Source: an uncultured Candidatus Saccharibacteria bacterium | GTDB lineage: Bacteria; Patescibacteriota; Minisyncoccia; SW-4-49-11 | Reading direction: 5' to 3' | Assembly (NCBI GenBank): GCA_964633865.1 | Contig: CAZWIJ010000004.1 | Span: forward strand, 35,543 to 99,542 | Length of the DNA stretch: 64,000 nt | Shown here: positions 1 through 64,000 of the stretch, one piece after another | Numbering within the stretch: the first letter of the stretch is position 1 | How the letters are laid out: every line of letters starts with the position of its first letter | The notes under the pieces: model-generated | Databases searched by the model: none | Told to the model about the DNA's origin: nothing | What the model saw: the letters and a program-made list of their open reading frames with translations, nothing else | Program-made: the position numbers and the translations under genes

Positions 1-1
1 A

Positions 2-340
2 TGGTTCTTTCCAGGAGGAGCACTCGAAATAGGAGAAAAGTCTATTGAGTCATTAAAAAGAGAACTCTATGAGGAAACAGGGAGTAAAGTTAGTAATATA
101 GAATTACTTCTTAATAAAGAAACCTTTTTTTACTATAAACCTCTAAATAAAGCTTATCACACTATAAACCTCGTGTATTTAGCTAAGCTAGAAAGTCAAG
201 ATATAGACTTTGTTAATCCAGATTCCGAAGATGAAGCGGATGGATTTTCATGGATAGATATTTACAATCTTAAGCCAGAGGATATGCAAAGTTTTGCTTG
301 GGAAGTAATCTCTTTGACAAAAGAAAAAATGAGCTCCTAA
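2..340 (+). CDS. NUDIX hydrolase, C-terminal part (5' end outside window)
   Basis: Frame-2 translation from the window edge reads ...FPGGALEIGEKSIESLKRELYEETG..., a clean Nudix box (GX5EX7REUXEEXGU); stop TAA at 338-340. Not in ORF track because the start lies outside the window. Confidence 0.5.
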   Translation, partial: WFFPGGALEIGEKSIESLKRELYEETGSKVSNIELLLNKETFFYYKPLNKAYHTINLVYLAKLESQDIDFVNPDSEDEADGFSWIDIYNLKPEDMQSFAWEVISLTKEKMSS

Positions 341-484
341 AAGCTCATTTTAATATGGAATTTTAATTGTCTGATTACCATTCAGGATAGGGAAACTAAT
401 AATTCTTTTATTATTGATTTTGACTATATAGTTAATTGACTTTAGATTGTAAGAGAAACAGATTTATTGCCAAACATCAATCTC

Positions 485-1921
485 TTATAAATAATACTTT
501 TTGTCAATATATTCGACTAACAAATCAAAAAATAATCCTTTTGAATTTAATTGTATTCCATCTTTATCTTCAATTGTCATAATTTCTCCATTTGTATTTG
601 ATATTTTAATTGCATAATCCGACCATTTAATATCTGTTTCACCACTTTTATTGAAAGGTTTTATTTTTAACAAAAGATATGTTGAAAAAATTTTATATCC
701 ATGTACATATTCATTATCTTTAATGATAGAGCTTTTGTTTATTTTTTCAAGTGCAGTTAATAAATCTGATTCTAATCCCCCAAAAATAGAAATCAATGCT
801 TTTATACCTAAATTCATAAATTGAGGAACAGCTTGATCTATTCCATTAATATTTTCTTTGTAAAATTGACCATTCTTAAATGATTTAAGAGTGAATTTTG
901 TTGGCTTTAATAGTTGTCTCAAATTTAATTTTTCTTTACCAGGTAATTCTAGTAAGTTTATGAGAATATTTGTTAAAAAAATTCTCATATACCCTTTTTC
1001 TCTGAATGATCCCTCTAAATTTACATCTTCTACTTGAAAGCGAGATATTATTTGATCAATAAAATTTGTAACTATTTCTTTATTTTCAAATGGAAAAACT
1101 TCAACACTAAAGAACTTATCAAAATATCCATTAGAATCAGTATCTACTCCATATTTATGATGAAAAATACTTTTAAGATTTTGGAAATCCGCAACTAAAA
1201 TAATTTTATCAAAACCAAACTTATTTTTCAATTCTTCATAATGTAGATCAAAATGTGCTGAGAAAATATTCAGAATCCTAAAAAGATGTTCTGGATCAAT
1301 TCTATCTAGATCATCCAAAATTAATACACTTGTTTTCTCTTTTTTATCTTTTGATTCTTTATGAGGTATCTTGTTCTTGATAATCTCACTTAGAACATCT
1401 GACTCTGTATTATTCTCTTCTAAAAATGTGGTTATCTTATTTCTATCTCCTTCTTTGAACTCTTGAAATTTTTTATCCACTTCTAATAACATTTTGAGGG
1501 GTTTACCTAATTTGTCAAAACCAAAAGGTAAATATCCTGTGATACCTTCAATTATCCCTTGTAGAGAAGAGTTTGTATTAGATTTAAATTGATGTTTCAG
1601 AAAACTTATAAAACTTCTATCTAAATCGTTTTTTTTATTAAAGACCTCTCCCCTTTCTAATAATTCAATTAGAATATCGCGCTTTAGAAATTGAATAATA
1701 TCTTCATTATAGGATATTTGGTAATTTACTGGAAATAGATGAAAAACCTCATATTCATTTTTTTTAAATTCAAAGAATTTGTTTAAATAATATGTTTTTC
1801 CAACACCAAATTTACCAGAAAATATAATTCTAGAGTTATTTGAAATACTTAAATGATCTTCAAAGTTTGAAAATAATTTAGTTATATCAATTTCGAATAA
1901 TTGTTCTTGATCTGTACCCAT
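485..1921 (-). CDS. KAP-family P-loop NTPase
   Basis: 478 aa. Walker A GKFGVGKT near N-terminus, Walker B hhhLDDLDR (VLILDDLDRIDPEHL), size and layout typical of KAP NTPases. Confidence 0.5.
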   Translation of the reverse strand: MGTDQEQLFEIDITKLFSNFEDHLSISNNSRIIFSGKFGVGKTYYLNKFFEFKKNEYEVFHLFPVNYQISYNEDIIQFLKRDILIELLERGEVFNKKNDLDRSFISFLKHQFKSNTNSSLQGIIEGITGYLPFGFDKLGKPLKMLLEVDKKFQEFKEGDRNKITTFLEENNTESDVLSEIIKNKIPHKESKDKKEKTSVLILDDLDRIDPEHLFRILNIFSAHFDLHYEELKNKFGFDKIILVADFQNLKSIFHHKYGVDTDSNGYFDKFFSVEVFPFENKEIVTNFIDQIISRFQVEDVNLEGSFREKGYMRIFLTNILINLLELPGKEKLNLRQLLKPTKFTLKSFKNGQFYKENINGIDQAVPQFMNLGIKALISIFGGLESDLLTALEKINKSSIIKDNEYVHGYKIFSTYLLLKIKPFNKSGETDIKWSDYAIKISNTNGEIMTIEDKDGIQLNSKGLFFDLLVEYIDKKYYL

Positions 1922-2101
1922 AATCCATTTTCAGAATTAACTTATAAAAAATCTTTCTATATATTATACAATATCCTGCTTAAAAAACCACACCAAAAAG
2001 GATGATTAACTTTTATATCTAACCACTTCCTAAACAATTATTTTTGACATATAAATTTTATAATGGTAAAATAAGTATATTATCAGATAAATATTAAATT
2101 T

Positions 2102-2368
2102 ATGTCAGAATTAAAAACTAGAGGTAATCTAACCTCATCAGAAGTCAAAAACATTGCTCAATTAATACCAAATAGTCATTTAAGAGAACAATTTAATGAT
2201 ATGATGTCTCTACAACTAGACAATCATGATAGAGAATCACCAAAAGGAACTGTATCTGTAAGACAAGCTAATCAGGTTTTAGAGAATCTAAAAGATAATG
2301 TAGGTAGTAATGGAATAACTGAAACACATATTAATAAAATTGAGAATTTTATTAACGGTAAATTATAA
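2102..2368 (+). CDS. hypothetical small protein (tandem paralog 1)
   Basis: 88-aa ORF. Shares a motif pattern (KN.A.LIP...HINKI.N) with the overlapping next ORF. Confidence 0.3.
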   Translation: MSELKTRGNLTSSEVKNIAQLIPNSHLREQFNDMMSLQLDNHDRESPKGTVSVRQANQVLENLKDNVGSNGITETHINKIENFINGKL

Positions 2369-2597
2369 ATCTATGATAGCAAAAGATTTAATTTCTGAAT
2401 TAGAAAAAGCAGGTTTATTTCATGGATCTTATAAAGAAGCTGATATTTTAAAAAATGCAATATTGTCAATTATACCAGAATATAATAAAGTTGAATCATA
2501 TCATATTAATAAAATAATCAACCAATTATACAAAACACAAGTTGATTATGGTAGTAACATTATTGCTATCACTCAATTTATTCAAAGCAAAATTTAA
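2340..2597 (+). CDS. hypothetical small protein (tandem paralog 2)
   Basis: 85-aa ORF in a different frame, overlapping the previous ORF by 29 nt. Internal similarity to paralog 1. Confidence 0.3.
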   Translation: MRILLTVNYKSMIAKDLISELEKAGLFHGSYKEADILKNAILSIIPEYNKVESYHINKIINQLYKTQVDYGSNIIAITQFIQSKI

Positions 2598-2611
2598 ATG
2601 ATATAAGAATA

Positions 2612-3709
2612 ATGACAATTGATGATTTGATATCTAAATCAAATGAGTTATCTAATATTTGGAATAGTCTAAATTTATACAAAAATTTAGACTCAATTCA
2701 ATCTGAGATTAAAAGATTAAAAAACAAATCAAACCAGCCTAATTTTTGGGATAATAATAAATTAGCTCAAGAAACTCTAATTGAATTATCTCATTTAGAA
2801 AATAAACATAAAGATATACTATATATTGAAGAAAATTTAAAATTCTATTCTGAAATTTTAAATTCAAATTATTCTGAAATTGAAGTCAAAGATTTAAGTT
2901 TAGAAATACTTTCTCTTGAAAAAAAAATTATTTCCCTTTGGCAAACTGAACTATTTAAAGAAGATAATGATAAAAATAATGCCATAATATTTATACAGGC
3001 TGGAGCTGGTGGAGTTGATGCTCAAGATTTTGTAGAAATGTTATTTAATATGTATAAAAAATTTGTAGATTCTCGTAATTTTTCTATAGATGTGATAGAA
3101 TATATTAAGGGACAAGAAGCTGGATTAAAGAAAATAACTTTTTTTGTCAAAGGATTATATGCTTATGGAATTATGAAACAAGAAAGAGGAGTTCATAGAT
3201 TAGTCAGAAACTCACCTTTCAATGCTAGTAATAAAAGACAAACTTCCTTTGTAATGGTACAAGTTTTACCAGAAATCCCTGAAATTGATGATAAAGATAT
3301 AGAAATAAATTCTAAAGACTTAAAAATAGATGTATTTAGATCTAGTGGAGCTGGTGGACAGAGTGTTAATACTACTGATTCAGCAGTAAGAATAACTCAT
3401 TTACCCACAAATATTGTAATTTCTATTCAAACTGAAAGATCACAATTACAAAACAAATCCCTTGCAATGACTATTTTGAAATCTAAATTATGGGAAAAAA
3501 GTCAAGAAAAATTATTACAAGAAAAAGCTAATTTTAAAGAAACTGTATCTATTTCTTGGGGTAACCATATTAGATCATATGTATTAAATCCATATAAACT
3601 AGTCAAGGACTCAAGAAGTAATTATGAAACAACTGATGTAGATAAGATTCTAAATGGAGATTTAGAAGATGTAATTAATTCAGTTCTTATTACTCAAAAT
3701 AAATATTAA
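2612..3709 (+). CDS. prfB: peptide chain release factor 2
   Basis: 365 aa. SPF tripeptide (RNSPFNA) specific to RF2 and GGQ motif (SSGAGGQSVNTTDSAVRITH). ORF is uninterrupted, with no programmed +1 frameshift site. Confidence 0.9.
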   Translation: MTIDDLISKSNELSNIWNSLNLYKNLDSIQSEIKRLKNKSNQPNFWDNNKLAQETLIELSHLENKHKDILYIEENLKFYSEILNSNYSEIEVKDLSLEILSLEKKIISLWQTELFKEDNDKNNAIIFIQAGAGGVDAQDFVEMLFNMYKKFVDSRNFSIDVIEYIKGQEAGLKKITFFVKGLYAYGIMKQERGVHRLVRNSPFNASNKRQTSFVMVQVLPEIPEIDDKDIEINSKDLKIDVFRSSGAGGQSVNTTDSAVRITHLPTNIVISIQTERSQLQNKSLAMTILKSKLWEKSQEKLLQEKANFKETVSISWGNHIRSYVLNPYKLVKDSRSNYETTDVDKILNGDLEDVINSVLITQNKY

Positions 3710-3722
3710 TTAAACTTAGAAC

Positions 3723-4406
3723 ATGATTCTATTCAAAAACATATCTAAATTATACGGGGATGATTACCTAGCACTTAATAACATAAATTTAAAAATTGAA
3801 GATGGTGAATTCATTGTTCTTGTAGGGCAAAGTGGTGCTGGGAAATCTACTTTAATGAAATTAATAACAGGAGAAGAAAAACCTAATCAAGGAGAAGTTT
3901 ACTTTGGAAATAATAGAATTGATACTTTAAAATACAAACATCTACCACAACATAGAAGACAATTAGGAATTATATTCCAAGATTTCAAATTATTAGCTCA
4001 AAAAACTGCTTTTGAAAATATTGCATTTGCAATGGAGATTATTGGTAAAGATTATCTAGAGATTCAAAGAAAAGTACCTAGATTTTTAAATATTGTAGGA
4101 ATGGGATCTAAAGCAAATAAGTTTCCTTCTCAAATGTCTGGAGGTGAAAGACAAAGAGTGGCTATTGCTAGAGCTCTAATTAATGAACCTAGAGTATTAT
4201 TAGCTGATGAGCCTACAGGAAATCTAGATGTCTTTAATAGTTGGGATATTGTCAATTTACTATTAAAAATAAATGAACAATTAAAAACTACTATTATTTT
4301 TGCTACTCATAATAAAGAAGTTGTAAACAGTATTAATAAAAGAGTAATTAGTCTAGATAGAGGTAATATTATCCGAGATAGTATAGAAGGTAAATATATA
4401 ATTTAA
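3723..4406 (+). CDS. ftsE: cell-division ABC transporter ATP-binding protein FtsE
   Basis: 227 aa. Walker A GQSGAGKST, ABC signature LSGGERQRVAIARAL, Walker B LLADEPTGNLD. Immediately followed by ftsX. Confidence 0.85.
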   Translation: MILFKNISKLYGDDYLALNNINLKIEDGEFIVLVGQSGAGKSTLMKLITGEEKPNQGEVYFGNNRIDTLKYKHLPQHRRQLGIIFQDFKLLAQKTAFENIAFAMEIIGKDYLEIQRKVPRFLNIVGMGSKANKFPSQMSGGERQRVAIARALINEPRVLLADEPTGNLDVFNSWDIVNLLLKINEQLKTTIIFATHNKEVVNSINKRVISLDRGNIIRDSIEGKYII

Positions 4407-4419
4407 GTCAACATACAAT

Positions 4420-5355
4420 ATGAAAAATATAACTTTAGAACTTTATAGAAGCATAAAATATGGATTCCAAAATTTCGGTAGAAATATATTTTTATCTATT
4501 GCTACTACTAGTGTGATGGTTCTAACATTATTTGGTCTTGGGTTCTTTATGATAATAAATCAAATAAGCAATCAAGCATTAACTAGTCTACAATCCAAAG
4601 TTGATATAAATATATATATAAAAGAATCTTTAGATCAAACCGAGTTACAAAACTTTAATGAATATGTCAAAAAAATACCCCAAGTTTTAAGCTCAGAAAT
4701 AATTGATAAAGAGAAAGCTCTCGAAATTTACAAAGAAAGGTTCAAAGAAAATCCTGTATTGATAGATTCTATACAATTTCTAGATACTAATCCTCTACCA
4801 GTTACTTTAATTATTCAAGCTAAAACTTCTGAAGATTATAGTACAATTTGGGAATCAATAAAACAATATCCTCAATTTGATACTACAGTAGAAAGCTCAG
4901 ATTATTCTGACGATAAAAATGTTGCTAAAGAAACTATTGAGCAACTAAATAAAATTATTAATACAACAAGGAGTGTAGGCTTAGTTGTTATTATAGTACT
5001 ATCTGTTATTGCAGTTCTTATAACTTATAACACTATTAGACTTACAATGTATTCTTATCGTAACGAAATAGAAATTATGAGATTAGTTGGAGCGAGTGAT
5101 TCTCAAATTAAAGGTCCATTTTTTGTTGAAGGAATATTGTTCGGAGTATTTGGAACATTTATAAGCTTTTTAATCTTATTTTTAGTTGTATTTTTTATAT
5201 CTGAACCAGTAAACAACTTTATTCCTGGATCTGATCCACTTTCTGAATATTTGTACAATAATATCTTACTTATTGTAGGAATTAAATTAATAGTTGGAGT
5301 AATATTAGGTATTGGAAGTAGTATATTTGCTATCAATAGATATTTGAAAGTATAA
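4420..5355 (+). CDS. ftsX: cell-division permease FtsX
   Basis: 311 aa. N-terminal TM, extracytoplasmic loop and 3 C-terminal TM helices. Position directly downstream of ftsE. Confidence 0.8.
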   Translation: MKNITLELYRSIKYGFQNFGRNIFLSIATTSVMVLTLFGLGFFMIINQISNQALTSLQSKVDINIYIKESLDQTELQNFNEYVKKIPQVLSSEIIDKEKALEIYKERFKENPVLIDSIQFLDTNPLPVTLIIQAKTSEDYSTIWESIKQYPQFDTTVESSDYSDDKNVAKETIEQLNKIINTTRSVGLVVIIVLSVIAVLITYNTIRLTMYSYRNEIEIMRLVGASDSQIKGPFFVEGILFGVFGTFISFLILFLVVFFISEPVNNFIPGSDPLSEYLYNNILLIVGIKLIVGVILGIGSSIFAINRYLKV

Positions 5356-5382
5356 ATTTAAAAATAATTTCATACTAAAAAA

Positions 5383-5418
5383 AGACCTATTTAATTGTTG
5401 AGGTCTTTTTTCTTTTTT
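5383..5418 (+). terminator. rho-independent terminator (bidirectional) after ftsX
   Basis: AGACCT-12nt loop-AGGTCT followed by TTTTTTCTTTTTT and preceded by an A-run. Sits between convergent ftsX and the Mur ligase gene. Confidence 0.6.
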
Positions 5419-5434
5419 AGAGACGGTTTATAAT

Positions 5435-6739
5435 TTAACTTAATAATTTCTGCATTTCCTTTGTATCATTCCAATGCTCTTTCTTTCCATTAGCTCTTAC
5501 AATACTATTTTCACTTCCCTTACCTGTAATTATAATAATATCTTGTCTTTTTGCTAAGGCTAGAGCTTTCTTAAAAGCATCTTTTCTTGATAAAATTTTG
5601 AAGGCTGTTTTATCTTCTATTTTATCAGATTTTAAAACTCCTTTAAAGACTTGTTCAATTATACTCATTGGATCCTCATCAAATGGATCCTCGTCCGTTA
5701 TTATTGTATAATCAGTCATTTTACCAGCTATCTCTCCCATTTCTGATCTTTTCCATACATCTCTACCCCCACCACAAGATCCAAGTACAGAAATAACTTT
5801 TGAACCTTTAGATTTTACTTGATTTAATGTCTGATATACTTTTTCCAAAGAAACTGGTATATGAGCATAATCAACTATAATAGTTGGTTCGCTATGAACT
5901 ATATTCATTCTTCCAGGGATTTCTTTTAATTTAGGTATATTTTCTACTAAATTCTCTATATCTAGTTCAAGATTAATTCCAATCGCAAGACACATTGATA
6001 AATTTATTATATTAAATTCTCCTATAAATTTAGACTTAACTATATATATTTTTTCTTTATATCCAAACTCAAATTGCAATCCATTTTGATCTGATTTTAA
6101 TATTTTAGTCCTAAAATCATCACTTTTTTCTCCTATTCTAAATTTTTTATAATCACCTATTTTATAATAAAATTTGAAATAATTATCATCTTGATTAAAG
6201 AATGCTAACTTTTCAACGGAAACCCCTTTTATTACTTTATTTTTTGATTTATGAAGAGATTTAAAAAGTATTCCCTTAGCTTTCTTATAATTATTAAATC
6301 CTCCATGGGAGTCTAAATGCTCTGGATAAAGATTTAGGATACCTGCCATATCAAAATGTATTCCTAAGTGCCTATTTTGGACTAATCCCTCACTAGTTAC
6401 TTCTACAATAAATACTTGACATTTATTTTTTACAGCTTCAGAAATTAATTTATGCAAAACAAATTTTCCAGGCATAGAATTTCTGGAGTCATTCTTTACC
6501 AATTCTTTACCATCACTAAAGTATATAGAGGAAGATAGACCTACTTTTAATCCTTGTGATTTTAATAATTGATATAACATATATACTGTACTTGATTTAC
6601 CTTTTGTACCTGTTATGCCTATTACTCTAATTTTTTCACTTGGATTACCATAATAATAATTAGCATAAAGCGAAACTGCTCCATGATAATAAGGTCTAAT
6701 TTGTTTTAATAATTTTTGTGGGATTATGTTTTTCAACAT
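5435..6739 (-). CDS. Mur ligase family protein, MurE-like (short N-terminus)
   Basis: 434 aa. P-loop GITGTKGKSST only ~40 aa from the N-terminus, central motif NLYPEHLDSHG, C-terminal GSCGGGRD..KR and TDEDPFDEDP resembling MurE GCGGDRD/DNPRxE. The canonical N-terminal UDP-binding domain appears absent. Confidence 0.5.
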   Translation of the reverse strand: MLKNIIPQKLLKQIRPYYHGAVSLYANYYYGNPSEKIRVIGITGTKGKSSTVYMLYQLLKSQGLKVGLSSSIYFSDGKELVKNDSRNSMPGKFVLHKLISEAVKNKCQVFIVEVTSEGLVQNRHLGIHFDMAGILNLYPEHLDSHGGFNNYKKAKGILFKSLHKSKNKVIKGVSVEKLAFFNQDDNYFKFYYKIGDYKKFRIGEKSDDFRTKILKSDQNGLQFEFGYKEKIYIVKSKFIGEFNIINLSMCLAIGINLELDIENLVENIPKLKEIPGRMNIVHSEPTIIVDYAHIPVSLEKVYQTLNQVKSKGSKVISVLGSCGGGRDVWKRSEMGEIAGKMTDYTIITDEDPFDEDPMSIIEQVFKGVLKSDKIEDKTAFKILSRKDAFKKALALAKRQDIIIITGKGSENSIVRANGKKEHWNDTKEMQKLLS

Positions 6740-6750
6740 ATAAAATTCAA

Positions 6751-7410
6751 TTAAGAAATTAATTTAACTAAATTTTTGTATTCTAATTCTGGATTCTCAG
6801 AGTTAAAAATAGCACTTCCAACGGCAATTGATTCCGCTCCGGACTCTAAGATTTGTGGAATAGTCTCCTTATTAACTCCTCCATCCCATGAAATTTCTAA
6901 TTCACTTAATGTATATCTTTCTTTAAAATCAATAACCTTATCTAAAACTTCAGATTTAAATTTACTCCCATAAAACCCAGGATTGACTCCCATGAATAAA
7001 ACTGTACTAATTTTTTTTACAACTTTCCCAACTTCTCTAATATCTGTATCTGGATTTATAGCTACACCTACTTCTTTTCCAATATCTTTGATTTGATTTA
7101 ATAATTGCCTTAATTCTTCTAAACTTTCTGTTGCTTCTTTGTGAATGATAATCCTGACACAACTAGGAAAAGATTTTAGACTAGCTATTATTTCTTCGCT
7201 TGATTTTTTATCTGCCATAATATGAGCTTCAAATTTTAAATCACCAAAATCTGTATAAAAAAAATCTTTTGGTAATACACTTTTAGAACTTGTTAAGGTA
7301 TTATTCATTATATCTATTTGGACATAATCAGTAAATTTTTTACAAATTTCTATTTTTTGGTTAAAATCTTTTTTATTATCCGTAAGGATAGCTGGTACAA
7401 TTCTTTTCAT
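6751..7410 (-). CDS. rpe: ribulose-phosphate 3-epimerase
   Basis: 219 aa TIM-barrel with VDIMNN... and FMGVNPGFYGSKF motifs typical of Rpe. Confidence 0.8.
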   Translation of the reverse strand: MKRIVPAILTDNKKDFNQKIEICKKFTDYVQIDIMNNTLTSSKSVLPKDFFYTDFGDLKFEAHIMADKKSSEEIIASLKSFPSCVRIIIHKEATESLEELRQLLNQIKDIGKEVGVAINPDTDIREVGKVVKKISTVLFMGVNPGFYGSKFKSEVLDKVIDFKERYTLSELEISWDGGVNKETIPQILESGAESIAVGSAIFNSENPELEYKNLVKLIS

Positions 7411-7462
7411 AAAAATAAGTTTTAGGTTCTAATATATGTATTATAGCACATTTTTCTTAAAT

Positions 7463-7496
7463 AAAAACAACCCTTTGTAATTTAGAGTTGTTTTTA
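7463..7496 (-). terminator. possible terminator downstream of 7519..8559 gene
   Basis: On the minus strand: AAAAACAAC...GTTGTTTTT imperfect hairpin followed by a T-rich run. Confidence 0.3.
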
Positions 7497-7518
7497 TAGA
7501 TTTAAATTAAATTATTTA

Positions 7519-8559
7519 TTAAAAGCTTTCTTCTATGGTGTTTGATAAAACTTGTGTACAATTATAGGGTAGTGGACTTTTTTTCTCTTCAGCTGTACAT
7601 TCTCTTTTTCCTATAACAGGTTGATATTTAAATATATTATCACTAATAAAAATAGCTTCATTCCATTGCTTATCACTTATACTCCTATATTCTCCTGTAT
7701 TTAAATTCATAATAATACCTGATGGTTTTTCTACTGCATCATTTGCCCCCAACTCTTTAGATAAAATTATAAAATTCTCATTTAAAGAAATATCATCTAT
7801 GTATTTAAAATTTGAAAGACCTTCGTATTTAACTAAAATATTGTTATAATATTTATATAAAGTCACTATATTACCCTCATATTTTTCAGAATATTCTAAA
7901 ACCGTAAAATATATATTATTCTTGATTTTATTTGCTGAAAAAACTTTTTCTCTTATTATTGGCATTTTATCTTTGTCTAATGAAGAGTTATCTAAATTTA
8001 TTAAAGGAGTTAGTTTATATTTATTTTCTTTATTTTCAGACAATTTTGTTATATTATCTGAAAAATTACCACCAAAAGGAGCCCCTTTTAAAAGTTTTAT
8101 ATTATATTCTGAGAAAACATTATCTTCAAGAGTAGTCATACCCAGATCATTATTTTTTGCATACAAAAATACCCCCTCTTCTACATTTTCCACTGCATAA
8201 ACTATATATTCATTAATCTCACTTGGTGGAGTTGGGACTACTGTTTTTTCTACTTTGGTATATTCTGATTTATCTTTGCTATATTTTACTTCTTCTACAA
8301 CTGAGACTTCTTTCTCTGGAATTTCAGTTACTACTGGAGGTTTTACTTCTTCAGTGATTATTGGGTCTTGTTTTACTGGTTCTGTTTTATTGGTATTATT
8401 TTCTACCATCTGTGATCTTGGTGTCTCAATCACAACTTCATTATCTGTATTGCTCATATTGGCTTGATACACAAATATTCCTATAACTGGGAATGATAAT
8501 AATAATGTGACTGCCCATAATGGAGCTTTTATAGTCTTGTCAAATGGATTGTTGTTCAT
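7519..8559 (-). CDS. hypothetical membrane-anchored/secreted protein
   Basis: 346 aa. N-terminal TM helix, then a Pro/Glu/Val-rich linker (PPVVTEIPEKEVSVVEEV). No recognisable catalytic motif. Confidence 0.4.
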   Translation of the reverse strand: MNNNPFDKTIKAPLWAVTLLLSFPVIGIFVYQANMSNTDNEVVIETPRSQMVENNTNKTEPVKQDPIITEEVKPPVVTEIPEKEVSVVEEVKYSKDKSEYTKVEKTVVPTPPSEINEYIVYAVENVEEGVFLYAKNNDLGMTTLEDNVFSEYNIKLLKGAPFGGNFSDNITKLSENKENKYKLTPLINLDNSSLDKDKMPIIREKVFSANKIKNNIYFTVLEYSEKYEGNIVTLYKYYNNILVKYEGLSNFKYIDDISLNENFIILSKELGANDAVEKPSGIIMNLNTGEYRSISDKQWNEAIFISDNIFKYQPVIGKRECTAEEKKSPLPYNCTQVLSNTIEESF

Positions 8560-8786
8560 ATGATATAATTGTTAATTATTTAACTTATTTATGTTATTAT
8601 ATATTGACACTTTTGTCAATATATTTATGATTTTTAATTAAAATTTCTTTTATTAATTCATATTTTAGAATTATTATTTGTTATTATTTTATAACTATAT
8701 TTTTTATTAGTCTTATTTTTAGCTTTATTATATAATTATATTTTCTTTAATTATTATAACATATTTTAATATTAATAATATATATT

Positions 8787-10169
8787 CTATATTTTTAATA
8801 ATTCTTTAGGATCACAAGCTTTATAATAAACTAGGTTTTCTTGTAATTTTTGTTTATTTTTAATTAGTGGCATAACAAATTCCCATGCTTGCTCTATTTC
8901 ATCTTTTCTTACGAACAATTTTTGATCTCCTTCTATTGCATCTTTAATAAGCCTAGTATATGGATCTATAGTTTTTTGTAATAAATCTGTATATGTAAAA
9001 TTAAGTTTAATTGGTTGAATACACATTCCTTTACCAGGCATTTTTGCATTAATAGAGAGATAAATTTCTTCTTCTGGTTGGATTGAAATCACTAATTCAT
9101 TAGCTTTTGGATTACATTCCTCATCATAATTCATAAAATATCTAAAACTTTCCTTAAAGACGACTCTTATTTCTGCCTTTTTTTCTGACATTCTCTTACC
9201 TGTTCGAATATAAATCGGCACACCTTCCCATCTTAAATTATCAACAAAAATAGGTACTTCAAAATAAGTCTCTGTCTTAGAATTAGTAGGAGTTCCCTCT
9301 TCTTCAAGATAAGATTTGATATTTTGATTATTATTAGCAAGATATTGACCTATCTTTATTTTATCTATATCTATTGGTTTTAGTGACCTTAACACCTTAT
9401 ATTTCTCATCTCTAATAAATTCTGCCTCCATTCTGACAGGAGATTCCATCATAAACATAGCCATAATCTGTAATATATGACTTTGAAACATATCTTTGAT
9501 GATTCCATTCTGGTCAAAATACTCTGCCCTATCTTCTACACCAATAGATTCAAAAACATCTATATGAATGTCCTCAACATAATGATTGTTAAGCATTGGC
9601 TCAAAGATTGAGTTGCCAAACCTAAGTGCGATTATATTTTGAATGGTTTCTTTCCCTAAATAATGATCAACTCTATAGATTTCTTCTTCCTCAAAATATT
9701 CTTTTAGTATTTTATTTAAATATTGAGCGGACTCCAAATCTTCTCCAAATGGTTTTTCTATTAAAAGTTTTATCTTAAAATCCTTTGCTTGATTTTTTAA
9801 ATAATACACCAAATCAATGGTGCTCTGGAAAGCTGATGGAGGAATTGCCATATAGAACAAGAATTCTAATCCTTTTTCTAAAGAAAATTTAGTATTAATT
9901 TGATTATACAAAGACTCTTTATTAGAATAATCTATTTCTATGAAAGAGAATTTATCCAGAAAATCATCTATCTTATCTGAACTAAAATTAGTTAGACTTT
10001 TTTTAACCAAATCTCTATACTCCAAATCTTCAACTTTATTTCTCCCTAAACCTAATATATTTATATTTTCAAGTTCTTTATTTAAATACAAATCATACAA
10101 AGATTTATATATCTTTTTCCTTGCTAAATCTCCTGTTGCACCAAATATAGTTATATATGAATCTTCCAT
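8787..10169 (-). CDS. zwf: glucose-6-phosphate 1-dehydrogenase
   Basis: 460 aa. N-terminal GATGDLA NADP-binding motif and RVDHYLGKE active-site signature of G6PD. Confidence 0.85.
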   Translation of the reverse strand: MEDSYITIFGATGDLARKKIYKSLYDLYLNKELENINILGLGRNKVEDLEYRDLVKKSLTNFSSDKIDDFLDKFSFIEIDYSNKESLYNQINTKFSLEKGLEFLFYMAIPPSAFQSTIDLVYYLKNQAKDFKIKLLIEKPFGEDLESAQYLNKILKEYFEEEEIYRVDHYLGKETIQNIIALRFGNSIFEPMLNNHYVEDIHIDVFESIGVEDRAEYFDQNGIIKDMFQSHILQIMAMFMMESPVRMEAEFIRDEKYKVLRSLKPIDIDKIKIGQYLANNNQNIKSYLEEEGTPTNSKTETYFEVPIFVDNLRWEGVPIYIRTGKRMSEKKAEIRVVFKESFRYFMNYDEECNPKANELVISIQPEEEIYLSINAKMPGKGMCIQPIKLNFTYTDLLQKTIDPYTRLIKDAIEGDQKLFVRKDEIEQAWEFVMPLIKNKQKLQENLVYYKACDPKELLKI

Positions 10170-10173
10170 AAAC

Positions 10174-10548
10174 TTATAAACCTAAGTTCTTATCTGATAA
10201 GTCTTGTGTGTCTCCCATTTCTATATCTATATTTTCAATATCCTCCAGAATAGTGTCTACCTCTTGATCAAAATTACTATCATCAACTTTATCAGTTATT
10301 GCTGGCTGATTATTTTCAGGTTCAATAATTTGATTATTTTGACTAGTCTCAGATATAGTTTCTGGATTAATTTCTAAATCTTGGTTAATTTCTAAATTTT
10401 CTTGATTATTATCAGTTATCTTTATATCTCCATTATCTCTATAAATTGTATTTAGTAAAAAAAACAAACCTGCTGTTACAGCTGTAACAAAAATTAATAT
10501 TATAAATGTTTTTTGTCTTAGACCTATATTCTCATTTGGATTATTCAT
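10174..10548 (-). CDS. hypothetical small membrane protein with acidic C-terminus
   Basis: 124 aa with one TM helix and a low-complexity acidic tail. Confidence 0.35.
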   Translation of the reverse strand: MNNPNENIGLRQKTFIILIFVTAVTAGLFFLLNTIYRDNGDIKITDNNQENLEINQDLEINPETISETSQNNQIIEPENNQPAITDKVDDSNFDQEVDTILEDIENIDIEMGDTQDLSDKNLGL

Positions 10549-10551
10549 ATG

Positions 10552-11217
10552 TTAACTGTTAATTGTTTTTATATATGGTACAATTGTATTTCTTAGATAC
10601 TCTTTAATGTCTACAATTTCTTGCCTAAGCTTTAATCTCTTATTCCTCATAGCCAAAACATCACTTCTAAATGTAGTTGATAATTCCTCACAATTGGTAT
10701 TAATCAAATTATCTAATAATAAAGTGTATTCATTGTAAGTTATTAGATTTTGATCTATTTTACTACTGAATTGATCTATGTATGAATCTAAGGTTGTTTT
10801 ATCAATATTTTCTGAAGTTAAATATTCTGAAATATTATCTAATTTTGTTAAAATTCTTTTATTTATTTCTTGATTTTTAGAAAAAGCAAGAGTGGACTCT
10901 TCTTTTACTTTATTTAAACTAGATATTCTTAATTCACAAGCTTTTGTTAAATTGTTGGATTTTTGCTCTTTAATATTATTTTGTATTTCATCTCTTTTTT
11001 CGGTAACTTTTTCTTCTGTAACAGATCTTTGATTTAGTACTTGAGTATCTTCTGGGTTAATATTTTGATCTAAAGAATAAAGATTTGTTGTTCTTTCTCT
11101 CAGTCTTTCAGTTCTTGTGTCAAGACTATTAGCACTTATTACAGAAATATTATTTGAATATAATTGAGTAAAACATAAGAACGATATTACAATTCCTAGT
11201 TTAAATAAATTTTTCAT
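10552..11217 (-). CDS. hypothetical secreted protein
   Basis: 221 aa with an N-terminal signal-peptide-like segment. Charged, coiled-coil-like. Confidence 0.35.
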   Translation of the reverse strand: MKNLFKLGIVISFLCFTQLYSNNISVISANSLDTRTERLRERTTNLYSLDQNINPEDTQVLNQRSVTEEKVTEKRDEIQNNIKEQKSNNLTKACELRISSLNKVKEESTLAFSKNQEINKRILTKLDNISEYLTSENIDKTTLDSYIDQFSSKIDQNLITYNEYTLLLDNLINTNCEELSTTFRSDVLAMRNKRLKLRQEIVDIKEYLRNTIVPYIKTINS

Positions 11218-11289
11218 ATTATTGACTTTATTTATAATTTAATTACAGATACATTATATCATATAAAATATTGACTATCAATCCAAGAT

Positions 11290-12603
11290 TTATTTGATAA
11301 ACTTATATTTTCTTGACTTTTCTAATATAAATACCCTTTCACTAAAGAACATATAACCAAGCATAATAATAAATAATGTCATCATATTGATAAAAACAAT
11401 ATTAGTAAACACCTCTAAATTAATATTTTCGAAACCAAATTGTAATATTAAATATAATACTATATTAGATATTACAGGTAAAAGTAAAACTTTGATTTTT
11501 TGTTGATTTAAAAAGTAATTAATCAAAAGAACTATTAGGGAATATAATGTCATTATTATTGCAAATTTTGATAACAAAGGAGAGACTGACATATATTGAC
11601 TACCCAATAATAAATTTATTACTAAATCTGGGTTAAACTCATATATTAAATAAGCAAAAAATCCTGCTAGAGAAACTAAAGCCATTGATCCAAAAAATAT
11701 TCTATGTGGAGATTCTTTTTTAGCGGTTTTACTTGCAATTAATGGATACATTACAGTAGGAATAACTCCTGTAACATAAAATATCACTTTACCTGCTGTA
11801 GATAAAGCTACATAACTTGAAGCTTGATTTATATCTACTAATTTATTTTTAGCCAATATAACATCAATATTAGATAAAAATGTAATTCCCATAAATGCAA
11901 CAAAAGATGGTATTGCATATTGTATTAAAGGAGCCCATTGAATCTTAGTATATTTATTTTTTTTGGATTTATAAATTAGAGAAAGATCGCGAAGAAAGAA
12001 ATTAGATACTATATAAGTTAAAAAGGTTGCAAATACCATACCAAATACTGCTCCTGCAACTTTATATTCTTCTGGTAAAAAAATTACTAATATAACTGAT
12101 ATTAGTAATTTAGATATACCCGAGTTAAACTGTAAGAAAGAAAATGCTTTAAATCTATGTAATCCTTGTAAAGTACTTTGAGGTATATTAACTATAAAAG
12201 CAACTAATAATGATGCTGATAATATCCATAAAGAAATTGTATCCTGTAGTTTTAGGTAATCTTTAAAGAATGGAATGAAAATTATAAAGATCGCAAATGC
12301 TAATATTCCTAATGTAAAAATATTTCTAGTAAGTTTTCTTGAGAAATAATATACTTGATTTTCACTTGCATCAACTTTGATTGAGGCTGAGAATTTGGTT
12401 ACTATCAAATTTATTGTTCCTGAGAATATAGTGAGCATTGTAAGTAAAGAAGTTATACTAACTACATCAGCATAACTTTCTTTTGGTAAAATTCTGACTA
12501 TAACTAAAGTATATATATAGTTAATAATATTTAAAGAAAAAGATCCTATAAAAACAATTAATCCTCCTTTAACTAAACTATTATTAACTATTTTTTTTAT
12601 CAT
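11290..12603 (-). CDS. MOP-superfamily flippase (Wzx/MurJ-like polysaccharide or lipid-II transporter)
   Basis: 437 aa with ~12 predicted TM helices and the general layout of polysaccharide biosynthesis (Wzx) family proteins. Confidence 0.45.
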   Translation of the reverse strand: MIKKIVNNSLVKGGLIVFIGSFSLNIINYIYTLVIVRILPKESYADVVSITSLLTMLTIFSGTINLIVTKFSASIKVDASENQVYYFSRKLTRNIFTLGILAFAIFIIFIPFFKDYLKLQDTISLWILSASLLVAFIVNIPQSTLQGLHRFKAFSFLQFNSGISKLLISVILVIFLPEEYKVAGAVFGMVFATFLTYIVSNFFLRDLSLIYKSKKNKYTKIQWAPLIQYAIPSFVAFMGITFLSNIDVILAKNKLVDINQASSYVALSTAGKVIFYVTGVIPTVMYPLIASKTAKKESPHRIFFGSMALVSLAGFFAYLIYEFNPDLVINLLLGSQYMSVSPLLSKFAIIMTLYSLIVLLINYFLNQQKIKVLLLPVISNIVLYLILQFGFENINLEVFTNIVFINMMTLFIIMLGYMFFSERVFILEKSRKYKFIK

Positions 12604-12605
12604 TT

Positions 12606-13934
12606 TCAGATTTTATCTAGGATATCTTCTTCTTTATCTAAAATTGTTAATAAATTCATATCACCTGGATTGATAGTTTTATATTTATCTATAAATATAT
12701 CTTGGAAATAATTTATCATGGGAGTCCAAAATTCTTTATCATATAAAATTATATTCTGTGGATTAACTTTATCTGTTTGTATCAAAGTTAGTACTTCAAA
12801 CATCTGGTGCAATGTCCCTAAACCTCCTGGAAAAATCACATAATGATTAGATGGACCTGTCAATAAAACTTGCCTAGTAAATGGAAACTTAAAAGAAATA
12901 AAATCATCTACATATTCATTTATATTCAATTTATTTGACCTTCTAAGAACCATAGCATAACTTTTTTTACCTGATTCTCTTGAAGCTTTATTTATGGCTT
13001 CTGCAGTACCTTTTCCACCTCCAGTTAATAGTGAATAGCCTTCTTCTGCTACTATTTTAGCTAAATTATATGCTTTTTTATAATAAGTATTATCTGATTT
13101 GATTTTATTTGTGCCAAGTACAGTTATGTTTTTACTTAAGTTAGACTGGAATTCTAAACCTTCTACAAATTCAGCCATTATCTTAAATATTTTCCAATTT
13201 AGATTTAAATCACTAGAGTTAGAATTAGGAGCTAAATGAGTCATATTTGGTTGATCTTCAGTTGTACTTATAACTTCAAAAGCTTCTTCTGCAGTGTCAA
13301 CAATACTAATATTATTAATAAATTTCATCTCAATTGAATTAAGCATATCTACACATTTATCTTTCAAAAATTCAACTAGTGGTGTCCAAAATTCTACCCC
13401 AACTAGAATTATAGGAACTATTTGAGTAAATCCTAATGATTGTTCATTTATTACCTGAAAAAATTCATCCATTGTTCCAAATCCGCCTGGGAAATATACA
13501 TAAGCTTGCGATGGAGCTGTTAGCATTACTTTTCTTGTAAAAAAATATGAGAAATTAACTGATTTATTCACATAAGGATTAATTCTCTGTTCCATAGGCA
13601 ATTCTATACCAAGCCCAATAGAGATTCCCCCAGCTTCGAACGCTCCTTTATTCGCAGCCTCCATAATCCCAGGACCACCTCCAGTAATAGTAGAGAATTT
13701 ATTTATAGCAAGTAGCCTACCTAACTTTAAAGCTTCTTGATAATATTTATCATCTTGTCTAGTTCTTGCAGATCCAAAAATTGAGACTTCATTTTTAGTA
13801 TTAGATAATAGGTCATATCCTTCTACAAACTCAGCCATTATTTTGAATATTTTCCAAGAATTCTCTGTACTTATATCACAAATATTTTTTATATCTTGAA
13901 TTTGTCTTTGTTTAATCGGATCTGAGAAAGGCAT
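12606..13934 (-). CDS. tandem LOG-family (TIGR00730) fusion protein
   Basis: 442 aa with two complete LOG domains, each carrying GGGxG...EA and PGG(F/L)GT(M/L)xE motifs. Each domain is preceded by an identical WKIFKIMAEFVEG segment, indicating an internal tandem duplication. Confidence 0.6.
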   Translation of the reverse strand: MPFSDPIKQRQIQDIKNICDISTENSWKIFKIMAEFVEGYDLLSNTKNEVSIFGSARTRQDDKYYQEALKLGRLLAINKFSTITGGGPGIMEAANKGAFEAGGISIGLGIELPMEQRINPYVNKSVNFSYFFTRKVMLTAPSQAYVYFPGGFGTMDEFFQVINEQSLGFTQIVPIILVGVEFWTPLVEFLKDKCVDMLNSIEMKFINNISIVDTAEEAFEVISTTEDQPNMTHLAPNSNSSDLNLNWKIFKIMAEFVEGLEFQSNLSKNITVLGTNKIKSDNTYYKKAYNLAKIVAEEGYSLLTGGGKGTAEAINKASRESGKKSYAMVLRRSNKLNINEYVDDFISFKFPFTRQVLLTGPSNHYVIFPGGLGTLHQMFEVLTLIQTDKVNPQNIILYDKEFWTPMINYFQDIFIDKYKTINPGDMNLLTILDKEEDILDKI

Positions 13935-13970
13935 ATTAATTGTAATTTTAATTTATATATTTGCACTATG

Positions 13971-14044
13971 TGTTTCCGATTGGGATTGAACCAATAACCT
14001 ACAGCTTAGAAGGCTGTCGCTCTATCCAATTGAGCTACGGAAAC
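13971..14044 (-). tRNA. tRNA-Arg (anticodon TCT)
   Basis: Manual fold gives acceptor GTTTCCG/CGGAAAC, D-stem GCTC/GAGC, anticodon stem ACAGC/GCTGT with loop CTTCTAA, T-stem ATTGG/CCAAT with TTCAATC loop, discriminator A. CCA not encoded. Confidence 0.85.
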
Positions 14045-14070
14045 ATTCTTTATATATAATACAATAAATT

Positions 14071-14096
14071 AATATAAAAATCAACTGTTTTTGATT
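14071..14096 (-). terminator. possible terminator after DUF805 gene
   Basis: Minus strand: AATCAA-AAACAG-TTGATT hairpin followed by TTTTATATT. Confidence 0.35.
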
Positions 14097-14159
14097 AAAA
14101 GATTAGTTTCTTTTGTATAAAAAAATAGAGCTTAGGATAGTCTATTTTAAAGAATAAAT

Positions 14160-14570
14160 TTATTTTACAATAACTTCTTCATTCAAAGGGTTTTTACCAT
14201 ATTTATTCTCACCTTCATCCCCTCTAAAGAATGACCATATGAAAGGAGGAATTATTGTTAATAACCACCAACCAGATTTATTAATATCATGAAGTCTCCT
14301 TATAGAAAGAGCCACTGATGGTATAAAAAATATTAAACTAAATATACCTCCTCCAATATCATTAACTAGGATTTTGTCTGTTTTTGATTCATTTATTATT
14401 GTTTCCCAAATTTCATTTCCATAGATTGAATAATCTATAATACTAAGGATTATTCCGACTAAAATTGATATTAAAGTATACCATAAAACACCATACCAAT
14501 AAGCTTTCCTACTTGTCCTTCCTTTAAATTCTAATCCTCTTTTGATATATTCATTAATAAAGTAATTCAT
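14160..14570 (-). CDS. DUF805 family inner-membrane protein
   Basis: 136 aa. TM helices plus the RRLHDxxxSGWW signature of DUF805 (YhaH-like). Confidence 0.6.
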   Translation of the reverse strand: MNYFINEYIKRGLEFKGRTSRKAYWYGVLWYTLISILVGIILSIIDYSIYGNEIWETIINESKTDKILVNDIGGGIFSLIFFIPSVALSIRRLHDINKSGWWLLTIIPPFIWSFFRGDEGENKYGKNPLNEEVIVK

Positions 14571-14632
14571 AGGATTATATGTTTAAATTAATATTTTCAA
14601 TAAATTTATTTAGTATAATATATTATATTGTA

Positions 14633-15772
14633 TTATACAAGTAATTTATCAAATATTTTTTCAGTTTTTGTGACAGTTTTTTCCCAATCAAAACTTTCTA
14701 GTCTTTTTTTGCCATTCTTAATTAACTTATTTTTCAAATTTTTATCTGATAAAATTTTTATCATCCCTCTACTAATTGATTGTACATTGTTGGGATTAAT
14801 TAGTAAAGCTCCGTCTTGGGCTATCTCTTTCATAGCACCAATATCAGAAGTTATTACTGGAAGATTATTAATCCAACCTTCTAAAATAGGTAAACCAAAC
14901 CCTTCATACAAAGATGGATATGCTAACATTTCTGCATTTTGTAATAAATAATTTACTTCATTATCACTAATATATCCTAATAATTTAACTTGATTTTCTA
15001 ACTTTAAATCTTCGATTAAACCTGGCAAATCAGGGATCAATGGATTTTTAAAATAATTACCAGGAATATATAATTTTAATTCTGGATATTTTTTAGATAC
15101 TATCTTAAATGATTTAATTAAATTAACTACATTTTTTCTTAAATCAAGACCTCCTAAGTACAATATAAACTTATCTTTACTCTTTATTAGTTCAGATTTT
15201 AATTTAGTTTTCTTAGATAGTAATTTTTTAGTGGCAGCTAAATAAGTTATATCTATTTTTTCTTTCTTAATATTTAAAACTGATGATATTTCTTGTTTGC
15301 AAAATTTAGAAATTGTGATTATATGTTTCGCTTTTTTAATTGAGATATTTAAAAACTTAAAATAAAAGCTATATTTCCAATTAGGTATATATTCTTTAAT
15401 TCTGTTAGGAATTACATCATGGACAGTCATAACATGAGGAATATTCCTAATAATACTAACTGATTGATATGGACTCCAAGCCAAACTAAATGTATGATTC
15501 TGAAAAAAATAAGGAAAATAAAAATACTCCCAGATAAATTGTTTTAATAAGTCATCTCTTTTATAAAATAAATCTATAACTAAACTATTATCTTGAATAA
15601 TTTGTGGGAGATCTTCTAATGATAATGTATTTAACTTTGGTATATAAATAATATAATTATAACTATCATTTTTAAGTAACCCACATATTATATTTAAATT
15701 ATATTGTCCTATACCAGTTTTCAACTTTGCTAAAAAAAAACCATTCACACAAATTTTTTTTTTATTTGCCAT
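14633..15772 (-). CDS. glycosyltransferase family 4 (GT-B)
   Basis: 379 aa. C-terminal EGFGLPILEG motif and overall GT4 layout. Confidence 0.7.
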   Translation of the reverse strand: MANKKKICVNGFFLAKLKTGIGQYNLNIICGLLKNDSYNYIIYIPKLNTLSLEDLPQIIQDNSLVIDLFYKRDDLLKQFIWEYFYFPYFFQNHTFSLAWSPYQSVSIIRNIPHVMTVHDVIPNRIKEYIPNWKYSFYFKFLNISIKKAKHIITISKFCKQEISSVLNIKKEKIDITYLAATKKLLSKKTKLKSELIKSKDKFILYLGGLDLRKNVVNLIKSFKIVSKKYPELKLYIPGNYFKNPLIPDLPGLIEDLKLENQVKLLGYISDNEVNYLLQNAEMLAYPSLYEGFGLPILEGWINNLPVITSDIGAMKEIAQDGALLINPNNVQSISRGMIKILSDKNLKNKLIKNGKKRLESFDWEKTVTKTEKIFDKLLV

Positions 15773-15775
15773 AAT

Positions 15776-17077
15776 CTATTTTTTAGATTTAGATTTTGTA
15801 TTATCTTCAAAAACTAATTTTCTTTCTATAGTAGAGAGAAGTTTATCTATAGGAACAACTTCTTGATTATCACTAAACTGATCTTTGATAATTGCTGTAT
15901 TAGTAATTGCTTCTTTTCTTCCTATTATAACAGTAACGGTTGCTCCTAATTTTTTAGATTTAGATAATTGCTTCTGTAATGATTTAATACCCAAATGCTC
16001 TTTTACAACAAGACCACTTTTTTGCATTAAAGATAATATTTTTAATGCTGATTTCTGTCCATCATAACCTATAGAAGCTATAAACACTTGAGGTTTATCT
16101 TTTTCGAGCATATCTTTCTTTTCTTCAAAAATTATTTCCATCAAATTGTCTACATACATCTCAAATCCAACCGCTCCTAATTTTTTATCAATTCCAACTA
16201 ACTTCAAAATATTATCATGATTTCCACCCCTGACCAAAATTTTTTCTGGATTATCCTGAGAATATATTTCAAAATAAGTATTATCTTTAAAACCAATAGA
16301 ACCTGACATTTCTGGATTAAGAACATAAGGAATATCCAAAGAATCTAAGAAGTCAAGCACCTCTTTGAAATAAACAGAATTATCTTTATCTAGATAATCA
16401 ACAATACCTGTTAAAGGGATGTTCATCTCAGTATTTTGTTTTAAAGCTTCTTTATATAAGTTTATTGGATTTTCAATATTATTTTTGCATAATCTTTCGA
16501 ATCTTTTATTAAGCTTGGAATACAATTCATCATAATAATTTTTTCTGACTGAATCATCACCCAAACAATTAACATTAACCATTATATTCTTAACTCCTAT
16601 ATCTTCTAATATTCTATATGCCATAAGAATAGATTCAGCATCCCTAAGAGAAGATTTTTCTCCAACAATCTCTGATTTAAAGATATGCATTTGTTTTGGA
16701 TCTGTTTGTACATCATTATCATGATCTACAAAAGCCAAACCATAACTGTATACTTTTACAATATCATTTTCTAAAAGATTATTACTTTTTATAAGATTAA
16801 ATATACTAATTGGCCCAGGAGGCATCATAACAAATTCTGATTTTTGTAATATATGTAGGGAATTTTTATCTTTTATGTTCAAAGCATCTAGAGTCTTATT
16901 ATCAAAAACTAAACTTGATTCTCCCAAAGGTAATGTTAATTTTAAATAATCAGCACTTTTGAATAAATCTTTAATTTCATCTACTACATAATTCCAAACA
17001 TCTATTTTATTTGATAAAATATTATAATTACCTTTTACATTATCAGATTCTATATTACGATCAAATAGATTTTTCAT
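15776..17077 (-). CDS. class II aminoacyl-tRNA synthetase-like protein, divergent histidyl-tRNA synthetase (HisRS/HisZ family)
   Basis: 433 aa. C-terminal anticodon-binding domain resembles HisRS (...QKQLSKSKKLGATVTVIIGRKE...). AVGFEMYVDNLMEII resembles HisRS motif 3 (PAVGFAxGxERL). Motifs 1/2 are degenerate. Confidence 0.45.
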   Translation of the reverse strand: MKNLFDRNIESDNVKGNYNILSNKIDVWNYVVDEIKDLFKSADYLKLTLPLGESSLVFDNKTLDALNIKDKNSLHILQKSEFVMMPPGPISIFNLIKSNNLLENDIVKVYSYGLAFVDHDNDVQTDPKQMHIFKSEIVGEKSSLRDAESILMAYRILEDIGVKNIMVNVNCLGDDSVRKNYYDELYSKLNKRFERLCKNNIENPINLYKEALKQNTEMNIPLTGIVDYLDKDNSVYFKEVLDFLDSLDIPYVLNPEMSGSIGFKDNTYFEIYSQDNPEKILVRGGNHDNILKLVGIDKKLGAVGFEMYVDNLMEIIFEEKKDMLEKDKPQVFIASIGYDGQKSALKILSLMQKSGLVVKEHLGIKSLQKQLSKSKKLGATVTVIIGRKEAITNTAIIKDQFSDNQEVVPIDKLLSTIERKLVFEDNTKSKSKK

Positions 17078-17080
17078 AGT

Positions 17081-17716
17081 TTATTTATCTTTTATAAACA
17101 CTTCTTTTGTATACAGTGTAAGATCTTGAAATGGATATAATCTTACAAAAGGTTTCCCTAATATATTGTCTTCTGGAAGATACCCCCAATATCTAGAATC
17201 GGAACTATTATCTCTATTATCCCCCATTACAAAATATTGATTATCTTCTAATTTAATATCTATTGGTTCTGGAGATTTTGTTACTGTAAATTCATCTAAA
17301 TATTTTTCTTCCAGCACTAAACCATTTTCATTTTCACTGTTAAATATAGTAACCTTATTATCTTTAACGGTTACTCTGTCTCCTGGAAGACCTATAATTC
17401 TTTTTATATAATAGCCCTGCTTATGAGGATATTCTTCTATAAATTCAGTATCAAATATTACTACCTCGAATCTCTGGGGTTCTCTCAGCTTATAAGAGAG
17501 AACATCTACTACGACATAATCTCCATCATGAAAATTATTCTCCATAGATTGTCCTTTAACTAAAAAAGGTTGTGCTAAGTAATTTTTAATTAAAAAATAG
17601 ATCAATAACAATATTATTAGAAATTTAAAAAAATCTATAATTTCTTCTCTTAATGTATTTTTTTTAGAGATTTCTTTTTGGTCTGATGATTCGCTTTTAT
17701 CAAATATATCATTCAT
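17081..17716 (-). CDS. lepB: signal peptidase I
   Basis: 211 aa. N-terminal TM, SM-box (KGQSMENNF) and GDNRDNSSDSRYWG box E. Confidence 0.8.
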   Translation of the reverse strand: MNDIFDKSESSDQKEISKKNTLREEIIDFFKFLIILLLIYFLIKNYLAQPFLVKGQSMENNFHDGDYVVVDVLSYKLREPQRFEVVIFDTEFIEEYPHKQGYYIKRIIGLPGDRVTVKDNKVTIFNSENENGLVLEEKYLDEFTVTKSPEPIDIKLEDNQYFVMGDNRDNSSDSRYWGYLPEDNILGKPFVRLYPFQDLTLYTKEVFIKDK

Positions 17717-17792
17717 AAATTTCTTTTAATTATAATATATTATACTGTATTTTTTTCAATTAGTAAACCTTTTTATAAAATGTTAACCCAGA

Positions 17793-18466
17793 TTATATAA
17801 TACTTTTGTAAGTTTTTTTTGTAATAATAATATGATCTAATAAAGGTACTGACATTATATTACCTAAATTGATAATTTTTTTTGTCAAATCTAAGTCTGA
17901 TTTACTTGGTGTAGTATCTCCTGATGGATGATTATGAACTAAAATAACTGCTGATGCTGAATGAATAAGTGCTGGAGCATATATATCTCTTGGATGTGCA
18001 ATACTCTGATCCACTGTTCCTATAGATATAATTTCATCATGAATAATAATATGTTTTGTATTTAAATAAAGTCCTCTCAAATATTCTTTTTTTAAAGAAT
18101 ACATATCTGAAACATATTTCCATACATCTTCTGGTGAATGTATTTTTACTAAATCGCTCTCTTTCTTATTATAAAGTCTTCTACCTATCTCAAAACAAGA
18201 TATTATCTGACAAGCCTTAACTTTAGGAATATTAAAATCTCTCATTATATCCTGAACACTTTTATAACTCATTATTGCTTTAGAACCATAATCTGATAGT
18301 ATTCTTTGAGATAAATCTAAAACATTCTCACCTTTATATCCAGTACCTAGAAAATAGCTAAGAGCTCATTTAACTCCATAGCATCCAAACCAAATTCTAA
18401 TAATTTTTCCCTAGGTTGTTTATTTGTAGGAAGATCTTTAACTTTAGTTTTTATTTCATATTCCAT
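17793..18466 (-). pseudogene. radC: radC-like JAB/MPN-domain gene interrupted by a frameshift
   Basis: N-terminal 39 codons (MEYEIKTKVKDLPTNKQPREKLLEFGLDAMELNELLAIF*) stop at 18347-18349. The remainder (...GTGYKGENVLDLSQRILSDYG...HNHPSGDTTPSKSDLDLT) continues in a different reading frame (+2/-1 relative to the N-terminal part). The junction lies in a T4 run (minus strand, ~18351-18354); adding one T restores an intact ~224-aa RadC. ORF track shows only the C-terminal 159 aa (17793..18272). Confidence 0.6.
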
Positions 18467-18467
18467 T

Positions 18468-19187
18468 TTATTTATAGAATCCTTGGATTAATCTTATTTT
18501 TATAATAAGAGTATCTAATAAAACTTGAATATAATCATTCCATTTCACATTAGATCGTTCATCATTTTTCCATATAACAGCTACCTCTTTTATTTTATAC
18601 CCATAATATTTAGTTAGAGTTAGAATTTCTATGTCAAATGACCATTTCTTCATAGATAAAATTTTAAATACTTTGATAGCCACTTCTCTTTTGAAAAATT
18701 TAAATCCACATTGAGTATCTTTTATACCACCTATTAATAATAGTTGGATCCACAAATTTCCAAGATCTCCCAAGATTCTTTTTAGTATGTTTTGGGAAAC
18801 TATTACTTTACTTTCTGGTAAATCTCTAGATCCAATTATAACATCATATTTATCTTGATATGTAATAAATTTATCTAATTCTTTAATATTCGTAGAATTG
18901 TCTGCATCCATAAATAAAATCCAATCTCCCAAAGATTCCAAGACTCCTTGTCTAACAACAGCTCCTTTACCTTGATTAACCTCATTATCTATCAATCGAA
19001 TTTGTGGAATATCTTGTTTAATTTTATTAATTAAAGTAACACTATTATCTTTAGAACCATCATTAACCAAAACTATTTCTGATTCATTTTCTAAATTATT
19101 TATTTTCAAATAATCCAAAATATCATATAAAGTATTTTTTATTCTATATTCTTCATTATAAACTGGGATTACAATTGATAATTTCAT
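18468..19187 (-). CDS. glycosyltransferase family 2 (polyprenol-phosphate sugar transferase-like)
   Basis: 239 aa. LSIVIPVYNEE start and DxD-containing GT-A fold motifs (VNDGSKD, FMDAD). Confidence 0.7.
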   Translation of the reverse strand: MKLSIVIPVYNEEYRIKNTLYDILDYLKINNLENESEIVLVNDGSKDNSVTLINKIKQDIPQIRLIDNEVNQGKGAVVRQGVLESLGDWILFMDADNSTNIKELDKFITYQDKYDVIIGSRDLPESKVIVSQNILKRILGDLGNLWIQLLLIGGIKDTQCGFKFFKREVAIKVFKILSMKKWSFDIEILTLTKYYGYKIKEVAVIWKNDERSNVKWNDYIQVLLDTLIIKIRLIQGFYK

Positions 19188-19191
19188 ATTA

Positions 19192-19566
19192 TTATTTAGA
19201 TAACCAATCTTCTAAAATTATTCTAGCAGATTCAACATCAATACTAGATTTTTTTGCTAAATATTTTTTTGCTAATGCACTTGTCATCCTTTCATCTAAT
19301 AACTCCACTTTGCCTTTAAATTTATTCTTTAAATTATCAACAAAATTTCTGACTTTTTTAGTTTGGATTGTATCAATTGATTCTAAATTTAAAGGTAATC
19401 CAACTAATATCAAATCTATTTCTAACTCTTGTATTATAGACACTAAATTATTAAAAAGGTTCTTATCATTATAAATCATCTTCAAAGGTAGTGCAATATT
19501 TAATCCTGAATAACTATGAGCTAAGCCTATCCTAGTATCACCATAATCAATAGCTAGTATATTCAT
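19192..19566 (-). CDS. ruvX: Holliday-junction resolvase-like putative pre-16S rRNA nuclease YqgF/RuvX
   Basis: 124 aa beginning MNILAIDYGDTRIGLA, the characteristic RuvX N-terminus. Confidence 0.8.
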   Translation of the reverse strand: MNILAIDYGDTRIGLAHSYSGLNIALPLKMIYNDKNLFNNLVSIIQELEIDLILVGLPLNLESIDTIQTKKVRNFVDNLKNKFKGKVELLDERMTSALAKKYLAKKSSIDVESARIILEDWLSK

Positions 19567-19568
19567 TT

Positions 19569-20423
19569 TTACTGAAGACTATCTGTAAACTTCTTTATCT
19601 CTTCTTCAGAAAAAAAGTTAAGTGTCATAATATATCTTTTACCTTTTTTTCTAATCTCAACTTTGTTATTTAATTTTTGAGAGAAATTATTTACCAAAGA
19701 TTTAATATCACTACTAATTATATTCAAAGATGAATTTGGTTCTTTCTTTACCACTTTTTCAGTCTGCCTGACATTGAGAGCATTCTTAACTATATTTTCT
19801 AAAACTGCTTCTTGATCTAAAGGATTATCTATACCGGCAATAATTTTAGCATGACCTTCAGTAATTTGACCATTAGTAAGTGCTAATTGAACTGAAGGAG
19901 GCAGAGAAAGATACCTTAGTATATTTGCTACACTAGATCTGCTTAAATTCAACTGTTTTGCTATTTCTTCTTGAGTAAAGTTAAATTTTTCTTGCAAATC
20001 CTTAAATCCCTTAGCTTTTTCTATTGGATTTAGATCTTGTCTTTGAATATTCTCTATTAAAGCTAACTCGGCTTTTTCTTGATTAGAGATTTTATTCTTT
20101 ATAATTACAGGAACTTCTAATAGCCCCGCTAATTTTGCTGCTCTTAGTCTTCTCTCCCCTGCAATTAACTGATATTCACCTTTTTGCTCATCAACTGAAA
20201 CCATCAATGGCTGTAGAATACCTTTTTCTTTAATTGAATTGGATAAATTTAATAGATCATCTTCATCAAATATACTTCTTGGCTGAAAAGGATTCGCACT
20301 TATTAAATCAATTGACAATGTAGTCTGATTTGTATCTTTAACTGAATCAATATTTTGTAATATTGTTTTGTTTGGAATAAGAGATGATAAACCTCTCCCT
20401 AGAGAACTTTTGTTGTTGTTCAT
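19569..20423 (-). CDS. parB: chromosome partitioning protein ParB/Spo0J
   Basis: 284 aa. ParB box II (LIAGERRLRAAKLAG) and an HTH region. No parA adjacent in the window. Confidence 0.8.
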   Translation of the reverse strand: MNNNKSSLGRGLSSLIPNKTILQNIDSVKDTNQTTLSIDLISANPFQPRSIFDEDDLLNLSNSIKEKGILQPLMVSVDEQKGEYQLIAGERRLRAAKLAGLLEVPVIIKNKISNQEKAELALIENIQRQDLNPIEKAKGFKDLQEKFNFTQEEIAKQLNLSRSSVANILRYLSLPPSVQLALTNGQITEGHAKIIAGIDNPLDQEAVLENIVKNALNVRQTEKVVKKEPNSSLNIISSDIKSLVNNFSQKLNNKVEIRKKGKRYIMTLNFFSEEEIKKFTDSLQ

Positions 20424-20481
20424 ATAAAAACTTTTATAATTTATACTATTATAATATCAAAATAATGTCTAATTAACAATA

Positions 20482-21207
20482 TTAAATCTCAAAATTTATA
20501 TTATTATCAGAATTAGTAAATTTCCAAATACTATAACTCTGAATTTCTAACATAATTTGTTGTTTTGTAATTTTCTTGTAATATTCTATTGTATTTATAA
20601 GAAATTCTCTTTTACTAAGTTCTATATCATTAATTTCATTTTTAATTAAAGGTATATATTTTCTATTTCTATAATCAAAATCATTCTTAGCAATTAATAA
20701 TATCTTTCCCTCTTTCTCGAGTTTATCTATCCAATCTTCAAACCCTAATATAATAAAACTATTTTCATTTTCCTTTATATAATCCAACTTAAATAATCTC
20801 TTTTTATTAAAAATAAAATATTTATAATCTAATTGAAAAATTAATAATCCTATAAAGTCTATTCCTATTTCAAATTTAGAGATCAATTCTCCTAACAAAA
20901 TTATAAGAATTTCTTCCAAAAACTTGTCTTCTATATTTACTGATCTAGATTTATAATTTTTGTTACTATAAATAGATTTTTTTTCTTCTATCAAATTTTC
21001 ATTATATTCTTTATATAAAAAATTTTGATCAGCTAGATTTTTTATATTTATTTTGTATATATCAGATAAAGTTAATGCCTGATCCAATGTTAAATACCTT
21101 TCTCCTTTTTCTATCAAAATATAAGTTGGCCTTGAAACTCCTAAAGTCTTAGCAATCTGTACTTGCGTCATATTTTTCTCTTTTCTTAACTTCTTTAAAT
21201 ATTTCAT
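20482..21207 (-). CDS. XRE-family HTH transcriptional regulator with C-terminal domain of unknown function
   Basis: 241 aa. N-terminal HTH (MTQVQIAKTLGVSRPTYILIEKGER). Confidence 0.6.
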   Translation of the reverse strand: MKYLKKLRKEKNMTQVQIAKTLGVSRPTYILIEKGERYLTLDQALTLSDIYKINIKNLADQNFLYKEYNENLIEEKKSIYSNKNYKSRSVNIEDKFLEEILIILLGELISKFEIGIDFIGLLIFQLDYKYFIFNKKRLFKLDYIKENENSFIILGFEDWIDKLEKEGKILLIAKNDFDYRNRKYIPLIKNEINDIELSKREFLINTIEYYKKITKQQIMLEIQSYSIWKFTNSDNNINFEI

Positions 21208-21379
21208 TCTTTCTATATCTATAGACTAATACAACTTAAATACTATTTTTGCATATATATTTTACAAAAATTATGTAAAATATATTGGCACTTATTTTTT
21301 ATTATGTATAATATTATTATACTTTAATTATAAAGCTATACATCAAAATTAAAGTAAAATAAATCTTAAATATAAATTT

Positions 21380-21553
21380 ATGTTCTACCAATTATACAAA
21401 GATAATAAATCTCTTTTTAGATGGAAACTTTTGGCTTCAAATAATCATGTTATTGCTATATCTAATCAAGGATATATATCAAAAGATACCGCTATTAAAT
21501 CTATTATTCTAACTCAAAGTTCAAAGGGAGTAAGAATTGATGATCTTACTTAG
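21380..21553 (+). CDS. YegP/DUF1508-like small protein (not in ORF track)
   Basis: 57-aa ORF MFYQLYKDNKSLFRWKLLASNNHVIAISNQGYISKDTAIKSIILTQSSKGVRIDDLT. Fits the DUF1508 pattern (F.lYKD..g.fRwrL.a.Ng..Ia.Segy.sK..a...I.sv.), in a 546-bp intergenic region. Confidence 0.45.
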   Translation: MFYQLYKDNKSLFRWKLLASNNHVIAISNQGYISKDTAIKSIILTQSSKGVRIDDLT

Positions 21554-21753
21554 TTTAATGTCACATATTCATATTATCATATTTTTAGTCTAAAGTATAT
21601 GTTTAGTCACTCTGATTAAAAATTATTATTTCTCTTCACTTAGGTGAGGGGATTTTTTTATATACTTTATATTGTACAAAATTATAATTTAAGATATCAT
21701 TTAGATAAGAGTTAAAAATCAAACTCTAAAATTTTTATAATTAACTAATAAAT

Positions 21754-22878
21754 ATGAACTCTATTTTAAATTTTATAAAATATATAGGTAAAAATATATG
21801 GTCTTTGATCAAGTTCACTATATCAAAAATGTATACTGTATCTATAGTTACCTTAGCTATAATTCTACCAATTCTAATATTATCTATACCAACCACTCCC
21901 ACAAGTGATGGAGAAATGATAGCTAGCGATACTTCTACATTAGAATTTTCTTATTATTCTGGGGAAAAAGAATCTGAAGATAAAATTGCTCGTATTGACA
22001 TATCTGGAATAATTTTAAAAGAAAGTCTCAATAATGATCCATTTTCTTTTCTCAATGAACAAGCTGTAGATGCTAATAGAATAAAGAAAACTTTGAAGAA
22101 ATTAGCTGATGAGAATGAGGTAAAAGCTGTTTTATTAAATTTAGACACTCCTGGAGGAGATCCTGAAGGTGCAAAATTAATCACTGAGGGGATTTTATAC
22201 TTTAAAGAAAAAACCCAAAAACCTGTTTATGGATATATTAATAGCATCTCAACTTCAGCTGGAGCTTGGATATCTGCTCCATTAGATATGATTATTGCAA
22301 AAGACTATGCATTGGTTGCAAATGTAGGAATTTCTGCTGGAAAAATTGTAAAAGCTCCTTCTATAACAAAATATGTTGGTGGAGAATTTATTGGAGAAAG
22401 TAAAGAAGAAGTGAAAATAATTGAAATGTATAGAGGTAAATATAAAAGATTTGAGAATCCACTAAATCCAACTGATGATGAGATTAAAAATGTTTATGGT
22501 GATTTACTTGATGGAATGTATGATGAGTTCATAAATCATATGGCAACTTATCGAAAAATAGATCAAACTGTTCTAAGAGATGAAATTGGGGCAAAAGTAT
22601 TGTTTGCAAAAGATGCTTTGGAGTATAAATTTGTTGATGAATTAGGAAATGAAGAATTTGCATTAGACACATTTTCAAAAAAAATAAATTCTAGTAGTGA
22701 TGTAATTATCCTAGATACCAACCTATCTAGTGAGTTTGGATTATTAGAATCATTATTTGGTATGACAAAATCATATGTAAACACAAAGTTAGGGAATAAT
22801 ACTATTCAATCTTCCTACATTTGTAATCCTGAACAAATTTTATCATTTTATGGAAATATAGATAATTACTGTAAATAG
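21754..22878 (+). CDS. signal peptide peptidase SppA-like S49 serine peptidase
   Basis: 374 aa. N-terminal TM. S49/ClpP-fold motifs (INSISTSAGAWISAPLDMIIA...ANVGISAG). Confidence 0.6.
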   Translation: MNSILNFIKYIGKNIWSLIKFTISKMYTVSIVTLAIILPILILSIPTTPTSDGEMIASDTSTLEFSYYSGEKESEDKIARIDISGIILKESLNNDPFSFLNEQAVDANRIKKTLKKLADENEVKAVLLNLDTPGGDPEGAKLITEGILYFKEKTQKPVYGYINSISTSAGAWISAPLDMIIAKDYALVANVGISAGKIVKAPSITKYVGGEFIGESKEEVKIIEMYRGKYKRFENPLNPTDDEIKNVYGDLLDGMYDEFINHMATYRKIDQTVLRDEIGAKVLFAKDALEYKFVDELGNEEFALDTFSKKINSSSDVIILDTNLSSEFGLLESLFGMTKSYVNTKLGNNTIQSSYICNPEQILSFYGNIDNYCK

Positions 22879-22948
22879 ATCTTGATATTTAATTTTATTT
22901 TGATAAACTTAAATTAGTACTTTTATAAAATTGAATGAGGTATCTGTG

Positions 22949-23101
22949 ATGTTAAAACAAAAACAAGATACAGAAACATTAAAGGCTTTTGTAATTCATA
23001 AGAATTGTGGATTGTCATTACACATCTCTCCAAACGGAGAGATGTACCAAAACACAGTACATGGGATGATCAAAATACCGAATCCTCCTGTAAAAATTTA
23101 A
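22949..23101 (+). CDS. candidate 50-aa small ORF with SD sequence (alternatively a structured RNA element)
   Basis: GAGG 7 nt upstream of ATG. Encodes MLKQKQDTETLKAFVIHKNCGLSLHISPNGEMYQNTVHGMIKIPNPPVKI and contains a perfect 10-bp inverted repeat ACATCTCTCC-AAAC-GGAGAGATGT at 23018-23041. Confidence 0.25.
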   Translation: MLKQKQDTETLKAFVIHKNCGLSLHISPNGEMYQNTVHGMIKIPNPPVKI

Positions 23102-23170
23102 ATTAATAATTGAGAAAGGATACATTTAATTATGTGTCCTTTTTATTTTATAACAATCCTAAAAATTTAC

Positions 23171-23199
23171 TTGACAGTCCCCATTATATACATTATAAT
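23171..23199 (+). promoter_or_regulatory. sigma70-type promoter of the dcw (mraZ) operon
   Basis: Exact TTGACA (23171-23176), 17-nt spacer, exact TATAAT (23194-23199). 65 nt upstream of the mraZ start. Confidence 0.55.
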
Positions 23200-23207
23200 G
23201 TATATAA

Positions 23208-23234
23208 GTGGTGATTAGTGGTGAATAATGTGGA
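23208..23234 (+). promoter_or_regulatory. putative MraZ operator (direct repeats)
   Basis: GTGGTGA (23208), GTGGTGA (23218) and GTGGA (23230) direct repeats at 10-12-bp periodicity between -10 and the mraZ start. MraZ is known to bind spaced GTG(G/T)-type direct repeats in its own promoter region. Confidence 0.4.
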
Positions 23235-23263
23235 TTAAAAGATTATAATTTTATAGTTAATAT

Positions 23264-23695
23264 ATGTTTATAGGTGAATTTAATCATTCATTAGATATAA
23301 AAGGAAGAATTGCTTTACCAAAAAAGTTTAGATCTGACTTAGAAAAGGGTTTAGTGATTACAAAGGGGCTTGATAATTGTCTCTGGATTTATACTATGGA
23401 AGAATGGAATAATTTAGCTAAAAAACTAGTTAATCTTCCAATTAGTCAATCTGATACTAGAGCTTTTAGTAGAATAATGTTGGCTGGAGCTATGGATGTG
23501 ACTTTGGATTCACAAGGTAGAATAGTTATCCCTGAATATCTTAGGACATATGCTAATATTAATAAAAAAGTAATTATAGCTGGATTATATGATAGATTAG
23601 AACTTTGGGATCAAGAAAAATGGGATGAATATAAATCAAAAACTGAAAGTAAAGTTGATGAATTGGCTGAAAGATTAGGTGAGCTAGGCATATAA
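23264..23695 (+). CDS. mraZ: transcriptional regulator MraZ
   Basis: 143 aa with a duplicated MraZ/SpoVT-AbrB fold (LDIKGRIALPKKFR ... LDSQGRIVIPEYLR). Confidence 0.9.
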   Translation: MFIGEFNHSLDIKGRIALPKKFRSDLEKGLVITKGLDNCLWIYTMEEWNNLAKKLVNLPISQSDTRAFSRIMLAGAMDVTLDSQGRIVIPEYLRTYANINKKVIIAGLYDRLELWDQEKWDEYKSKTESKVDELAERLGELGI

Positions 23696-23708
23696 ATTAA
23701 TTATTATT

Positions 23709-24605
23709 ATGAATACCAAGTGGGAACACATATCTGTAATGAAACAAGAGTCAATTGATTTTTTGAATATTGATCCTGAAAAAAATTATGTAGATGCCAC
23801 TTTAGGACTAGGAGGACATTCAAAAAAAATAGTAGATAAACTATCTACTGGCAAATTAATTTGTATTGATACAGATGAGGAAGCACTTACTTTAGCACAA
23901 AAGAATCTGAAAGAATTTGATGAGAAAATTATATTTTGCAATGATAATTTTGCTAACATCAAAAATATTATTAAAGAATTTAATTTTGAATCTATCTCAG
24001 GTGGTATTCTTGCAGATCTAGGTGTATCATCAATGGAATTAGATAATTCTGAAAGAGGATTTAGTTTTCTAAAGAATGCTGATTTAGACATGAGAATGAA
24101 TAGAAATCAAAGTTTAACAGCAAAATATATAGTTAATAATTATTCAATTACAGATCTCATAAATATATTCAAGATTTATGGTGATGAAAAATTTCCTGGT
24201 AGAATTGCAAGAGCAATATGTGATAGGAGAAGAAAAAAATCAATCAAAGAGACTCTAGATTTGGCTTCAATAATTAAAAACTCTGTACCTATAAAATTCC
24301 AGAATACAAAAATTCATCCAGCAACCAAAGTATTTCAAGCTCTTAGAATAGAAGTGAATGATGAATTAAATGTGCTCAAAAAATTTTTGTTAGATTCAAT
24401 AGATTTATTAGAAAGTAAAGCGAGACTAGTAATAATATCATTTCATTCTGGTGAAGATAGAATAGTGAAAAATGTGTTTAGAGATAAATACCTTGAGGGA
24501 AGTGTTAAATTATTAACAAGAAAGCCTTTAACTCCATCCGAATATGAAATTAATGAAAATATTAGATCAAGAAGTGCAAAAATGAGAATATTAGAAAAAA
24601 TTTAA
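23709..24605 (+). CDS. rsmH: 16S rRNA (cytosine1402-N4)-methyltransferase RsmH
   Basis: 298 aa. SAM-binding DATLGLGGHS and FHSGEDRIVK motifs. Directly follows mraZ. Confidence 0.9.
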   Translation: MNTKWEHISVMKQESIDFLNIDPEKNYVDATLGLGGHSKKIVDKLSTGKLICIDTDEEALTLAQKNLKEFDEKIIFCNDNFANIKNIIKEFNFESISGGILADLGVSSMELDNSERGFSFLKNADLDMRMNRNQSLTAKYIVNNYSITDLINIFKIYGDEKFPGRIARAICDRRRKKSIKETLDLASIIKNSVPIKFQNTKIHPATKVFQALRIEVNDELNVLKKFLLDSIDLLESKARLVIISFHSGEDRIVKNVFRDKYLEGSVKLLTRKPLTPSEYEINENIRSRSAKMRILEKI

Positions 24606-24616
24606 GCTAAAAATTT

Positions 24617-24913
24617 ATGAATAATCCATCCATTAATACTAATTTGAATAAATTTATTTACAGTGTATTATCAATACTAATTTTACTTTGTTTAGTTTAT
24701 ATCAATGAGACTAGCTCTCTCTCTACTCAAGGATATGTTATTAGTGATTACCAAAAAAATCTTTGGGAAGCTGAACAATCTCAAGTTAACCTAAATACTA
24801 GCATTGCACAACAAAGCTCAATTTTAGCATTAAATGAGAATGCCAATCAAAATTCAATGGAAAAATCTAATCCTATATATATAAATAATGTAGATACTGT
24901 TGTAATCAAGTAG
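24617..24913 (+). CDS. FtsL-like cell division membrane protein
   Basis: 98-aa single-TM protein located between rsmH and ftsI, as in dcw clusters. Confidence 0.5.
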   Translation: MNNPSINTNLNKFIYSVLSILILLCLVYINETSSLSTQGYVISDYQKNLWEAEQSQVNLNTSIAQQSSILALNENANQNSMEKSNPIYINNVDTVVIK

Positions 24914-24930
24914 GGATTTTATAATTTGTT

Positions 24931-26727
24931 ATGATGAAAAAGCTAAATTACAAAAATAATATTTATCATGATAAAAATGAAAATAATGATAATAATAAAT
25001 TAAGTAAATGGAGATTAATAATTTTCGTACTTATAGTGATTTCAATATTTCTAATAATGATTATTAAATCATTTCAAATACAAATCTTAAATTATGATCT
25101 TTATTCTAATTTAGCCGCTTCACAACATTTTAAAGAATATATTATAAATGGGAAAAGAGGATCTATATTTCTACAAGATATAAAAAATCAATCTTATTTT
25201 CCAATAGCAATAAATAAAAAAAAATATGACCTTATTATTGATCCTAGTCTTCTTTCTAAAGAATCTTCTGAGTATGTTAATTCAGTAAAACAAATTTTAT
25301 TTAAAAAAATACCAGGAATCGATCCTTTAAAGTTTGATGATCAGCTTTCCAAATCAGAGTTAAAATGGCAATTAGTTCAAAAAGATATAGAAGAAGAAGT
25401 TGTAAATGAAATCAATCAAAAAAAACTTAACGGTATTTATTTTGAAGAAAAAATAAGTAGATTTTATCCAGAAAAAAACTTAGCTTCCCAAGTAATTGGA
25501 TTTGTTCAGAAAGATAATATAGGAGAAGGTAAATATGGGGTAGAAGGTCACTTTAATAATATTTTGAAAGGTGAAAATGGATTTAAAAAACAAGAAACTG
25601 ATATAACTGGTAATTGGCTTGCTTTTGGAGAATCTAACAATATAGATGCTGTTGATGGTGCTGATATTGTACTTACTATTGATCATAATATTCAATACAA
25701 ATTAGAATCTACATTACAAAAATTACAAGATGAATTTAAACCAAAATATTCAATGGGATTAATTATGGATCCAAAAACTGGAGATATTCTAGCTATGGCT
25801 ACACTCCCCTCCTTTGATCCTAATAATTATAACTTAGTTTCAGATATAAATATTTTTTCTAACCCAACTATATCTAATTTGTATGAACCTGGATCAATAT
25901 TTAAACCTTTCACAGCTGCTATAGGGCTTGACACTGGAGCATTTTCTTCAGAAACAAAATTTACTGACACAGGTGAACTTACATTAAATGGATTTACAAT
26001 AAAAAATGCTTTAGAAAAAAAATATGGAGAACAAACAATGACCAATGTTCTGGAAAAGTCTATAAACACTGGGACTGTATTTATGCAACAAAAAGCAGGA
26101 AAAGAAGCTTTTGTTGATTATTTATCAGATAAATTTAATTTCCCTAATAAAACTAATATTGATTTACCTTCTGAGGCTACTTCTAATATCTCTAATATTA
26201 CAAAATCTATAAGAGACTCTAGGGATATAAATTATGCTACAGCATCTTTTGGACAAGGAATCTCAATGACTCCTATAAGATTATTATCCTCATTTAATTC
26301 TTTTGTAAATGATGGTATAATTATGAAGCCTCAGATTGTGAAAGAAATTAAATTAAGTAATGGAGAAGTGAAAAAAAATGAACCAATAATTGAATCACAG
26401 GCTTTATCTAAAGAAAGTTCAGAAGAATTATCTAAAATGCTTGTTAGTGTTGTAAATAATGGACATGGATCAAAAGCCGGAGTAGAAGGATATAATATAG
26501 GTGGAAAAACAGGAACAGCACAAATTGCTATTAAAGGAGGCTACGGAGAAGACACATTTCAATCATTTATAGAATTTGTCACACTAGATGATCCTAAATA
26601 CACATTATTAATCTCATTAGATTCTCCGAAAGATGTAAGGTTTTCCGATACTTCAGTTGTTCCAGCTACAAAAGAACTAAATGAATTTTTGATCAATTAT
26701 TTTGAAATTATACCAGAATCTAATTAA
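24931..26727 (+). CDS. ftsI: class B penicillin-binding protein (FtsI-type transpeptidase)
   Basis: 598 aa. N-terminal TM, SxxK (SIFKPF), SxN (SSFNS) and KTG (GKTGTAQ) motifs. dcw context. Confidence 0.8.
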   Translation: MMKKLNYKNNIYHDKNENNDNNKLSKWRLIIFVLIVISIFLIMIIKSFQIQILNYDLYSNLAASQHFKEYIINGKRGSIFLQDIKNQSYFPIAINKKKYDLIIDPSLLSKESSEYVNSVKQILFKKIPGIDPLKFDDQLSKSELKWQLVQKDIEEEVVNEINQKKLNGIYFEEKISRFYPEKNLASQVIGFVQKDNIGEGKYGVEGHFNNILKGENGFKKQETDITGNWLAFGESNNIDAVDGADIVLTIDHNIQYKLESTLQKLQDEFKPKYSMGLIMDPKTGDILAMATLPSFDPNNYNLVSDINIFSNPTISNLYEPGSIFKPFTAAIGLDTGAFSSETKFTDTGELTLNGFTIKNALEKKYGEQTMTNVLEKSINTGTVFMQQKAGKEAFVDYLSDKFNFPNKTNIDLPSEATSNISNITKSIRDSRDINYATASFGQGISMTPIRLLSSFNSFVNDGIIMKPQIVKEIKLSNGEVKKNEPIIESQALSKESSEELSKMLVSVVNNGHGSKAGVEGYNIGGKTGTAQIAIKGGYGEDTFQSFIEFVTLDDPKYTLLISLDSPKDVRFSDTSVVPATKELNEFLINYFEIIPESN

Positions 26728-26733
26728 CCTAAT

Positions 26734-28056
26734 ATGAAACATTTTATTATTAACATTTTAAAGAGATTAACAAAAAAAATACTTACTAAAAATAATGTTC
26801 AAATTATTGTAATTACTGGTAATGTTGGAAAAACTAGTGCTAGAAATAATTTAGTTGAGTTTTTATCTCAATACGATACAGTTGGAACTAATCTTGATAA
26901 CTATAATAGTGATATAGGGGTAATATTATCAATACTAAAAGAAAAATCTCCTAAGAAAAACCCTTTCTCTTGGCTTAGAATAATTCTCAAAGCATGGATT
27001 ATGTCAATCTCCAAACAGAAGAATTTTCCTTCTATTTGGGTATTAGAATTAGGGATAGATTTCCCAAAAGATATGGATTTTTTTGTAGATAACTTTCTAA
27101 AATTTGATGTAATTATATTTGGATATGTTGGTAAAAATCCTGTACATTTAGGTAATTTTAAAAATAGAGATGAACTTATCTTAGAGAAATCTAAAATACT
27201 TAGAGGGCTAAAACCTGATGGACTCTTGATTATAGATGGAGATGATTCTTATTTAAAAAAATATTACAATAATAGATCTAATGTTATTTCTTATGGATTT
27301 TCTGATTCAGTTGACCTTAAAGCTTCAGATTTTAAAATTAAACTCACAATTGATAATAATAAAGAAACTATAGAAAAATTTTATTCCAAAATTGTACCAA
27401 AAGGAAGTTTCAAAATAAGCTATAAAGGTAGTAATATTCCTTTTCATGTTGATTATTTATTAGCAGAACACCAGATTTATGCTTTATTATCAACTATTGC
27501 TTTTGCTATTCATACAAATATAAATCTAGTTGATATTTCTAAGCAAATTACCTCCATAAAACCTTTAAAAGGTAGGTTAAGAATAATTGAAGGAATAAAA
27601 GATAGTTTATTAATGGAAGATACTTATAATTCAGCTCCAAAAGCTATGGAATCAGCAATCAAAACTTTATATGATATAAAAATTCCTAATATCAGAAGAG
27701 TGGCCATTTTAGGATCTATGAAAGAGTTAGGAAAAGATTCTGATAAAATTCATAAAAACATAGGTAAACTACTATCTCAAAATGTAGATTTATTTATTGC
27801 TGTTGGAGAAGAAATTAAACCCGCATTTCAAGAATTTAATAAATTGACCAAATCCAAAGAAAAATCTATTTGGGTTCCAAATTCTAATTCTATTTTAGAA
27901 AGAATTACTGACCTTATTACTTCTAATGATTTGATTCTAATAAAAGGATCTGAGTCTTCTAGGATGGAAAAAATATCTGCTAAATTATTATTAAATCAAA
28001 AATTTAGTAAAGAGCTTTTACCAAGACAATCCAAAGACTGGTTAGCTAAAAACTAA
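26734..28056 (+). CDS. murF: UDP-N-acetylmuramoyl-tripeptide--D-alanyl-D-alanine ligase-like Mur ligase (short N-terminus)
   Basis: 440 aa. P-loop ITGNVGKTS at residue ~28, MurF-like C-terminal LGSMKELGKDSDKIHKNIG. N-terminal domain is reduced. Confidence 0.6.
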   Translation: MKHFIINILKRLTKKILTKNNVQIIVITGNVGKTSARNNLVEFLSQYDTVGTNLDNYNSDIGVILSILKEKSPKKNPFSWLRIILKAWIMSISKQKNFPSIWVLELGIDFPKDMDFFVDNFLKFDVIIFGYVGKNPVHLGNFKNRDELILEKSKILRGLKPDGLLIIDGDDSYLKKYYNNRSNVISYGFSDSVDLKASDFKIKLTIDNNKETIEKFYSKIVPKGSFKISYKGSNIPFHVDYLLAEHQIYALLSTIAFAIHTNINLVDISKQITSIKPLKGRLRIIEGIKDSLLMEDTYNSAPKAMESAIKTLYDIKIPNIRRVAILGSMKELGKDSDKIHKNIGKLLSQNVDLFIAVGEEIKPAFQEFNKLTKSKEKSIWVPNSNSILERITDLITSNDLILIKGSESSRMEKISAKLLLNQKFSKELLPRQSKDWLAKN

Positions 28057-29267
28057 ATACAAAAAATTTTATAAACTTTATCTAAACTATTAAAAAATAT
28101 TTCCAAATCTTGTTTAGTTGTGTATATACCAAAACTAATTCTAACACTTCCATTTATATTTAATAATTTTGCTAAAGGTTCAGCACAATGAAAACCTACC
28201 CTAACACAAATACCATCATCTGCCAGAATTTGTGCTATATCATGCTGATGAATACCTTTTATATTAAAAGAAATTAAAGTTTTTCTGTATAAATAATCTT
28301 GACTTCCATAAATAGTAATATATTTTCTTCTCCCCAATTCCTGAATAGCATAAGCCATCAAAGATTTTTCATCTTCCATAATAGTATCAAATCCTATTTT
28401 TTGTACAAAACTAATTGCTCTTGCAAGCCCTATAACTTCTGCTATAGAAGGTGTTCCTGCTTCAAATCTTTCTGGAATAGTAGTTAATTGATAAGAATTA
28501 TAATTAACCCTAGAAACCATTCCCCCACCAAGCTGATTTGGGATTAAGTTTTGTAATAGCTTATATTTCCCATATAAAACTCCTACCCCAGTTGGCCCAT
28601 ATAATTTATGTCCTGAAAAAACCATAAAATCTATGTCTTGCTGTGTAACATCAATTGGAATATGAGCAATAGACTGACAAGAATCTAATACTACTAAGGC
28701 TTGATTTAGATGAGCTTTTTTTATGATTTTATCTAAATTTAGAAGTGTTCCTAATACATTAGAAATATGAGTGAGAGCAACTATTTTAGTTTTAGAGGTT
28801 ATCAAAGTAAGATAATCCTCTTCTTTGATAATTCCTTGATTAATATCTACATACTTTATTATTACTCCTTTCCGCTCGGCTACTCTTTGCCAAATAAGAA
28901 GATTACTATGATGTTCTCCGTAAGATAAGATTATTTCATCACCTTTTTCTAGATTATCAGAAAGCATCAAAGCTAATTGATTGATACCATCTGTACTATT
29001 CTTTGTTATAATTATTTCTTCCCATCTCTTGGCTCCAATAAAATCGGCTATTATTTGTTTACTTTCTAGATATTTTTGATTTGTCTTAACTGCATTAGGA
29101 TATATATTACTATGCAAATTTGCTCTATAATCATAATAATATTCGTTCATTGCCTTCACTACACAGTCAGGGGAAAGGGTGCTGGCTGCAGAATCTAAAT
29201 AACAAAAATTTTCTTTTTGTAAGATTCTGAATTTAGATTTTAAGTTCATAGGGAAAGAATTATTCAT
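28053..29267 (-). CDS. cysteine desulfurase / class V aminotransferase (SufS/NifS family)
   Basis: 404 aa. PLP-lysine region FSGHKLYGPTGVGVLYG and C-terminal RVGFHCAEP (catalytic Cys loop). Confidence 0.75.
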   Translation of the reverse strand: MNNSFPMNLKSKFRILQKENFCYLDSAASTLSPDCVVKAMNEYYYDYRANLHSNIYPNAVKTNQKYLESKQIIADFIGAKRWEEIIITKNSTDGINQLALMLSDNLEKGDEIILSYGEHHSNLLIWQRVAERKGVIIKYVDINQGIIKEEDYLTLITSKTKIVALTHISNVLGTLLNLDKIIKKAHLNQALVVLDSCQSIAHIPIDVTQQDIDFMVFSGHKLYGPTGVGVLYGKYKLLQNLIPNQLGGGMVSRVNYNSYQLTTIPERFEAGTPSIAEVIGLARAISFVQKIGFDTIMEDEKSLMAYAIQELGRRKYITIYGSQDYLYRKTLISFNIKGIHQHDIAQILADDGICVRVGFHCAEPLAKLLNINGSVRISFGIYTTKQDLEIFFNSLDKVYKIFCI

Positions 29268-29306
29268 TAATATCCTGATTATACTATATTTCTTACAAAA
29301 TAAAAA

Positions 29307-29334
29307 GAACAGATTTCTCTGCTCTTTTCTTTTA
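29307..29334 (-). terminator. possible terminator downstream of giant pilin-like gene
   Basis: Minus strand GAGCAGA-GAAA-TCTGTTC hairpin followed by TTTTTATTTT. Confidence 0.3.
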
Positions 29335-29500
29335 CTAGAATATCAGCTCATCATCTTCCAATGTTTGTTCACTACTTAATTCTTTTGGAATTTGGTCTAT
29401 CTCTTATTTATATACTATTGTTTAAATTCATATTCTAATGCTCTTGGTATTTTTCTATTATTATATATTTTCTCACATTTTTGATACTTTATTTATTAAA

Positions 29501-31876
29501 TTATGGTGCTGGACATGTTCCCCATAATGGCTGAATAGAATTAAATGCACCAAAAGACCATGGATTTGTTATATTATTTACACACCATCCACTTAAATCT
29601 TGAGTAAAATTATCTGCACCATTAAACATCCCATCCATATTAATTACATTTGATACATTCCAATTTCCTATTGGCTGATTAAAAGAGGTTAAATCTGTAG
29701 GGTAACCGTTTACATACAAATTTTCCCAAAGATAATCAAACATCCAGCTCATATCTGTTACACTAGATGTATTCCAACCACCTATCGGCTGGTTAAATGC
29801 TAAGGCATTACTAAACATTGAGCTCATATCTGTTACATTACTTACATCCCAACTACCTATAGACTGATTAAATACCAAGGCATAAGTGAACATTCCATCC
29901 ATATTAGTAACACTTGCTGTGTTCCAATTCCCTATTGGCTGATTAAATGATATTGCGCTATCAAACATAGATCTCATATTCGTAACACTTGATGTATTCC
30001 AATTCCCTATTGGCTGATTAAAGGCTTTTGCATTACTAAACATACCACCATAAGAGAAACTACCATCACCCCCCATATTTGTTACACTTGCTGTGTTCCA
30101 ATTTCCTATTGGCTGATTAAATACTAAGGCATTACCAAACATACCACTCATATCTGTTACACTACTTACATCAAAACTTCCTATTGGTTGATTAAAGGCT
30201 GTTGCAGAATTAAACATATTTTCCATATTTGTAACACTTGATGTATTCCAATTTTCTATTGGCTGATTAAAGGCTTCAGCAGAAGCAAAGACCCTTGACA
30301 TATTAGTTACACTTGATGTATTCCAATTATTTATATTTGAATTAAATAATATTGCACTAATAAACATACCCTCCATATCTGTTACTTGACTCATTCTTGG
30401 AATATCTGTACTACTTATATATTCCATGGCACTAGCTCCTGCAAATGCATAACGAAAGCTCTTAAATTCTATTGTTCCCCATTGTTCTACTCCTTTTAAA
30501 GCTCCTTTTGATCTACTCCATGCATAGCTCGAATAATCCCAATAATCACTTGTATATGTCAATCCTGGAAAATTTCCTACTATTGAGATAAAGGTATTTG
30601 GTGGGGGAGATATATATTCTCTAGTTAAAGTCATACTATCTCCTGCATTCTTGGTTATTCTTTGTGTATTACCTGGATCTAGACTATCATCTCCCCATCT
30701 TATTATAAAATCATATTCATATTCATCGTACAATCTGATATCCAAAAATCCTCCATTATAGCCTGCTATCTCCAATCCATCCCATTTTGTAATGAAAGCT
30801 CTATGGGTTTTTGTTGTTATATTACTTGGATTACTTGTTTCTACTATCTCTATATTTATATCTGGTAATGGATCATATATATTTGTTGTGACTGTATCAT
30901 AATTTGGATTAAATCCTATATTACAAGCTTGGCTACTTGTATTTCCTAGTATCTCATAATTACATGTATAGTTCTCTGGGTTTGTTATATTAGGGCGAAT
31001 TGTTCCATCAGGATTTATTATTATCTCTTGTTGTACTACTACACCTCCTCCACCAGAACCAACTACCACTCCACTTCCAACAGGTACACCTGCTATTACA
31101 CTGACATCTCCTAATATTATCTTTGCTATTATCTCTTGCCCCACATCTCCTGCTTGTATTGGATAGGTTGTTCCTCTTCCTACTTCTATCTCTACTCCAT
31201 TGGTATCTACTCTATACCATACTATTTCCCATTCTGTCAATACAAATCCAGCTGGGGTTAAGTTTGCTGTTAATGTATCTCCTTCATTTGTTCCTCCTGA
31301 TGAATCTATAGTAACTCCTAGTGTCATTGGGTTTAATGCTACTACATTACCCAACCCTGAATTCTTTGCTACTATACTTACTTTATTATTTGTTGTATTT
31401 ATTCCTACTAAATACCCTGTTCTGTCTTGGGGTGCCGCATTTGCTGTTTTATAGAATATGTTTTCTCCTATTCCAAACTGTAACCCTGAGTCTTTTGGTA
31501 TTTCTGCTACATAGGTTGGCACTAATACTCTTAAATCTATTAGACCATCTGTTGCACAATCTACTCCTTCATTTGCTAATATTGCATTACTATCTAACTT
31601 TCCTGTATTACATACTTCTCTATATGTTCCTTCTGTGAATCCTACTTGTGTTAATGCATCTGGATATTTACCTTCTGCTATATAATATTGCTCTATTGCT
31701 TTATTTAATTGATTTATTTCACTTGCTCTTTCTGCTTGTCTTACTTTTCCTATCTGTCTTAATGGATTTATAGCGACGATTACTATTCCCGCTAATATTC
31801 CTATTGCGGCGATAACTAATAATATCTCTAATAATGTGAAGCCTTTCTTTATATCTTTTTCAATTATTTTATTCAT
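29501..31876 (-). CDS. giant type IV pilin-like protein with C-terminal DUF285-type repeats
   Basis: 791 aa. N-terminus KGFTLLEILLVIAAIGILAGIVIVAIN is a class-III (prepilin) signal with G|FTLLE. C-terminal ~350 aa consists of ~14 tandem ~25-aa units (FNQPIGNWNTSSVTNMxxMFxxAxA), the DUF285 (PF03382) signature. Confidence 0.6.
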   Translation of the reverse strand: MNKIIEKDIKKGFTLLEILLVIAAIGILAGIVIVAINPLRQIGKVRQAERASEINQLNKAIEQYYIAEGKYPDALTQVGFTEGTYREVCNTGKLDSNAILANEGVDCATDGLIDLRVLVPTYVAEIPKDSGLQFGIGENIFYKTANAAPQDRTGYLVGINTTNNKVSIVAKNSGLGNVVALNPMTLGVTIDSSGGTNEGDTLTANLTPAGFVLTEWEIVWYRVDTNGVEIEVGRGTTYPIQAGDVGQEIIAKIILGDVSVIAGVPVGSGVVVGSGGGGVVVQQEIIINPDGTIRPNITNPENYTCNYEILGNTSSQACNIGFNPNYDTVTTNIYDPLPDINIEIVETSNPSNITTKTHRAFITKWDGLEIAGYNGGFLDIRLYDEYEYDFIIRWGDDSLDPGNTQRITKNAGDSMTLTREYISPPPNTFISIVGNFPGLTYTSDYWDYSSYAWSRSKGALKGVEQWGTIEFKSFRYAFAGASAMEYISSTDIPRMSQVTDMEGMFISAILFNSNINNWNTSSVTNMSRVFASAEAFNQPIENWNTSSVTNMENMFNSATAFNQPIGSFDVSSVTDMSGMFGNALVFNQPIGNWNTASVTNMGGDGSFSYGGMFSNAKAFNQPIGNWNTSSVTNMRSMFDSAISFNQPIGNWNTASVTNMDGMFTYALVFNQSIGSWDVSNVTDMSSMFSNALAFNQPIGGWNTSSVTDMSWMFDYLWENLYVNGYPTDLTSFNQPIGNWNVSNVINMDGMFNGADNFTQDLSGWCVNNITNPWSFGAFNSIQPLWGTCPAP

Positions 31877-31970
31877 ATATTTTTACTTATTCTTATATTT
31901 CTTTCTTGTTATTATATATTAGATTTTTATATAATATCCTTGTACTTTATTATATCATATTTTTTTCACT

Positions 31971-34832
31971 TTAAAAAACTATTCCTATCAAATAACCTGC
32001 TGCCTGTCCTTTATAATTTGTAAATGATCCTCCAAGCATAATCTTATTGTTATTTTGAATAGATGAAGTTAAAACTTGATTATTAAAGCCTGTTCCTATA
32101 TTAAAGCTATTATCTCGACTCCCATCACTGTTTAATCTTATTATTCTATTTGCAGCAGCTCCCTGATAGGTTGTGAAACTTCCTCCTATTATTAGTTTAC
32201 CGTCATTCTGAGTTGATATACTATAAACAATATTATTAAATCCTGTACCTATATTAAAACTATTATCTCGACTCCCATCACTATTTAATCTTATTATTCT
32301 ATTGACACCAACCCCTTGATAATTTGTGAAATCTCCTCCTACTATTACTTTTCCATCATTTTGAATTATTATACTTCTTACATTAGAACTAATACCTGTT
32401 CCTATATTAAAACTATTATCTCTACTTCCATCACTATTTAATCTGATGATTCTATTGGCAGTTATTCCTTGATAAGTTGTAAAACTTCCTCCTATTATCA
32501 CTTTTCCATCCCCCTGAATTCCTATAGAAAGAACTCCACCATTAAACCCTGTGCCTATATTAAAACTATTATCCCGACTTCCATTAATATTTAATCTTAT
32601 TATTCTATTGGCAGCTCCTCCCTGATAAGCTGTGAATCCTCCTCCTACTATCAACTTACCATCATTTTGTATAGATATAGAATTAACACTACCATTAAAT
32701 CCTGATAACAGATTAAAACTATTATCTCGACTCCCATCACTATTTAATCTTATTATTCTATTGACACCAACCCCTTGATAATTTGTGAAATCTCCCCCCA
32801 CTATTATCTTTCCATCGTTCTGAATATTTGTTATCAAAACATTATTATTAAATCCTGTTCCCACATTAAAACTATTGTCTCTACTTCCATTAGTATTCAA
32901 TCTCATTATTCTATTTATAGATTCTCCTTGATAGGTTATAAATTCCCCTCCTATTATTGTCTTCCCATCACTCTGACCTGTTATAGTTCTAACATTACCA
33001 TTAAGTCCTGGACCTAAATTAAGACTTGAATCTGTACTTCCATTTATATCAACTCTAATCATTCTGTTAGCAGTCAATCCTTGATAGGTTATGAAAGCTC
33101 CACCTATTATGAGTTTACTATCAGTCTGAATTAGTATAGTATTAACACTACTACTAAAACCTGTTCCTATATTAAAGCTATTATCTCGACTTCCATCACT
33201 GTTTAATCTGATGATTCTGTTTGCAGAAACTCCCTGATAGGTTGTGAAAGCTCCTCCTATAATTACTTTCCCATTGGTTGCTATATTTATACTTAATATA
33301 TTATTATTAAATCCTGTCCCTATATTGAAGCTATTATCCCGACTCCCATCACTATTTAATCTTACTATTCTGTTTAGAGTTACTCCCTGATAGGTTGTGA
33401 AACTTCCTCCTACTATAACCTTCCCATCACTTTGACTTGCTATACTATAAACAATATTATTAAATCCTATCCCTATATTGAAGCTATTATCCCGACTTCC
33501 ATCACTGTTTAATCTGATGATTCTGTTTGCAGAAACTCCCTGATAGGTTGTGAAATCTCCCCCTATTATTATTCTTCCATCACTCTGAATTGTTATACTC
33601 CTAATATTAGAACTAAAACCTGTACCTACATTAAAACTATTATCCCGACTTCCATCACTGTTTAATCTGATGATTCTGTTTGCAGAAACTCCCTGATAAG
33701 TTGTAAAACTTCCTCCTATTACCACCTTACCATCACTCTGAACACTTGAAGTAAGAATAATATTATTAAATCCTGTTCCTATATTAAAACTATTATCTCG
33801 ACTCCCATCACTATTTAGTCTTATTATTCTGTTAGCTACTACTCCCTGATAGCTTGTAAAACTTCCGCTTACTATAATCTTACCATCACTCTGAATTGAA
33901 TTGCTATAAACAATATTATTAAATCCTGTTCCCACATTAAAACTATCATCCCTACTCCCATCACTATTTAATCTTATTATTCTATTTGCACTAGCTCCTC
34001 GATAAGTTGTAAAATCGCCTACTACTATCATTTTTCCGTCACTCTGAGTTGAAATTACACGAACAATATTATCAAATCCAATAGGATCACTTATATCTAC
34101 ATTAAGATCTTTGTCACCTGAAGTTAATAGTATCGCATTCCCTCCACTATCCAGTGCTAAGGTTTTTTTTCCTAAAACTATTTTTGCTATTATCTCTTTA
34201 CCCTCATCTTCTGGCTTTACAGTATAACTCAATCCTTTACCTACCTCTGTTTCTACACCACCTGATACCGTATACCATATTATATCATCTTGATTTATAT
34301 CTAATCCAAAAGTTCCTAGTATTGCATTCAAAATATTCCCCACAACATTAACTCCACTTATCTCTAATGTTATATCCATTGGATTGATTGATATTAAATC
34401 TCCTAATTGAGCCTTATCTGCCCATAAACTTATTTTATTAGTAGCAGAATTAACCCCTATTTTATATCCTCCTTCTTTTGGATCTCTTGGTATTGATCCT
34501 ACATAATCTGGAACTAATAATCTTAAATCTACTTTACCAGTACAATCTATGATTCCATTTTCTGTTGTCTCATTTTTTGTATCACAAATTTCTAAATAAT
34601 TTCCGACTGGTATTCCAGATGGATACACCCCATTACTAATATAATATTGATCTAATGCTTTATGAATTGTGTTTATCCCAGACCATCTACTAGCATTATC
34701 TGCTTTCCCTAACTGTATAAAAGAATTAATAGCTACTACTGCGATTGAAACTATTAATCCTATTATTGCTACTGACAACATTATTTCAAACAAAGTGAAA
34801 CCTTTTTTATTTATTTTTATTAATTTCTTCAT
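31971..34832 (-). CDS. giant type IV pilin-like protein with ~14 delta-60/beta-propeller-like repeats
   Basis: 953 aa. Prepilin N-terminus KGFTLFEIMLSVAIIGLIV. Shares a conserved ~200-aa N-terminal module with the 791-aa neighbour. Then ~14 tandem ~50-aa units (GTGFNNxVxSIxIQSDGKIIVGGSFTTYQGVSANRIIRLNSDGSRDNSFNI) resembling delta-60 repeat / DUF5122. Confidence 0.6.
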   Translation of the reverse strand: MKKLIKINKKGFTLFEIMLSVAIIGLIVSIAVVAINSFIQLGKADNASRWSGINTIHKALDQYYISNGVYPSGIPVGNYLEICDTKNETTENGIIDCTGKVDLRLLVPDYVGSIPRDPKEGGYKIGVNSATNKISLWADKAQLGDLISINPMDITLEISGVNVVGNILNAILGTFGLDINQDDIIWYTVSGGVETEVGKGLSYTVKPEDEGKEIIAKIVLGKKTLALDSGGNAILLTSGDKDLNVDISDPIGFDNIVRVISTQSDGKMIVVGDFTTYRGASANRIIRLNSDGSRDDSFNVGTGFNNIVYSNSIQSDGKIIVSGSFTSYQGVVANRIIRLNSDGSRDNSFNIGTGFNNIILTSSVQSDGKVVIGGSFTTYQGVSANRIIRLNSDGSRDNSFNVGTGFSSNIRSITIQSDGRIIIGGDFTTYQGVSANRIIRLNSDGSRDNSFNIGIGFNNIVYSIASQSDGKVIVGGSFTTYQGVTLNRIVRLNSDGSRDNSFNIGTGFNNNILSINIATNGKVIIGGAFTTYQGVSANRIIRLNSDGSRDNSFNIGTGFSSSVNTILIQTDSKLIIGGAFITYQGLTANRMIRVDINGSTDSSLNLGPGLNGNVRTITGQSDGKTIIGGEFITYQGESINRIMRLNTNGSRDNSFNVGTGFNNNVLITNIQNDGKIIVGGDFTNYQGVGVNRIIRLNSDGSRDNSFNLLSGFNGSVNSISIQNDGKLIVGGGFTAYQGGAANRIIRLNINGSRDNSFNIGTGFNGGVLSIGIQGDGKVIIGGSFTTYQGITANRIIRLNSDGSRDNSFNIGTGISSNVRSIIIQNDGKVIVGGDFTNYQGVGVNRIIRLNSDGSRDNSFNIGTGFNNIVYSISTQNDGKLIIGGSFTTYQGAAANRIIRLNSDGSRDNSFNIGTGFNNQVLTSSIQNNNKIMLGGSFTNYKGQAAGYLIGIVF
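32050..34130 (-). repeat. in-frame tandem ~150-nt coding repeats with near-identical copies
   Basis: Example: an 85-nt stretch (aaaactattatctcgactcccatcactatttaatcttattattctattgacaccaaccccttgataatttgtgaaatctcc) occurs near 32253 and again near 32703. ttaaatctgatgattctgtttgcagaaactccctgata recurs near 33201, 33501 and 33651. Confidence 0.7.
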
Positions 34833-34868
34833 AATTATTGATTTCTTCTTATTGATATCTACTTCTAA

Positions 34869-35693
34869 TTATATCATATTTTTACTATCTTTCACTTGTG
34901 GATTATTTTTATATTGAAGGATAAGTTTTGTATATTCAAATGTTGCTGTATAAATTCTTTTTATTCTTCTAGGTTCTATAATTAATCTCCACAGCCATTC
35001 TAATCCTATTTTTTGAATTAAGATAGGTGCTCTTAATTTTTCGCCTATAAAAAAATCTAAAGTTCCACCAAAACAAAATATAATTGTTTTAGCTTTTTTA
35101 CCAACAAGATATTTTTTTAGATTATTAGCAAAAATTTCTTGCTTGGGTGGTGATAATGCTAATATTACAATTTCAGCTTTTGATTGATATATTTTTTCAA
35201 ATAATATTTTATCATTTTCTTTTATAATATCATAATACTGTCCTACCAAATTTATATTTTTATATTCATTCTCTATTTTTATTTTACTTTTATCAGAAAC
35301 TTCTTTAGTACCACCAACAAGGTATATACTTCTACTACTAGAATCTACTATCTTTAATATATCATAAAATAAATCTGATCCACTTATTTTTTCTGGAAAA
35401 ACTTGATATAACTCAGAATTTCTAGTAAGTATATAAAATAATGATTTTACAAAAGATATATTATTATTTAGATATAATCCTGCCCAAAGTATTCCCACCC
35501 CATCAGCAATAGAAATATCAGCTTCATCTAATGCTCTTTGAAATTTTCGGTTATTCTCTGCCATTACAATAAATTCAGAATAAGGTGTCACAACATAATA
35601 TACATAATCTTCATCTAACATTGATTTTAGATTATTAATTAAAACTTCTTTAGTAAAAGTTTGTATTCCAACTTTACCTACATATCTCTTCAT
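34869..35693 (-). CDS. WecB/TagA/CpsF-family glycosyltransferase
   Basis: 274 aa with the PF03808-type layout (…DGVGILWAG…, …CFGGTLD…). 36 bp upstream of the giant pilin-like gene on the same strand. Confidence 0.6.
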   Translation of the reverse strand: MKRYVGKVGIQTFTKEVLINNLKSMLDEDYVYYVVTPYSEFIVMAENNRKFQRALDEADISIADGVGILWAGLYLNNNISFVKSLFYILTRNSELYQVFPEKISGSDLFYDILKIVDSSSRSIYLVGGTKEVSDKSKIKIENEYKNINLVGQYYDIIKENDKILFEKIYQSKAEIVILALSPPKQEIFANNLKKYLVGKKAKTIIFCFGGTLDFFIGEKLRAPILIQKIGLEWLWRLIIEPRRIKRIYTATFEYTKLILQYKNNPQVKDSKNMI

Positions 35694-35695
35694 AT

Positions 35696-36589
35696 TTATT
35701 TAAAATCACTTTTTATAGATAAAAATTCTGTTACATCTATATTGCTTAGATCTTTTTCAACCAAGGATATTTTATCTTTAAAAAATTTTTCATCAAAACT
35801 TGAAGTATTCTGATTTTGATATAAAATTCCTAATGGAAACTTCTCTCCTTCATCTATTTCTATAGATTTTATCAAGGCTTGTGTTTTATCTTGAGGATTA
35901 TAACCTATATCTTCCAAATTATAACTTTTAGTTGAATAAAAACTATAAGTATTTATGTAATTATAAGTAACACATGGCTGATAAGCATTTACAAAAGAAA
36001 AACCTTTATGTAAAATTCCTTGTTTGATCATTTGTGTCAGATGTTTAACATTACCTGCGAATCCAGAAGCTACAAATGTAGCATTAGCACTAATTGCTAA
36101 CATAGAAGGGTTAAGAGGATTCTCTACTATTTCATCTATACTCATACCTGATTTATAATCTGTATCTGAAGTAGAAGAATTTTGTCCTTTCGTAAGTCCA
36201 TATACTTGATTATTATGCAATAAAACTGTTATATCTATATTTCTTTTACAGGCATGTATAAAGTGTTGTAGACCTTCTGATAGCAATCCCCCGTCTCCAC
36301 CTATAACAATTACATTTAATTTATGATTAGCTAATTTAACTCCTTCTGCTATTGGAATAGATCTCCCATGTAGTCCATTGAAATGATTATATTCCAACCA
36401 ATAAGGCATTTTGCCAGAACAACCTACATCTCCTACTAAAACTATATCGTATTTAGGAATGTTTAATTCAGTAATTGCATTTTTAAGTGCAACCCAAATA
36501 CCAAAGTTTCCGCAACCAGGACACCAATTTGGTTTATCCTGTGTTGTATATTTAGCAATATTTTCTTCTTCTAATTTAGTATTATTCAT
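35696..36589 (-). CDS. korB: 2-oxoacid:ferredoxin oxidoreductase, beta (TPP-binding) subunit
   Basis: 297 aa. N-terminal WCPGCGNFG and GDVGCSG, GGDGG TPP-binding motifs. Confidence 0.75.
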   Translation of the reverse strand: MNNTKLEEENIAKYTTQDKPNWCPGCGNFGIWVALKNAITELNIPKYDIVLVGDVGCSGKMPYWLEYNHFNGLHGRSIPIAEGVKLANHKLNVIVIGGDGGLLSEGLQHFIHACKRNIDITVLLHNNQVYGLTKGQNSSTSDTDYKSGMSIDEIVENPLNPSMLAISANATFVASGFAGNVKHLTQMIKQGILHKGFSFVNAYQPCVTYNYINTYSFYSTKSYNLEDIGYNPQDKTQALIKSIEIDEGEKFPLGILYQNQNTSSFDEKFFKDKISLVEKDLSNIDVTEFLSIKSDFK

Positions 36590-36597
36590 ATCTTTAT

Positions 36598-38352
36598 TTA
36601 AAGTAATTTTTTGTGTATAAATCTAACAATTTCTTCTGGGTAAAATGGTTCTCCATTATATTTCAATAAATGTTCATCAGCCAAGAATCCAATTTTCTCT
36701 TTCAGTAGTCCAGCAAACTGTCCTGTAAAATTATTCTCTACGATAACAACTTTATTTAAATTTTCTAAAATAGGTAATAATTTTTTTTCATCTAATGGAT
36801 ACACATATATAAAATGTATTACATTAATTGAAATCTCTTGTTCTTCTAGAATTCTACCTGCTTCAATACATACATTTTTATTTGATCCCCAACAAATGAT
36901 AGTTATATCTGTTTTATCTTTTCCATAAATAATAGGCTTTGGTATTTCTGGTAAGACAGATTTTTCTTTTGACATCCTCTTATTCATTTGTTCTATTCTA
37001 TTTTCAGGATCTTCACAAAGTTGACTTAATTGATTATGTTCATCTGAAGTTGACGCTGTGATTAATCCTACTATTCCTGGAAAAACTCTTGGAGAGACTC
37101 CATCCTTAGCTAATTCATACCTTCTATATTCATCTGCTCCTAATTCTTTAGCAGATTTTATAATAGAACCTCTTTCTAAAAAAACTTTATCGAATTCGAA
37201 ATCTTCAAATATCATTTTTGAATTAGATAAATATTCATCTGATAAAATAATAACTGGTAACTGATATTTATCTGCCAAATTAAAAGCTTTTTGTGTATGA
37301 TAAAAAGCTTCTTCCGAATCTCCTGGTGCTATTATTATCCGTGGGAATTCACCTTGAGATGAATGTAATACAAATCTTAAATCTGATTGCTCTGTTTTAG
37401 TTGGAAGACCTGTACTAGGCCCTCCTCTCATAGCATTTAGTACAACTAAAGGGGTTTCAGACATACCAGAAAATCCTATTGTTTCAGTCATTAAAGAGAA
37501 TCCTCCTCCTGAAGTCATTGTCATTGATCTTACCCCAGAATAAGAAGCTCCAATTGTCATATTAACAGCTGAGATTTCATCTTCAGCTTGGAGACATAAA
37601 ATATTATATTGTTTAGATAATTTATTTAATGATTCAAAAGTTGGAGTTGCAGGAGTCATAGGATAAGCTGAAACAAAACTCACACCTGATCTTATAGCCC
37701 CTAATGTAATTGCATCTGATCCAGTTAATAGAACATGTTGCATCTCTTTATTTATATTAGGATTGAATATCTTAGGAGTTTTAATATAATTATTTTTAAT
37801 ATAATTATATCCATTTTCCAAAGCTTGGAGATTATTTACGAAAATTTTTTCTGATTTCTTTTTATATTTTTTTGTTAATATATTATTCATAACAGATATA
37901 TCCATTTTTAAAACTGAGATTAAAGCACCTATACCAATAGTATTTATATAAAAATTAGTTTTTTCTATTTCTTTTGATAACAGAGATAAGGGTATTCCAA
38001 TTGGGTAAAATTTTTGTTTAAAATTAGGCTTTGGTAAAAAACTTTCTTTTATTATTCCACTATCATAAATAAGAATGCTATTAATAACTAAATCTTTTTT
38101 ATGAATTTCAATAGAATCCTTATCTAAAGCTATAAGTATATTAATTTTTTTATCTGCATTTTTAATTCTTTCTTCAGACACTCTAATCATGGAAGAATTA
38201 GGACCTCCTTTTATTAAGCTAGCATAGTCTTTCCAATTAAAAGTATATAAACCTAAATTATAAAAATATTCTTCAATAATGGATCCCATACTCAAAACTC
38301 CTTGTCCAGCTTTTCCAGCTACGGTAATCTGGATTTGATTTTTTATTTGCAT
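36598..38352 (-). CDS. korA: 2-oxoacid:ferredoxin oxidoreductase, alpha subunit (fused gamma/alpha domains)
   Basis: 584 aa. POR/KOR alpha-type domains. 8 bp upstream of korB. Confidence 0.75.
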   Translation of the reverse strand: MQIKNQIQITVAGKAGQGVLSMGSIIEEYFYNLGLYTFNWKDYASLIKGGPNSSMIRVSEERIKNADKKINILIALDKDSIEIHKKDLVINSILIYDSGIIKESFLPKPNFKQKFYPIGIPLSLLSKEIEKTNFYINTIGIGALISVLKMDISVMNNILTKKYKKKSEKIFVNNLQALENGYNYIKNNYIKTPKIFNPNINKEMQHVLLTGSDAITLGAIRSGVSFVSAYPMTPATPTFESLNKLSKQYNILCLQAEDEISAVNMTIGASYSGVRSMTMTSGGGFSLMTETIGFSGMSETPLVVLNAMRGGPSTGLPTKTEQSDLRFVLHSSQGEFPRIIIAPGDSEEAFYHTQKAFNLADKYQLPVIILSDEYLSNSKMIFEDFEFDKVFLERGSIIKSAKELGADEYRRYELAKDGVSPRVFPGIVGLITASTSDEHNQLSQLCEDPENRIEQMNKRMSKEKSVLPEIPKPIIYGKDKTDITIICWGSNKNVCIEAGRILEEQEISINVIHFIYVYPLDEKKLLPILENLNKVVIVENNFTGQFAGLLKEKIGFLADEHLLKYNGEPFYPEEIVRFIHKKLL

Positions 38353-38461
38353 AAATTTTTATTGTTAATAGTTTAATATCTATATTATACTATATTTATA
38401 TTATTTTTTCTACATAAAAAAAGACAAGTTTTTACTCTTATCTTTTTTTATTAATTAATTT

Positions 38462-40435
38462 TTATTGAGGTCCTAATGGAGTATTCTGATCTATCACAAA
38501 TCCATATTCCAAAACATCGTCAGTGACAGCACCTATTGCATCCATTGCCTCAGGAGATAATCCTGAAACTCTATCGGTAAAGATTGCAGGACCTGATTCT
38601 ATAATAGAAGCAACTACTCTTCTTCCATTTTTTGGATTTGTAACCAAAACTTTTTTATTAGTGTGCCAAGCTTTTGATGAAGATGTGTTTGATATAGTAG
38701 AGGTAAATGGTCTTGGTCTCCAAGCTATATTTTGATATTTGTATACGAATACAACTTCTTCTCCATTATTAGCATTAACTGGTCCTGTAATGGTTATATT
38801 TGAACTAACATTAGAATTTTTAAAATTTGAACTAACATCATATCCTCTTGATTCAACTTTTAAGGTTGTATCATTAATTTTTGAATAAGCAATAATTTCT
38901 GAGCCTACTTTAACATAACCTGTTGAAGGAAATTGTGTAGCATTATTTACTAAAATTTGATTATCTCCAGATCCTAAGTTAGCTCTCAATGAAGTTCTAG
39001 CCTCATACCAATTAACATAATTCCATCTCATTGTAATATAATATTTTTCAGCTTCCACACCTCCTGGAGCTATTGAGCTATTTCTACTACCTGCTGGACA
39101 ACTAGAACTAAATGCTCCACCACTGCTTAGTAATCCATTTTGCAAATCATATCTTGTCCCTGCATTTGCATAATGTTGTTCTGGTGTTTCATTACAATTT
39201 ACTGGTAAATGTTGTTCTCTAGCTGTTTTTCCTGATGTAGCTGGTATTTGATAACCTTGAAGATTAGCTGTAGTAACATCACCAACTAATTCTCCAAGTG
39301 GATGAAGAGCTATCTGATCATCAGAAGCAGATCTTACATTTTCCCATCTATAACCTAGTGCTAAAAAGATTTTATCACTACCAATTGGCCTTCTTTTTCC
39401 ATCTTCTATTAAATATACTGAAGTTCTATCTGCTATAAGAGAACCATTATTGAATCCTATTGGAACACCTTTAGAATAATTATCTATAACTCTAGATTGT
39501 AGTTGTAATATATCTTGCCAATTATATCCATATGAATTAAATATATCAGGACTTAGTATTTGTCTTAACTCATTATTTTTTACTATATATAAGGTTGGTG
39601 AGCCATAAGCTTTTAGGATACTATTTTCAGAATACTTTTTAAGCCTACTAAATATAGGTCCTTCTGCAATAATTGATAATTCATAATCAGTAGCTCTTCT
39701 CACTTGATTCCAATTAAGTCCATAGCTTTCAAATATTTCTGCAGATCCTATTGGTAATCTTTGATTATTTTGCATCAAAAAAACACTAGTATCACTAGAT
39801 ATTAAAAGACCATCTGGATAATATTGATTTTCTCCAGTTGGGAAAGAATCTATTACAGCTTGACTAACTTGAATAGAAGAACTCCATCTATATCTTGCTT
39901 CAAATATTAAAGGAGATGGAATATATCTTTTTTGACCTTTCTCCAAAACATACATATGTCCAGTTGGTCCATAAATAAGACTACCATCTGGATAATTACT
40001 ATTACTAGTTAATACATCTCCAATTGGATGGGGTTCTATTTCTCTATCCGAAACTGAAATAACATTTTCCCACTTATAACCTTTACCTAAAAAAGTTTCT
40101 CCAGAATCTATAGGTCTTCTATATGTATTAGAAACAACATATACAGTACCTCCATAAGCTAAAAGAGAGCCTTCTCTAAACTGCATTTTAGATCCTGTAG
40201 GAATAGAATCTAGATCAGTTTGAGTTGTAACAACTAAATCTTCCCATCTGAATTGAGATATTAACATTTGAGGAGATTCAATATGTCTTTTCAACCCATT
40301 TTCTATATAATATACTTTAGGATCATTTATAGATTTAACCAATAATCCATTGGGAATTTCTACTGCATCTGCATAAATTGGAAAGAAAAGCATTCCTATT
40401 ACCAATATCTTATATAACAAATTATTTTTTAGCAT
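38462..40435 (-). CDS. secreted repeat protein with C-terminal RlpA-like/DPBB-like domain
   Basis: 657 aa. Signal peptide. ~8 tandem ~50-aa repeats (DGSLI..gt.VYlIe.GkrRpI.S..iF...GY.W.nV..vsd..l...P.G). C-terminus (…KKVLVTNPKNGRRVVASIIESGPAIFTDRVSGLSPEAMDAIGAVTDDVLEYGFV) resembles RlpA/3D double-psi beta-barrel domains. Confidence 0.4.
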   Translation of the reverse strand: MLKNNLLYKILVIGMLFFPIYADAVEIPNGLLVKSINDPKVYYIENGLKRHIESPQMLISQFRWEDLVVTTQTDLDSIPTGSKMQFREGSLLAYGGTVYVVSNTYRRPIDSGETFLGKGYKWENVISVSDREIEPHPIGDVLTSNSNYPDGSLIYGPTGHMYVLEKGQKRYIPSPLIFEARYRWSSSIQVSQAVIDSFPTGENQYYPDGLLISSDTSVFLMQNNQRLPIGSAEIFESYGLNWNQVRRATDYELSIIAEGPIFSRLKKYSENSILKAYGSPTLYIVKNNELRQILSPDIFNSYGYNWQDILQLQSRVIDNYSKGVPIGFNNGSLIADRTSVYLIEDGKRRPIGSDKIFLALGYRWENVRSASDDQIALHPLGELVGDVTTANLQGYQIPATSGKTAREQHLPVNCNETPEQHYANAGTRYDLQNGLLSSGGAFSSSCPAGSRNSSIAPGGVEAEKYYITMRWNYVNWYEARTSLRANLGSGDNQILVNNATQFPSTGYVKVGSEIIAYSKINDTTLKVESRGYDVSSNFKNSNVSSNITITGPVNANNGEEVVFVYKYQNIAWRPRPFTSTISNTSSSKAWHTNKKVLVTNPKNGRRVVASIIESGPAIFTDRVSGLSPEAMDAIGAVTDDVLEYGFVIDQNTPLGPQ

Positions 40436-40444
40436 ATGTTTTAA

Positions 40445-40678
40445 TTATTTTAAATTTATATTATTTTTAATTATAGATAATAAGTATAAAACAATACCTA
40501 CAACTATAAATAAAAAACCAAAAACAACTAGGATTGGAACAATTATCATCTGAATAAACTTAATTATTAGTGATAATAAAACAAATATAGTTCCTAATAT
40601 AATTAAAAATTTTGGATTTAAATTAGAATATATATTTTTATAACTATTTGAATCTTTGTCTACTATTTTTACTTTCAT
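40445..40678 (-). CDS. hypothetical small membrane protein
   Basis: 77-aa ORF with two hydrophobic helices. Confidence 0.3.
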   Translation of the reverse strand: MKVKIVDKDSNSYKNIYSNLNPKFLIILGTIFVLLSLIIKFIQMIIVPILVVFGFLFIVVGIVLYLLSIIKNNINLK

Positions 40679-40684
40679 AAATAA

Positions 40685-41338
40685 CTATTCTTTAATAATC
40701 TCTATTGTATTAATTTTCACATTTTCAATAGGTAAATCATTATAATCTACTTCAACATTTTCAATAGCTTCTACTACTTCCATTCCTTCTACAACTTTAC
40801 CAAAATTAGTATGAGCTCCATCTAACCAAGGAGTTGATTCTGCTGTTACTATAAAAAATTGTGATCCATTTGTATTTTTACCAGAATTAGCCATAGCTAT
40901 ACTACCTTTTACTAATTTTTCATCATTAAATTCATCATCAAACTTAAAGTCTGGTCCACCAGTACCAAAGATACTTTTCTTACTTGGATCTTTAGTTAAT
41001 GGGTCTCCACCCTGAATCATAAAATCTTTAATAACTCTATGAAATAGAATATCATCATAATAGTCATCTCTAACAAAATCCATTATATATCCTACTGTTT
41101 TTGGAGATTTATCCTTAAAAAGTTCTACTGTAATGTCACCTTTGCTTGTATTAATTTTTATTAGCGGGTTTATAACATCATTCATATTATTATCATTAAT
41201 AGTATCATCTTCTTTTATATCACTTAGATTTGCTTCTAGATTTGGGTCTTTTGTATAACTCGAATTATTACTTATAACCTTAGACAATCCAAATCCAAAG
41301 AGTACAAATCCAATAAAAAAGTATATATATTGTTTCAT
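40685..41338 (-). CDS. ppiB: cyclophilin-type peptidyl-prolyl cis-trans isomerase (exported)
   Basis: 217 aa. N-terminal hydrophobic anchor. HRVIKDFMIQGGDP and GTGGP cyclophilin motifs. Confidence 0.8.
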   Translation of the reverse strand: MKQYIYFFIGFVLFGFGLSKVISNNSSYTKDPNLEANLSDIKEDDTINDNNMNDVINPLIKINTSKGDITVELFKDKSPKTVGYIMDFVRDDYYDDILFHRVIKDFMIQGGDPLTKDPSKKSIFGTGGPDFKFDDEFNDEKLVKGSIAMANSGKNTNGSQFFIVTAESTPWLDGAHTNFGKVVEGMEVVEAIENVEVDYNDLPIENVKINTIEIIKE

Positions 41339-41393
41339 AAATTTATATTAATTATTACACACTATATTATATATTATAGCAAATTTTTTTAAA

Positions 41394-42659
41394 TTAATAA
41401 ATCATTTTTTCAAAAGTTTTATTTCCTTCTCTTTTAATATAACATTTTTCTGGGAATAACACATAAAAAGTGGTTCCTTGATTTTGATGAGATGAAAACC
41501 ATATATCTCCATGAATCTCTTTCAAAATTGATTTTACTAAGTATAATCCTAAACCTGTTCCATCAGTATCTACATCATACACATTATCTGCTCTAAATAG
41601 TTTAGTAAATATTTTATCTTTTTGTTTTTCTGGTATACCAATACCAGAGTCTTTAACTGATAGTAAAATATTATTTGATCTAATTGATTTATCTTGAAAA
41701 GAAACTTCTTTTTTTATTGATAAGGATACTTCTATACTTCCTTTGTTTTTAGTATATTTAATTGCATTAGAAAATATATTTTGAAAAATTACCCTTATTA
41801 GAACTTCATCTCCAATATACATTTCTGGTATTTTTTTATCAATTTTAACAATAAATTTTATTTTCTTCTCTTTTATAATACCTTTAAATTCTGATTCTAA
41901 ATCTTTAATCATATGTCTTATGTTGAAATTAGATGGAGTTATTGCAAATGAACCTAATTCTAATCTAGATACATTTAATAAAGAGTTTACTAAATTAATC
42001 ATTCTACCAGTTGATTTTTGAATTTCTTGAATAAACTCTCTACTATCATCTGATAAACTATCACTTAATAATTCAGCATACCATCTAATTGAAGTAAGTG
42101 GGGTTTTTAATTGATGAGAAGCTAGAGATACAAACTCAGTCTTAACTTTATCAATTTCAATTTCCTGAGTTATATCGGTAATAATACCAAACATAAAGGG
42201 ATTCGTCTCTACAATATGATACATTCCTTTAATTCTTATATATCTCTGTTTATCATTATTTATAAAAGTTATTTCTTCAGAAAATGTAATTTCTTTTTCT
42301 ATAGAATCTCTAATTGCATTTGATAACTTTTTTAATTCATTTTTAGGTATAATTTTTTCTAAATCTTTCCAAGAAACTTTATTATAGTATCTTCTAGTAT
42401 TTATTCCTAATATATTCAATACTAATTTATCACATATAAAATATTTATCTTTTAAAGTATAATTCCATGTTCCAATTCCTCCTGCTTCTGAAGATAGCCT
42501 AAATCTTTCTGCTATAAAATCTTTCTCTTCTCTTTCTAATTGATAATCTTCTAAAATATTAATTATAGCTAACTTAGTATCTTCAATATGAGATAATTGA
42601 TTTTTTAATCTAATATTATCTTCAATTAAAGAATCTATCTTCTCAAGATTTTTATTCAT
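41394..42659 (-). CDS. PAS-domain sensor histidine kinase
   Basis: 421 aa. HisKA H-box SLASHQLKTPLTSI, HATPase_c G-boxes (DSGIGIP, GTGLGLYLV). PAS-like region upstream. Confidence 0.75.
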   Translation of the reverse strand: MNKNLEKIDSLIEDNIRLKNQLSHIEDTKLAIINILEDYQLEREEKDFIAERFRLSSEAGGIGTWNYTLKDKYFICDKLVLNILGINTRRYYNKVSWKDLEKIIPKNELKKLSNAIRDSIEKEITFSEEITFINNDKQRYIRIKGMYHIVETNPFMFGIITDITQEIEIDKVKTEFVSLASHQLKTPLTSIRWYAELLSDSLSDDSREFIQEIQKSTGRMINLVNSLLNVSRLELGSFAITPSNFNIRHMIKDLESEFKGIIKEKKIKFIVKIDKKIPEMYIGDEVLIRVIFQNIFSNAIKYTKNKGSIEVSLSIKKEVSFQDKSIRSNNILLSVKDSGIGIPEKQKDKIFTKLFRADNVYDVDTDGTGLGLYLVKSILKEIHGDIWFSSHQNQGTTFYVLFPEKCYIKREGNKTFEKMIY

Positions 42660-43140
42660 TATTATTTAATTTATCCTTTAATATATTTATTTCTTTTTTC
42701 AACTCAATCATCTTTAATTCTCTACCTATCATCAACTTATTTAATCTCTCTACCTCTTTCAAGTTTAATTCTAATGATTCTATCATTTTATTTCTTTCAG
42801 TAATATTTTTAACTACTCCATATATCATATTATTTTTAAGATTTTTATTAATAAACCACTCAAAATATAGAATCTCATTTTTTTTAGAAAGAAACCTAAT
42901 TTGAGAATTACTAATCTCTATATTATCTGAAAACAAAAAGTCTTTTGCTAAATCTCTATCATCTTTATAAATAAATTTTAATATATTCTTATTTAAAATA
43001 TCTTCTTCCATATAACCAGTTATGATAGTTAATAATTTATTAACATTAAAGATTTTATTTTCACTATAATTGATTATAATCATCATTACAGCTCCTGTCT
43101 CAAAAAAATGACATTTTTGTTCTTTATTATCCATATTCAT
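42652..43140 (-). CDS. PAS-like sensor domain protein
   Basis: 162 aa. PAS-like core plus C-terminal coiled coil. Its stop overlaps the kinase start by 8 nt (ATGAATAA). Confidence 0.4.
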   Translation of the reverse strand: MNMDNKEQKCHFFETGAVMMIIINYSENKIFNVNKLLTIITGYMEEDILNKNILKFIYKDDRDLAKDFLFSDNIEISNSQIRFLSKKNEILYFEWFINKNLKNNMIYGVVKNITERNKMIESLELNLKEVERLNKLMIGRELKMIELKKEINILKDKLNNNE

Positions 43141-43144
43141 ATAT

Positions 43145-43597
43145 TTATAATGTTATTTTTATTTCAACTTTTAATTCTGCTAATGGTGCTACAGTTATAA
43201 TTCTATTATTTTGAACCGCTACTTTGTATCCTGTGCTATATGGTTTACTAACAAAAGGATCTTTAGGTAATTCTACAAAATATGCATCATAATTTACTAT
43301 ATCTCCAAGATATAGAAGATTATGATCTCCACATACTGTTTTGTCTACAACAGCACAAATTTCTTGGAAATTACTACTTAAACCTTCTGGTAATTTATCA
43401 TTTTCTATATTATAAGCATAGAGAACTTGTGCTATATTAAGAATTTCAGATTTTCTCTCTCCATTTCTAATAACTGGTAAATATTCTGCCACTTGTTTCT
43501 GTATAAATATTACATATATAATCATAACCATAACAGCTATTGATAAAACTATTTCTAAATATGTAAATCCTTTTTTTCTATTTGATAACTTTTTCAT
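43145..43597 (-). CDS. type IV pilin-like protein (candidate major pilin)
   Basis: 150 aa. RKKGFTYLEIVLSIAVMVMIIYVIF: G|FTxLE prepilin cleavage motif plus hydrophobic helix. Conserved module shared with the 147-aa, 791-aa and 953-aa pilin-like proteins. Confidence 0.6.
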   Translation of the reverse strand: MKKLSNRKKGFTYLEIVLSIAVMVMIIYVIFIQKQVAEYLPVIRNGERKSEILNIAQVLYAYNIENDKLPEGLSSNFQEICAVVDKTVCGDHNLLYLGDIVNYDAYFVELPKDPFVSKPYSTGYKVAVQNNRIITVAPLAELKVEIKITL

Positions 43598-43644
43598 AAA
43601 AATATTTAAGTTTAATTATATTGTTATTTTTATTCTGTAAAAAA

Positions 43645-44751
43645 TTATAACCCATATCTTCCACGGAGAGCATCAAAGTTCTGTTGAATTTCTGGTCCAG
43701 TGAGAGCTTTATCATACACTTTAATAGAATAAATATCTCCTATAATTCTTCTAAAAGAACTTGATCTTTCATCACCAAAGGAAGTTATATTAGAAAAATT
43801 TGAAGGTGTAGATACTAAAGGTTGAGAAACTCTTTGGACTCCATCAACATAAGCCGTTTGATTTACCCCATCCCAAGTAAGAACAATTTGCCTAACAGTA
43901 TTTGAATCTCCTATTATACCAGTTCCCATATTTAACCAAGAACCATTAAATGAAGCATAAATTTCTCCATTCTGCAAAGGTTGACTAGCTACAGTATTTC
44001 CAGCATATCCAATTCCAAGGTAAGCAGTTCCAATCCAATTATTCAAACTATTATTATGTAATATATATCCAATCCCAACATCAGAACTTGGAGAAGAAAT
44101 AGCTTTAACCCAAACTTCATAAGTCTGAGGTGAATTAGATGTTATAGGAGATGTAAAAGTTCCTCTATCATCAATTCCATCAAATGTCAAAGAACCTTGA
44201 TTAGCAGAATTAAAACCTACTCCATTCAAAAGAGTAGCATCATTTCCAATACTTGCTAAATTTGTCCAATTAGTTCCTGCTCCAGGATATGATGATGGAT
44301 CACCAGCATCCAAATTTAAAACTAATCCATCAGTAACTATACTATTATTTACTTCTACAAAATTTATAACCTTATTCCAAGAAGTTACTTCTACAGCTAA
44401 TCCTATACTTACAATACCTACAAATCTCTGAACAAAATCATCTTTATCTATCCTTATTTCTAATCTTTTCTCTGTAGGTGAATTATCACTTACACTATAA
44501 GTACAGGTTCCACTAACAACATCAGTAGCTGTATAACTAGTATCATTGAAAATTTCAAGCAAAATATTTTCTCTACAATTAATTGCATCTGATTCTATTA
44601 TAACTTGTGTATTATTGGAATAATTTCTATAGATAGATTCGAAACTCATATTAAATAAAGTTAAACTTATACCCAAGGTAACTGTCATTATTATTAGAAC
44701 TGTCATTAATGTAATATATCCTTTTTTCATAGATTTAGAGTGTTTTATCAA
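43645..44751 (-). CDS. pilin-like protein fused to ConA/LamG-like lectin domain
   Basis: 368 aa. Pilin-like N-terminal TM (KKGYITLMTVLIIMTV). C-terminal LVLNLDAGDPSSYPGAGTNWTNL...GSLTFDGIDDRG...YEVWVKA matches the LamG/ConA-like (PF13385-type) pattern. Confidence 0.5.
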   Translation of the reverse strand: MIKHSKSMKKGYITLMTVLIIMTVTLGISLTLFNMSFESIYRNYSNNTQVIIESDAINCRENILLEIFNDTSYTATDVVSGTCTYSVSDNSPTEKRLEIRIDKDDFVQRFVGIVSIGLAVEVTSWNKVINFVEVNNSIVTDGLVLNLDAGDPSSYPGAGTNWTNLASIGNDATLLNGVGFNSANQGSLTFDGIDDRGTFTSPITSNSPQTYEVWVKAISSPSSDVGIGYILHNNSLNNWIGTAYLGIGYAGNTVASQPLQNGEIYASFNGSWLNMGTGIIGDSNTVRQIVLTWDGVNQTAYVDGVQRVSQPLVSTPSNFSNITSFGDERSSSFRRIIGDIYSIKVYDKALTGPEIQQNFDALRGRYGL

Positions 44752-45208
44752 AATTTAGTTGATATTTTAGTGTTTGTCTACTATTAGTAAGGTATGTGGC
44801 ATCCATATTGACTGTAATAGAATCATTATCTATCGTTCCTTTATTCTCAAATAATAAATTTGTAATAGAAATTTCATCTATATGTAAAGGAATTATCCCG
44901 TTAACACTACTTTCTACAAAAATCCCTGATTGAACTTCATATGTATAAGTAATACCTCCACTAACTAAAACTAAACTAGTTTGACTTGTATTAGGAGTTG
45001 GAGAAGTAATACTAGTTGCTGTATCTATTCTATGAGATATATGTTGTAGAGCTGCATCTGTCCCCATTTGAACTTGATTCATAGCAAGGGTTTTTTCTCT
45101 AACTGTAATTGTTGTAACATATACTTGTGATAGAGCTAGTGTTACAACTCCAATTAAAGATACCCCTAACATCAACTCTAATAATGATAAACCTTTTTTC
45201 TTTTTCAT
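44735..45208 (-). CDS. pseudopilin / minor pilin
   Basis: 157 aa. KKKGLSLLELMLGVSLIGVV prepilin N-terminus. Overlaps neighbours (operon). Confidence 0.55.
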   Translation of the reverse strand: MKKKKGLSLLELMLGVSLIGVVTLALSQVYVTTITVREKTLAMNQVQMGTDAALQHISHRIDTATSITSPTPNTSQTSLVLVSGGITYTYEVQSGIFVESSVNGIIPLHIDEISITNLLFENKGTIDNDSITVNMDATYLTNSRQTLKYQLNFDKTL

Positions 45209-47304
45209 TATGGTATTATTAAACTAGCTGGTTTTGTTGTCCCATCACTGAATACAAGAATAAAACTAAGAGTACTTCCAGCAGATAATGCTCCATTAAA
45301 TCTAAATTCCAAAGGATAATCTGCATAAAGATCAAAATCTGTGATATTAGCATTATAAGGTGAAGTATTATTATAACTACCAGCAGTAGCATTATTAACA
45401 CGAATACTACTTAATCTTCGATTTCCAGTACTATTCCAAGTTATATTGTTTATATTTGTAACTCTAACTCTACAACCAGAATTATTTCTAATTCTTATAT
45501 TGCTTAAATTCCTTCTGTTTCCCGATATTGTAATTTGAGACACATCTACAGTTGTAGTATTCGCCTGATTCGTACATAAATTTATGTCTGTACTAAAATT
45601 AAATGAAGGTACTACATAAGATGACCCATCAGCAAAGACTAATCTAAACGAATTATTACTATTAAAAATTGTTCCAGAAAACTGAAAAAGTAATTCTTGA
45701 GTATTCTCTATATTTGTATTATTGATAGGAATATTTCTACCCAAAACTGTATCTCTAGTTAGATTCCCAGTCCATACATTAAGAGAATTGTCAGTTCTAT
45801 TAATAAATTTAGGTCCAATTTTAATAGAAGCTAAATTAACATTTGTGGTCCAAATAAATTCATTAATATCGGTTAAAACAACTGGACAAGCTGTTCCTGT
45901 AGTATTAACTAACTCTATCCCCCTTATTATCCTATTATCGGAAGTTAGGCTATTTGAAGTAGTATCAGGGAAAGCGGTATTTATGATATTAGCCTGGAAA
46001 TTTTGAGCTTGAGTATTAGAAATACAAGGATCTATTGGTAAAGAAATTATACCACTATCAAGTGTTGATCCATCAGTAAAGACTACTGTGAATGAGATAT
46101 TTTGTGCAGTCATTGGAGCATTGTATTGTAAAACTAACTCCTTAGTGTTTGTTATAACTGTATTTGTAACATCAATATTATGACCTGGACTAGACAAAGG
46201 AGCTAAATTACCTGTCCATACATTAACAGTATTATTTAAATCTCCTATTTTGATTGCTGATAGGTTATTACTTTGCCATAATAAAGAGTTTATGCCGTCT
46301 ACCTCAATATTACAAGTTGTACCTGTATTATTAATAAGTCTTATTCCTCTTATCATTCTATTTTGACTTACACCTATAGAATCAAATGACCAATTACTGG
46401 TATCCAAAGTTGTATTCTGTGCTTGAGTGAATACACAAGGATCTAAATCAGAATAAATCACTCCACTATTCAAAACTGATCCATCACTAAATATTACCGC
46501 GAAAGTTAAACTCTGCCCCGTCATCTGACTATCAAACAAAAATGCTAGTTCATGAGTTCCCGTTATATCTTGATCATTTATATCTATATTTTTATTTGAA
46601 GGAGACTCTGTACCAGACCAAATATTAAAGTTGGAGTCTAATTTGTCAAAACCTTCTGCTCCAAATTTTACATTGGTTAAGTTATTATTTTGCCATTCAA
46701 CAGAGTTTATATTTGTTGCTTGAATATTACAATCACTAGAATTATTATTAATTAATCTTATTCCTCGAATTAAGCGAGATCTATTAGATGGAGAATTATC
46801 ATTGGTAGCAGATTCTATAGAAAAACTACTTATGTCTAATGTAGTATTCTCAGCCTGAGTACCTAAACATGTTATCAAAGGTTCTTGCCAACTTTTATAT
46901 GTTACTTGAGAAGATAGACTATCACCTCTTCCATTTTTACCAATCCAAGTGATATTGATAACAGCTTGTACCGTATCAGAATCTGGTTGAGTTAGAGTTA
47001 CTGATCTTTGGTAGTCTCCTAAAGTTTCTACTCCAGAAATTAATGCCCAATTACTTCCAAGTGTAAATCCAAGCGGTGTCGCAGTAGAATAACCAACTAA
47101 TCTATCATATTTCAAAGTATCTAATGCTCTTGTAGCTTCTTGCAAATATTCATAACCTTGTGTCCTTTCTCCTTTAACAAGAATACTTCTTTGATATTCT
47201 GTAATTGTTCCAACTATACCAACAATTACAAAACCTGTTAAGCCTATTGATAAAACTATTTCTAATAATGAAAAACCTTTATTTTTTTTAAATAACAAGC
47301 CCAT
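45208..47304 (-). CDS. large minor-pilin-like protein with 4 internal ~125-aa repeats
   Basis: 698 aa. KNKGFSLLEIVLSIGLTGFVIVG prepilin N-terminus. Four tandem repeats each containing R(M/L)IRGIRLINN..(S/T)xC...NIN...W...L..(V/I)K.G. Confidence 0.5.
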   Translation of the reverse strand: MGLLFKKNKGFSLLEIVLSIGLTGFVIVGIVGTITEYQRSILVKGERTQGYEYLQEATRALDTLKYDRLVGYSTATPLGFTLGSNWALISGVETLGDYQRSVTLTQPDSDTVQAVINITWIGKNGRGDSLSSQVTYKSWQEPLITCLGTQAENTTLDISSFSIESATNDNSPSNRSRLIRGIRLINNNSSDCNIQATNINSVEWQNNNLTNVKFGAEGFDKLDSNFNIWSGTESPSNKNIDINDQDITGTHELAFLFDSQMTGQSLTFAVIFSDGSVLNSGVIYSDLDPCVFTQAQNTTLDTSNWSFDSIGVSQNRMIRGIRLINNTGTTCNIEVDGINSLLWQSNNLSAIKIGDLNNTVNVWTGNLAPLSSPGHNIDVTNTVITNTKELVLQYNAPMTAQNISFTVVFTDGSTLDSGIISLPIDPCISNTQAQNFQANIINTAFPDTTSNSLTSDNRIIRGIELVNTTGTACPVVLTDINEFIWTTNVNLASIKIGPKFINRTDNSLNVWTGNLTRDTVLGRNIPINNTNIENTQELLFQFSGTIFNSNNSFRLVFADGSSYVVPSFNFSTDINLCTNQANTTTVDVSQITISGNRRNLSNIRIRNNSGCRVRVTNINNITWNSTGNRRLSSIRVNNATAGSYNNTSPYNANITDFDLYADYPLEFRFNGALSAGSTLSFILVFSDGTTKPASLIIP

Positions 47305-47698
47305 ATTGATTTATATTAATTATTTTGTCTATTGTAAGATTTATTGTAGTATCAGTTGAAAGTCCTGTCACTCTATCAAATGTAACTATAATTGGAGATC
47401 CCATACTTATATTTTTCAAATCATAAATCTGATCAAAATTTGTATCTCTATTATTATAATCATCTCCCAAAAAAACTATTGCTGATGAAGAATCTATTCT
47501 TACAGACCAATCAGAATCCTCCAATCCAAATACAGCTTTTTCTCTTGCCACTCTTAGAGCTAAAATTACATTAATTTCTGAATTTCTCTGTTCATTTTTT
47601 TCTATCACTTCTATAGATATTGGAAGGGAAAAGGATACTAATATTCCAATAACAGCAATTGTCAACATTATTTCTAATAAAGAAAATGCTTCTTTCAT
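47288..47698 (-). CDS. pseudopilin / minor pilin
   Basis: 136 aa. MKEAFSLLEIMLTIAVIGILVS (FSLLE with hydrophobic helix; Ala rather than Gly at -1). Confidence 0.5.
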   Translation of the reverse strand: MKEAFSLLEIMLTIAVIGILVSFSLPISIEVIEKNEQRNSEINVILALRVAREKAVFGLEDSDWSVRIDSSSAIVFLGDDYNNRDTNFDQIYDLKNISMGSPIIVTFDRVTGLSTDTTINLTIDKIININQYGLVI

Positions 47699-47699
47699 A

Positions 47700-48743
47700 T
47701 TACAATCCTTTTAATAATGAATACATAGGTCCTATAATAGAATAAGCCAATCCCAAAACTGCAAACCAAACTATAATCAGAATAGCTGGTTCTAATATGC
47801 TTGGAATAGATTTTGCTAATCTATACAATTCTTTCTCATATCTTATACCTATTTTTTGAAACACAGTTAAAAAACTTCCTGATTTTTCTGCAAATACAAT
47901 CATAGCAGGAACTTGATCAGGAAACAGCATTTCTGTTTCTGGAATAGATTTGATAACTTCATCCATTGTTTTTCCTTCATCTATTAAATCTATAACTTTT
48001 TGATAATACTCCTTATAATAATGATTATCAGAAACTCCTTTTAATAAAGTTAAAGCTTCTGTAAAAGGATATCCAGCATTTAGTAAGCTTCCTAACATAT
48101 ATCCCATTCTTGATGATTCTGCTGATATAACAATTTTTTTTATTAGCGGTGTAGATAATTGTATTCTCTCACCAATAAATTTAGTTTTCTTATTGAAAAA
48201 TAAAAAATAAAAAGCAATTAACATAAATAAAACTACAGCTGGAACAAAAATCATTCCCCACTTAGCAAAAAAATTTCCAATAGAAATTAAAATTTGTGTT
48301 TGAATTGGTATTTCAACTCTCAAAACTAAAAATGATTCTGTTAATTTTGGTAAAACAAACCACATAATTCCAAGCCCAACAAAGAAAGTTGTTAATAAAA
48401 CAAATACAGGATAGGTTAACACTGTAATAATTTTATTATTTAAAGAGAACCTTTTTTCTTCATTAATCAGAGCCAGTTTGAAATTTTCTTGTAGACTACC
48501 ACTTTCCTCGCCTATCTTAATAAGAGAAACCACATAATGTGGAAATATTTTATTTTTATCAAAAGACTCCCATAATAAATTTCCTTCTTCAACTAAACTA
48601 ACCACATTTTCAAAAGCTTTTTTTAAATCTTTATCTTTTATTTTTTTCGATACTTCTGAAATAGATTCTACTATAGATATCCCAGATTCAGACAAATTAT
48701 AAATATTTTCTAATGCATAAAATGCTTGTTTTTGATTTATCAT
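47700..48743 (-). CDS. pilC: type IV pilus / T2SS inner-membrane platform protein (PilC/GspF family)
   Basis: 347 aa. Two T2SSF-like domains with 3 TM segments. Directly downstream of pilB. Confidence 0.8.
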   Translation of the reverse strand: MINQKQAFYALENIYNLSESGISIVESISEVSKKIKDKDLKKAFENVVSLVEEGNLLWESFDKNKIFPHYVVSLIKIGEESGSLQENFKLALINEEKRFSLNNKIITVLTYPVFVLLTTFFVGLGIMWFVLPKLTESFLVLRVEIPIQTQILISIGNFFAKWGMIFVPAVVLFMLIAFYFLFFNKKTKFIGERIQLSTPLIKKIVISAESSRMGYMLGSLLNAGYPFTEALTLLKGVSDNHYYKEYYQKVIDLIDEGKTMDEVIKSIPETEMLFPDQVPAMIVFAEKSGSFLTVFQKIGIRYEKELYRLAKSIPSILEPAILIIVWFAVLGLAYSIIGPMYSLLKGL

Positions 48744-48747
48744 ATAT

Positions 48748-50445
48748 TTACTCTTTTAAAAATTTTTCTGGAATTTTTACAACTCTAACCAATTCTTCAA
48801 AGTTAGTAATTCCTTTTTTTACTTTATCCAATCCATCCTCAAACATAGATATATATTCTTCCTCATTTATAATTGACTGTACTGATTTTATATTCTCAGC
48901 TAAAGCATCTTTCATATCATGAGTAATAGCTAAAACTTCAAATACTGCTGTTCTTCCTTTATATCCAGTAAATCCACATTCTCTACACCCTTTGCCATTA
49001 AAGACATTTATTTTAGTTTTTGGAAAAACTTTAAATATACCCGGAACAATCTTTTTTAACTCCGCAATAGACATTTCTTTACTATATTTACAATGAGGAC
49101 AAATAGTTCTAATTAGTCTTTGAGAAATAATTAAATCTATAGTAGATGAAAGTAAAAATGGCTCTATGCCCATGTCATAAAGTCTAGGTAAAGTAGATAT
49201 AGCATCATTTGCATGAAATGTAGATAAAACTAAATGACCAGTTAAAGCAGAGTTGACCGCAATTTCAGCTGTTTCATTATCTCTTATTTCACCAACTAAA
49301 ATAACATCTGGATCTTGTCTAACAATCGATCTTAAAGCTTTAGCAAAAGTTATATTTTTTTGCTCATTTACTTGAATTTGATTTACTCTGTCTATTCTAT
49401 ATTCTACGGGATCTTCAATAGTAGTAATATTGACTTTAGTATCAATCAAATCTCTAATAGCAGCATATAGAGTTGTTGTTTTTCCTGACCCTGTAGGACC
49501 ACTTACTAAAATTAGCCCGAAAGGATTTTTTAGATTATCATTAATTAATTTAAAAGCTTTATCAGATAAACCTATAGAATCTAAACCTAAATCACTTACA
49601 TACCTAAATAGGATTCTAACAACAACTTTTTCACCATCCATAACTGGAGCAACCGAGATTCTCATATCAACCGTTGTGTTTTTTTTAGTCAAATACCTGA
49701 TTGAACCATCCTGAGTTTCAAAATGCTCATCAAGTCTTAATTTAGAAAGTACTTTTAATCTGTTAACAATATTCTCATAAAAATTTTTAGGCAGAATACC
49801 AATATCATGCAAAACTCCATCTATACGAAATCTAATAACAACATCTTCCGAAAATGGTTCAAAATGTATATCAGAAGCTTTTTGAGCAAGAGCATCTTCA
49901 AATATTTCTTTCACTATGTCAGGAACAACTTGCTCTCCTTTTGATACAATTTCAGATATTCTGTCAGAAAAATTATTTTTATATAATAAAAAGGAATCTT
50001 CTATTGAATTTGGCAAAGAATAACCTAATTTAACTTCTTTATCAGGGAAAATTTCTTTTATTATAGAAATTAACTTTTCATCAGGATTACTAGTGGCCAC
50101 AAATATTTCCATCTTACTCTCTGCAAAAGGGACTATTTTATATTTATTAGCTATGTCATAATTTATTTTTTTTACTAAATCTGTACTTGGAGGAAATGAT
50201 TTTAGATCAAATAAATTTAGAGAATAAAACTCAGACATAGCCTGACCAACAAGGTCTGATGTTACTATATTAGAAGATATTAATATAGTATAAGCTTCAT
50301 CAAAACTTTTATCAGAGAAATCTACCTGTAAATCATCAATATCATCTTGCTCAATATAATTTTGTTTAACAATGATATTAACAAGGTCTAGACCTGTTAT
50401 CTCTTTAATTTCTATTTCTTTATTTTTAAAAATTGGATTTTGCAT
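48748..50445 (-). CDS. pilB: type IV pilus assembly ATPase (PilB/GspE family)
   Basis: 565 aa. Walker A SGPTGSGKTTTL, Asp box, Walker B ILVGEIRD, His box LVLSTFHAN, tetracysteine CPHC...CREC motif. Confidence 0.85.
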   Translation of the reverse strand: MQNPIFKNKEIEIKEITGLDLVNIIVKQNYIEQDDIDDLQVDFSDKSFDEAYTILISSNIVTSDLVGQAMSEFYSLNLFDLKSFPPSTDLVKKINYDIANKYKIVPFAESKMEIFVATSNPDEKLISIIKEIFPDKEVKLGYSLPNSIEDSFLLYKNNFSDRISEIVSKGEQVVPDIVKEIFEDALAQKASDIHFEPFSEDVVIRFRIDGVLHDIGILPKNFYENIVNRLKVLSKLRLDEHFETQDGSIRYLTKKNTTVDMRISVAPVMDGEKVVVRILFRYVSDLGLDSIGLSDKAFKLINDNLKNPFGLILVSGPTGSGKTTTLYAAIRDLIDTKVNITTIEDPVEYRIDRVNQIQVNEQKNITFAKALRSIVRQDPDVILVGEIRDNETAEIAVNSALTGHLVLSTFHANDAISTLPRLYDMGIEPFLLSSTIDLIISQRLIRTICPHCKYSKEMSIAELKKIVPGIFKVFPKTKINVFNGKGCRECGFTGYKGRTAVFEVLAITHDMKDALAENIKSVQSIINEEEYISMFEDGLDKVKKGITNFEELVRVVKIPEKFLKE

Positions 50446-50494
50446 ATATTTTAGTTATTTTTAATGGTTTTATTTATTATATCAAATTTTTTAT

Positions 50495-50887
50495 TTATTT
50501 ACTATCATATAAATAAAAGTTTACTATTTCTAATATTTTATTTAAAGGCATCTCCGATTTTATATAATAAGCTGTTGCCCCAAGATCTTTAACTCTTAAC
50601 TTGTCTTCTGGTTGACCTAGATTAGATAGAATAATAATAGGAATCTCTTTATTTTTTTGTCTAATAGCTTTTAGCACTCCAAATCCATCTATTTCTGGCA
50701 CAATTAAATCTAAAAGGACTATATGTATATTAGAATCAAACAAATTAATAGCCTCTCTTCCATTATAAGTTGTGAGAATATCATAACCTGCTGATCTTAA
50801 CTTTAATTCCAAAGCCTTAGCTAAAGGCTTTTCATCTTCACAAATCAAAATTTTTCTCTTATTATCTAATTTTTCTATTTTATCCAT
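50495..50887 (-). CDS. single-domain response regulator (CheY/PilH-like receiver)
   Basis: 130 aa. Receiver fold with phospho-acceptor Asp in VLLDLIVPEIDG. No output domain. First gene of the pilus operon. Confidence 0.75.
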   Translation of the reverse strand: MDKIEKLDNKRKILICEDEKPLAKALELKLRSAGYDILTTYNGREAINLFDSNIHIVLLDLIVPEIDGFGVLKAIRQKNKEIPIIILSNLGQPEDKLRVKDLGATAYYIKSEMPLNKILEIVNFYLYDSK

Positions 50888-51037
50888 TTTTATCCATATT
50901 TAAATTTATAATATATAATTTTTTAAAATACTTACTCATAATTATACATTAGAATAAACCAAAATACAATAAAAAATTATTTTATTTTATTATATTTTAT
51001 AGTATAATATATATATTAAAGATAATTTAAATATTTT

Positions 51038-51979
51038 ATGATATACGATACTATTATTATTGGTGGTGGTCCCACTGGAACTGCATCCGCTGTATATGCC
51101 GCAAGAAAACAAATGAAAACTTTATTAATAACAGAAAGCTTTGGAGGGCAATCTATCGTATCAAATGACATTGATAATTGGATTGGAGATATCAAATTAA
51201 CTGGATTTGAGCTTGCACAAAAATTTGAAAAACATGTTAAAGCTCAATCTAATATTGATATAATTGAAGGTGATTTAGCTAATAAAATCACAAAAATTGA
51301 TTCTGTTAAAAATTACCCTATCTATCAAGTAGACACAGAAAATGGAAAATCTTTTCAAGCAAAGACTTTGATTTTAGGTTTAGGAGCAAAGAGAAGAAAA
51401 TTAGGTTTAGAAAGAGAAGAAGAACTAACAGGAAAAGGAGTTGCTTATTGTGCTACTTGCGATGCTCCATTTTTCTCTAATGTTCCGGTTGGGGTTGTTG
51501 GTAGTGGGAACTCTGGATTAGAAAGTGCTTTAGATCTACTTAGCTATGCTTCAGAAGTATATCTTTTTAATAGAACTGAAAATATAAAAGGTGATCCTGA
51601 TAAAGTGGATAAACTTAATACCTATCCGAATTTCAAAGGATTTATCCATAATAGTCAAGTCTCTAAATTTATTGGGGAGACAAAATTAGAAAGTATAGAG
51701 TATACAAATTTAATCAATAATGAAGTAAAATCTTTACCATTACAAGGACTATTTATAGAAATTGGTTCAATTCCTAACTCAGAGATGGTAAAAGATTTAG
51801 TAAATATTAATTCTTATGGTGAAATTATAATAGATCACAAATATTCATCTACTTCAGCTCCTGGAATATTTGCTGCTGGAGATGTTACTGATGAAGCTTA
51901 TAAACAAAATAATATATCTGCTGGAGATGCTGTTAAAGCTACCTTATCAGCATATCATTATATCCATAATTTAAAGTAA
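51038..51979 (+). CDS. trxB: thioredoxin-disulfide reductase
   Basis: 313 aa. FAD motif IIIGGGPTGTASAVYAA, redox-active CATC (AYCATCDAPF), NADPH GxGxxG. Confidence 0.85.
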   Translation: MIYDTIIIGGGPTGTASAVYAARKQMKTLLITESFGGQSIVSNDIDNWIGDIKLTGFELAQKFEKHVKAQSNIDIIEGDLANKITKIDSVKNYPIYQVDTENGKSFQAKTLILGLGAKRRKLGLEREEELTGKGVAYCATCDAPFFSNVPVGVVGSGNSGLESALDLLSYASEVYLFNRTENIKGDPDKVDKLNTYPNFKGFIHNSQVSKFIGETKLESIEYTNLINNEVKSLPLQGLFIEIGSIPNSEMVKDLVNINSYGEIIIDHKYSSTSAPGIFAAGDVTDEAYKQNNISAGDAVKATLSAYHYIHNLK

Positions 51980-51984
51980 TCATC

Positions 51985-52512
51985 ATGTCAGGACATAATA
52001 AATGGTCTAAAATTAAGCATAAAAAGGCTATTACAGATAAGGCTAAAGGTCAAAATTTTACTAAAATTGCTAAAATGATCAAAATCGCAGCTAGGAAAGG
52101 TGTTGATCCTCAAAAAAATTCTGAACTAAGATTGTCTTTAGAAAAAGCAAAAGAAGTAAATATGCCGAAAGATAATATACAAAGAATACTTGATAAAGCA
52201 GATAAAAATGATGGGCAAGAAATATTATATGAAGCATTTGCTAATGATGGTGTAGGTTTATTAATAAAAGCTTATACTGATAATGTAAATAGAACTGTGG
52301 CAGAGTTAAGACATACTCTAACAAAAAATGGAGGTTCTCTTGGAAATCCAGGTACTGTTATGTGGATGTTTGAAGAAATTCTTTATCTCAATGACTATAA
52401 AGTTAAAATTCCTGTAAAGTTAACAGAAGAATCTAGACAAAAATTAGATTCTATAATTGATTCTCTGGAAGAATTAGATGATATAGAAAATATTTGGGAT
52501 AATGCAGAATAA
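51985..52512 (+). CDS. yebC: YebC/PmpR (TACO1) family protein, minimal 175-aa form
   Basis: N-terminus MSGHNKWSKIKHKKAITDKAKGQNFTKI and NRTVAELRH are near-identical to YebC signatures. Lacks the ~70-aa middle domain. Followed by ruvC as in many bacteria. Confidence 0.7.
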   Translation: MSGHNKWSKIKHKKAITDKAKGQNFTKIAKMIKIAARKGVDPQKNSELRLSLEKAKEVNMPKDNIQRILDKADKNDGQEILYEAFANDGVGLLIKAYTDNVNRTVAELRHTLTKNGGSLGNPGTVMWMFEEILYLNDYKVKIPVKLTEESRQKLDSIIDSLEELDDIENIWDNAE

Positions 52513-53017
52513 AGATAAATCACCTTATAGAATTTTAGGTATAGACCCTGGTACAGCCACAACTGGATTTGGGATTATTGATTGTGGAACAAGTAAAATT
52601 AATGACACTGTAGACTATGGTGTCATAAAAACTGAATCACATTTCTCAGATTCTCAAAGACTAAAAATAATCAATCAAAGCTTAGATGAAATTTTTGAGA
52701 AATACAAACCTAACATTGTAGCTGTAGAAAAATTATTTTTCTTTAGAAATACAACTACGATAATAACCGTTGCACAAGCAAGAGGAGTTATATTACTTAA
52801 TATGGAATTAAAAAATATTCCTTTATTTGAATTTACCCCCCTACAAGTCAAACAAGCTTTAACAGGTTATGGAAAAGCAACAAAAAAACAAATGCAAGAG
52901 ATGGTTATGAAAAATTTAAACTTAAAATCAATACCTAAGCCTGATGATGCAGCAGATGGACTTGCTTTAGCAATTTGCTGTCAATCTTCACTTTCTTATC
53001 TTTTAAAAACAAAATGA
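52502..53017 (+). CDS. ruvC: crossover junction endodeoxyribonuclease RuvC
   Basis: 171 aa. ILGIDPGTATTGFGII N-terminus (catalytic Asp). RNase H-like fold. Confidence 0.85.
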   Translation: MQNKDKSPYRILGIDPGTATTGFGIIDCGTSKINDTVDYGVIKTESHFSDSQRLKIINQSLDEIFEKYKPNIVAVEKLFFFRNTTTIITVAQARGVILLNMELKNIPLFEFTPLQVKQALTGYGKATKKQMQEMVMKNLNLKSIPKPDDAADGLALAICCQSSLSYLLKTK

Positions 53018-53020
53018 TAA

Positions 53021-53464
53021 TCAACCACTAACTTCTATCGATATATCTAATTCTGGATTAATTACATCCACCCAAATTTTATTATCCAAAATTCTTAATC
53101 TATATCCAGTTCCATCAATTTCATCTTCATCTAAAGGATCTTCTGGAATAGATTCAAAGTATTCACTCTTTAATAAAGATAAATCCAGATAACCTGAACA
53201 ATCTATCGCCTTATCATCACAAATTTCCTGATATTGATCAGTTATTCCAGCAGGGTATGATCCTTCTAATGATCTATATTTCAAAATTACGGAGATTATT
53301 TCTTGAACATCTAATCGTCTTTGATTATTTCTTTGTTTCTGTAATCTATTTGTACTATTAACCACAATTAATATTCCACCTAATAAAATACCAATAATTG
53401 AAATAGTTAATATCATTTCTAAAACTGTGAAAGCTGTTTTATTATTATTTATTTTTGTTCTCAT
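53021..53464 (-). CDS. type IV pilin-like protein (orphan paralog)
   Basis: 147 aa. KTAFTVLEMILTISIIGILLGGILIVV. Same conserved module (…YP.G…QEICD…IDC.G…DLSLL…IPEDP) as the 150-aa pilin and the giant proteins. Confidence 0.55.
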   Translation of the reverse strand: MRTKINNNKTAFTVLEMILTISIIGILLGGILIVVNSTNRLQKQRNNQRRLDVQEIISVILKYRSLEGSYPAGITDQYQEICDDKAIDCSGYLDLSLLKSEYFESIPEDPLDEDEIDGTGYRLRILDNKIWVDVINPELDISIEVSG

Positions 53465-53486
53465 AAGATATTAAATTTTATACTTA

Positions 53487-54773
53487 TTAATTTGACCTAA
53501 GTGCATTAATTGGATTTAGAAATGCTGCTTTTAATGCTGGATATAAACCTGATATAATACCAACAAGAATACTTCCTAATACTATATAAAGTGTTATTTT
53601 TATATCAAAATTAAAGAATTGTTCCAGCTCAAATCCAGAATTTTGAAGAGCAGATACAACATAAGGATCTCCTATTCTCATAGATACATATACTATCAAA
53701 AGACCTAAAGATCCTCCTAATAAACCAATAAATCCTGATTGAACTAAAAATATAAATAATATTTGCCAATTAGAAGCTCCCATAGATTTTATAATTCCAA
53801 TTTCTTTAGTTTGTTCATAAATACTCATTACCATTGTATTCATAATTCCAACTGAAGCAACTAATCCAGATACTAAACCAAATACTACCAAAACTAATGT
53901 AAATGCACTTAATATTTGATTAAAAAATCCTAATATATCATCAGCTGTAAATATAGAAGCAAAATTATAATCTGTCTCTAAAAATTCTTTAAACTCCACC
54001 ACCTTATCATTATTAACAGATATTCTCATCATATCATATCCAATATCTTGAATAAATTCTTCCTTAGAATCAAATCCACCTATATTAGCTAATATTTCTG
54101 CTGATTTATCTAATGAAATTATAAAGTCATTTTGATCTCTACCTGGATCATATACACCTTTGATAGTTAGTTCAAAACTTTTATTTAAAGTTTCTTTTGT
54201 TTTTATTGAACCAAAAGTACTAGTCTCAGCAGTATTTAAAGTTAATTTTTTACCAATCAAGTCTTCTGGATTTTCTATATTATATAATTTTGTAAAACTT
54301 ATTGAAACAAAAGCTTCGTCACCTTTAGGCATTTCTGTATTCCCATAAAATTCAGTAAAATAGCTATCTTTTCCATCTATATCCCAGCCAGAACCAAAAG
54401 ATGGTCTTAGAGGTTTATCATATCCTTCAATCTTTCCTTCAAGAGAAGTAATAACTGTCATAGGAGATATTTTTTCAACTTCTGATTTTTCTTTTAAAGT
54501 ATTAATTAAATCATCATTTATTTTAGTTAATGGTTTCTCTTCTTTTTCTTCTTCTCCAGCAGAACCAGTTACCAATGCTGCTCCAGCTGAATTACTAACA
54601 AAAACTTCATTTGGCTTAAATTGAGATTGGAATGAATTAGTAATAAGAGTTTGTAAATCTCTCATCCCAAAAATAATAAGTGATAATAATATAACTGCTA
54701 TTGTTATACCCAAACTAGTCAAGATTGTTCTTAGTTTTCTTCTTAGAACTAAAGATATTGCATATTGAAACAT
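53487..54773 (-). CDS. FtsX-like ABC transporter permease (MacB/LolCE family), no adjacent ATPase
   Basis: 428 aa. N-terminal TM, large extracytoplasmic domain, 3 C-terminal TM helices. Confidence 0.5.
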   Translation of the reverse strand: MFQYAISLVLRRKLRTILTSLGITIAVILLSLIIFGMRDLQTLITNSFQSQFKPNEVFVSNSAGAALVTGSAGEEEKEEKPLTKINDDLINTLKEKSEVEKISPMTVITSLEGKIEGYDKPLRPSFGSGWDIDGKDSYFTEFYGNTEMPKGDEAFVSISFTKLYNIENPEDLIGKKLTLNTAETSTFGSIKTKETLNKSFELTIKGVYDPGRDQNDFIISLDKSAEILANIGGFDSKEEFIQDIGYDMMRISVNNDKVVEFKEFLETDYNFASIFTADDILGFFNQILSAFTLVLVVFGLVSGLVASVGIMNTMVMSIYEQTKEIGIIKSMGASNWQILFIFLVQSGFIGLLGGSLGLLIVYVSMRIGDPYVVSALQNSGFELEQFFNFDIKITLYIVLGSILVGIISGLYPALKAAFLNPINALRSN

Positions 54774-54883
54774 ATTTTTAGATTATTATTTTTATAAATG
54801 CTTTTGTACATTTATATTATAGCATATTTTTATTTTTTATGTAAAATATATTAAATATCCTATTTACAAAATTATAGATCTTA

Positions 54884-54917
54884 AATAAAAAAGCATACTT
54901 ATTTTATTAAGTATGCT
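54884..54917 (-). terminator. rho-independent terminator of groESL
   Basis: Perfect 10-bp stem AGCATACTTA / TAAGTATGCT with 6-nt loop. Followed on the minus strand by TTTTTTATTT. Confidence 0.7.
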
Positions 54918-54944
54918 CCTCTTTTGTTATAAGATTAAAGAATC

Positions 54945-56600
<1,656 letters not shown>

Positions 56601-56607
56601 TTATAAT

Positions 56608-56895
56608 TTAGATTATTGCCAATAATTCTTCTTCTTTGGTAATAAGATATTCTTCTCCTTCCAAAGTAATTTCTGTAGGTCCATATTTTGAAAAAAGAAC
56701 TGTATCTCCAACTTTAACTTTAAGAGGCTTAATTTCACCATTAGATAAAATTTTTCCTTCTCCAACTGCAATAATTTCACCAATCTGTGGTCTTTCTTTA
56801 TCTACTGTTTCTGGTATATAAATTCCGCTCTCAGTTTTTTCTTTCTTGGCTTGTGGCTTTATTACCACTCTATCATATAGAGGCTTTATATTCAT
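56608..56895 (-). CDS. groES: co-chaperonin GroES
   Basis: 95 aa. MNIKPLYDRVVIK...SGIYIP. Confidence 0.9.
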   Translation of the reverse strand: MNIKPLYDRVVIKPQAKKEKTESGIYIPETVDKERPQIGEIIAVGEGKILSNGEIKPLKVKVGDTVLFSKYGPTEITLEGEEYLITKEEELLAII

Positions 56896-56925
56896 ATATT
56901 TAATCTTAATTATAATTATTAATTT

Positions 56926-56952
56926 TTAGCAGTCTATATATTATTCTGCTAA
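56926..56952. promoter_or_regulatory. CIRCE-like inverted repeat (putative HrcA operator)
   Basis: TTAGCAGTC-N9-TTCTGCTAA. CIRCE consensus is TTAGCACTC-N9-GAGTGCTAA. Lies between the groES promoter and the groES start. Confidence 0.55.
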
Positions 56953-56959
56953 TAACTAT

Positions 56960-56988
56960 ATTATAATCTATCAAAAAAATCTTGTCAA
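56960..56988 (-). promoter_or_regulatory. sigma70-type promoter of groESL
   Basis: Minus strand: exact TTGACA (plus 56983-56988), 17-nt spacer, exact TATAAT (plus 56960-56965). CIRCE begins 8 nt downstream of -10. Confidence 0.55.
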
Positions 56989-57165
56989 GTATTTTTATGT
57001 TGTGATTTCATATAAAAAGGAAGAGTATATTTCTATAATCTTTTCTAAAATTATCTAACTCTTAGTCCATATTCACAATTTATGTTTATTATAAATCTTA
57101 TACTTAAAAACTATTAAAAAATAACATGCTCTATACTTTTAATTAATTGTTACATTTATCATACT

Positions 57166-58281
57166 CTATTCTATAGATTTTCTTTTATAGGTATAAAACC
57201 AAGTTGATAAACCTAAAGCTAATATACCTGATAACCTTAATACTATAATTTCAAATTGAATATCCATTAAACCATTATTTCTAGTTAAAATAGATTCCAT
57301 AGCTTTAGTACTCCATTTGGTTGGAATAAAATCATTAAAAGCTAAGGTTTTACCAAATAATTTAAACTCCAAAGCAGAGTCAATTCCAACAATAAAAGAA
57401 CCTGATAAAAATCCTAAAATAATAGATAGAATATTTGCAGTATTATTAGATGACTCCATTTTATTGTAAAATGTACCAATAAGTATACCTATTCCGATAA
57501 CAAAAAACAATGTTAAGGAAGCTGGAATAAAGGCTAATAACAAATTTCCTGTAGGATTATATCCAAATACTTGAGCAGTAATATATAAAATAACCACCTG
57601 AATTAAACCAATTATTAAATAAAATAAAAAATTACCTAATACTAATTCAAAACTGGAAACTCTAGAATTATTATATCGGAAAATTTGGTTTTTCTCAGAA
57701 ATCTCAGTCCATTTTTGTGCTATTCCTGGCATTAAAATCAAAATCCCATAAACAATTAATCCAGGAGCTAATATATCAAAAGGATTTTTTACTTGCTGAG
57801 AAGTTTTGATTACTGTGCTAGTAATTGGAGAACTATTCTGAAAATAGATATTTGTTAATATTTCTTTAATGGTATTAGCTTTAATAGAATTTTCCAAATT
57901 ATTATCATTAAACATAACTTCAAATTGTGGTTGATTCATTTTTTCTGTTAATTTAATTCCTACTGTTATTTCTCCATCTTTGATTTTATCTTCTAATTCC
58001 TGTAAACTACCAAAATTCTTAACTTGGAATTCTAAATCTTCTGATTCTTTAGAAATTTCTTCAATATTTGTAACCAAATTTAGATTTTCTATCATATCTT
58101 TAGGGATATCGGGGTTAGTATAAACTCCTAAAGAAAAATCTAATTTATTTACCTGACTACCTAATAATAATCCAAATATACCCATAAAAACTATTGGTAA
58201 TATAAACATTATTCCTGTAGAATTAAAATTACGAAATATAGATTTAAAATTATAGATAAATATACTAAATATTGTTGACAT
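57166..58281 (-). CDS. ABC-2 type transporter permease
   Basis: 371 aa. N-terminal TM, large extracytoplasmic loop, ~5 C-terminal TM helices. Directly downstream of the ABC ATPase. Confidence 0.55.
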   Translation of the reverse strand: MSTIFSIFIYNFKSIFRNFNSTGIMFILPIVFMGIFGLLLGSQVNKLDFSLGVYTNPDIPKDMIENLNLVTNIEEISKESEDLEFQVKNFGSLQELEDKIKDGEITVGIKLTEKMNQPQFEVMFNDNNLENSIKANTIKEILTNIYFQNSSPITSTVIKTSQQVKNPFDILAPGLIVYGILILMPGIAQKWTEISEKNQIFRYNNSRVSSFELVLGNFLFYLIIGLIQVVILYITAQVFGYNPTGNLLLAFIPASLTLFFVIGIGILIGTFYNKMESSNNTANILSIILGFLSGSFIVGIDSALEFKLFGKTLAFNDFIPTKWSTKAMESILTRNNGLMDIQFEIIVLRLSGILALGLSTWFYTYKRKSIE

Positions 58282-58306
58282 AAATTTGTTAATTATTATT
58301 GTAATG

Positions 58307-59248
58307 CTATTCTCTAACCTCTTTACCTGTTAATAATAAGAAAATATCTTCTAAAGTTGGCTCTTTAACATTTATATTAAAAATCTTTAAGTTTTCTTTT
58401 TTAACTAAATCGATAGCTTGATTTAAACTTTTACTGATATCTTGAATTAAAATCGAAACTGTTTGTTTATTTAAGGTTGCATTACTAAATAAATTTTTAA
58501 AAATTTTTCTAGATTTTTCCAAATAAATCTTATCTGTAGAATTAAGATGAATTTGAAGAATATTTCCTTGACTATGCTTTGCTTTTAACTCTGAGACAGT
58601 TCCTTCTGTAACTAATTTCCCAGAATCTATAATTACAACATAATCTGCTAATTTTTCAGCCTGATCTAAATAATGATCTGTCAATAGTATTGCTTGCTCT
58701 TTTTTATTAGCTAATTTTTGAATGTATTCAGTGAGCAAAATCCTACTTTGAGCATCTATGCCTGGAGTTGGCTCATCCAAAAATATTACTTTAGGATTAT
58801 GAAGAACTGAAATAGCAAGATTTAATCTTCTTTTATATCCACCAGATAAGTTTTTTGCTAAATTATTAATTTCAGGAGTCAATCTAAGATCATTTATTAT
58901 ATCTTTAATTCTAAGTTCTGCTGTTATTCTAGGGATTTTATATAAACTAGCAGTATATTTTAAATTTTCTAAAATAGTTAGATCATCCCATATTATAATT
59001 TCTTGGGGCATTATACCTATCTTAGATCTGAGTTCTGTAGGAAAACTAGAGTATTCTTTACTATTAATAAAAATACTTCCTGATGTAGGTTTAATTCTAC
59101 CGGTTAGCATTTTAATAATAGTTGATTTACCTGATCCATTAGGACCTAATAAAGCTAAAATTTGTCCTGGGATAAGATCTAAATTTATATCTGTAACAAC
59201 TTTTTTTGTTCCATATTTTTTGTTCAAATTCTTAGTAATTATATGCAT
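58307..59248 (-). CDS. ABC transporter ATP-binding protein
   Basis: 313 aa. Walker A GPNGSGKST, signature LSGGYKRRLNLA, Walker B FLDEPT. Confidence 0.8.
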   Translation of the reverse strand: MHIITKNLNKKYGTKKVVTDINLDLIPGQILALLGPNGSGKSTIIKMLTGRIKPTSGSIFINSKEYSSFPTELRSKIGIMPQEIIIWDDLTILENLKYTASLYKIPRITAELRIKDIINDLRLTPEINNLAKNLSGGYKRRLNLAISVLHNPKVIFLDEPTPGIDAQSRILLTEYIQKLANKKEQAILLTDHYLDQAEKLADYVVIIDSGKLVTEGTVSELKAKHSQGNILQIHLNSTDKIYLEKSRKIFKNLFSNATLNKQTVSILIQDISKSLNQAIDLVKKENLKIFNINVKEPTLEDIFLLLTGKEVRE

Positions 59249-59256
59249 AAATTTAT

Positions 59257-61662
59257 TTATAAATTCCTACTTTTTATATTATGAGTAACAATATCAACTG
59301 GAGTTCCATACTTAAGTCTCGATAATTGTTTAATTGCTTCTTGTAGTTTTGGATTACTTCTACTAGCAAAGATAACATTAAAATTAAATGCCTTACTATT
59401 TTTACCATCTATCATAAGTTTCATAACCCCTTTCAGATTATCCATATTCACAAGATCATAAGCTGAATAGTCTGGTTTCATTTTTTGTTCCAAAACTTCA
59501 GCATCATCAGTTCCTATTCTAAATGCAACCGTTGTTCCAACATTACCAAATATAGCTGTTCTGATATTTTCTGGTAATTGACCTATAAATTGATGAGCTA
59601 AAATCATATCTAATCTATACTTTCTTGCCTCGGACAAAATTGTAGATACACTATCTGTAGTAAAATTTTGGAACTCATCCAGATATAAATAAAAATCTCT
59701 TCTTTGATCTTCTGGAATATTACTTCTTTTGAAGGCAGCCATCTGTAATTTAGATACAAGAAGCATACCTAATAAATTACTATTCATATCCCCAATCGCT
59801 CCTTTTGACAAATTAGCTATCAAAATTTTACCTGAATTCATTATATCTTGAAAATCAAATGATGATTTAGGTTGTCCTATAATATTTCTAACCATTTCAT
59901 TTTCTATAAATCTTCCTAATTTTGATAAAAGATATCCCAATGTATCTCCAGCACTTTGTCCTTTCTGTGCAGCTGGGAATTCTTTTTCCCAAAAATCTTT
60001 TACAATAGGATCATGAACATTTTCTAAAACTTTTGCCCGGAAAGCATCATCTGTAAATAACTTTGGTATTTCTACTATAGTTCTAGGGTTTTCTACATCA
60101 TCCATCAAAGCTGACATAGCCATTCTCATATTATGTTCAAAAATAGGTCCAATCATACTGGGATCAGATACAAGCCTATAGAATATAGAAATCATCTCTT
60201 GACTAAGAAAATCTTTCTCTTCTGGAGTTCTTGCCTCTAAGATATTCAAACCCAATGGATAATCTATATCCTGAGGATTAAAATAAATCACATCCTCATA
60301 CCTATCCTTAGGAATCATACCTAAAACATCTTCTGCAAAATCACCATTAGGATCAAGCAATGCTAATCCTCTACCAGCTTTCAAATCTAGTTCTATCATT
60401 CTTTTCATAAAAGAAGTCTTTCCTGTTCCAGTCTGACCAATAACATACATATGTCTTCTCCTATCTTCATCTTGAATTCTAACTAACTGTTCTTCTCCTC
60501 GATAAACATTTATACCTAAGACTAAACCTTCTTTAGGTAAATTGGCTGGTGGAAAAGATGCTTTAGATGTTACCCATTGAATTTTAGGAGTTTGTAAATG
60601 AGATGTAGGTATATGAAATAAGCTTGTCAATTCTTCTGTATTTAGTATCATTGATTCTCCTTTTTCAAAAATTCTAAATATAAATTTATAGATAAACTTC
60701 CAAATGTTTTTATTACTATAATCTATAAATTTAAATGAATTAAGATTCTGATCCACAAACTGTGAAAAAGATCCTTTTATCTGTTCCATTAAAATATCTG
60801 ATCTACTTCCTTCAGATGATATTGTCATTAATCTTATATTAACTTCAAAACCTGTTTTGTCAGTTTTTTTCTGCATTCTTTGTATTAAATCCTCTTCAGA
60901 AGCTGTTAACTGTCTAATGTCTTTATTCTCTTCTTTTTTAGTTGATTTAAAAGCATTTACGATAAATCCGATTATATCTAAAGTATCTTTTTTATAAGCA
61001 TTTTGAAAAGTAAGCCCATCTTTTCTCATAGCTTGGGTTACTTTTTTTGTTTTTTCTACCCAACTATTAGAAGATTTTTTAATTAATATTTGAATTACTG
61101 CACTTTCCTCTTCATATATTTTTGATAAAGCTGAAGTTAAACTAGATAAAGGGTCTACTTCTAAATCTTGATAAGTTTTTATTGGAATAATTGATGGTTT
61201 ATTAAACTTAAGATATGAAGCTCTTATTTCTCCTTTTGTAGTAAGAACATTGTAATCATCAATTTTTGTTAAATCAGCATTTGGATATACTCCATGAAGT
61301 TGTTTCTCAAAGATAGTTTCATATTCTTTTGGAACTCCCATATAAAAATGAATTTCATCTTTTTCAGTTGGACTAACAATTTCGAGAGATATACTAGGAT
61401 CAACTTTGATTAAGCCAGAAGATTTATCTTTCAAAAATGTAAAACTATTATAAACTTGCTCCATAACTGTTATCAAAGCTTTTGGATCTTTATTTTCATC
61501 CTCTAGATTTCTTGGAACTTTAACTTGATATTGAGTTAGAATTAATCCTCTTTGAATCTTTTTTTCTTCAATAATTGGTTTTATAAAAACATAATAGACT
61601 GTTGTTAAAATCATTGCTAACCAAACAGAAATAATTATTATTAGGATAAAGACTAGATTCAT
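59257..61662 (-). CDS. TraG/TraD/VirD4-like type IV coupling protein ATPase (membrane-anchored)
   Basis: 801 aa. N-terminal TM helix, Walker A VIGQTGTGKTS, TrwB-like LLDPNGDF...VIYFNPQDIDYPLGLNIL, Walker B/TraG-D_C-like FYLYLDEFQNF...ARKYRLDMILAHQ. Confidence 0.5.
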   Translation of the reverse strand: MNLVFILIIIISVWLAMILTTVYYVFIKPIIEEKKIQRGLILTQYQVKVPRNLEDENKDPKALITVMEQVYNSFTFLKDKSSGLIKVDPSISLEIVSPTEKDEIHFYMGVPKEYETIFEKQLHGVYPNADLTKIDDYNVLTTKGEIRASYLKFNKPSIIPIKTYQDLEVDPLSSLTSALSKIYEEESAVIQILIKKSSNSWVEKTKKVTQAMRKDGLTFQNAYKKDTLDIIGFIVNAFKSTKKEENKDIRQLTASEEDLIQRMQKKTDKTGFEVNIRLMTISSEGSRSDILMEQIKGSFSQFVDQNLNSFKFIDYSNKNIWKFIYKFIFRIFEKGESMILNTEELTSLFHIPTSHLQTPKIQWVTSKASFPPANLPKEGLVLGINVYRGEEQLVRIQDEDRRRHMYVIGQTGTGKTSFMKRMIELDLKAGRGLALLDPNGDFAEDVLGMIPKDRYEDVIYFNPQDIDYPLGLNILEARTPEEKDFLSQEMISIFYRLVSDPSMIGPIFEHNMRMAMSALMDDVENPRTIVEIPKLFTDDAFRAKVLENVHDPIVKDFWEKEFPAAQKGQSAGDTLGYLLSKLGRFIENEMVRNIIGQPKSSFDFQDIMNSGKILIANLSKGAIGDMNSNLLGMLLVSKLQMAAFKRSNIPEDQRRDFYLYLDEFQNFTTDSVSTILSEARKYRLDMILAHQFIGQLPENIRTAIFGNVGTTVAFRIGTDDAEVLEQKMKPDYSAYDLVNMDNLKGVMKLMIDGKNSKAFNFNVIFASRSNPKLQEAIKQLSRLKYGTPVDIVTHNIKSRNL

Positions 61663-61727
61663 AATTTTATTTTTATAATTAATTTAACTATGAAATAATT
61701 ATATCATATTTTAAGAAATATAGTACT

Positions 61728-61767
61728 ATAAAAATAAAAACACCCGTAGAGGAGATCTACAAGGTGT
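61728..61767 (-). terminator. rho-independent terminator
   Basis: Minus strand ACACC-TTGTAGATCTCCTCTACG-GGTGT nested hairpin followed by TTTTTATTTTTAT. Downstream of the 61824..62399 gene. Confidence 0.55.
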
Positions 61768-61823
61768 TATCTAGATATAGATTAACATATATTATACCAC
61801 TTGTCAATACAAACTAATAAAAA

Positions 61824-62399
61824 TTAATTCTCTGATAATGTTTTATTCAAATTATCATGATTTTTTTGTAATATATTAAGATCATTATGAAGACTTCTTC
61901 TAAATAGATTTTTTTTATCCTTGATAGTTTTAATCTTCTCTTCATCAAAAGTTAAATTTTTATCTAAGTTTTTAGTATTTAAAACAGACAAGAGCTTATA
62001 AAAACATTTTGTACTTTCCAGAGAAAGATATAAAGTTCCACCATGTTTAGTTTGCCATTCTTTTAAATTTAGATAAGCTTCTTCATGAAATGATCTTAAT
62101 TCAAATTTGTCTTTAAAATCACCTATCTCATATCCTATTTCTTGTGTTATTTTTATTAACTCCGGGTATAACTCCATTCTTTTTAGTAAAAGTTTTTCAG
62201 AATATTGACTTCTAATTTGAGTTAATTGATTATTTAATATATTTCTTAACTCTATCTCTTTTAATAATATTTCTTTTTTCCACTGATTTCTATTAATTAT
62301 ATAACCTAAAATACTACCTCCCAATGATAAAAAAGCTATTATAATTGATACTGTGGATGTTAATATTGCAATTTGTAATTCTATTGAGTTCCAATTCAT
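61824..62399 (-). CDS. hypothetical membrane-anchored coiled-coil protein
   Basis: 191 aa. N-terminal TM helix, then charged helical region. Confidence 0.35.
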   Translation of the reverse strand: MNWNSIELQIAILTSTVSIIIAFLSLGGSILGYIINRNQWKKEILLKEIELRNILNNQLTQIRSQYSEKLLLKRMELYPELIKITQEIGYEIGDFKDKFELRSFHEEAYLNLKEWQTKHGGTLYLSLESTKCFYKLLSVLNTKNLDKNLTFDEEKIKTIKDKKNLFRRSLHNDLNILQKNHDNLNKTLSEN

Positions 62400-62410
62400 C
62401 TTAATAATAT

Positions 62411-63214
62411 TTATTTTTTATTTCGATTAAATTTAATTTTGGCATTTTCTAATTCATTCAGATTATTTATACCAAACCATTCTTTCTCCATAATATCACA
62501 ATATAATATATTATCCCCTTTTTCTATTCCTAATAAAAATCCGCTTGGAATACCATATTCCCCATTTTTAGGATTTGGTTCTATTAGAGGAAATATACTT
62601 TGTATCCATTCTGTTTTTCCCGCATAAAGTCCACACACTACCTTTTCTCCTGGAATAGATGAATTTTCTTGATTCAATCCTAATAATTTATGTGTATTAA
62701 CATTAAATACAGCTGACTTATATTCTAATTTTTTAACAATATCAGCTAATCCTACAGTGAAATCTCCTTGATATTTTTCATGAATATCTATCATTCTTAA
62801 TAAAGTTTCTTTATTATAAAAAAAACTATCATCAGCTTGAGCAATTAATACATTTCTTGTTTTAACTTTATTTATACAAGCCATAACTCCATCTGCAGTT
62901 CCTTTTGGTATTGTATTTATATATTGATAATTTGGATAAAAATCTTTAATTTTATTTGTATATTCACTAATTATAACATATTTTTCTTTGATATTTAAAA
63001 TATTTGATAAGTTTAGAATATTACTTATTAAAGGTTCTCCTTCTATTTTTACTAAAGGTTTTGGTTCTTGTGATTTTAATCTTGTTCCTTTACCAGCTGC
63101 TAAAATTATAATACTCCAATCTTTCATAAAATTTGTTAATTTAATATACCCTATTATATCATAATTTTTATTATTTATTAAAACCTCTATTTTGGTTATA
63201 CCATTCCAAAACAT
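62411..63214 (-). CDS. sugar-phosphate nucleotidyltransferase (NTP_transferase family)
   Basis: 267 aa. IILAAGKGTRLKS N-terminal nucleotide-binding motif as in GlmU/RmlA/GalU-type enzymes. Confidence 0.6.
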   Translation of the reverse strand: MFWNGITKIEVLINNKNYDIIGYIKLTNFMKDWSIIILAAGKGTRLKSQEPKPLVKIEGEPLISNILNLSNILNIKEKYVIISEYTNKIKDFYPNYQYINTIPKGTADGVMACINKVKTRNVLIAQADDSFFYNKETLLRMIDIHEKYQGDFTVGLADIVKKLEYKSAVFNVNTHKLLGLNQENSSIPGEKVVCGLYAGKTEWIQSIFPLIEPNPKNGEYGIPSGFLLGIEKGDNILYCDIMEKEWFGINNLNELENAKIKFNRNKK

Positions 63215-64000
63215 TTCTTGCTACCGGGATAGAAGTTAAATATCCTTCTTGACCTTCTTCAATTAAAACTATAATTGCAAGTTCTGGATTTTCGAAAGGA
63301 GCATAAGCAGTAAAAAATGAATTGTTTCTTTCCGCTCCAGTTTGTGCTGTTCCAGTTTTTGCAGCACTACTAAATGGAAGATCTTTGAGTTGATAGGCTG
63401 TACCATCAAGAACCGTTTGTCTCATACCATCTTGAACTATTTTCAGATTTTCTGGTGAAATTATATTTTCTCTTTTAATCTTATCTATTTTATTCTTATT
63501 TTCTAAATTACCTTCAGCTAATAACAGTTGGGGTTGATTTAATTTTCCACCATTAGCAATGTAGGATATCCCATTAATTATCTGAATGGGGGTTGCTAAC
63601 ATTCCACCTTGACCAATAGAGATATTATAAGTATCTCCCAATCTCCAATCTTCTCCAAAAGTTTCTTTTTTCCATTTTGGATTAGCAATTAACCCTTCTT
63701 TTTCTCCTGGTAAATCTATACCTGTGATAGAACCAAAACCATATTTAGAATAATAATCCACTAATTTTTCTATGCCTATACCTTTTTTATCTTGTGTTCC
63801 TCCACTGAATGTATAAAAAAACACATTAACAGAACTTGCTATTGCTTTATAGATATTACTTTTACCATGAATCTTCCAATCAGGAAAAATAGTAGGGTTG
63901 TCTGGAGAATATTGATTTGGAACAATTAGTTTTCCTAAAGGATCATTTATTTCAGTTTTTGTATCAACTACACCTTCCTGCAAAAAAGCACCCGCTAATA
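63171..64000 (-). CDS. class B penicillin-binding protein, transpeptidase domain (C-terminal part; 5' end beyond window)
   Basis: KTG motif (SSAAKTGTAQTG) and transpeptidase C-terminus. The reading frame runs open to the window edge. Overlaps the downstream gene by 44 nt. Confidence 0.65.
   Translation of the reverse strand, partial: LAGAFLQEGVVDTKTEINDPLGKLIVPNQYSPDNPTIFPDWKIHGKSNIYKAIASSVNVFFYTFSGGTQDKKGIGIEKLVDYYSKYGFGSITGIDLPGEKEGLIANPKWKKETFGEDWRLGDTYNISIGQGGMLATPIQIINGISYIANGGKLNQPQLLLAEGNLENKNKIDKIKRENIISPENLKIVQDGMRQTVLDGTAYQLKDLPFSSAAKTGTAQTGAERNNSFFTAYAPFENPELAIIVLIEEGQEGYLTSIPVARNVLEWYNQNRGFNK

Follow-up and report, generated by a model that had tools for sequence, protein, structure and literature searches.

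A type IV pilus operon that includes a sensor kinase and a receiver, in a 21-kb Saccharibacteria gene run that probably consists of four neighbouring modules

Among the closest described systems are the type IVa pilus operons of Patescibacteria, for example the type IV pilus loci of TM7x, a member of the Saccharibacteria (PMC11623550). They share with the locus studied here PilB, PilC, four 'core' minor pilins and a small major pilin, as well as minor pilins with lectin or beta-propeller accessory domains, which are thought to mediate host binding. In TM7x, a minor pilin bearing a beta-propeller is needed for host binding (PMC11623550). Locus one of TM7x also encodes PilT, PilM/N/O and PilD. 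In contrast, profile scans of our window, by which we mean the whole 64-kb stretch of DNA that was analysed, found no PilT or PilM/N/O, which may be encoded elsewhere, and no PilD, as judged from peptidase A24 matches among the ORFs of at least 100 aa. The TM7x report mentions neither a receiver nor a kinase, whereas the operon here has both, and the giant cargo-bearing pilins of our window sit outside the operon.

PilS-PilR of Pseudomonas, Myxococcus and Geobacter is likewise a two-component system encoded beside pilus genes. PilR, which activates sigma-54 promoters, combines an NtrC-type receiver with AAA+ and HTH domains, whereas the receiver domain is the only one in the 130-aa protein here. 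Pilin in the membrane is sensed by PilS, a kinase with six TM segments; in contrast, the kinase here, HK421, is soluble and has no TM segment. Receivers without an output domain are also tied to type IV pilus function in EmvR and DrdR of Xanthomonas and in PilG/PilH of the Chp system. EmvR (PMC11973254) and DrdR (PMC13507683) bind PilB and alter its ATPase activity. The genes of these receivers are orphan or lie in chemosensory clusters, whereas the receiver gene here lies within a pilBC operon and its contact with PilB is predicted. PilG/PilH are fed by a CheA-type kinase, but HK421 is a classical HisKA kinase of PhoR/WalK-like type, and profile scans found no CheA, CheW or MCP match in the window. 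Patescibacteria retain only about five two-component systems per genome (PMC7137472).

Between 29501 and 50887 of the window, the ORF listing gives 18 minus-strand ORFs with intergenic gaps of -17 to +109 nt. An earlier note had linked them as one 21-kb supercluster. Every gene it named is present at its coordinates (ORF listing; Pfam and NCBIfam scans), and the co-oriented series with short gaps from 50887 down to 29501 is real. An apparent gap of 249 nt (40436-40684) is occupied by a conserved 77-aa membrane ORF (40445-40678), which leaves 109 nt as the largest true gap. Past a terminator, one more gene on this strand, an aminotransferase (28053-29267), extends the run. Co-orientation and short gaps speak for reading the 21 kb as one integrated pilus and adhesin operon or regulon under two-component control; on this reading, korAB would be a foreign insertion, and WecG would either glycosylate the giant pilins or attach them to a wall polymer. 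However, the strand and spacing of the run are not more than chance, since co-orientation is the norm of this window (27% GC): about 80% of its genes lie on the minus strand, the GC skew is negative throughout, and a second uninterrupted minus-strand run (5435-21207) holds 17 functionally unrelated genes. We consider the integrated reading highly improbable. The region is probably a set of four modules lying side by side in a small, strand-biased Patescibacteria (CPR) genome. Judged from sequence comparison, the only part held together across distant relatives appears to be the type IV pilus operon, including the sensor kinase and the receiver without an output domain.

This first module (50887-41394) would be the standard type IV pilus operon of the lineage. 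Its genes, in order of transcription, are as follows:

50495..50887, minus strand: stand-alone receiver, 130 aa, no output domain (Pfam Response_reg, 1e-18)
48748..50445, minus strand: PilB-type extension ATPase with MshEN-like N-terminal domain (T2SSE 3e-118, MshEN 1e-8)
47700..48743, minus strand: PilC/GspF platform protein (T2SSF 1e-37, two stretches)
47288..47698, minus strand: GspH-like minor prepilin, 136 aa, A/FSLLE (weak N_methyl match)
45208..47304, minus strand: large minor prepilin, 698 aa, no known domain (N_methyl motif only)
44735..45208, minus strand: minor prepilin, 157 aa (N_methyl 3e-5, above cut-off)
43645..44751, minus strand: PilX/GspK-like minor pilin without Glu5, with a Laminin_G_3 (ConA-like lectin) module (Laminin_G_3 1e-9)
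43145..43597, minus strand: candidate major pilin, 150 aa, KKG/FTYLE (end-to-end alignment with pilins of relatives)
42652..43140, minus strand: soluble PAS protein with a C-terminal MIGRELKMIELKK coiled coil (TIGR00229 4.5e-8)
41394..42659, minus strand: soluble histidine kinase HK421 (coiled coil, PAS, HisKA, HATPase; HisKA 7e-18, HATPase_c 4e-26)

A PilB/GspE-family ATPase, a PilC/GspF platform and class III prepilins identify the operon as type IV pilus machinery. PilB matches TIGR02538 with E values of 1e-144 to 5e-144, under the equivalog cut-off. The window holds eight prepilin-like ORFs, whose class III signal motif (G/F-x-x-x-E plus a hydrophobic helix) was read from the translations. 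Homologues of the 136-aa prepilin occupy the same position in five relatives (L010, L011, L013, L018, L067), and the 157-aa prepilin has homologues in L010 and L012. Among the minor pilins, one is large and repetitive and one bears a lectin. The large one, of 698 aa, consists of four units of ~140 aa with one Cys pair each (146/192, 290/331, 427/473, 577/611), and its ortholog in sister species L007 reaches 985 aa. For the lectin-bearing pilin, the likely start is the ATG at 44730, giving 361 aa as in public gene calls. The candidate major pilin, ~150 aa like its counterparts, aligns end to end with pilins of 143-160 aa at the same operon position in relatives.

The layout of this operon recurs in Patescibacteria whose PilB is just 45-50% identical (tblastn, ORF maps). 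Searching nine Patescibacteria PilB loci (PilB 45-58% identical) with the window's proteins by tblastn revealed, in unchanged order, the receiver, PilC, pilins like those of 136 and 157 aa, ~150-aa pilins and a kinase resembling HK421; the same searches gave no PPIase, 657-aa protein, KorAB or WecG match at these loci, which argues against a single functional supercluster. In ORF maps of relatives, the kinase follows a PAS protein that has the same C-terminal coiled coil as here. In 16 independent related loci, the distance from the end of the receiver gene to the start of pilB is -18 to +72 nt, while a receiver match adjoins pilB in none of ~55 loci outside Patescibacteria. In the window's genus, the receiver-pilB gap is 49 nt and contains a promoter-like site; in relatives the two genes abut or overlap. 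In a reciprocal scan with the kinase alignment A1, counting only full-length homologues flanked on either side by 7 kb or more, 5/6 are pilus-linked, in two layouts. The association is missing in L013 for the kinase and in L156 and L161 for the receiver. The bracketing of the pilus genes by a receiver at one end and a PAS protein plus kinase at the other, pointed out in the earlier note, is therefore a real association that recurs in distant Patescibacteria. Conservation of gene order thus holds for the pilus and two-component part; the gene set as a whole is not conserved beyond the genus. The order of the other three modules is kept only in the sister species L007 and L078. Their retention of the whole order is in line with the integrated reading, but sister species at ~79% nucleotide identity keep synteny by default.

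The receiver and kinase look functional, with catalytic residues in place. The receiver has the phospho-acceptor set E17-D18, D60, S88 and K110, as read from its translation. Its NCBIfam matches cover just the receiver part of OmpR-type regulators, and no output or DNA-binding domain was found in it by Pfam and NCBIfam scans. In the kinase, H182, N298, D337/G339/G341 and G367/G369/G371 are invariant in alignment A1 and represent the H, N, G1 and G2 boxes. Its homologues in relatives have N-terminal TM and HAMP regions, whereas HK421 has no TM segment. The PAS gene overlaps the kinase gene by 8 nt. Relatives have membrane PAS proteins of ~510 aa, to which the PAS protein here corresponds in truncated form; its C-terminal MIGRELKMIELKK motif is also present in L015, L010, L067 and L016.

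On the basis of this conserved co-location, the kinase would phosphorylate the receiver. The target of the phosphorylated receiver is probably the PilB motor and not transcription: the receiver would touch the pilus motor directly, and its most likely partner there is PilB, whose gene adjoins its own. Pilus extension would then be gated by a cytoplasmic or contact-derived signal. Two-component control of the pilus, as suggested earlier, gains support in its coupling, but the target is likelier the machinery than the transcription of pilin genes, since the receiver has no DNA-binding output. Meanwhile, stand-alone receivers often act as sinks or relay steps, as CheY2 and Spo0F do. The receiver here could accordingly be a phosphate sink or phosphorelay intermediate of a pilus-associated system whose output is a DNA-binding regulator elsewhere, controlling pilin transcription. 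Such branched signalling is suggested by L011, which has two kinases and two further downstream receivers, and by tandem receivers in L082, L133 and L136; the strongest resemblance of the receiver is, moreover, to OmpR-family receiver domains. We regard this as rather unlikely, for none of the conserved operons examined contains a DNA-binding regulator, the tight and often overlapping receiver-pilB junction in the 16 loci suggests a motor partner, and EmvR and DrdR are direct precedents for receiver control of PilB.

By its predicted terminators and promoters, the run falls into two units, one from the receiver to the 657-aa protein gene and the other from KorA to the DUF285 pilin, with several internal promoter-like sites inside both. 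The operon prediction proposed as a check thus yields two units and not one. Of the 10 matches that a lenient terminator scan gave in the window, 9 are in intergenic DNA, which makes up 8.5% of the whole; only two belong to the region, one behind the 657-aa gene and one behind the DUF285 pilin. The predicted sites are as follows:

50476..50484, minus strand: extended -10 promoter-like site TGATATAAT in the receiver-pilB gap (motif search)
41373..41381, minus strand: extended -10 promoter-like site TGCTATAAT upstream of the cyclophilin gene (motif search)
38422..38443, minus strand: intrinsic-terminator-like hairpin plus T-run after the 657-aa gene (terminator scan)
38412..38384, minus strand: TAGAAA-17-TATAAT promoter-like site following the hairpin, before korA (sequence prediction)
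34868..34876, minus strand: extended -10 promoter-like site TGATATAAT across the WecG stop codon, upstream of the DUF5122 pilin (motif search)
31949..31957, minus strand: extended -10 promoter-like site TGATATAAT between the two giant pilin genes (motif search)
29307..29324, minus strand: intrinsic-terminator-like hairpin plus T-run ending the run (terminator scan)

The hairpin at 38422..38443 is kept through compensatory stem changes in L007 and L078, and this conserved terminator and the promoter-like site before korA stand against a single supercluster. On the other hand, no terminator is predicted from korA to the DUF285 pilin, as the integrated reading would have it. A homologue of the final hairpin sits after the DUF5122 pilin in L007. 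The motif TGNTATAAT occurs 25 times in the window, against 12.3 +/- 2.8 in shuffles; 11/25 sites are intergenic and upstream of same-strand genes (positions read by eye), including four in gaps, one each ahead of pilB and the PPIase gene and one ahead of each giant pilin gene. In L007 and L078, TGATATAAT takes the place of the cyclophilin-upstream site, and TGTTATAAT lies in the gap between WecG and the DUF5122 pilin. The lenient scan found no terminator between the kinase and PPIase genes or between WecG and the giant pilins, and co-transcription across both junctions is possible. Read-through between the two predicted units is likewise possible.

The second module (41338-38462) would comprise an exported cyclophilin, a small membrane protein and a wall-binding protein, with its own promoter-like site and the conserved terminator at its end:

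40685..41338, minus strand: cyclophilin-type PPIase with an N-terminal hydrophobic segment, predicted exported or membrane-anchored (Pro_isomerase 3e-49)
40445..40678, minus strand: 77-aa membrane ORF, missed by the earlier note (called in public contigs)
38462..40435, minus strand: secreted 657-aa protein with six EccB-like ~60-aa repeats and a C-terminal beta domain (AF2 model, Foldseek)

The linkage of this module to the pilus genes is confined to the genus. The 77-aa ORF has no Pfam match and is 65% identical in L007. The 657-aa protein had been called an RlpA-like repeat protein. In its AF2 model (pLDDT 87), the six repeats superpose on those of EccB1/EccB5 (Foldseek, 1e-8 to 1e-6), whereas EccB belongs to type VII secretion and no such context is present here. 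The C-terminus resembles RlpA/expansin-type double-psi beta-barrel folds weakly (0.015-0.04), and to that extent the name holds; but the repeats are EccB-like, and Pfam and NCBIfam scans gave no DPBB_1, SPOR or EccB match, so that assignment as an RlpA-like lytic transglycosylase does not follow. Its homologues fuse the repeats to Amidase_2, SNase or S8/S11 peptidase domains. We consider it a putative cell-wall binding or remodelling protein. Homologues of ~50% identity lie in unrelated gene contexts, which again argues against a supercluster.

The third module (38352-34869) would be KorA-KorB-WecG, an older syntenic trio of housekeeping genes:

36598..38352, minus strand: KorA-like 2-oxoacid:ferredoxin oxidoreductase alpha subunit with fused gamma domain (POR, POR_N, Transketolase_C)
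35696..36589, minus strand: KorB-like 2-oxoacid:ferredoxin oxidoreductase beta subunit (TPP_enzyme_C, PFO_beta_C)
34869..35693, minus strand: WecG/TagA/CpsF-family glycosyltransferase (PF03808 9e-39, TIGR00696 above cut-off)

The alpha subunit (POR_N, fused gamma POR) and the TPP-binding beta subunit together identify KorAB as such an oxidoreductase. WecG scores far beyond its curated cut-offs (PF03808 133 bits against 27.4; TIGR00696 119 against 69). KorB-WecG or KorA-KorB-WecG occurs without pilins in the distant relatives L079 and L080. The idea of korAB as a metabolic insertion is therefore reversed: the trio is the older conserved block, and the giant pilins are the variable elements. That distant relatives keep just the pilus and two-component part and, separately, KorAB-WecG also weighs against the integrated reading. 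Its proposed link of WecG to pilin glycosylation or a wall polymer fares no better. In relatives with 35-45% WecG identity (L079, L080, L081), the next genes are GluRS and an M23 peptidase, or an acyltransferase, but never a pilin. No PglL/TfpO-type oligosaccharyltransferase (Wzy_C) match was found in the window, and the suggested search for Ser/Thr-rich regions in the pilins found none. WecG/TagA enzymes use lipid-linked GlcNAc in the cytoplasm, not proteins. These results thus lend no support to pilin O-glycosylation involving WecG.

The fourth module (34832-29501) would consist of two modular pilins, each with its own promoter-like site, pilin module, linker and repeat cargo:

31971..34832, minus strand: modular prepilin, 953 aa, with a major-pilin-like module, a ~65-aa linker domain and 13 delta-60/DUF5122 beta-propeller repeats (DUF5122 4e-179)
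29501..31876, minus strand: modular prepilin, 791 aa, with the same pilin module and linker, then DUF285/PARCEL repeats (DUF285 9e-116)

Both carry the TIGR02532/IPR012902 motif above cut-off and a pilin module joined to a non-pilus domain. In the 953-aa pilin, DUF5122 matches 13 stretches, there is an N_methyl match, and the gene repeats a 153-nt unit 13.1 times; its single-sequence structure model has a pLDDT of 43, too low for interpretation. The 791-aa pilin also matches TIGR02167 above cut-off. This architecture, in which a functional module from outside pilus biology is joined to a class III signal and pilin module, is that of modular type IV pilins (Raynaud et al. 2021, PMC8179133), of which pilin-DUF285 (IPR005046) and pilin-delta-60 (IPR013431) forms and CPR examples are already catalogued (Dataset S1 therein). 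Compared with that list, the present two, known from their sequence alone, are larger than most and use a full major-pilin-like module and a shared linker domain. The pilins of this module vary between sister species, and L007, whose proteins are 87% identical, has no DUF285 pilin. The two giant pilin-adhesins thus appear to be species-variable add-ons of a known kind. They would be processed by prepilin peptidase and displayed on the pilus or at its tip, as interchangeable adhesins for host-cell attachment.

Their size, their position 9-19 kb from the pilus operon with own promoter-like sites, and their dispensability in a sister species fit another reading, in which they are not pilus subunits and the class III signal and helix serve as an export or membrane-anchor device for surface adhesins, or the proteins prime short pseudopili. 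We hold this to be improbable. The complete pilin module is kept (Gly-1, Phe+1, Glu+5), and the first ~150 residues of both giants align end to end with Patescibacteria major pilins (alignment A3). Meanwhile, modular pilins are part of S. sanguinis pili by experiment (PMC8179133), and in TM7x the minor pilin with the propeller has a part in pilus-dependent host binding (PMC11623550). We therefore favour displayed pilin-adhesins. The 150 nearest cluster representatives of their pilin chassis have a median length of 387 aa and carry GFTLxE in 146/150 cases, with cargo that includes Laminin_G_3 (27), Gly_rich_2 (14), DUF5122 (12), SBBP (7) and others.

Between 29501 and 50887, 17 ORFs with a length of 130 aa or more and one conserved ORF of 77 aa lie on the minus strand (ORF listing). 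The earlier note on this DNA had all of the named genes but overlooked the 77-aa ORF. Its named gene assignments are each backed by Pfam and NCBIfam scans, and tRNA and Rfam scans of the region gave zero matches.

Genes of the minus-strand run 29501–50887 (family assignments by Pfam/NCBIfam)
Region, minus: receiver-only response regulator, PilB and PilC
Region, minus: five prepilin-like proteins, one bearing a Laminin_G_3 lectin module
Region, minus: PAS protein; PAS-HisKA-HATPase kinase
Region, minus: cyclophilin with a hydrophobic segment at the N-terminus
40445–40678, minus: 77-aa ORF, present in the gene calls of public contigs; 65% identity in one sister species (L007)
Region, minus: 657-aa protein, zero family matches
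Region, minus: KorA, KorB and a WecG/TagA glycosyltransferase
Region, minus: prepilin of 953 aa with 13 DUF5122/delta-60 repeats; prepilin of 791 aa with DUF285/PARCEL repeats

The genes follow one another on a single strand with short gaps, as had been claimed, and the spacing ranges from a 17-nt overlap up to 109 nt. Strand and spacing are weak evidence here, because the minus strand holds about four fifths of the window's genes and a second unbroken minus-strand run (5435–21207) consists of 17 genes with plainly unrelated functions, including those for a Mur ligase, Rpe, G6PD, a flippase, a LOG-family protein, glycosyltransferases, HisRS, signal peptidase, RadC, RuvX and ParB. The GC content of the window is 25–33%, and its GC skew is negative nearly everywhere.

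The same population was found in several JGI and ENA metagenomes (among them JGI 3300008005 and 3300025844 and ENA ERZ22298166) at 99.8–100% nucleotide identity. Two sister-species loci, L007 and L078, are about 79% identical to the window at the nucleotide level and retain the whole gene order, apart from the DUF285 pilin, which is missing from L007. No close relative or close species representative turned up when GTDB was scanned with PilB. The scan comprised 68 loci, mostly from Phycisphaerales or Acidimicrobiia, which serve as negative controls. The nearest Patescibacteria PilB proteins in it are 45–58% identical (45–50% for full-length matches), and the top full-length matches come from MAGs of Falkowbacteria, Paceibacterota and Parcubacteria.

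By tblastn of the window proteins against nine Patescibacteria PilB loci, together with ORF maps, we found a constant layout of the pilus operon. It starts with the receiver (122–130 aa), PilB, PilC and a GspH-like minor pilin, continues with a large minor pilin, a third minor pilin, a PilX-like pilin without Glu5 and one to three pilins of ~150 aa, and ends with a ~510-aa membrane PAS protein followed by a ~690-aa kinase (TM, HAMP, PAS, HisKA, HATPase). The ~510-aa PAS proteins of relatives end in a MINRELKMMDLKK-type coiled coil, and the same motif ends the PAS protein of the window. The cyclophilin, the 657-aa protein, KorAB and WecG are absent from all nine loci. Gene order is conserved as a whole within the genus; beyond it, the pilus and two-component part is kept and, separately, KorAB-WecG.

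In distant Patescibacteria, pilBC and the pilins are accompanied by the receiver, the PAS protein and the kinase, but not by the remaining genes. The bracketing of the pilus genes by the receiver and the PAS-kinase pair, as described in the earlier note, thus recurs, while the single 21-kb supercluster proposed there is not supported, since the cyclophilin, 657-aa, KorAB and WecG genes are missing from distant pilus loci. The run is not a unit and mirrors a compact, co-oriented genome layout.

In 6 GTDB loci, and in 10 metagenome loci without taxon assignment, the end of the receiver gene is −18 to +72 nt away from where pilB starts. A receiver match adjoins pilB in none of about 55 non-Patescibacteria PilB loci; in most of those from Phycisphaerales and other Planctomycetota (L020–L077), the gene immediately upstream of pilB encodes a different histidine kinase. 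As the reciprocal test, a metagenome scan with the kinase alignment (A1) gave 80 loci without taxon assignment, and those with flanks of at least 7 kb on both sides were counted. Pilus genes are present in 5 of the 6 long-flank loci whose match covers the N-terminal coiled-coil and PAS part, and in 5 of 12 when the match is to the kinase core only. Two layouts occur in the kinase-anchored loci, receiver-pilBC-pilins-PAS-kinase and PAS-kinase-receiver-pilBC.

Within the 64-kb window, no PilD, PilT or PilM/N/O was seen. The large minor pilin (698 aa, 45208–47304, minus) gave no off-diagonal matches in a self-BLAST. Based on the spacing of its Cys pairs and a doubled tblastn alignment to L007, we describe it as four units of ~140 aa with one Cys pair each, whose fold is not recognised. 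Its ortholog in L007 (2289–5246) has 985 aa, so the number of units differs between species. Outside the region, a 147-aa prepilin (N_methyl; 53021–53464, minus) adjoins a FtsX/MacB-type permease gene (53487–54773) and shows 32–35% identity to major pilins of relatives. We also notice that L010, a 547-kb contig (CAZXEE010000001.1), has a receiver-pilBC-pilin-PAS-kinase operon of the Patescibacteria type, in which three major pilin genes stand in tandem; its record title, ‘uncultured Gammaproteobacteria bacterium’, is probably a wrong label.

Type IV pili are near-universal in CPR/Patescibacteria, and the few members in culture cannot do without them in moving and in finding or binding host cells. 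To our knowledge, nothing is known about their regulation in Patescibacteria. The receiver-PAS-kinase set that travels with pilBC and the pilins is a concrete, testable candidate. In the receiver, the phospho-acceptor residues are all present (E17-D18, D60, S88 and K110, read from the translation), and no output domain was detected in it with Pfam or NCBIfam. The H, N, G1 and G2 boxes of the kinase are invariant in alignment A1. The window's genus has a soluble PAS protein (162 aa) and a soluble kinase (421 aa), whereas their counterparts in relatives (~510 and ~690 aa; e.g. L015 16976–20588) contain N-terminal membrane, extracytoplasmic and HAMP regions. The membrane and HAMP parts of both proteins have been lost in this genus.

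We infer that the kinase phosphorylates the receiver. With no output domain and a gene adjoining pilB, the receiver would most likely act on the pilus motor by direct contact. In Xanthomonas, EmvR binds PilB and represses its ATPase (PMC11973254), and DrdR binds PilB and PilT and stimulates both (PMC13507683). We propose, tentatively and at less than even confidence, that the Patescibacteria pilus operon has a minimal sensory circuit built in, made up of a PAS protein, a PAS-histidine kinase and a receiver without output domain that is encoded next to pilB or overlapping it, and that this receiver, once phosphorylated, directly binds PilB and switches extension on or off, for example upon host contact. 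A pilus-dedicated two-component system is notable because Patescibacteria keep only about five such systems per genome (PMC7137472). If the proposal holds, one of these would be a dedicated post-translational controller of the key host-attachment organelle of these epibionts.

A full-text literature search for Patescibacteria or Parcubacteria, pili and two-component systems found no paper linking them, and the main Patescibacteria pilus and genetics papers mention no receiver or kinase. The pilus-embedded, output-less set appears to be undescribed in the literature searched. It varies a known theme in pilus regulation and is no new type of system; the pilus operon, modular pilins, KorAB, WecG and cyclophilin likewise each belong to a known kind. 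The two-component set is the sole lead from the region worth following.

A generic sigma-70 promoter scan was uninformative, because its counts equalled those in shuffles of this AT-rich DNA, and the extended −10 motif TGNTATAAT was tested instead. The motif occurs 25 times in the window against 12.3 ± 2.8 in shuffles, and by reading of positions 11 of the 25 sites are intergenic and upstream of same-strand genes. The standard terminator scan requires three G-C pairs and missed an A/T-rich hairpin at 38.4 kb. A lenient scan (perfect stem of at least 7 bp, loop of 3–8 nt, T-rich tail) gave 10 matches in 64 kb; it is specific, since nine of them fall within the 8.5% of DNA that is intergenic. 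Only two matches lie on the minus strand of the region.

Transcription signals in the region
50476–50484: TGNTATAAT site before pilB
41373–41381: TGNTATAAT site before the cyclophilin gene, conserved in sister species
38443–38422, minus: terminator-like hairpin between the 657-aa gene and korA
34868–34876: TGNTATAAT site before the DUF5122 pilin, conserved in sister species
31949–31957: TGNTATAAT site before the DUF285 pilin
29324–29307, minus: terminator-like hairpin after the DUF285 pilin

Two sister species retain the 38.4-kb hairpin although its stem sequence differs, with compensating changes, and the TAGAAA-17-TATAAT element after it is conserved in all three species. In L007, a homologous terminator lies directly after the DUF5122 pilin. 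The predicted operon structure is two terminator-bounded units, one from the receiver gene to the 657-aa gene and the other from korA to the DUF285 pilin, with internal promoters. The enrichment of TGNTATAAT and the A/T-rich hairpins with T-runs at gene ends are usable annotation signals for this lineage. On the plus strand, a terminator-like hairpin at 21631–21652 is not preceded by any plus-strand ORF of 100 aa or more and gave no match in tRNA and Rfam scans; it could mark a small gene or RNA.

Both giant pilins (953 and 791 aa) pass TIGR02532 and have Gly-1, Phe+1 and Glu+5. Over their first ~150 residues they match major pilins of Patescibacteria from end to end; a common ~65-aa linker domain and then the repeats come next. 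A word-indexed search with the N-terminal part gave three matches, and an exhaustive one found 583 cluster representatives (E ≤ 1e-10). The best 150 of them have a median length of 387 aa; 120 exceed 300 aa and 146 contain GFTLxE. The cargo in 110 scanned proteins includes Laminin_G_3 (27), Gly_rich_2 (14), DUF5122 (12) and SBBP propellers (7), as well as Lcl_C, RCC1, Flg_new, PA14, fn3 and others. This survey of length and cargo indicates that the pilin chassis is mainly a cargo carrier. In the simplest reading, the giant pilins would be modular pilins displaying adhesive cargo on the pilus. The modular-pilin concept and the pilin-DUF285 and pilin-delta-60 architectures have already been catalogued (PMC8179133), and host binding by the Saccharibacteria member TM7x needs a propeller-bearing minor pilin (PMC11623550). 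One chassis with interchangeable cargo domains, gained or lost between sister species, offers a way to vary the adhesin repertoire.

The GC content across the giant pilin genes (30000–34000) is 0.32–0.33, against about 0.26 in most of the window, for which reason horizontal transfer was considered. The rise could reflect either repeat composition or foreign origin; transfer was set aside because it is inseparable from the Gly/Ser/Asn-rich composition of the repeats. The count of 13 DUF5122 repeats calls for some caution, because assembly of this region is difficult: the public contig (L001; ERZ22298166 NODE_709) that is identical to the window has an unaligned break of ~100 nt (16799–16900) inside the 153-nt repeat array, and its gene call is truncated. 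A single-sequence structure model of the 953-aa pilin was of low confidence (pLDDT 43) and was set aside.

Upstream of the giant pilins, korAB had been regarded as a metabolic insertion. Relatives of WecG lie in KorB-WecG-GluRS-M23 peptidase (45% identity), KorA-KorB-WecG-acyltransferase (38%) and WecG-GluRS-M23 peptidase (35%) contexts. These contexts argue that KorAB-WecG is the old adjacency and that the giant pilins downstream are recent neighbours, contrary to an insertion. The KorA-KorB-WecG adjacency (window 34869–38352) persists in L079 and L080, with WecG 38–45% identical, so that an oxidoreductase and a wall-polymer glycosyltransferase stay paired. Pilin glycosylation, raised earlier from the position of wecG, is not borne out: the pilins have no Ser/Thr-rich tracts, and the window has no Wzy_C-type oligosaccharyltransferase.

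The 657-aa protein was modeled with high confidence (pLDDT 87) as a signal or TM helix, six repeats of ~60 aa and a C-terminal beta domain. It had been called an RlpA-like repeat protein. This likeness stands at the fold level only, through weak Foldseek matches of the C-terminal domain to double-psi beta-barrels (E 0.015–0.04; Pa4485, p97 N domain, loosenin, kiwellin), whereas the repeats match those of EccB1/EccB5 (E 1e-8 to 1e-6). In relatives, the EccB-like repeats are a shuffled module fused to Amidase_2, thermonuclease, S8 or S11 peptidase domains, and these fusions make them look like a wall-targeting module. Named homologues of this protein and of WecG belong to Candidatus Parcubacteria, Doudnabacteria and other Patescibacteria MAGs. 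At about 50% identity, homologues of the 657-aa protein have an Amidase_2 paralogue as a neighbour and type IV secretion genes (PrgI, TrbL) nearby, with no pilus or KorAB genes around them; distant orthologs are found in L008 (10001–13575) and L009 (10001–13593). The protein was rejected as a synteny anchor: its family is large, yet its context is conserved only within the genus. Elsewhere in the window, an 801-aa ATPase (59257–61662, minus) is similar to coupling proteins of type IV secretion (TrwB_AAD_bind, TraG-D_C, HerA-like), and its gene lies upstream of an ABC-2 transporter pair.

Follow-up and report, generated by a model that had tools for sequence, protein, structure and literature searches.

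Gene content and order of the locus

The 64-kb stretch of DNA analysed here (64,000 nucleotides; hereafter, the window) carries on its minus strand eight co-directional ORFs that, from position 50887 down to 43145, encode a receiver, a PilB/GspE ATPase, a PilC/GspF platform protein and five pilin-like proteins (Table 1), with gaps of 49, 4, 1, −17, −1, −17 and 47 nt between them. Inspection of the ORFs reproduced exactly the operon coordinates (43145-50887), the single direction and the gene order of the initial annotation. The eight ORFs stand, but the conserved unit extends past that left boundary, down to 41394. The PAS protein encoded there is conserved in the syntenic relative L001, and sensor kinases (PAS/HisKA/HATPase, CHASE4 or dCache) also follow the pilin block in the CPR relatives L007, L008, L012 and L013. 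The receiver encoded first in the cassette is likely to work together with the histidine kinase; receiver orthologues, 40-47% identical, lie directly upstream of PilB in L007, L008, L009 and L013. Because a promoter and terminator scan of the cassette performed no better than on shuffled sequence, it is solely from the spacing and the conserved order of the genes that we infer co-transcription.

Table 1. Features of the pilus cassette and further pilin genes in the window
Feature	Position	Strand	Evidence or remark
Single-domain response-regulator receiver, 130 aa, first cassette gene	50495..50887	-	PF00072 1e-18
PilB/GspE-family assembly ATPase, 565 aa, N-terminal MshEN domain	48748..50445	-	T2SSE 3.4e-118, MshEN 1e-8
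PilC/GspF-family platform protein, 347 aa	47700..48743	-	T2SSF 1.2e-37, two stretches
Minor pilin 1, 136 aa, MKEA↓FSLLE, H-type position	47288..47698	-	TIGR02532 21.7 bits (cut-off 16.3)
Pilin head of the 698-aa modular minor pilin 2, residues 1-144, I-type	46873..47304	-	KNKG↓FSLLE
Four tandem beta-sandwich repeats (predicted) of the 698-aa pilin	45208..46872	-	Stop codon after R4
Repeat R1	46441-46872	-	
Repeat R2	46030-46440	-	
Repeat R3	45580-46029	-	
Repeat R4	45211-45579	-	
Minor pilin 3, 157 aa, KKKG↓LSLLE, J-type position	44735..45208	-	N_methyl 3.1e-5, 23.8 bits (cut-off 21.2)
Glu5-less pilin-like head of minor pilin 4, MKKG↓YITLM, K/PilX/ComGG-type position	44347..44751	-	
LamG/ConA-like lectin module of minor pilin 4, residues ~135-368	43645..44346	-	PF13385 1e-9
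Major-pilin-type pilin, 150 aa, RKKG↓FTYLE	43145..43597	-	Similarity to CPR block-end pilins; weak GspG match
PAS-domain protein, 162 aa, starts 4 nt after the last pilin	42652..43140	-	TIGR00229 4.5e-8, above cut-off
Histidine kinase, 421 aa, 8-nt overlap with the PAS gene	41394..42659	-	HisKA 6.6e-18, HATPase_c 4.4e-26
Extra major-pilin-type gene, 147 aa, KTA↓FTVLE	53021..53464	-	N_methyl 2.8e-4, GspG 8.9e-6
Modular pilin, 791 aa, major-pilin-type head and DUF285 repeats	29501-31876	-	DUF285 8.6e-116, N_methyl above cut-off
Modular pilin, 953 aa, major-pilin-type head and 13 DUF5122 beta-propeller repeats	31971-34832	-	DUF5122 3.9e-179, N_methyl above cut-off

The identity of the machinery genes is supported by profile matches and by motifs. 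PilB matched the TIGR02538 PilB model at 5.4e-144 and the GspE model at 2.1e-132 (both below the equivalog cut-offs) and, weakly, the bindosome ATPase of NCBIfam. The Walker A (GPTGSGKT), Walker B (DPDVILVGEIRD) and His box (TGHLVLSTFHAND) motifs and the zinc finger previously ascribed to it, a CxxC...CxxC tetracysteine, are all legible in its translation. The platform protein matched GspF at 3.8e-50 and ComGB at 3.2e-29, both below the cut-offs. Across the cassette, the profile searches proposed in the initial annotation returned matches to T2SSE, T2SSF, N_methyl and Laminin_G_3. No PilD, PilT or PilM gene was found in the window, and the earlier report that prepilin peptidase, PilT and PilMNO are missing from it extends to about 77 kb when ~3.5 kb on the left and ~9.5 kb on the right, read from longer contigs of the same organism, are included.

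The pilins and their modules

The five consecutive pilin-like proteins begin with KEA↓FSLLE (136 aa), KNKG↓FSLLE (698 aa), KKKG↓LSLLE (157 aa), KKG↓YITLM (368 aa) and RKKG↓FTYLE (150 aa). Thus, the uniform G↓F(T/S)L(L/I)E motif claimed for all of them is incorrect: four of the five have Glu5, but the 368-aa protein does not. Most of the N_methyl matches score below the Pfam gathering score. Minor pilins 1 and 3 are 27-32% and 28-32% identical to the first and third pilins of CPR relatives, respectively, and the former shows weak GspH, ComGD and ComGE matches; the 150-aa pilin aligns over its whole length, at 25-30% identity (E down to 1.3e-17), with the 143-160-aa pilins found last in the block in these organisms. 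Gene order, the missing Glu5 and sub-threshold HMM matches suggest the H, J and K identities, that of the 136-aa protein as H being read from gene position alone. Profile searches of solved structures with the minor pilins, the 136-aa protein included, returned only general alpha1 matches, which do not tell the H, J and K types apart.

The four internal repeats reported for the 698-aa protein are readily recovered (residues 137/145-288, 289-425, 426-573/575 and 574/576-698), with pairwise identities of 29-43% and BLASTP E-values from 1.6e-37 to 6.7e-6. Each contains two conserved cysteines, and none has a domain signature in a Pfam profile search. The structure prediction that had been proposed as a check was run for residues 1-288 and yielded a long alpha1 helix, a GspI-like head and a distinct all-beta domain; in structure comparison, the modelled head is closest in fold to T2SS GspI, and the repeat domain is predicted to form a separate beta-sandwich. 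The repeat occurs in one to six copies in the 79 database relatives that contain it in full at least once, and 53 of these have a Glu5 prepilin N-terminus; the syntenic orthologue, 50% identical, has six repeats. The identical 698-aa protein is present on at least 24 contigs from several samples. The repeat module is a rare, almost pilin-only and previously undescribed family.

The 368-aa ORF opens with an upstream TTG, whereas public gene callers and the orthologues start at an ATG seven codons later. Hence, the ORF is present as reported, but its true start is probably the ATG at 44730, giving a protein of 361 aa with the leader MKKG. This protein lacks Glu5 and, in Pfam and NCBIfam profile searches, shows no N_methyl match; no T2SSK or PilX_N match was found in Pfam, and a GspK alpha-domain is not detectable. 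Its head, modelled by AF2 with low confidence (pLDDT <50), shares 22-29% identity (E down to 1e-7) with the fourth protein of CPR relatives, which also lacks Glu5 and is 132-140 aa long. That family is CPR-wide, with 1,134 members that are normally ~135 aa long; the best 120 of these are all 127-163 aa, one being named PilX (JGI) and two carrying PF14173 ComGG.

The remainder of the protein is a lectin-like module, in agreement with the ConA/LamG domain originally assigned to it. It matches PF13385 Laminin_G_3 with 39.2 bits (cut-off 27.6), and the AF2 model, the structural check suggested for this protein as well, is an independent jelly-roll with pLDDT >90. In Foldseek, the model matched lectin and receptor-binding domains with E down to 3.8e-11, the value for a trans-sialidase lectin domain, and also BoNT HcN and AbnA domain 4. 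LamG domains are not invariably lectins. The module is 50-68% identical to stand-alone LamG proteins of ~230 aa, encoded in phage tail clusters, which start exactly where the pilin head ends, and 63-71% identical to metagenomic stand-alone copies located in tail-fibre clusters. It also matched phrog_24074 (4.9e-27) and the virion structural protein phrog_8510 (9.3e-17) and is 38-39% identical to proteins of the Synechococcus phages S-PM2 and S-SKS1. Apart from this pilin, its family is one of phage virion and tail proteins, a kinship that is new here. The modules and the remainder of the genome have the same GC3.

Three more prepilin genes lie in the window outside the operon. The 147-aa pilin, conserved in L001, shares 30-35% identity with major pilins from CPR relatives and is closer to them than the 150-aa operon pilin is. 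For residues 1-150 of the 791-aa and 953-aa pilins, the identity to these major pilins is 35-44%; both giants are encoded far from any ATPase gene.

Relatives and precedents

The PilB protein is 45-58% identical to those of Falkowbacteria, Parcubacteria, Paceibacterota and Peribacteria MAGs, and its closest relatives are all Patescibacteria, consistent with the CPR affinity proposed initially. In L007-L013, the gene order is receiver, PilB, PilC, pilin 1, large pilin 2, pilin 3 and the Glu5-less ~135-aa protein, followed by one to three major pilins, and every gene of the cassette shows reciprocal positional similarity to its counterpart. Large modular minor pilins are present in the same operon in all CPR relatives examined; however, the same carrier pilins bear LVIVD propellers, Fib_succ_major, Calx-beta or no module. 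A syntenic orthologous locus, ~50-75% identical, has the same fusions, in uninterrupted ORFs. With carrier heads orthologous and modules swapped, the modules are interchangeable cargo on conserved carrier pilins. This shared plan with differing modules is new in the present analysis.

The fusions themselves cannot be called unusual, as they had been. The literature already describes modular pilins, among them PF13385 fusions and, in a cultured CPR bacterium, lectin-like minor pilins; because modular pilins were known, the cassette is a new example but not a new kind of system. The InterPro survey of Raynaud et al. (2021) lists more than 1,200 modular pilins in 264 architectures, with PF13385 fusions among the 15 commonest and a Falkowbacteria 860-residue pilin with 12 LVIVD (IPR013211) motifs, and describes such pilins as widespread, CPR examples included, and predicted to be tip-exposed (PMC8179133). 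Our proteins share with these the carrier pilin with grafted effector modules, the Pfam lectin family, the multi-repeat design and the strong representation of CPR phyla. The survey counted a protein only if its N-terminus had a recognisable IPR012902 motif and its second domain was catalogued; therefore, it would have missed both the 368-aa protein, which has no detectable N_methyl motif, and the 698-aa protein, whose repeats have no signature, as its authors foresaw for undefined modules (PMC8179133).

Among the characterised systems, TM7x is also a CPR organism. Its PilX1 has a lectin-like jelly-roll, and its beta-propeller pilin PilX2, paralleled here by the LVIVD-propeller pilins of relatives, is needed for efficient host binding (PMC11623550). 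Shared with the present cassette are a large accessory C-terminal domain on a PilX-named minor pilin, a lectin-like jelly-roll fold of that domain, and the proposed role as a tip adhesin in episymbiosis. However, TM7x represents a different CPR lineage from that indicated by our PilB neighbours, and our cassette adds the multi-repeat I-type pilin and the flanking receiver and kinase genes. PilC of S. sanguinis, a lectin pilin located at the tip (PMC9934059), resembles the 368-aa protein in joining a pilin moiety, through a short linker, to a ConA/LamG-type lectin module, in its partnership with a GspI-like small pilin, and in a monoderm-type machinery of few components where the adhesin is the pilin itself and PilY1 is absent. 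In contrast to PilC, the lectin-bearing subunit here lacks Glu5 and is encoded fourth (K/PilX position) in a complete block of four minor-pilin genes, the I-type subunit bears its own cargo of four repeats and a vWA pilin is absent; there is no sequence kinship, the relatives of our LamG module being phage virion proteins, and glycan binding is putative.

[quoted passage not shown] However, CofB, which works as a trimer in a T4b system, has no sequence or significant fold match to our protein, with its four homologous repeats of variable copy number. Compared to the GspK-GspI-GspJ tip complex (ETEC T2SS, PDB 3CI0), no GspK alpha-domain is detectable here; compared to both that complex and the core minor pilins FimU-PilV-PilW-PilX of T4aP, cargo is appended to I and K, and neither a secretin nor PilY1 is present. 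Finally, the LamG module shares its subfamily with phage virion proteins (cyanophage S-PM2 'virion structural protein', phrog_8510, phrog_24074), which are free-standing or fused to tail proteins, whereas ours is fused to a pilin head within a cellular pilus operon with host-like codon composition.

A putative tip adhesin complex and its alternatives

Taken together, these results make it probable that this Patescibacteria (CPR) locus encodes a type IV pilus, a two-component system of its own to control it, and module-bearing minor pilins that act as tip adhesins. The HMM matches and structure models support the core of the initial reading, namely, lectin- and repeat-bearing minor pilins with no separate PilY1-type adhesin. 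Under this model, the pilins would be processed by a prepilin peptidase encoded elsewhere, and the four minor pilins, in H-I-J-K order, would prime assembly on PilC and become the tip complex of a filament whose body consists of the 150-aa pilin, the 147-aa pilin or both. A K subunit without Glu5 caps the tip-located HIJK complex in known systems (PMC9934059); likewise, the Glu5-less fourth subunit would cap the tip and present the LamG module, and the stalk of four beta-sandwich domains on the GspI-type second subunit would project from the same tip. Jointly, these would be adhesins by which an ultra-small, probably epibiotic cell attaches to glycans or other ligands of a host cell or a surface. 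The likely role of the pilus-tip complex is therefore host or surface adhesion, and the kinase and receiver may tie pilus assembly to a signal.

The alternative that survives best, although unlikely, is a Com-type DNA-uptake (competence) pilus, with which a cell of minimal biosynthetic capacity would capture DNA or nucleotides from its surroundings, the modules being secondary or serving as receptors for DNA or the cell wall. For several pilins, the top-scoring named HMMs are indeed those of ComG proteins (ComGE at 1.9e-6 and 3.5e-5, ComGD and ComGF), the machinery matches ComGA (5.8e-76) as well as ComGB, two members of the K family carry the ComGG domain and, as in Com systems, no PilT is nearby. 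Nevertheless, every Com match is far below the curated cut-off and the PilB/GspE models outscore ComGA; comEA, comEC and dprA are absent in and beside the cassette; and cargo such as a LamG lectin fold and Ig-like repeats is of the adhesin type. Furthermore, TM7x T4P-2 mutants equal the wild type in competence (PMC11623550).

It is quite improbable that the large proteins are membrane-anchored surface proteins that use a class III (prepilin-type) signal peptide, so that the lectin and repeats decorate the cell surface instead of a pilus. Archaeal sugar-binding proteins are exported and anchored by means of such a peptide. A filament body can hardly accommodate bulky cargo, the two giant pilins with major-pilin-type heads have no ATPase gene nearby, PilB weakly matches the bindosome ATPase, and neither PilD nor PilT is in view. 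However, in the block of four minor-pilin genes that directly follows PilB and PilC and is conserved across CPR classes, the 698-aa protein takes the I position and the 368-aa protein the K position, and the head of the former shows the GspI fold, by which tip complexes are nucleated. The steric problem is solved by placement at the tip, the published model for modular pilins (PMC8179133, PMC9934059).

We give very little weight to a type II secretion-like pseudopilus that exports proteins and forms no surface adhesive pilus. Cultured and imaged Patescibacteria, the group to which the nearest relatives belong, have a monoderm-type envelope without an outer membrane. The GspE, GspF, GspG, GspH and GspI models all match, but neither ORF inspection nor profile searches yielded a secretin, GspC, GspL or GspM, and multi-domain cargo on two tip subunits is ill-suited to a short periplasmic piston. 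The resemblance of the I-type head to T2SS GspI is non-discriminating because HIJK sets are common to all type IV filaments (PMC9934059). As far as sequence data allow, the notion that the large pilins are artefacts of mis-assembly or of gene-calling fusion of a small pilin with its neighbour, which the stand-alone module homologues and the doubtful TTG start might have favoured, is refuted by gene calls that give exactly the same 698-aa and 361-aa proteins on 13-24 independent contigs (ENA, JGI, Logan and NCBI samples), by the uninterrupted fusions at the syntenic locus and by the genome-like GC3 of the modules.

Organization of the pilus cassette

The eight co-directional open reading frames on the minus strand that the initial annotation had placed at 43145-50887 were found at exactly those coordinates, with successive spacings of 49, 4, 1, −17, −1, −17 and 47 nt. 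Family searches recovered all three of the identities proposed for the machinery: the single-domain receiver, the PilB/GspE ATPase (T2SSE, 3.4e-118, 395 bits against a cut-off of 24.9; N-terminal MshEN, 1e-8), in the translation of which the Walker A and Walker B motifs, the His box and the CxxC...CxxC motif are directly legible, and the PilC/GspF platform protein, with two T2SSF (PF00482) domains (1.2e-37). The equivalog-level NCBIfam models for PilB, GspE and ComGA all gave high scores, each below its own cut-off, and therefore we place the machine in the type IV filament superfamily and in no finer subtype.

In agreement with the earlier reading that the window encodes no prepilin peptidase, PilT or PilMNO, our searches detected no prepilin peptidase (PilD/GspO/ComC, peptidase A24) in the window or in the additional flank of about 13 kb available from longer contigs, which together represent part of the genome. 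PilT, PilMNOP and the PilQ secretin were likewise not found across these roughly 77 kb; accordingly, the system is not filed as T4aP, and monoderm-type or CPR-type T4P (CPR, Patescibacteria) is a better description than type IVa pilus. Public sources attach no names to the cassette proteins.

The limits of the locus had to be revised. The pilin block in the window is followed by a PAS protein and a kinase, and in relatives by PAS-HisKA-HATPase sensor kinases, some with CHASE4 or dCache domains; given these kinases and the synteny with contig L001, which keeps the entire neighbourhood of the cassette, the functional unit is 41394-50887, with the PAS protein and the kinase included. When 40300-51200 was scanned for promoters and terminators, 76 promoter-like sites were detected where 81.8 are expected, and the four terminator-like sites all fell within genes. 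Such a scan is uninformative at the 27% GC of the window, so that the operon structure rests on spacing and synteny.

Features of the window and of compared contigs (a slash precedes prepilin residue +1; p, protein named by its length in amino acids)
Feature	Location	Strand	Description
Receiver	first cassette gene	minus	single domain; PF00072, 1e-18
p136			N-terminus MKEA/FSLLE
p698			N-terminus ..KNKG/FSLLE
p698 repeats	residues R1 145-288, R2 289-425, R3 426-575, R4 576-698		
p157			N-terminus MKKKKG/LSLLE
p368			N-terminus ..MKKG/YITLM
p150			N-terminus ..RKKG/FTYLE
p147 pilin	53021-53464	minus	KTA/FTVLE; conserved in L001
FtsX/MacB-type permease	53487-54773		adjoins p147 gene
791-aa modular pilin	29501-31876	minus	KKG/FTLLE; major-pilin-type head; DUF285/BspA-like repeats, 8.6e-116
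953-aa modular pilin	31971-34832	minus	KKG/FTLFE; major-pilin-type head; 13 DUF5122 beta-propeller repeats, 3.9e-179
657-aa protein	38462-40435	minus	signal-peptide-like N-terminus; internally repetitive; no Pfam match
Same, in L001	17713-19686		kept beside cassette
590-aa DUF5122 protein, L001	626-2398		extra gene between GroEL and FtsX-like permease; missing from window
801-aa membrane ATPase	59257-61662	minus	TrwB_AAD_bind, DUF87, TraG-D_C (DUF8128 in precomputed matches)
442-aa protein	12606-13934	minus	two tandem LOG/'lysine decarboxylase'-family (SLOG) domains
478-aa KAP-family P-loop NTPase	485-1921	minus	beside region of small unannotated ORFs
LamG genes, L006	10001-11446		two, ~230 aa, tandem or close together; LamG adjoins 1,741-aa tail-fibre protein (phrog_9942, 1.4e-37) and tail proteins (phrog_5939, 1.1e-68)
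LamG genes, L075			in cluster, fused to phrog_5939 tail-protein N-terminus
LamG genes, L076	4574-6238		two, ~230 aa, tandem or close together; contig with CP12 and ferredoxin genes amid many small ORFs

Pilin subunits and their fused modules

Five uniform prepilin N-termini had been proposed for the operon. Four of the five pilins indeed begin with a class III signal peptide, recognisable by its short, basic leader ending in Gly or Ala at −1 and followed by a hydrophobic alpha1 with Glu5, the glutamate at +5; the exception is p368, in which Glu5 is missing and which gave no N_methyl match in the Pfam and NCBIfam family searches, so that the N-termini are not uniform. The open reading frame of p368 opens with TTG, and its orthologues and the public gene calls begin at an ATG seven codons on, yielding a protein of 361 aa. 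Scores of N_methyl or TIGR02532 exceed the curated threshold for p157 and p136 only and are sub-threshold for p698, and p150 is assigned as a pilin from its motif and from homology to CPR major pilins.

Four contiguous minor-pilin genes are present, and the I subunit has a GspI/PilV fold. Compared with solved pilins, p136 and p157, in the H and J positions of the four core minor pilins, gave general alpha1 matches only. The family model GspH matched at 2.7e-4, below its cut-off, and per-member Pfam scans of the J-position pilins produced no match to PulJ or PilW. Together, alignments of the K-, J- and H-position pilins, used as profiles against PDB sequences, and the per-member Pfam scans gave an identity no finer than 'pilin'. 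Many independent contigs and a diverged syntenic orthologue rule out an assembly artefact as the source of the large pilins.

The four internal repeats claimed for p698 are real: R1 to R4 can be delimited (Table), are 29-43% identical in pairwise comparisons (E from 1.6e-37 to 6.7e-6) and contain two conserved cysteines each. They follow a complete pilin (residues 1 to ~144), the pilin module characteristic of modular pilins. The proposed structural check is also borne out, in that an AlphaFold2 model of residues 1-288 (mean pLDDT 87, from an alignment of 33 single-repeat relatives) comprises a 60-residue alpha1 helix, a beta-sheet head at 78-137 and a separate all-beta domain at 154-279, with the repeat predicted as an independent beta-sandwich. 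Foldseek gave no match at E ≤0.001, and the repeat corresponds to no Pfam family. Matches of PKD_4, Rib, Pentapeptide and phage-TTP on p698 and on its orthologue in L001 were weak and sub-threshold, and were dismissed.

A word-indexed search of 5.8 billion proteins with full-length p698 yielded p698 and, beyond it, a single orthologue (985 aa). The family emerged only when a profile of the repeat unit was run exhaustively against 1.84 billion cluster representatives, which retrieved 99 proteins at E ≤0.001; about 20 of these were discounted as partial, PKD-like matches at a C-terminal FxFxDGS motif. Full repeat copies, one or more, are present in 79 proteins. A canonical Glu5 prepilin N-terminus is found in 53 of these, about a dozen others start like pilins but lack Glu5, and most of those left are fragments; the copy number ranges from 1 to 6 per protein. 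The distribution of these matches points to a rare domain that is essentially dedicated to pilins. Since the repeat is almost pilin-specific, the LamG module is the only one of the two that is not specific to pilus biology.

The L001 orthologue, P0122, shares a pilin head that is 83% identical to that of p698 and has six repeat copies, of which Q6 corresponds to R4 (61%), Q5 to R3 (50%) and Q2-Q4 to R2 (62-69%). Because Q2-Q4 are mutually 72-82% identical, they are recent tandem duplicates. Stalk length thus differs among close relatives, and the two distal domains are conserved types.

The second large minor pilin had been described as carrying a ConA/LamG-like lectin domain, and both homology and modelling bear this out. 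Residues ~135-368 of p368 match PF13385 with 39.2 bits against a gathering score of 27.6 and were modelled as a LamG/ConA jelly-roll with pLDDT above 90. Foldseek yielded 321 PDB matches at E ≤0.001, including a trans-sialidase lectin domain (3.8e-11), botulinum-toxin HcN and the carbohydrate-binding domain 4 of AbnA, and all 50 of the 50 listed were ConA-like lectin, receptor-binding or carbohydrate-binding domains. The module is therefore predicted to adopt an independently folding Laminin_G_3/concanavalin A-like lectin fold. LamG domains bind proteins as well as carbohydrates.

The first ~128 residues of p368 align with the protein in the fourth pilin position of CPR relatives, which is 132-140 aa long and lacks Glu5. 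A profile of this head retrieved 1,134 proteins. All of the best 120 are 127-163 aa long, and their sources are Paceibacterota, Falkowbacteria, Parcubacteria, Collierbacteria and Uhrbacteria; among the matches listed, JGI names one member PilX, and PF14173 ComGG occurs in two. T2SSK did not match p368 or the K-position proteins, and the ComGG matches are weak. Taken with the position and the missing Glu5, these weak matches tentatively place the carrier, a small subunit found across CPR, in the K/PilX/ComGG position. The AlphaFold2 model of the head is unreliable, with three sequences covering this part. Fusion of this carrier to LamG is a rare derived state: three full-length proteins have it, as does, probably, a truncated one.

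Carriers and cargo in CPR relatives and phages

In species-representative genomes, the nearest PilB proteins are 45-58% identical to that of the window, and all but one are labelled Patescibacteria. The sole exception, L007, is labelled Gammaproteobacteria, yet has a CPR-type cassette. This contig (CAZXEE010000001.1, 546,729 bp, 'uncultured Gammaproteobacteria bacterium') has a cassette like those in Falkowbacteria MAGs and encodes three tandem major pilins with near-identical N-termini; its taxonomic label is probably wrong. The relatives L007-L013 share a plan of receiver, PilB, PilC, pilin 1, pilin 2 (418-540 aa), pilin 3, a Glu5-less protein of ~135 aa and one to three major pilins (143-160 aa), and each cassette protein of the window matches its positional counterpart. 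Of the four relatives scanned, L007, L008 and L010 have a pilin 2 with LVIVD beta-propeller repeats and L013 has one with no recognised module; pilin 1 bears Fib_succ_major, with or without Calx-beta, in two scanned relatives. From one CPR class to another the machinery and the four carrier pilins stay the same, and the tip cargo (LamG in the window; LVIVD, Fib_succ_major or Calx-beta in relatives) is exchanged, a pattern expected if the tip complex sets host or substrate specificity.

The nearest relatives of the LamG module itself are stand-alone proteins of ~230 aa, 50-68% identical across the module, which start exactly at the end of the p368 pilin head. LamG homologues number roughly 700. 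The genomic context was phage-like in all three cases examined (Table). CP12 and ferredoxin genes are typical cyanophage auxiliary genes. The module matches phrog_24074 (4.9e-27) and the 'virion structural protein' family phrog_8510 (9.3e-17). The deposited phages that resemble it most are Synechococcus phages S-SKS1 and S-PM2 (38-39%) and Flavobacterium phages (29%), and the L006 tail protein is nearest to Synechococcus myoviruses (36-37%). The LamG genes that occur in pairs on L006 and L076 suggest paralogous receptor-binding or decoration modules in one virion.

In a neighbour-joining tree, which is distance-based and in which rooting is not established, the pilin-fused LamG modules and the homologue P0004 form a small group inside a clade of 16 stand-alone members. 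The pilin-fused copies are 68-76% identical to each other and 63-71% identical to the phage-type copies. Recent horizontal transfer is contradicted by the GC3 of the module, 0.11, the same as that of the genome, so any transfer would be old; its suggested direction would be from phage to cell. We regard as improbable the full proposal, in which the tip lectin was recruited from a LamG family of cyanomyovirus-like phage virion and tail proteins and, alongside it, the uncatalogued, pilin-dedicated repeat forms a stalk whose copy number of 1-6 would tune the reach of the tip. If it were true, the lectin may bind the same host-surface glycan as those phages, and the epibiotic CPR cell and the phages would share a receptor-binding module that predicts a host otherwise unknowable from a MAG.

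The proposed tip complex and neighbouring genes

HIJK minor pilins prime assembly and stay at the tip, where they are capped by a Glu5-less K subunit (PMC9934059), and modular pilins are expected at the pilus tip (PMC8179133); because of this, we propose that p136, p698, p157 and p368 would form a tip complex. In such a complex, the LamG lectin of p368 would sit at the apex, and the four-domain stalk of p698 would reach out sideways from the tip. Analogy to PilC of S. sanguinis and to PilX1 and PilX2 of TM7x would make adhesion to host-cell or surface glycans its most probable function (PMC9934059, PMC11623550). To judge from conserved linkage, the flanking receiver and kinase would probably gate assembly. 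The rival readings are a competence pilus, surface anchoring without polymerisation and a T2SS-like piston.

The phenomenon of modular pilins is itself already published: a catalogue lists more than 1,200 of them in 264 architectures, where fusions to PF13385 rank within the top 15 and the examples include several CPR phyla (PMC8179133), the structure of a lectin pilin has been solved and its glycan binding shown (PMC9934059), and a CPR bacterium has been the subject of genetic work on minor pilins with lectin-like and propeller domains (PMC11623550). To this the locus adds a conserved CPR cassette in which the I-position and the K-position subunits both bear cargo, an uncatalogued repeat domain, pilin-dedicated and variable in copy number, a lectin module that it shares, with unusually high identity, with phage virion proteins, and a two-component system that flanks the cassette. 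The current picture of type IV pili is extended, not changed, by these findings. Recognition of and attachment to hosts by the ultra-small CPR bacteria, which make up a very large share of bacterial diversity and almost none of which are culturable, is a central open question, and the locus is a clear case for comparison between lineages. The proximity of the lectin to phage virion LamG proteins suggests exchange of receptor-binding modules between phages and epibionts, and the repeat domain could enter domain databases and so improve the detection of modular pilins missed by signature-based surveys.

Other genes of the window touch on the same subject. Two giant modular pilins of 791 and 953 aa are encoded adjacent to each other, ~9 kb from the pilus operon; they may polymerise, cap pili or simply be anchored. 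The p147 pilin is closer to the major pilins of relatives than the in-operon p150 is. The additional DUF5122 gene of L001 likewise indicates that surface proteins with propeller repeats are gained and lost in this lineage. By its domains, the 801-aa ATPase is a VirD4/TraD-like coupling protein, and it may be part of the monoderm-type T4SS described for Patescibacteria (PMC12102498). The KAP-family NTPase may be a defence or mobile-element remnant.

Follow-up and report, generated by a model that had tools for sequence, protein, structure and literature searches.

A probable K-position minor pilin with a phage-type LamG module in a type IV pilus locus of a CPR bacterium

Results

The pilus locus and the limits of the gene

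The window analysed here, a stretch of 64,000 nt in all, covers positions 35,543-99,542 of the forward strand of contig CAZWIJ010000004.1 (GCA_964633865.1) from an uncultured Candidatus Saccharibacteria bacterium. It harbours a pilus locus in the order RR-PilB-PilC-136-698-157-target-150-PAS-HK, in which the numbers are protein lengths in residues and the target is the gene under study:

50495-50887, response regulator (Response_reg)
48748..50445, minus strand, PilB/GspE-type assembly ATPase (PF00437 T2SSE, E 3.4e-118, and an MshEN domain)
47700..48743, minus strand, PilC/GspF-type platform protein (PF00482 T2SSF, E 1.2e-37)
47288..47698, minus strand, 136-aa minor pilin at the H position (TIGR02532, E 1.3e-4; weak matches to GspH, 2.7e-4, and ComGD, 1.7e-3)
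45208..47304, minus strand, 698-aa modular pilin at the I position (ComGE-like N-terminus, E 1.9e-6)
44735..45208, minus strand, 157-aa minor pilin, the third, at the J position (canonical N_methyl motif; PF07963, E 3.1e-5, and TIGR02532)
43645..44730, minus strand, the target, a predicted 361-aa modular minor pilin starting from the ATG at 44730 (ORF list, start-region sequence)
43145..43597, minus strand, 150-aa pilin with a canonical G/FTYLE, downstream of the target (translation; weak GspG/ComG matches)
41394..43140, minus strand, PAS protein and histidine kinase directly downstream of the pilus genes (HisKA, HATPase_c, PAS)

The 698-aa pilin combines a prepilin N-terminus with four tandem repeats of ~140 aa that belong to no Pfam family, and its ortholog in locus L087 reaches 985 aa. 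The 150-aa protein is a candidate for the major or a fifth pilin. The PAS/histidine kinase and response regulator genes flank the pilus genes, an arrangement kept in loci L001-L004 and L087, and the gene order of the locus is maintained both in contigs of the same organism and in a related species whose PilB is 91% identical. Another CPR locus (L161) reads PilB-PilC-151-147-162-127-156. It has a 147-aa protein at the I position, a 127-aa stand-alone member of the family of the target's N-terminal module at the fourth position and an N_methyl pilin in the place of the 150-aa pilin. The target, last of the four consecutive minor-pilin genes after PilB-PilC and devoid of Glu5, thus occupies the K position, and the 'PilX-like' label given to it in the initial annotation fits this fourth place.

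Neither a PilT-type retraction ATPase nor PilM/N/O genes were found among the window ORFs scanned. No prepilin peptidase (peptidase A24) was found in this subset of the window ORFs either, and the genome extends past the window. The window also encodes two more modular pilins of very large size, which contain beta-propeller and DUF285 repeats, and a TrwB/VirD4-like ATPase.

In the ORF list, positions 43645-44751 delimit an exact minus-strand ORF of 368 aa that begins with TTG. Starting at this TTG (44751) would create a 17-nt overlap with the upstream gene, whereas the ATG at 44730 lies 4 nt past the stop of that gene. The gene callers applied to public contigs chose the same ATG for the identical 361-aa protein (P0001), called on at least 24 contigs, and for all three of its relatives. 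The ATG is therefore the more likely start, and residues are numbered from it below unless stated otherwise. The gene is chromosomal and lies among CPR housekeeping genes, including those for GroEL, RuvC, YebC, POR and Mur ligases. The best matches of the GroEL encoded in the window are at 65-66% and include Komeilibacteria, Buchananbacteria and Falkowbacteria. With the target as query, no relative was found among 185,579 species genomes.

The N-terminal pilin module

The target protein can be divided into the following parts:

44359..44730, minus strand, complete pilin module, aa 1-124 (HMMER, family alignment A3, AlphaFold2)
44719..44730, minus strand, leader peptide MKKG, with putative prepilin-peptidase cleavage after the Gly(-1) at its end (family conservation)
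44653..44718, minus strand, hydrophobic alpha1-N segment YITLMTVLIIMTVTLGISLTLF (sequence; within helix 2-62 of the AlphaFold2 model)
44341..44358, minus strand, linker VEVNNS, the putative junction of two ancestral proteins (family end points)
43648..44340, minus strand, LamG/ConA-like module, aa 131-361 (PF13385, PHROG, AlphaFold2, Foldseek)

The N-terminus, MKKG/YITLM..., has Gly at -1, Tyr at +1 and Leu at +4, but Met rather than Glu at +5, and the leader is followed by a hydrophobic stretch of ~22 residues. These features are shared by the 41 aligned members of the pilin-module family: Gly-1, Tyr/Phe+1 and Leu+4 are each present in 39 of them, position +5 is occupied by I, L, M, V, S, T or Y and never by Glu, and the leaders ahead of Gly-1 are mostly basic and 4-34 residues long. 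The pilin-type hydrophobic N-terminus without Glu+5 proposed initially is thus borne out by the target sequence and by its family. The module also carries a conserved Cys52/Cys76 pair and ends with the family motif SWxxVxxF.

An exhaustive HMMER search identified 39 stand-alone proteins of ~130 aa that cover aa 2-124 of the module. The family has 83 further members of 99-175 aa, none of which has a Pfam domain on record. In these alignments, the module is a full-length representative of a CPR family of ~130-aa stand-alone proteins that lacks annotation. The N_methyl models PF07963 and TIGR02532 do not match the target at E values up to 0.1, whereas they match neighbouring pilins, and PF03934 (T2SSK/GspK), PF14341 (PilX_N) and PF14173 (ComGG) gave no match in the target. 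Within the aligned family, ComGG and PilX_N each match three of the 41 members, marginally (best E 0.0011 and 0.007, respectively).

With no more than three full-length homologues to align, the AlphaFold2 model of the whole protein has pLDDT values below 50 for aa 1-128. The module was modelled from its own family alignment, which yielded a helix of ~60 residues (2-62) followed by five strands, with a mean pLDDT of 93.4. Foldseek found no significant match of this model in the PDB, to a pilin or otherwise. As for the criteria that define type IV pilins, the leader, Gly-1 and the aromatic residue at +1 are present, but Glu+5 and an N_methyl match are not. The absence of Glu5 is a known exception among pilins, in K-type subunits. 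Given the short basic leader, the family-conserved Gly, the ~22 hydrophobic residues that continue into one long helix in the model and the predicted five-stranded sheet, the data support a class III (prepilin-type) signal at the N-terminus rather than a Sec signal.

The LamG module and the fusion

The C-terminal half matches Pfam Laminin_G_3 (PF13385) with 39.2 bits for a gathering cut-off of 27.6 bits (E 1e-9, aa 194-356 of the 368-aa form), and the pattern from which a LamG/ConA-like domain had been recognized initially corresponds to aa 136-188. AlphaFold2 predicts a two-sheet beta-sandwich jelly-roll for aa 130-361 with pLDDT above 90. With this model, Foldseek retrieved trans-sialidase lectin domains, domain 4 of AbnA (TM-score 0.71, normalised to the target) and the Hc-N domain of clostridial neurotoxins, with a probability of 1.0 and E values of ~1e-10, as well as phage LamG jelly-roll proteins in BFVD (E values down to 2.8e-18). 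Pfam, AlphaFold2 and Foldseek concur, and the fold claimed in the initial annotation is thus predicted with high confidence. Among solved structures, the profile came closest to an S-layer LamG domain and to the CBM40 of NanA, which binds sialic acid. From its fold and relatives, the module would bind carbohydrate. A glucanase function was rejected, as the GH16-type ExDxxE motif is absent. A relation to the phage 'ring protein gp10', suggested by a single-sequence PDB match (E 0.022), disappeared with the family profile and was dropped.

The C-termini of the pilin family stop at the Phe that precedes VEVNNS, and the phage LamG proteins align from the IVTDGLVL that follows it. As each half is a whole member of a family of stand-alone proteins, the gene is, judging from these alignments, an end-to-end fusion of a complete pilin-family protein with a complete LamG protein, and it has been seen only in one small clade. 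The linker differs between orthologs. On a single 1.9-kb contig (L159), the gene is split into overlapping ORFs of 131 and 244 aa, with a 7-nt insertion in the C-rich linker relative to the fused genes. The overlap and the insertion led us to set aside the idea that it represents a pre-fusion state. More probably, a gene that was fused before has undergone a frameshift, either real or introduced during assembly.

Phage relatives of the LamG module

The LamG module matches PHROG 24074 (E 1.5e-26) and phrog_8510, 'virion structural protein' (E 6.5e-16). It is 50-68% identical to stand-alone proteins of ~230 aa, and a 'virion structural protein' of Synechococcus phage S-PM2 shares 38% identity with it across the full domain. 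Homologues were found at 71 IMG/VR loci. In the loci of the close relatives, L005, L163 and L164, the surrounding genes include tail-fibre and tail genes, and all four phage loci examined contain tail, tail-fibre or other phage marker genes. The phage relatives that could be examined look like T4-type cyanophages: they have CP12 and ferredoxin, as well as tail proteins whose closest matches are those of Synechococcus phages. The phage LamG homologues are annotated no further than 'virion structural protein', and a literature search on LamG in cyanophage tail fibres returned nothing useful.

In the LamG tree, the CPR copies are monophyletic in 197 of 200 bootstrap replicates and nested among the stand-alone proteins in all 200. 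The LamG part has a GC3 of 0.11, the same as the neighbouring genes; its higher total GC content stems from codon positions 1 and 2, i.e. from amino-acid content. A recent horizontal transfer detectable by composition was rejected on this basis. The LamG module of the target is encoded in a CPR chromosome and is a homologue, presumably captured by a cell, not a phage gene.

Discussion

The domain organization and genetic context of the target make it probable that this protein is a Glu5-less, K-position (GspK/PilX/ComGG-like) minor pilin at the tip of a type IV pilus, to which a phage-type LamG module has been appended, and that it binds a surface glycan. The two-module architecture, both predicted folds, the place in the operon, the stand-alone ancestry of each half and the phage affinity of the LamG half are shown by the present data, whereas cleavage, tip location, glycan binding and the binding target are inferred. 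The proposed mechanism would operate as follows. The prepilin would enter the membrane via its hydrophobic alpha1-N segment and be cut after Gly4. It would then join the three preceding minor pilins in a priming complex and, lacking Glu5, would sit on top of it. Polymerization of the filament from tip to base by PilB/PilC would bring the LamG module to the distal tip, where it might bind a glycan on the surface of another cell, most plausibly the bacterial host that episymbiotic CPR bacteria require.

The principle of a lectin carried by a pilin is already established, as lectin-bearing modular pilins have been described (PMC9934059, PMC8179133, PMC11623550); what is new here is the example and its unusual origin. 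The lectin pilin PilC of S. sanguinis, which binds glycans, similarly consists of a pilin module, a short connection and a ConA-like beta-sandwich, and it is encoded in a pilus operon. It has been modelled at the pilus tip with a Glu5-less partner (PMC9934059). PilC differs from the target by its canonical class III signal peptide, in which Glu5 is present, and by an additional Ig-like module. In the model of its tip complex, the first-added subunit without Glu5 is a separate protein, PilA, whereas in our case the subunit without Glu5 itself carries the lectin. The target showed no detectable sequence similarity to PilC, which occurs neither in its PDB sequence matches nor in its best 50 Foldseek matches.

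Closer in taxonomic terms are PilX1 and PilX2 of Nanosynbacter lyticus TM7x, minor pilins of Saccharibacteria with lectin-like C-terminal domains (PMC11623550). The PilX1 jelly-roll resembles L-type lectins and is reportedly absent from NCBI CD-Search; PilX2, whose signal peptide is non-canonical, is required for the host to be bound efficiently; and host cell-wall glycans matter for attachment (PMC11623550). Compared by description rather than by sequence, they and the target are minor pilins of the same superphylum with C-terminal accessory domains. Unlike PilX1, the target is a clear PF13385 member of the phage type, and it is known from sequence alone.

The InterPro survey of Raynaud et al. 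2021 lists pilin+PF13385, the same combination as in the target, among the 15 commonest modular-pilin architectures (PMC8179133). The target corresponds to their definition of a modular pilin by its pilin module (aa 1-124), its VEVNNS linker and its PF13385 domain, but not by IPR012902. As the survey required this N-methylation motif and none is detectable in the target, the latter would have escaped it. Moreover, the carrier is a K-type subunit here and a canonical pilin in the surveyed architecture. As for GspK, PilX and ComGG, they too lack Glu5, are encoded by the last of four minor-pilin genes, are bulky and are expected to cap the filament, although they have no significant sequence match with the target. 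GspK owes its bulk to an alpha-domain that interrupts the pilin sheet, and the target to a beta-sandwich appended at the C-terminus.

Other readings of the target differ in the part of the model that they dispute. One of them has the N-terminal helix as an uncleaved signal-anchor, in which case the protein would be a membrane-anchored surface lectin that never enters a filament and displays LamG at the surface or in the cell-wall zone, e.g. to bind the cell's own envelope or to hold a partner cell close. The lack of Glu5, the absence of N_methyl, PilX_N, ComGG or GspK matches on the target and the failure of Foldseek to recover a pilin for the N-terminal model would all fit such an anchor. Nevertheless, we regard it as quite improbable: the family-wide Gly-1, Tyr/Phe+1 and Leu+4 behind variable basic leaders constitute a prepilin-peptidase signature, the gene keeps its place among the pilin genes behind PilB/PilC even in distant CPR loci, and the globular part is modelled as a helix-plus-sheet lollipop. 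It is even harder to envision the locus as a type II secretion- or competence-type pseudopilus, with a K-like subunit capping a short piston, periplasmic or spanning the wall, and LamG touching cargo or the cell wall. The minor pilins do match only weakly, and to GspH/GspG/ComG models, and PilT-type ATPase and PilM/N/O were not seen among the scanned window ORFs. However, similar loci are reported to give rise to genuine surface type IV pili in CPR bacteria (PMC11623550), and the two very large modular pilins in the window can be understood only as proteins displayed on the cell exterior. We thus consider this possibility very remote.

It could also be that the protein is a true tip pilin whose LamG module does not bind glycans but instead a protein receptor, serves in DNA uptake, or protects the cell, as a decoy or shield, from phages specific for the pilus. 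The ConA-like fold is promiscuous in its ligands: some such domains bind proteins or have ligands not established, as exemplified by the neurotoxin Hc-N domain, which is among the Foldseek matches. The type IV pili of CPR bacteria have been linked to DNA uptake, a TrwB/VirD4-like ATPase is encoded in the same window, and the phage homologues have no known ligand. Yet the solved structures nearest by profile are the S-layer LamG domain and the NanA CBM40, which binds sialic acid, sialidase lectin domains and an arabinan-binding domain give the best structural matches, and the ConA-like pilin module that has been tested experimentally binds glycans (PMC9934059). We therefore deem a non-glycan ligand unlikely and favour a glycan-binding tip pilin.

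The stand-alone LamG proteins of large myoviruses (PHROG 24074/8510, S-PM2) share 38-68% identity with the target over the entire module, as well as the predicted fold. The module is colinear with them from about residue 9 to the last residue, with a common C-terminus. In phage genomes they occur either free, with ~230 aa, or as the C-terminal module of a tail protein, while the target is chromosomal, pilin-fused and host-like in codon composition. One may speculate that the LamG protein was a receptor-binding protein which the CPR bacterium took from a large myovirus and placed on its pilus tip, and that the episymbiont and the phage lineage recognise the same surface glycan on one kind of host cell, although we hold this scenario to be rather unlikely. 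If it were true, the hosts of the phage relatives would predict the host of this uncultured CPR lineage, and bacterial episymbionts would draw host-range determinants from phage tail modules.

Type IV pili are the leading candidates for how ultrasmall CPR/Patescibacteria find and hold their hosts, and the target offers a clean, datable case of a pilus gaining binding specificity. It also defines a CPR family of K-type minor pilins of ~130 aa that current pilin models miss. Its soluble domain, aa 125-361, is an expressible candidate for glycan or host-cell binding, and the phylogenetic link to phages could hint at the target cell.

The pilus gene cluster and its organism

The window has a G+C content of 27% and carries housekeeping genes for GroEL, RuvC, YebC, a thioredoxin-reductase-like protein, Mur ligases, a PBP, G6PD, HisRS and RF. 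Against 185,579 species genomes, its GroEL reached at best 65-66% identity, with matches including Komeilibacteria, Buchananbacteria, Falkowbacteria and 'Patescibacteria group' genomes. As the matches go no higher, the organism belongs to a CPR/Patescibacteria lineage that has no close reference genome. The target protein, which is encoded in the following pilus gene cluster, had no match in the same genomes.

50495-50887, minus strand: response regulator (stand-alone receiver-domain protein), cluster position 1
48748-50445, minus strand: PilB/GspE ATPase, position 2
47700-48743, minus strand: PilC/GspF platform protein, position 3
47288-47698, minus strand: 136-aa pilin with weak GspH/ComGD matches, position 4
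45208-47304, minus strand: 698-aa pilin with a ComGE-like N-terminus and four repeats of ~140 aa, position 5
44735-45208, minus strand: 157-aa pilin (N_methyl), position 6
43645-44730, minus strand: target, position 7
43145-43597, minus strand: 150-aa pilin (G/FTYLE), position 8
41394-43140, minus strand: PAS protein and histidine kinase, position 9

Several metagenomic contigs from the same organism show an identical order. It is also kept in a related species (locus L087), whose proteins are 91% (PilB), 90% (PilC) and 75% (target) identical to those of the window; within the target, the pilin module shares 79% and the LamG module 72% identity. A further CPR locus, L161, reads PilB-PilC-151-147-162-127-156; its 127-aa protein, a member of the family of the target's pilin module, takes the same place as the target, fourth after PilC. 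The PAS/histidine kinase and receiver genes flank the pilus genes in every syntenic locus, which suggests dedicated two-component control of the pilus. Within the cluster, the PAS protein shows the lowest conservation, with 53% identity between the two species. Downstream, a 657-aa ORF (38462-40435, minus strand) is kept in all syntenic contigs and has no Pfam match at E up to 0.001.

The 698-aa pilin occupies the I position. Its ComGE-like prepilin N-terminus (E 1.9e-6) precedes four tandem repeats, each with a Cys pair and an NRxIRGIxLxNN motif, for which there is no Pfam family. Its orthologue in L087 has 985 residues and the equivalent slot in L161 holds the 147-aa protein, indicating that two of the four minor pilins have been expanded in the target's lineage.

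Other putative pilins lie outside the operon. A 953-aa protein (31971-34832, minus strand) combines a prepilin N_methyl motif with 13 DUF5122 beta-propeller repeats (E 3.9e-179), a large modular pilin that recalls the beta-propeller PilX2 of Saccharibacteria. Adjoining it, a third modular pilin of 791 aa (29501-31876, minus strand) carries a prepilin N_methyl motif and five DUF285 repeats (E 8.6e-116). A 147-aa pilin gene with an N_methyl motif (53021-53464, minus strand) adjoins a MacB/FtsX-type permease gene, is found at the same place in four contigs of the same organism (L001-L004) and in L087, and is a candidate for the major pilin. We also found an 801-aa TrwB/VirD4/HerA-like coupling ATPase (59257-61662, minus strand; TrwB_AAD_bind, DUF87, TraG-D_C) on this CPR chromosome; the few adjacent ORFs scanned include no evident type IV secretion genes.

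A complete putative minor pilin at the N-terminus

The segment 43645-44751 (minus strand) is an exact ORF of 368 residues with a TTG start at 44751. An ATG at 44730, 4 nt past the stop of the upstream gene, is the start called on public contigs for the identical protein (P0001, 361 aa) and its three relatives, and residue numbers refer to this 361-residue form. The initial annotation had proposed a pilin-type N-terminus lacking Glu+5 (PilX-like) joined to a ConA/LamG-like lectin domain, and our analyses confirm the observation and support this reading. The N-terminus, MKKG/YITLMTVLIIMTVTLGISLTLF, indeed has Gly-1, Tyr+1 and Leu+4, with Met in place of Glu at +5 and a stretch of ~22 hydrophobic residues after it.

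An exhaustive HMMER search of 1.84 billion representative proteins with residues 1-135 yielded 41 matches, all of them stand-alone proteins of 126-158 aa except the close relatives P0002 and P0130. The stand-alone members cover residues 2-124 of the target and stop where its linker starts. A profile search gave 83 proteins of 99-175 aa, a few of which were already among the 41; none of the 83 has a Pfam domain on record, and the named ones come from Roizmanbacteria, Daviesbacteria and Woesebacteria. Members have a basic leader of 4-34 residues, a near-invariant Cys pair (Cys52 and Cys76) and a C-terminal SWxEVxDF motif. In the alignment of the 41, Gly-1, Tyr/Phe+1 and Leu+4 are each present in 39, and position +5 is non-acidic in all.

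With the family alignment, AlphaFold2 modelled residues 1-130 (mean pLDDT 93.4) as a single helix (2-62) followed by five antiparallel strands, a predicted fold that would correspond to the lollipop shape of type IV pilins, and Foldseek found no significant match to this model in the PDB. Sub-threshold Pfam matches were to ComGG in three family members and to PilX_N in three. We interpret the N-terminal half of the target as a small minor pilin, complete in itself, from a family specific to CPR bacteria. As the K subunit of HIJK sets in type IV filaments lacks Glu5 and caps the tip complex (PMC9934059), we take this family to supply the K-position subunit of CPR pili, which would act like GspK/PilX/ComGG while lying outside those families by sequence.

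A phage-type LamG protein at the C-terminus

In the target, VEVNNS links the C-terminal motif of the pilin family (SWNKVINF) to IVTDGLVL, where the LamG core starts; this linker sequence varies between orthologues. In a relative's orthologue (L159:1087-1121, on the 1.9-kb Logan contig ERR14790933_1341253), a 7-nt insertion in the C-rich linker (CCACCCACCACC) divides the gene into two ORFs that overlap, one of 131 aa with the pilin module and one of 244 aa with LamG. Seen in one low-coverage contig, the split may be due to misassembly, to pseudogene formation or to a slippery linker.

The LamG/ConA-like character of this half was confirmed by Pfam and by structure prediction and search. Laminin_G_3 (PF13385) scored 39.2 bits against a gathering score of 27.6 (E 1e-9), and AlphaFold2 with 34 homologues gave pLDDT >90 over residues 130-361. 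Foldseek matched this model to PDB lectin-like domains of trypanosomal trans-sialidases, to the arabinan-binding domain 4 of AbnA and to the Hc-N jelly-roll of clostridial neurotoxins (all with probability 1.0 and E ~1e-10), and to phage LamG jelly-roll proteins in a viral structure library (E down to 2.8e-18). The S-layer LamG domain 4qvs (E 2e-9) and the sialic-acid-binding CBM40 of pneumococcal NanA (E 0.006) are the solved chains closest to it by sequence profile.

Among 704 homologues of the whole target, only three (P0001-P0003) are full length. The next ~65 clusters consist mostly of ~230-aa proteins that match residues 128-361 with 44-68% identity. These stand-alone proteins begin with MGISYNPRTITDGLVL and finish with QQNFNALRSRYSI, so that the target's module corresponds to a whole protein minus its first ~8 residues, with coinciding C-termini.

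We examined four genomic contexts of stand-alone relatives. On a 106-kb contig (L005), the LamG gene has a 1741-aa tail-fibre protein on one side and tail-fibre-assembly and tail proteins on the other; the closest matches of a neighbouring tail protein are in the Synechococcus myoviruses S-WAM2 and S-CAM4. A 144-kb contig (L006) encodes CP12, ferredoxin and homing endonucleases, and L164 has three LamG paralogues, a GIY-YIG endonuclease and three tail proteins. L163 harbours a tail-fibre protein (phrog_529, E 0) and a 578-aa protein (L163:12617-14353, plus strand) with an N-terminal tail-protein domain (phrog_5939) and a C-terminal LamG module (phrog_24074, E 2.3e-28), showing that phages too use the module as a C-terminal add-on. 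Relatives occur in 71 IMG/VR loci, and the best cultured-phage match is a 'virion structural protein' of S-PM2, which aligns with 100% of the module at 38% identity. PHROG 24074 (E 1.5e-26) and phrog_8510 (E 6.5e-16) fit the target far more strongly than Pfam does. The C-terminal half of the target is a complete phage-type LamG protein.

A neighbour-joining tree of 82 domains groups the four CPR copies as a clade of their own in 197 of 200 bootstrap replicates. They fall within a clade of stand-alone proteins, away from deep outgroups, in all 200, with no exact sister group resolved. We infer that the LamG gene passed once from phage to cell, in the ancestor of this small CPR clade, and was then fused in frame to the K-type pilin gene. 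The GC3 of the module is host-like (0.11, against ~0.20 in phage genes), so the capture is not recent on the scale of base-composition drift.

Proposed function

The prepilin probably inserts into the membrane via alpha1-N, is cleaved after Gly4 and joins the three preceding minor pilins in a priming complex. Lacking Glu5, it would sit on top of that complex, and growth of the filament from tip to base would carry the LamG module to the distal end, where it could bind a surface glycan of another cell. For CPR bacteria, the obvious binding target would be the host cell on which they live. Less likely, the target might be a membrane anchor outside any filament, the locus might encode a pseudopilus rather than a pilus, or the ligand of the LamG module might be something other than a glycan.

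A glycan-binding pilus tip has precedents, as lectin-bearing modular pilins are already established. PilC of S. sanguinis, in which a pilin is combined with a ConA-like lectin module, binds sialylated glycans as well as heparin oligosaccharides and was placed at the pilus tip in a model (PMC9934059). In an InterPro survey of >1,200 modular pilins with 264 architectures, pilin plus PF13385 ranked within the 15 commonest, and CPR phyla had many representatives (PMC8179133). Lectin-like C-terminal domains are also present in the PilX minor pilins of Nanosynbacter lyticus TM7x; there PilX2, which has a non-canonical signal peptide, is required for efficient host binding, and attachment is influenced by host cell-wall sugars (PMC11623550).

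The target differs from such pilins in detail and origin, not in principle: its carrier is a Glu5-less K-type subunit of a family missed by N-methylation models, and its LamG module comes from a phage tail-module lineage. Within the pilin family (>100 proteins), only the target's clade has an extra module. The value of the target rests mainly on the clean fusion of two proteins and on the phage link. We regard it as rather unlikely that this link reflects a receptor shared by the phage lineage and the CPR bacterium; if it did, it might serve as a clue to the host of an uncultured CPR lineage.
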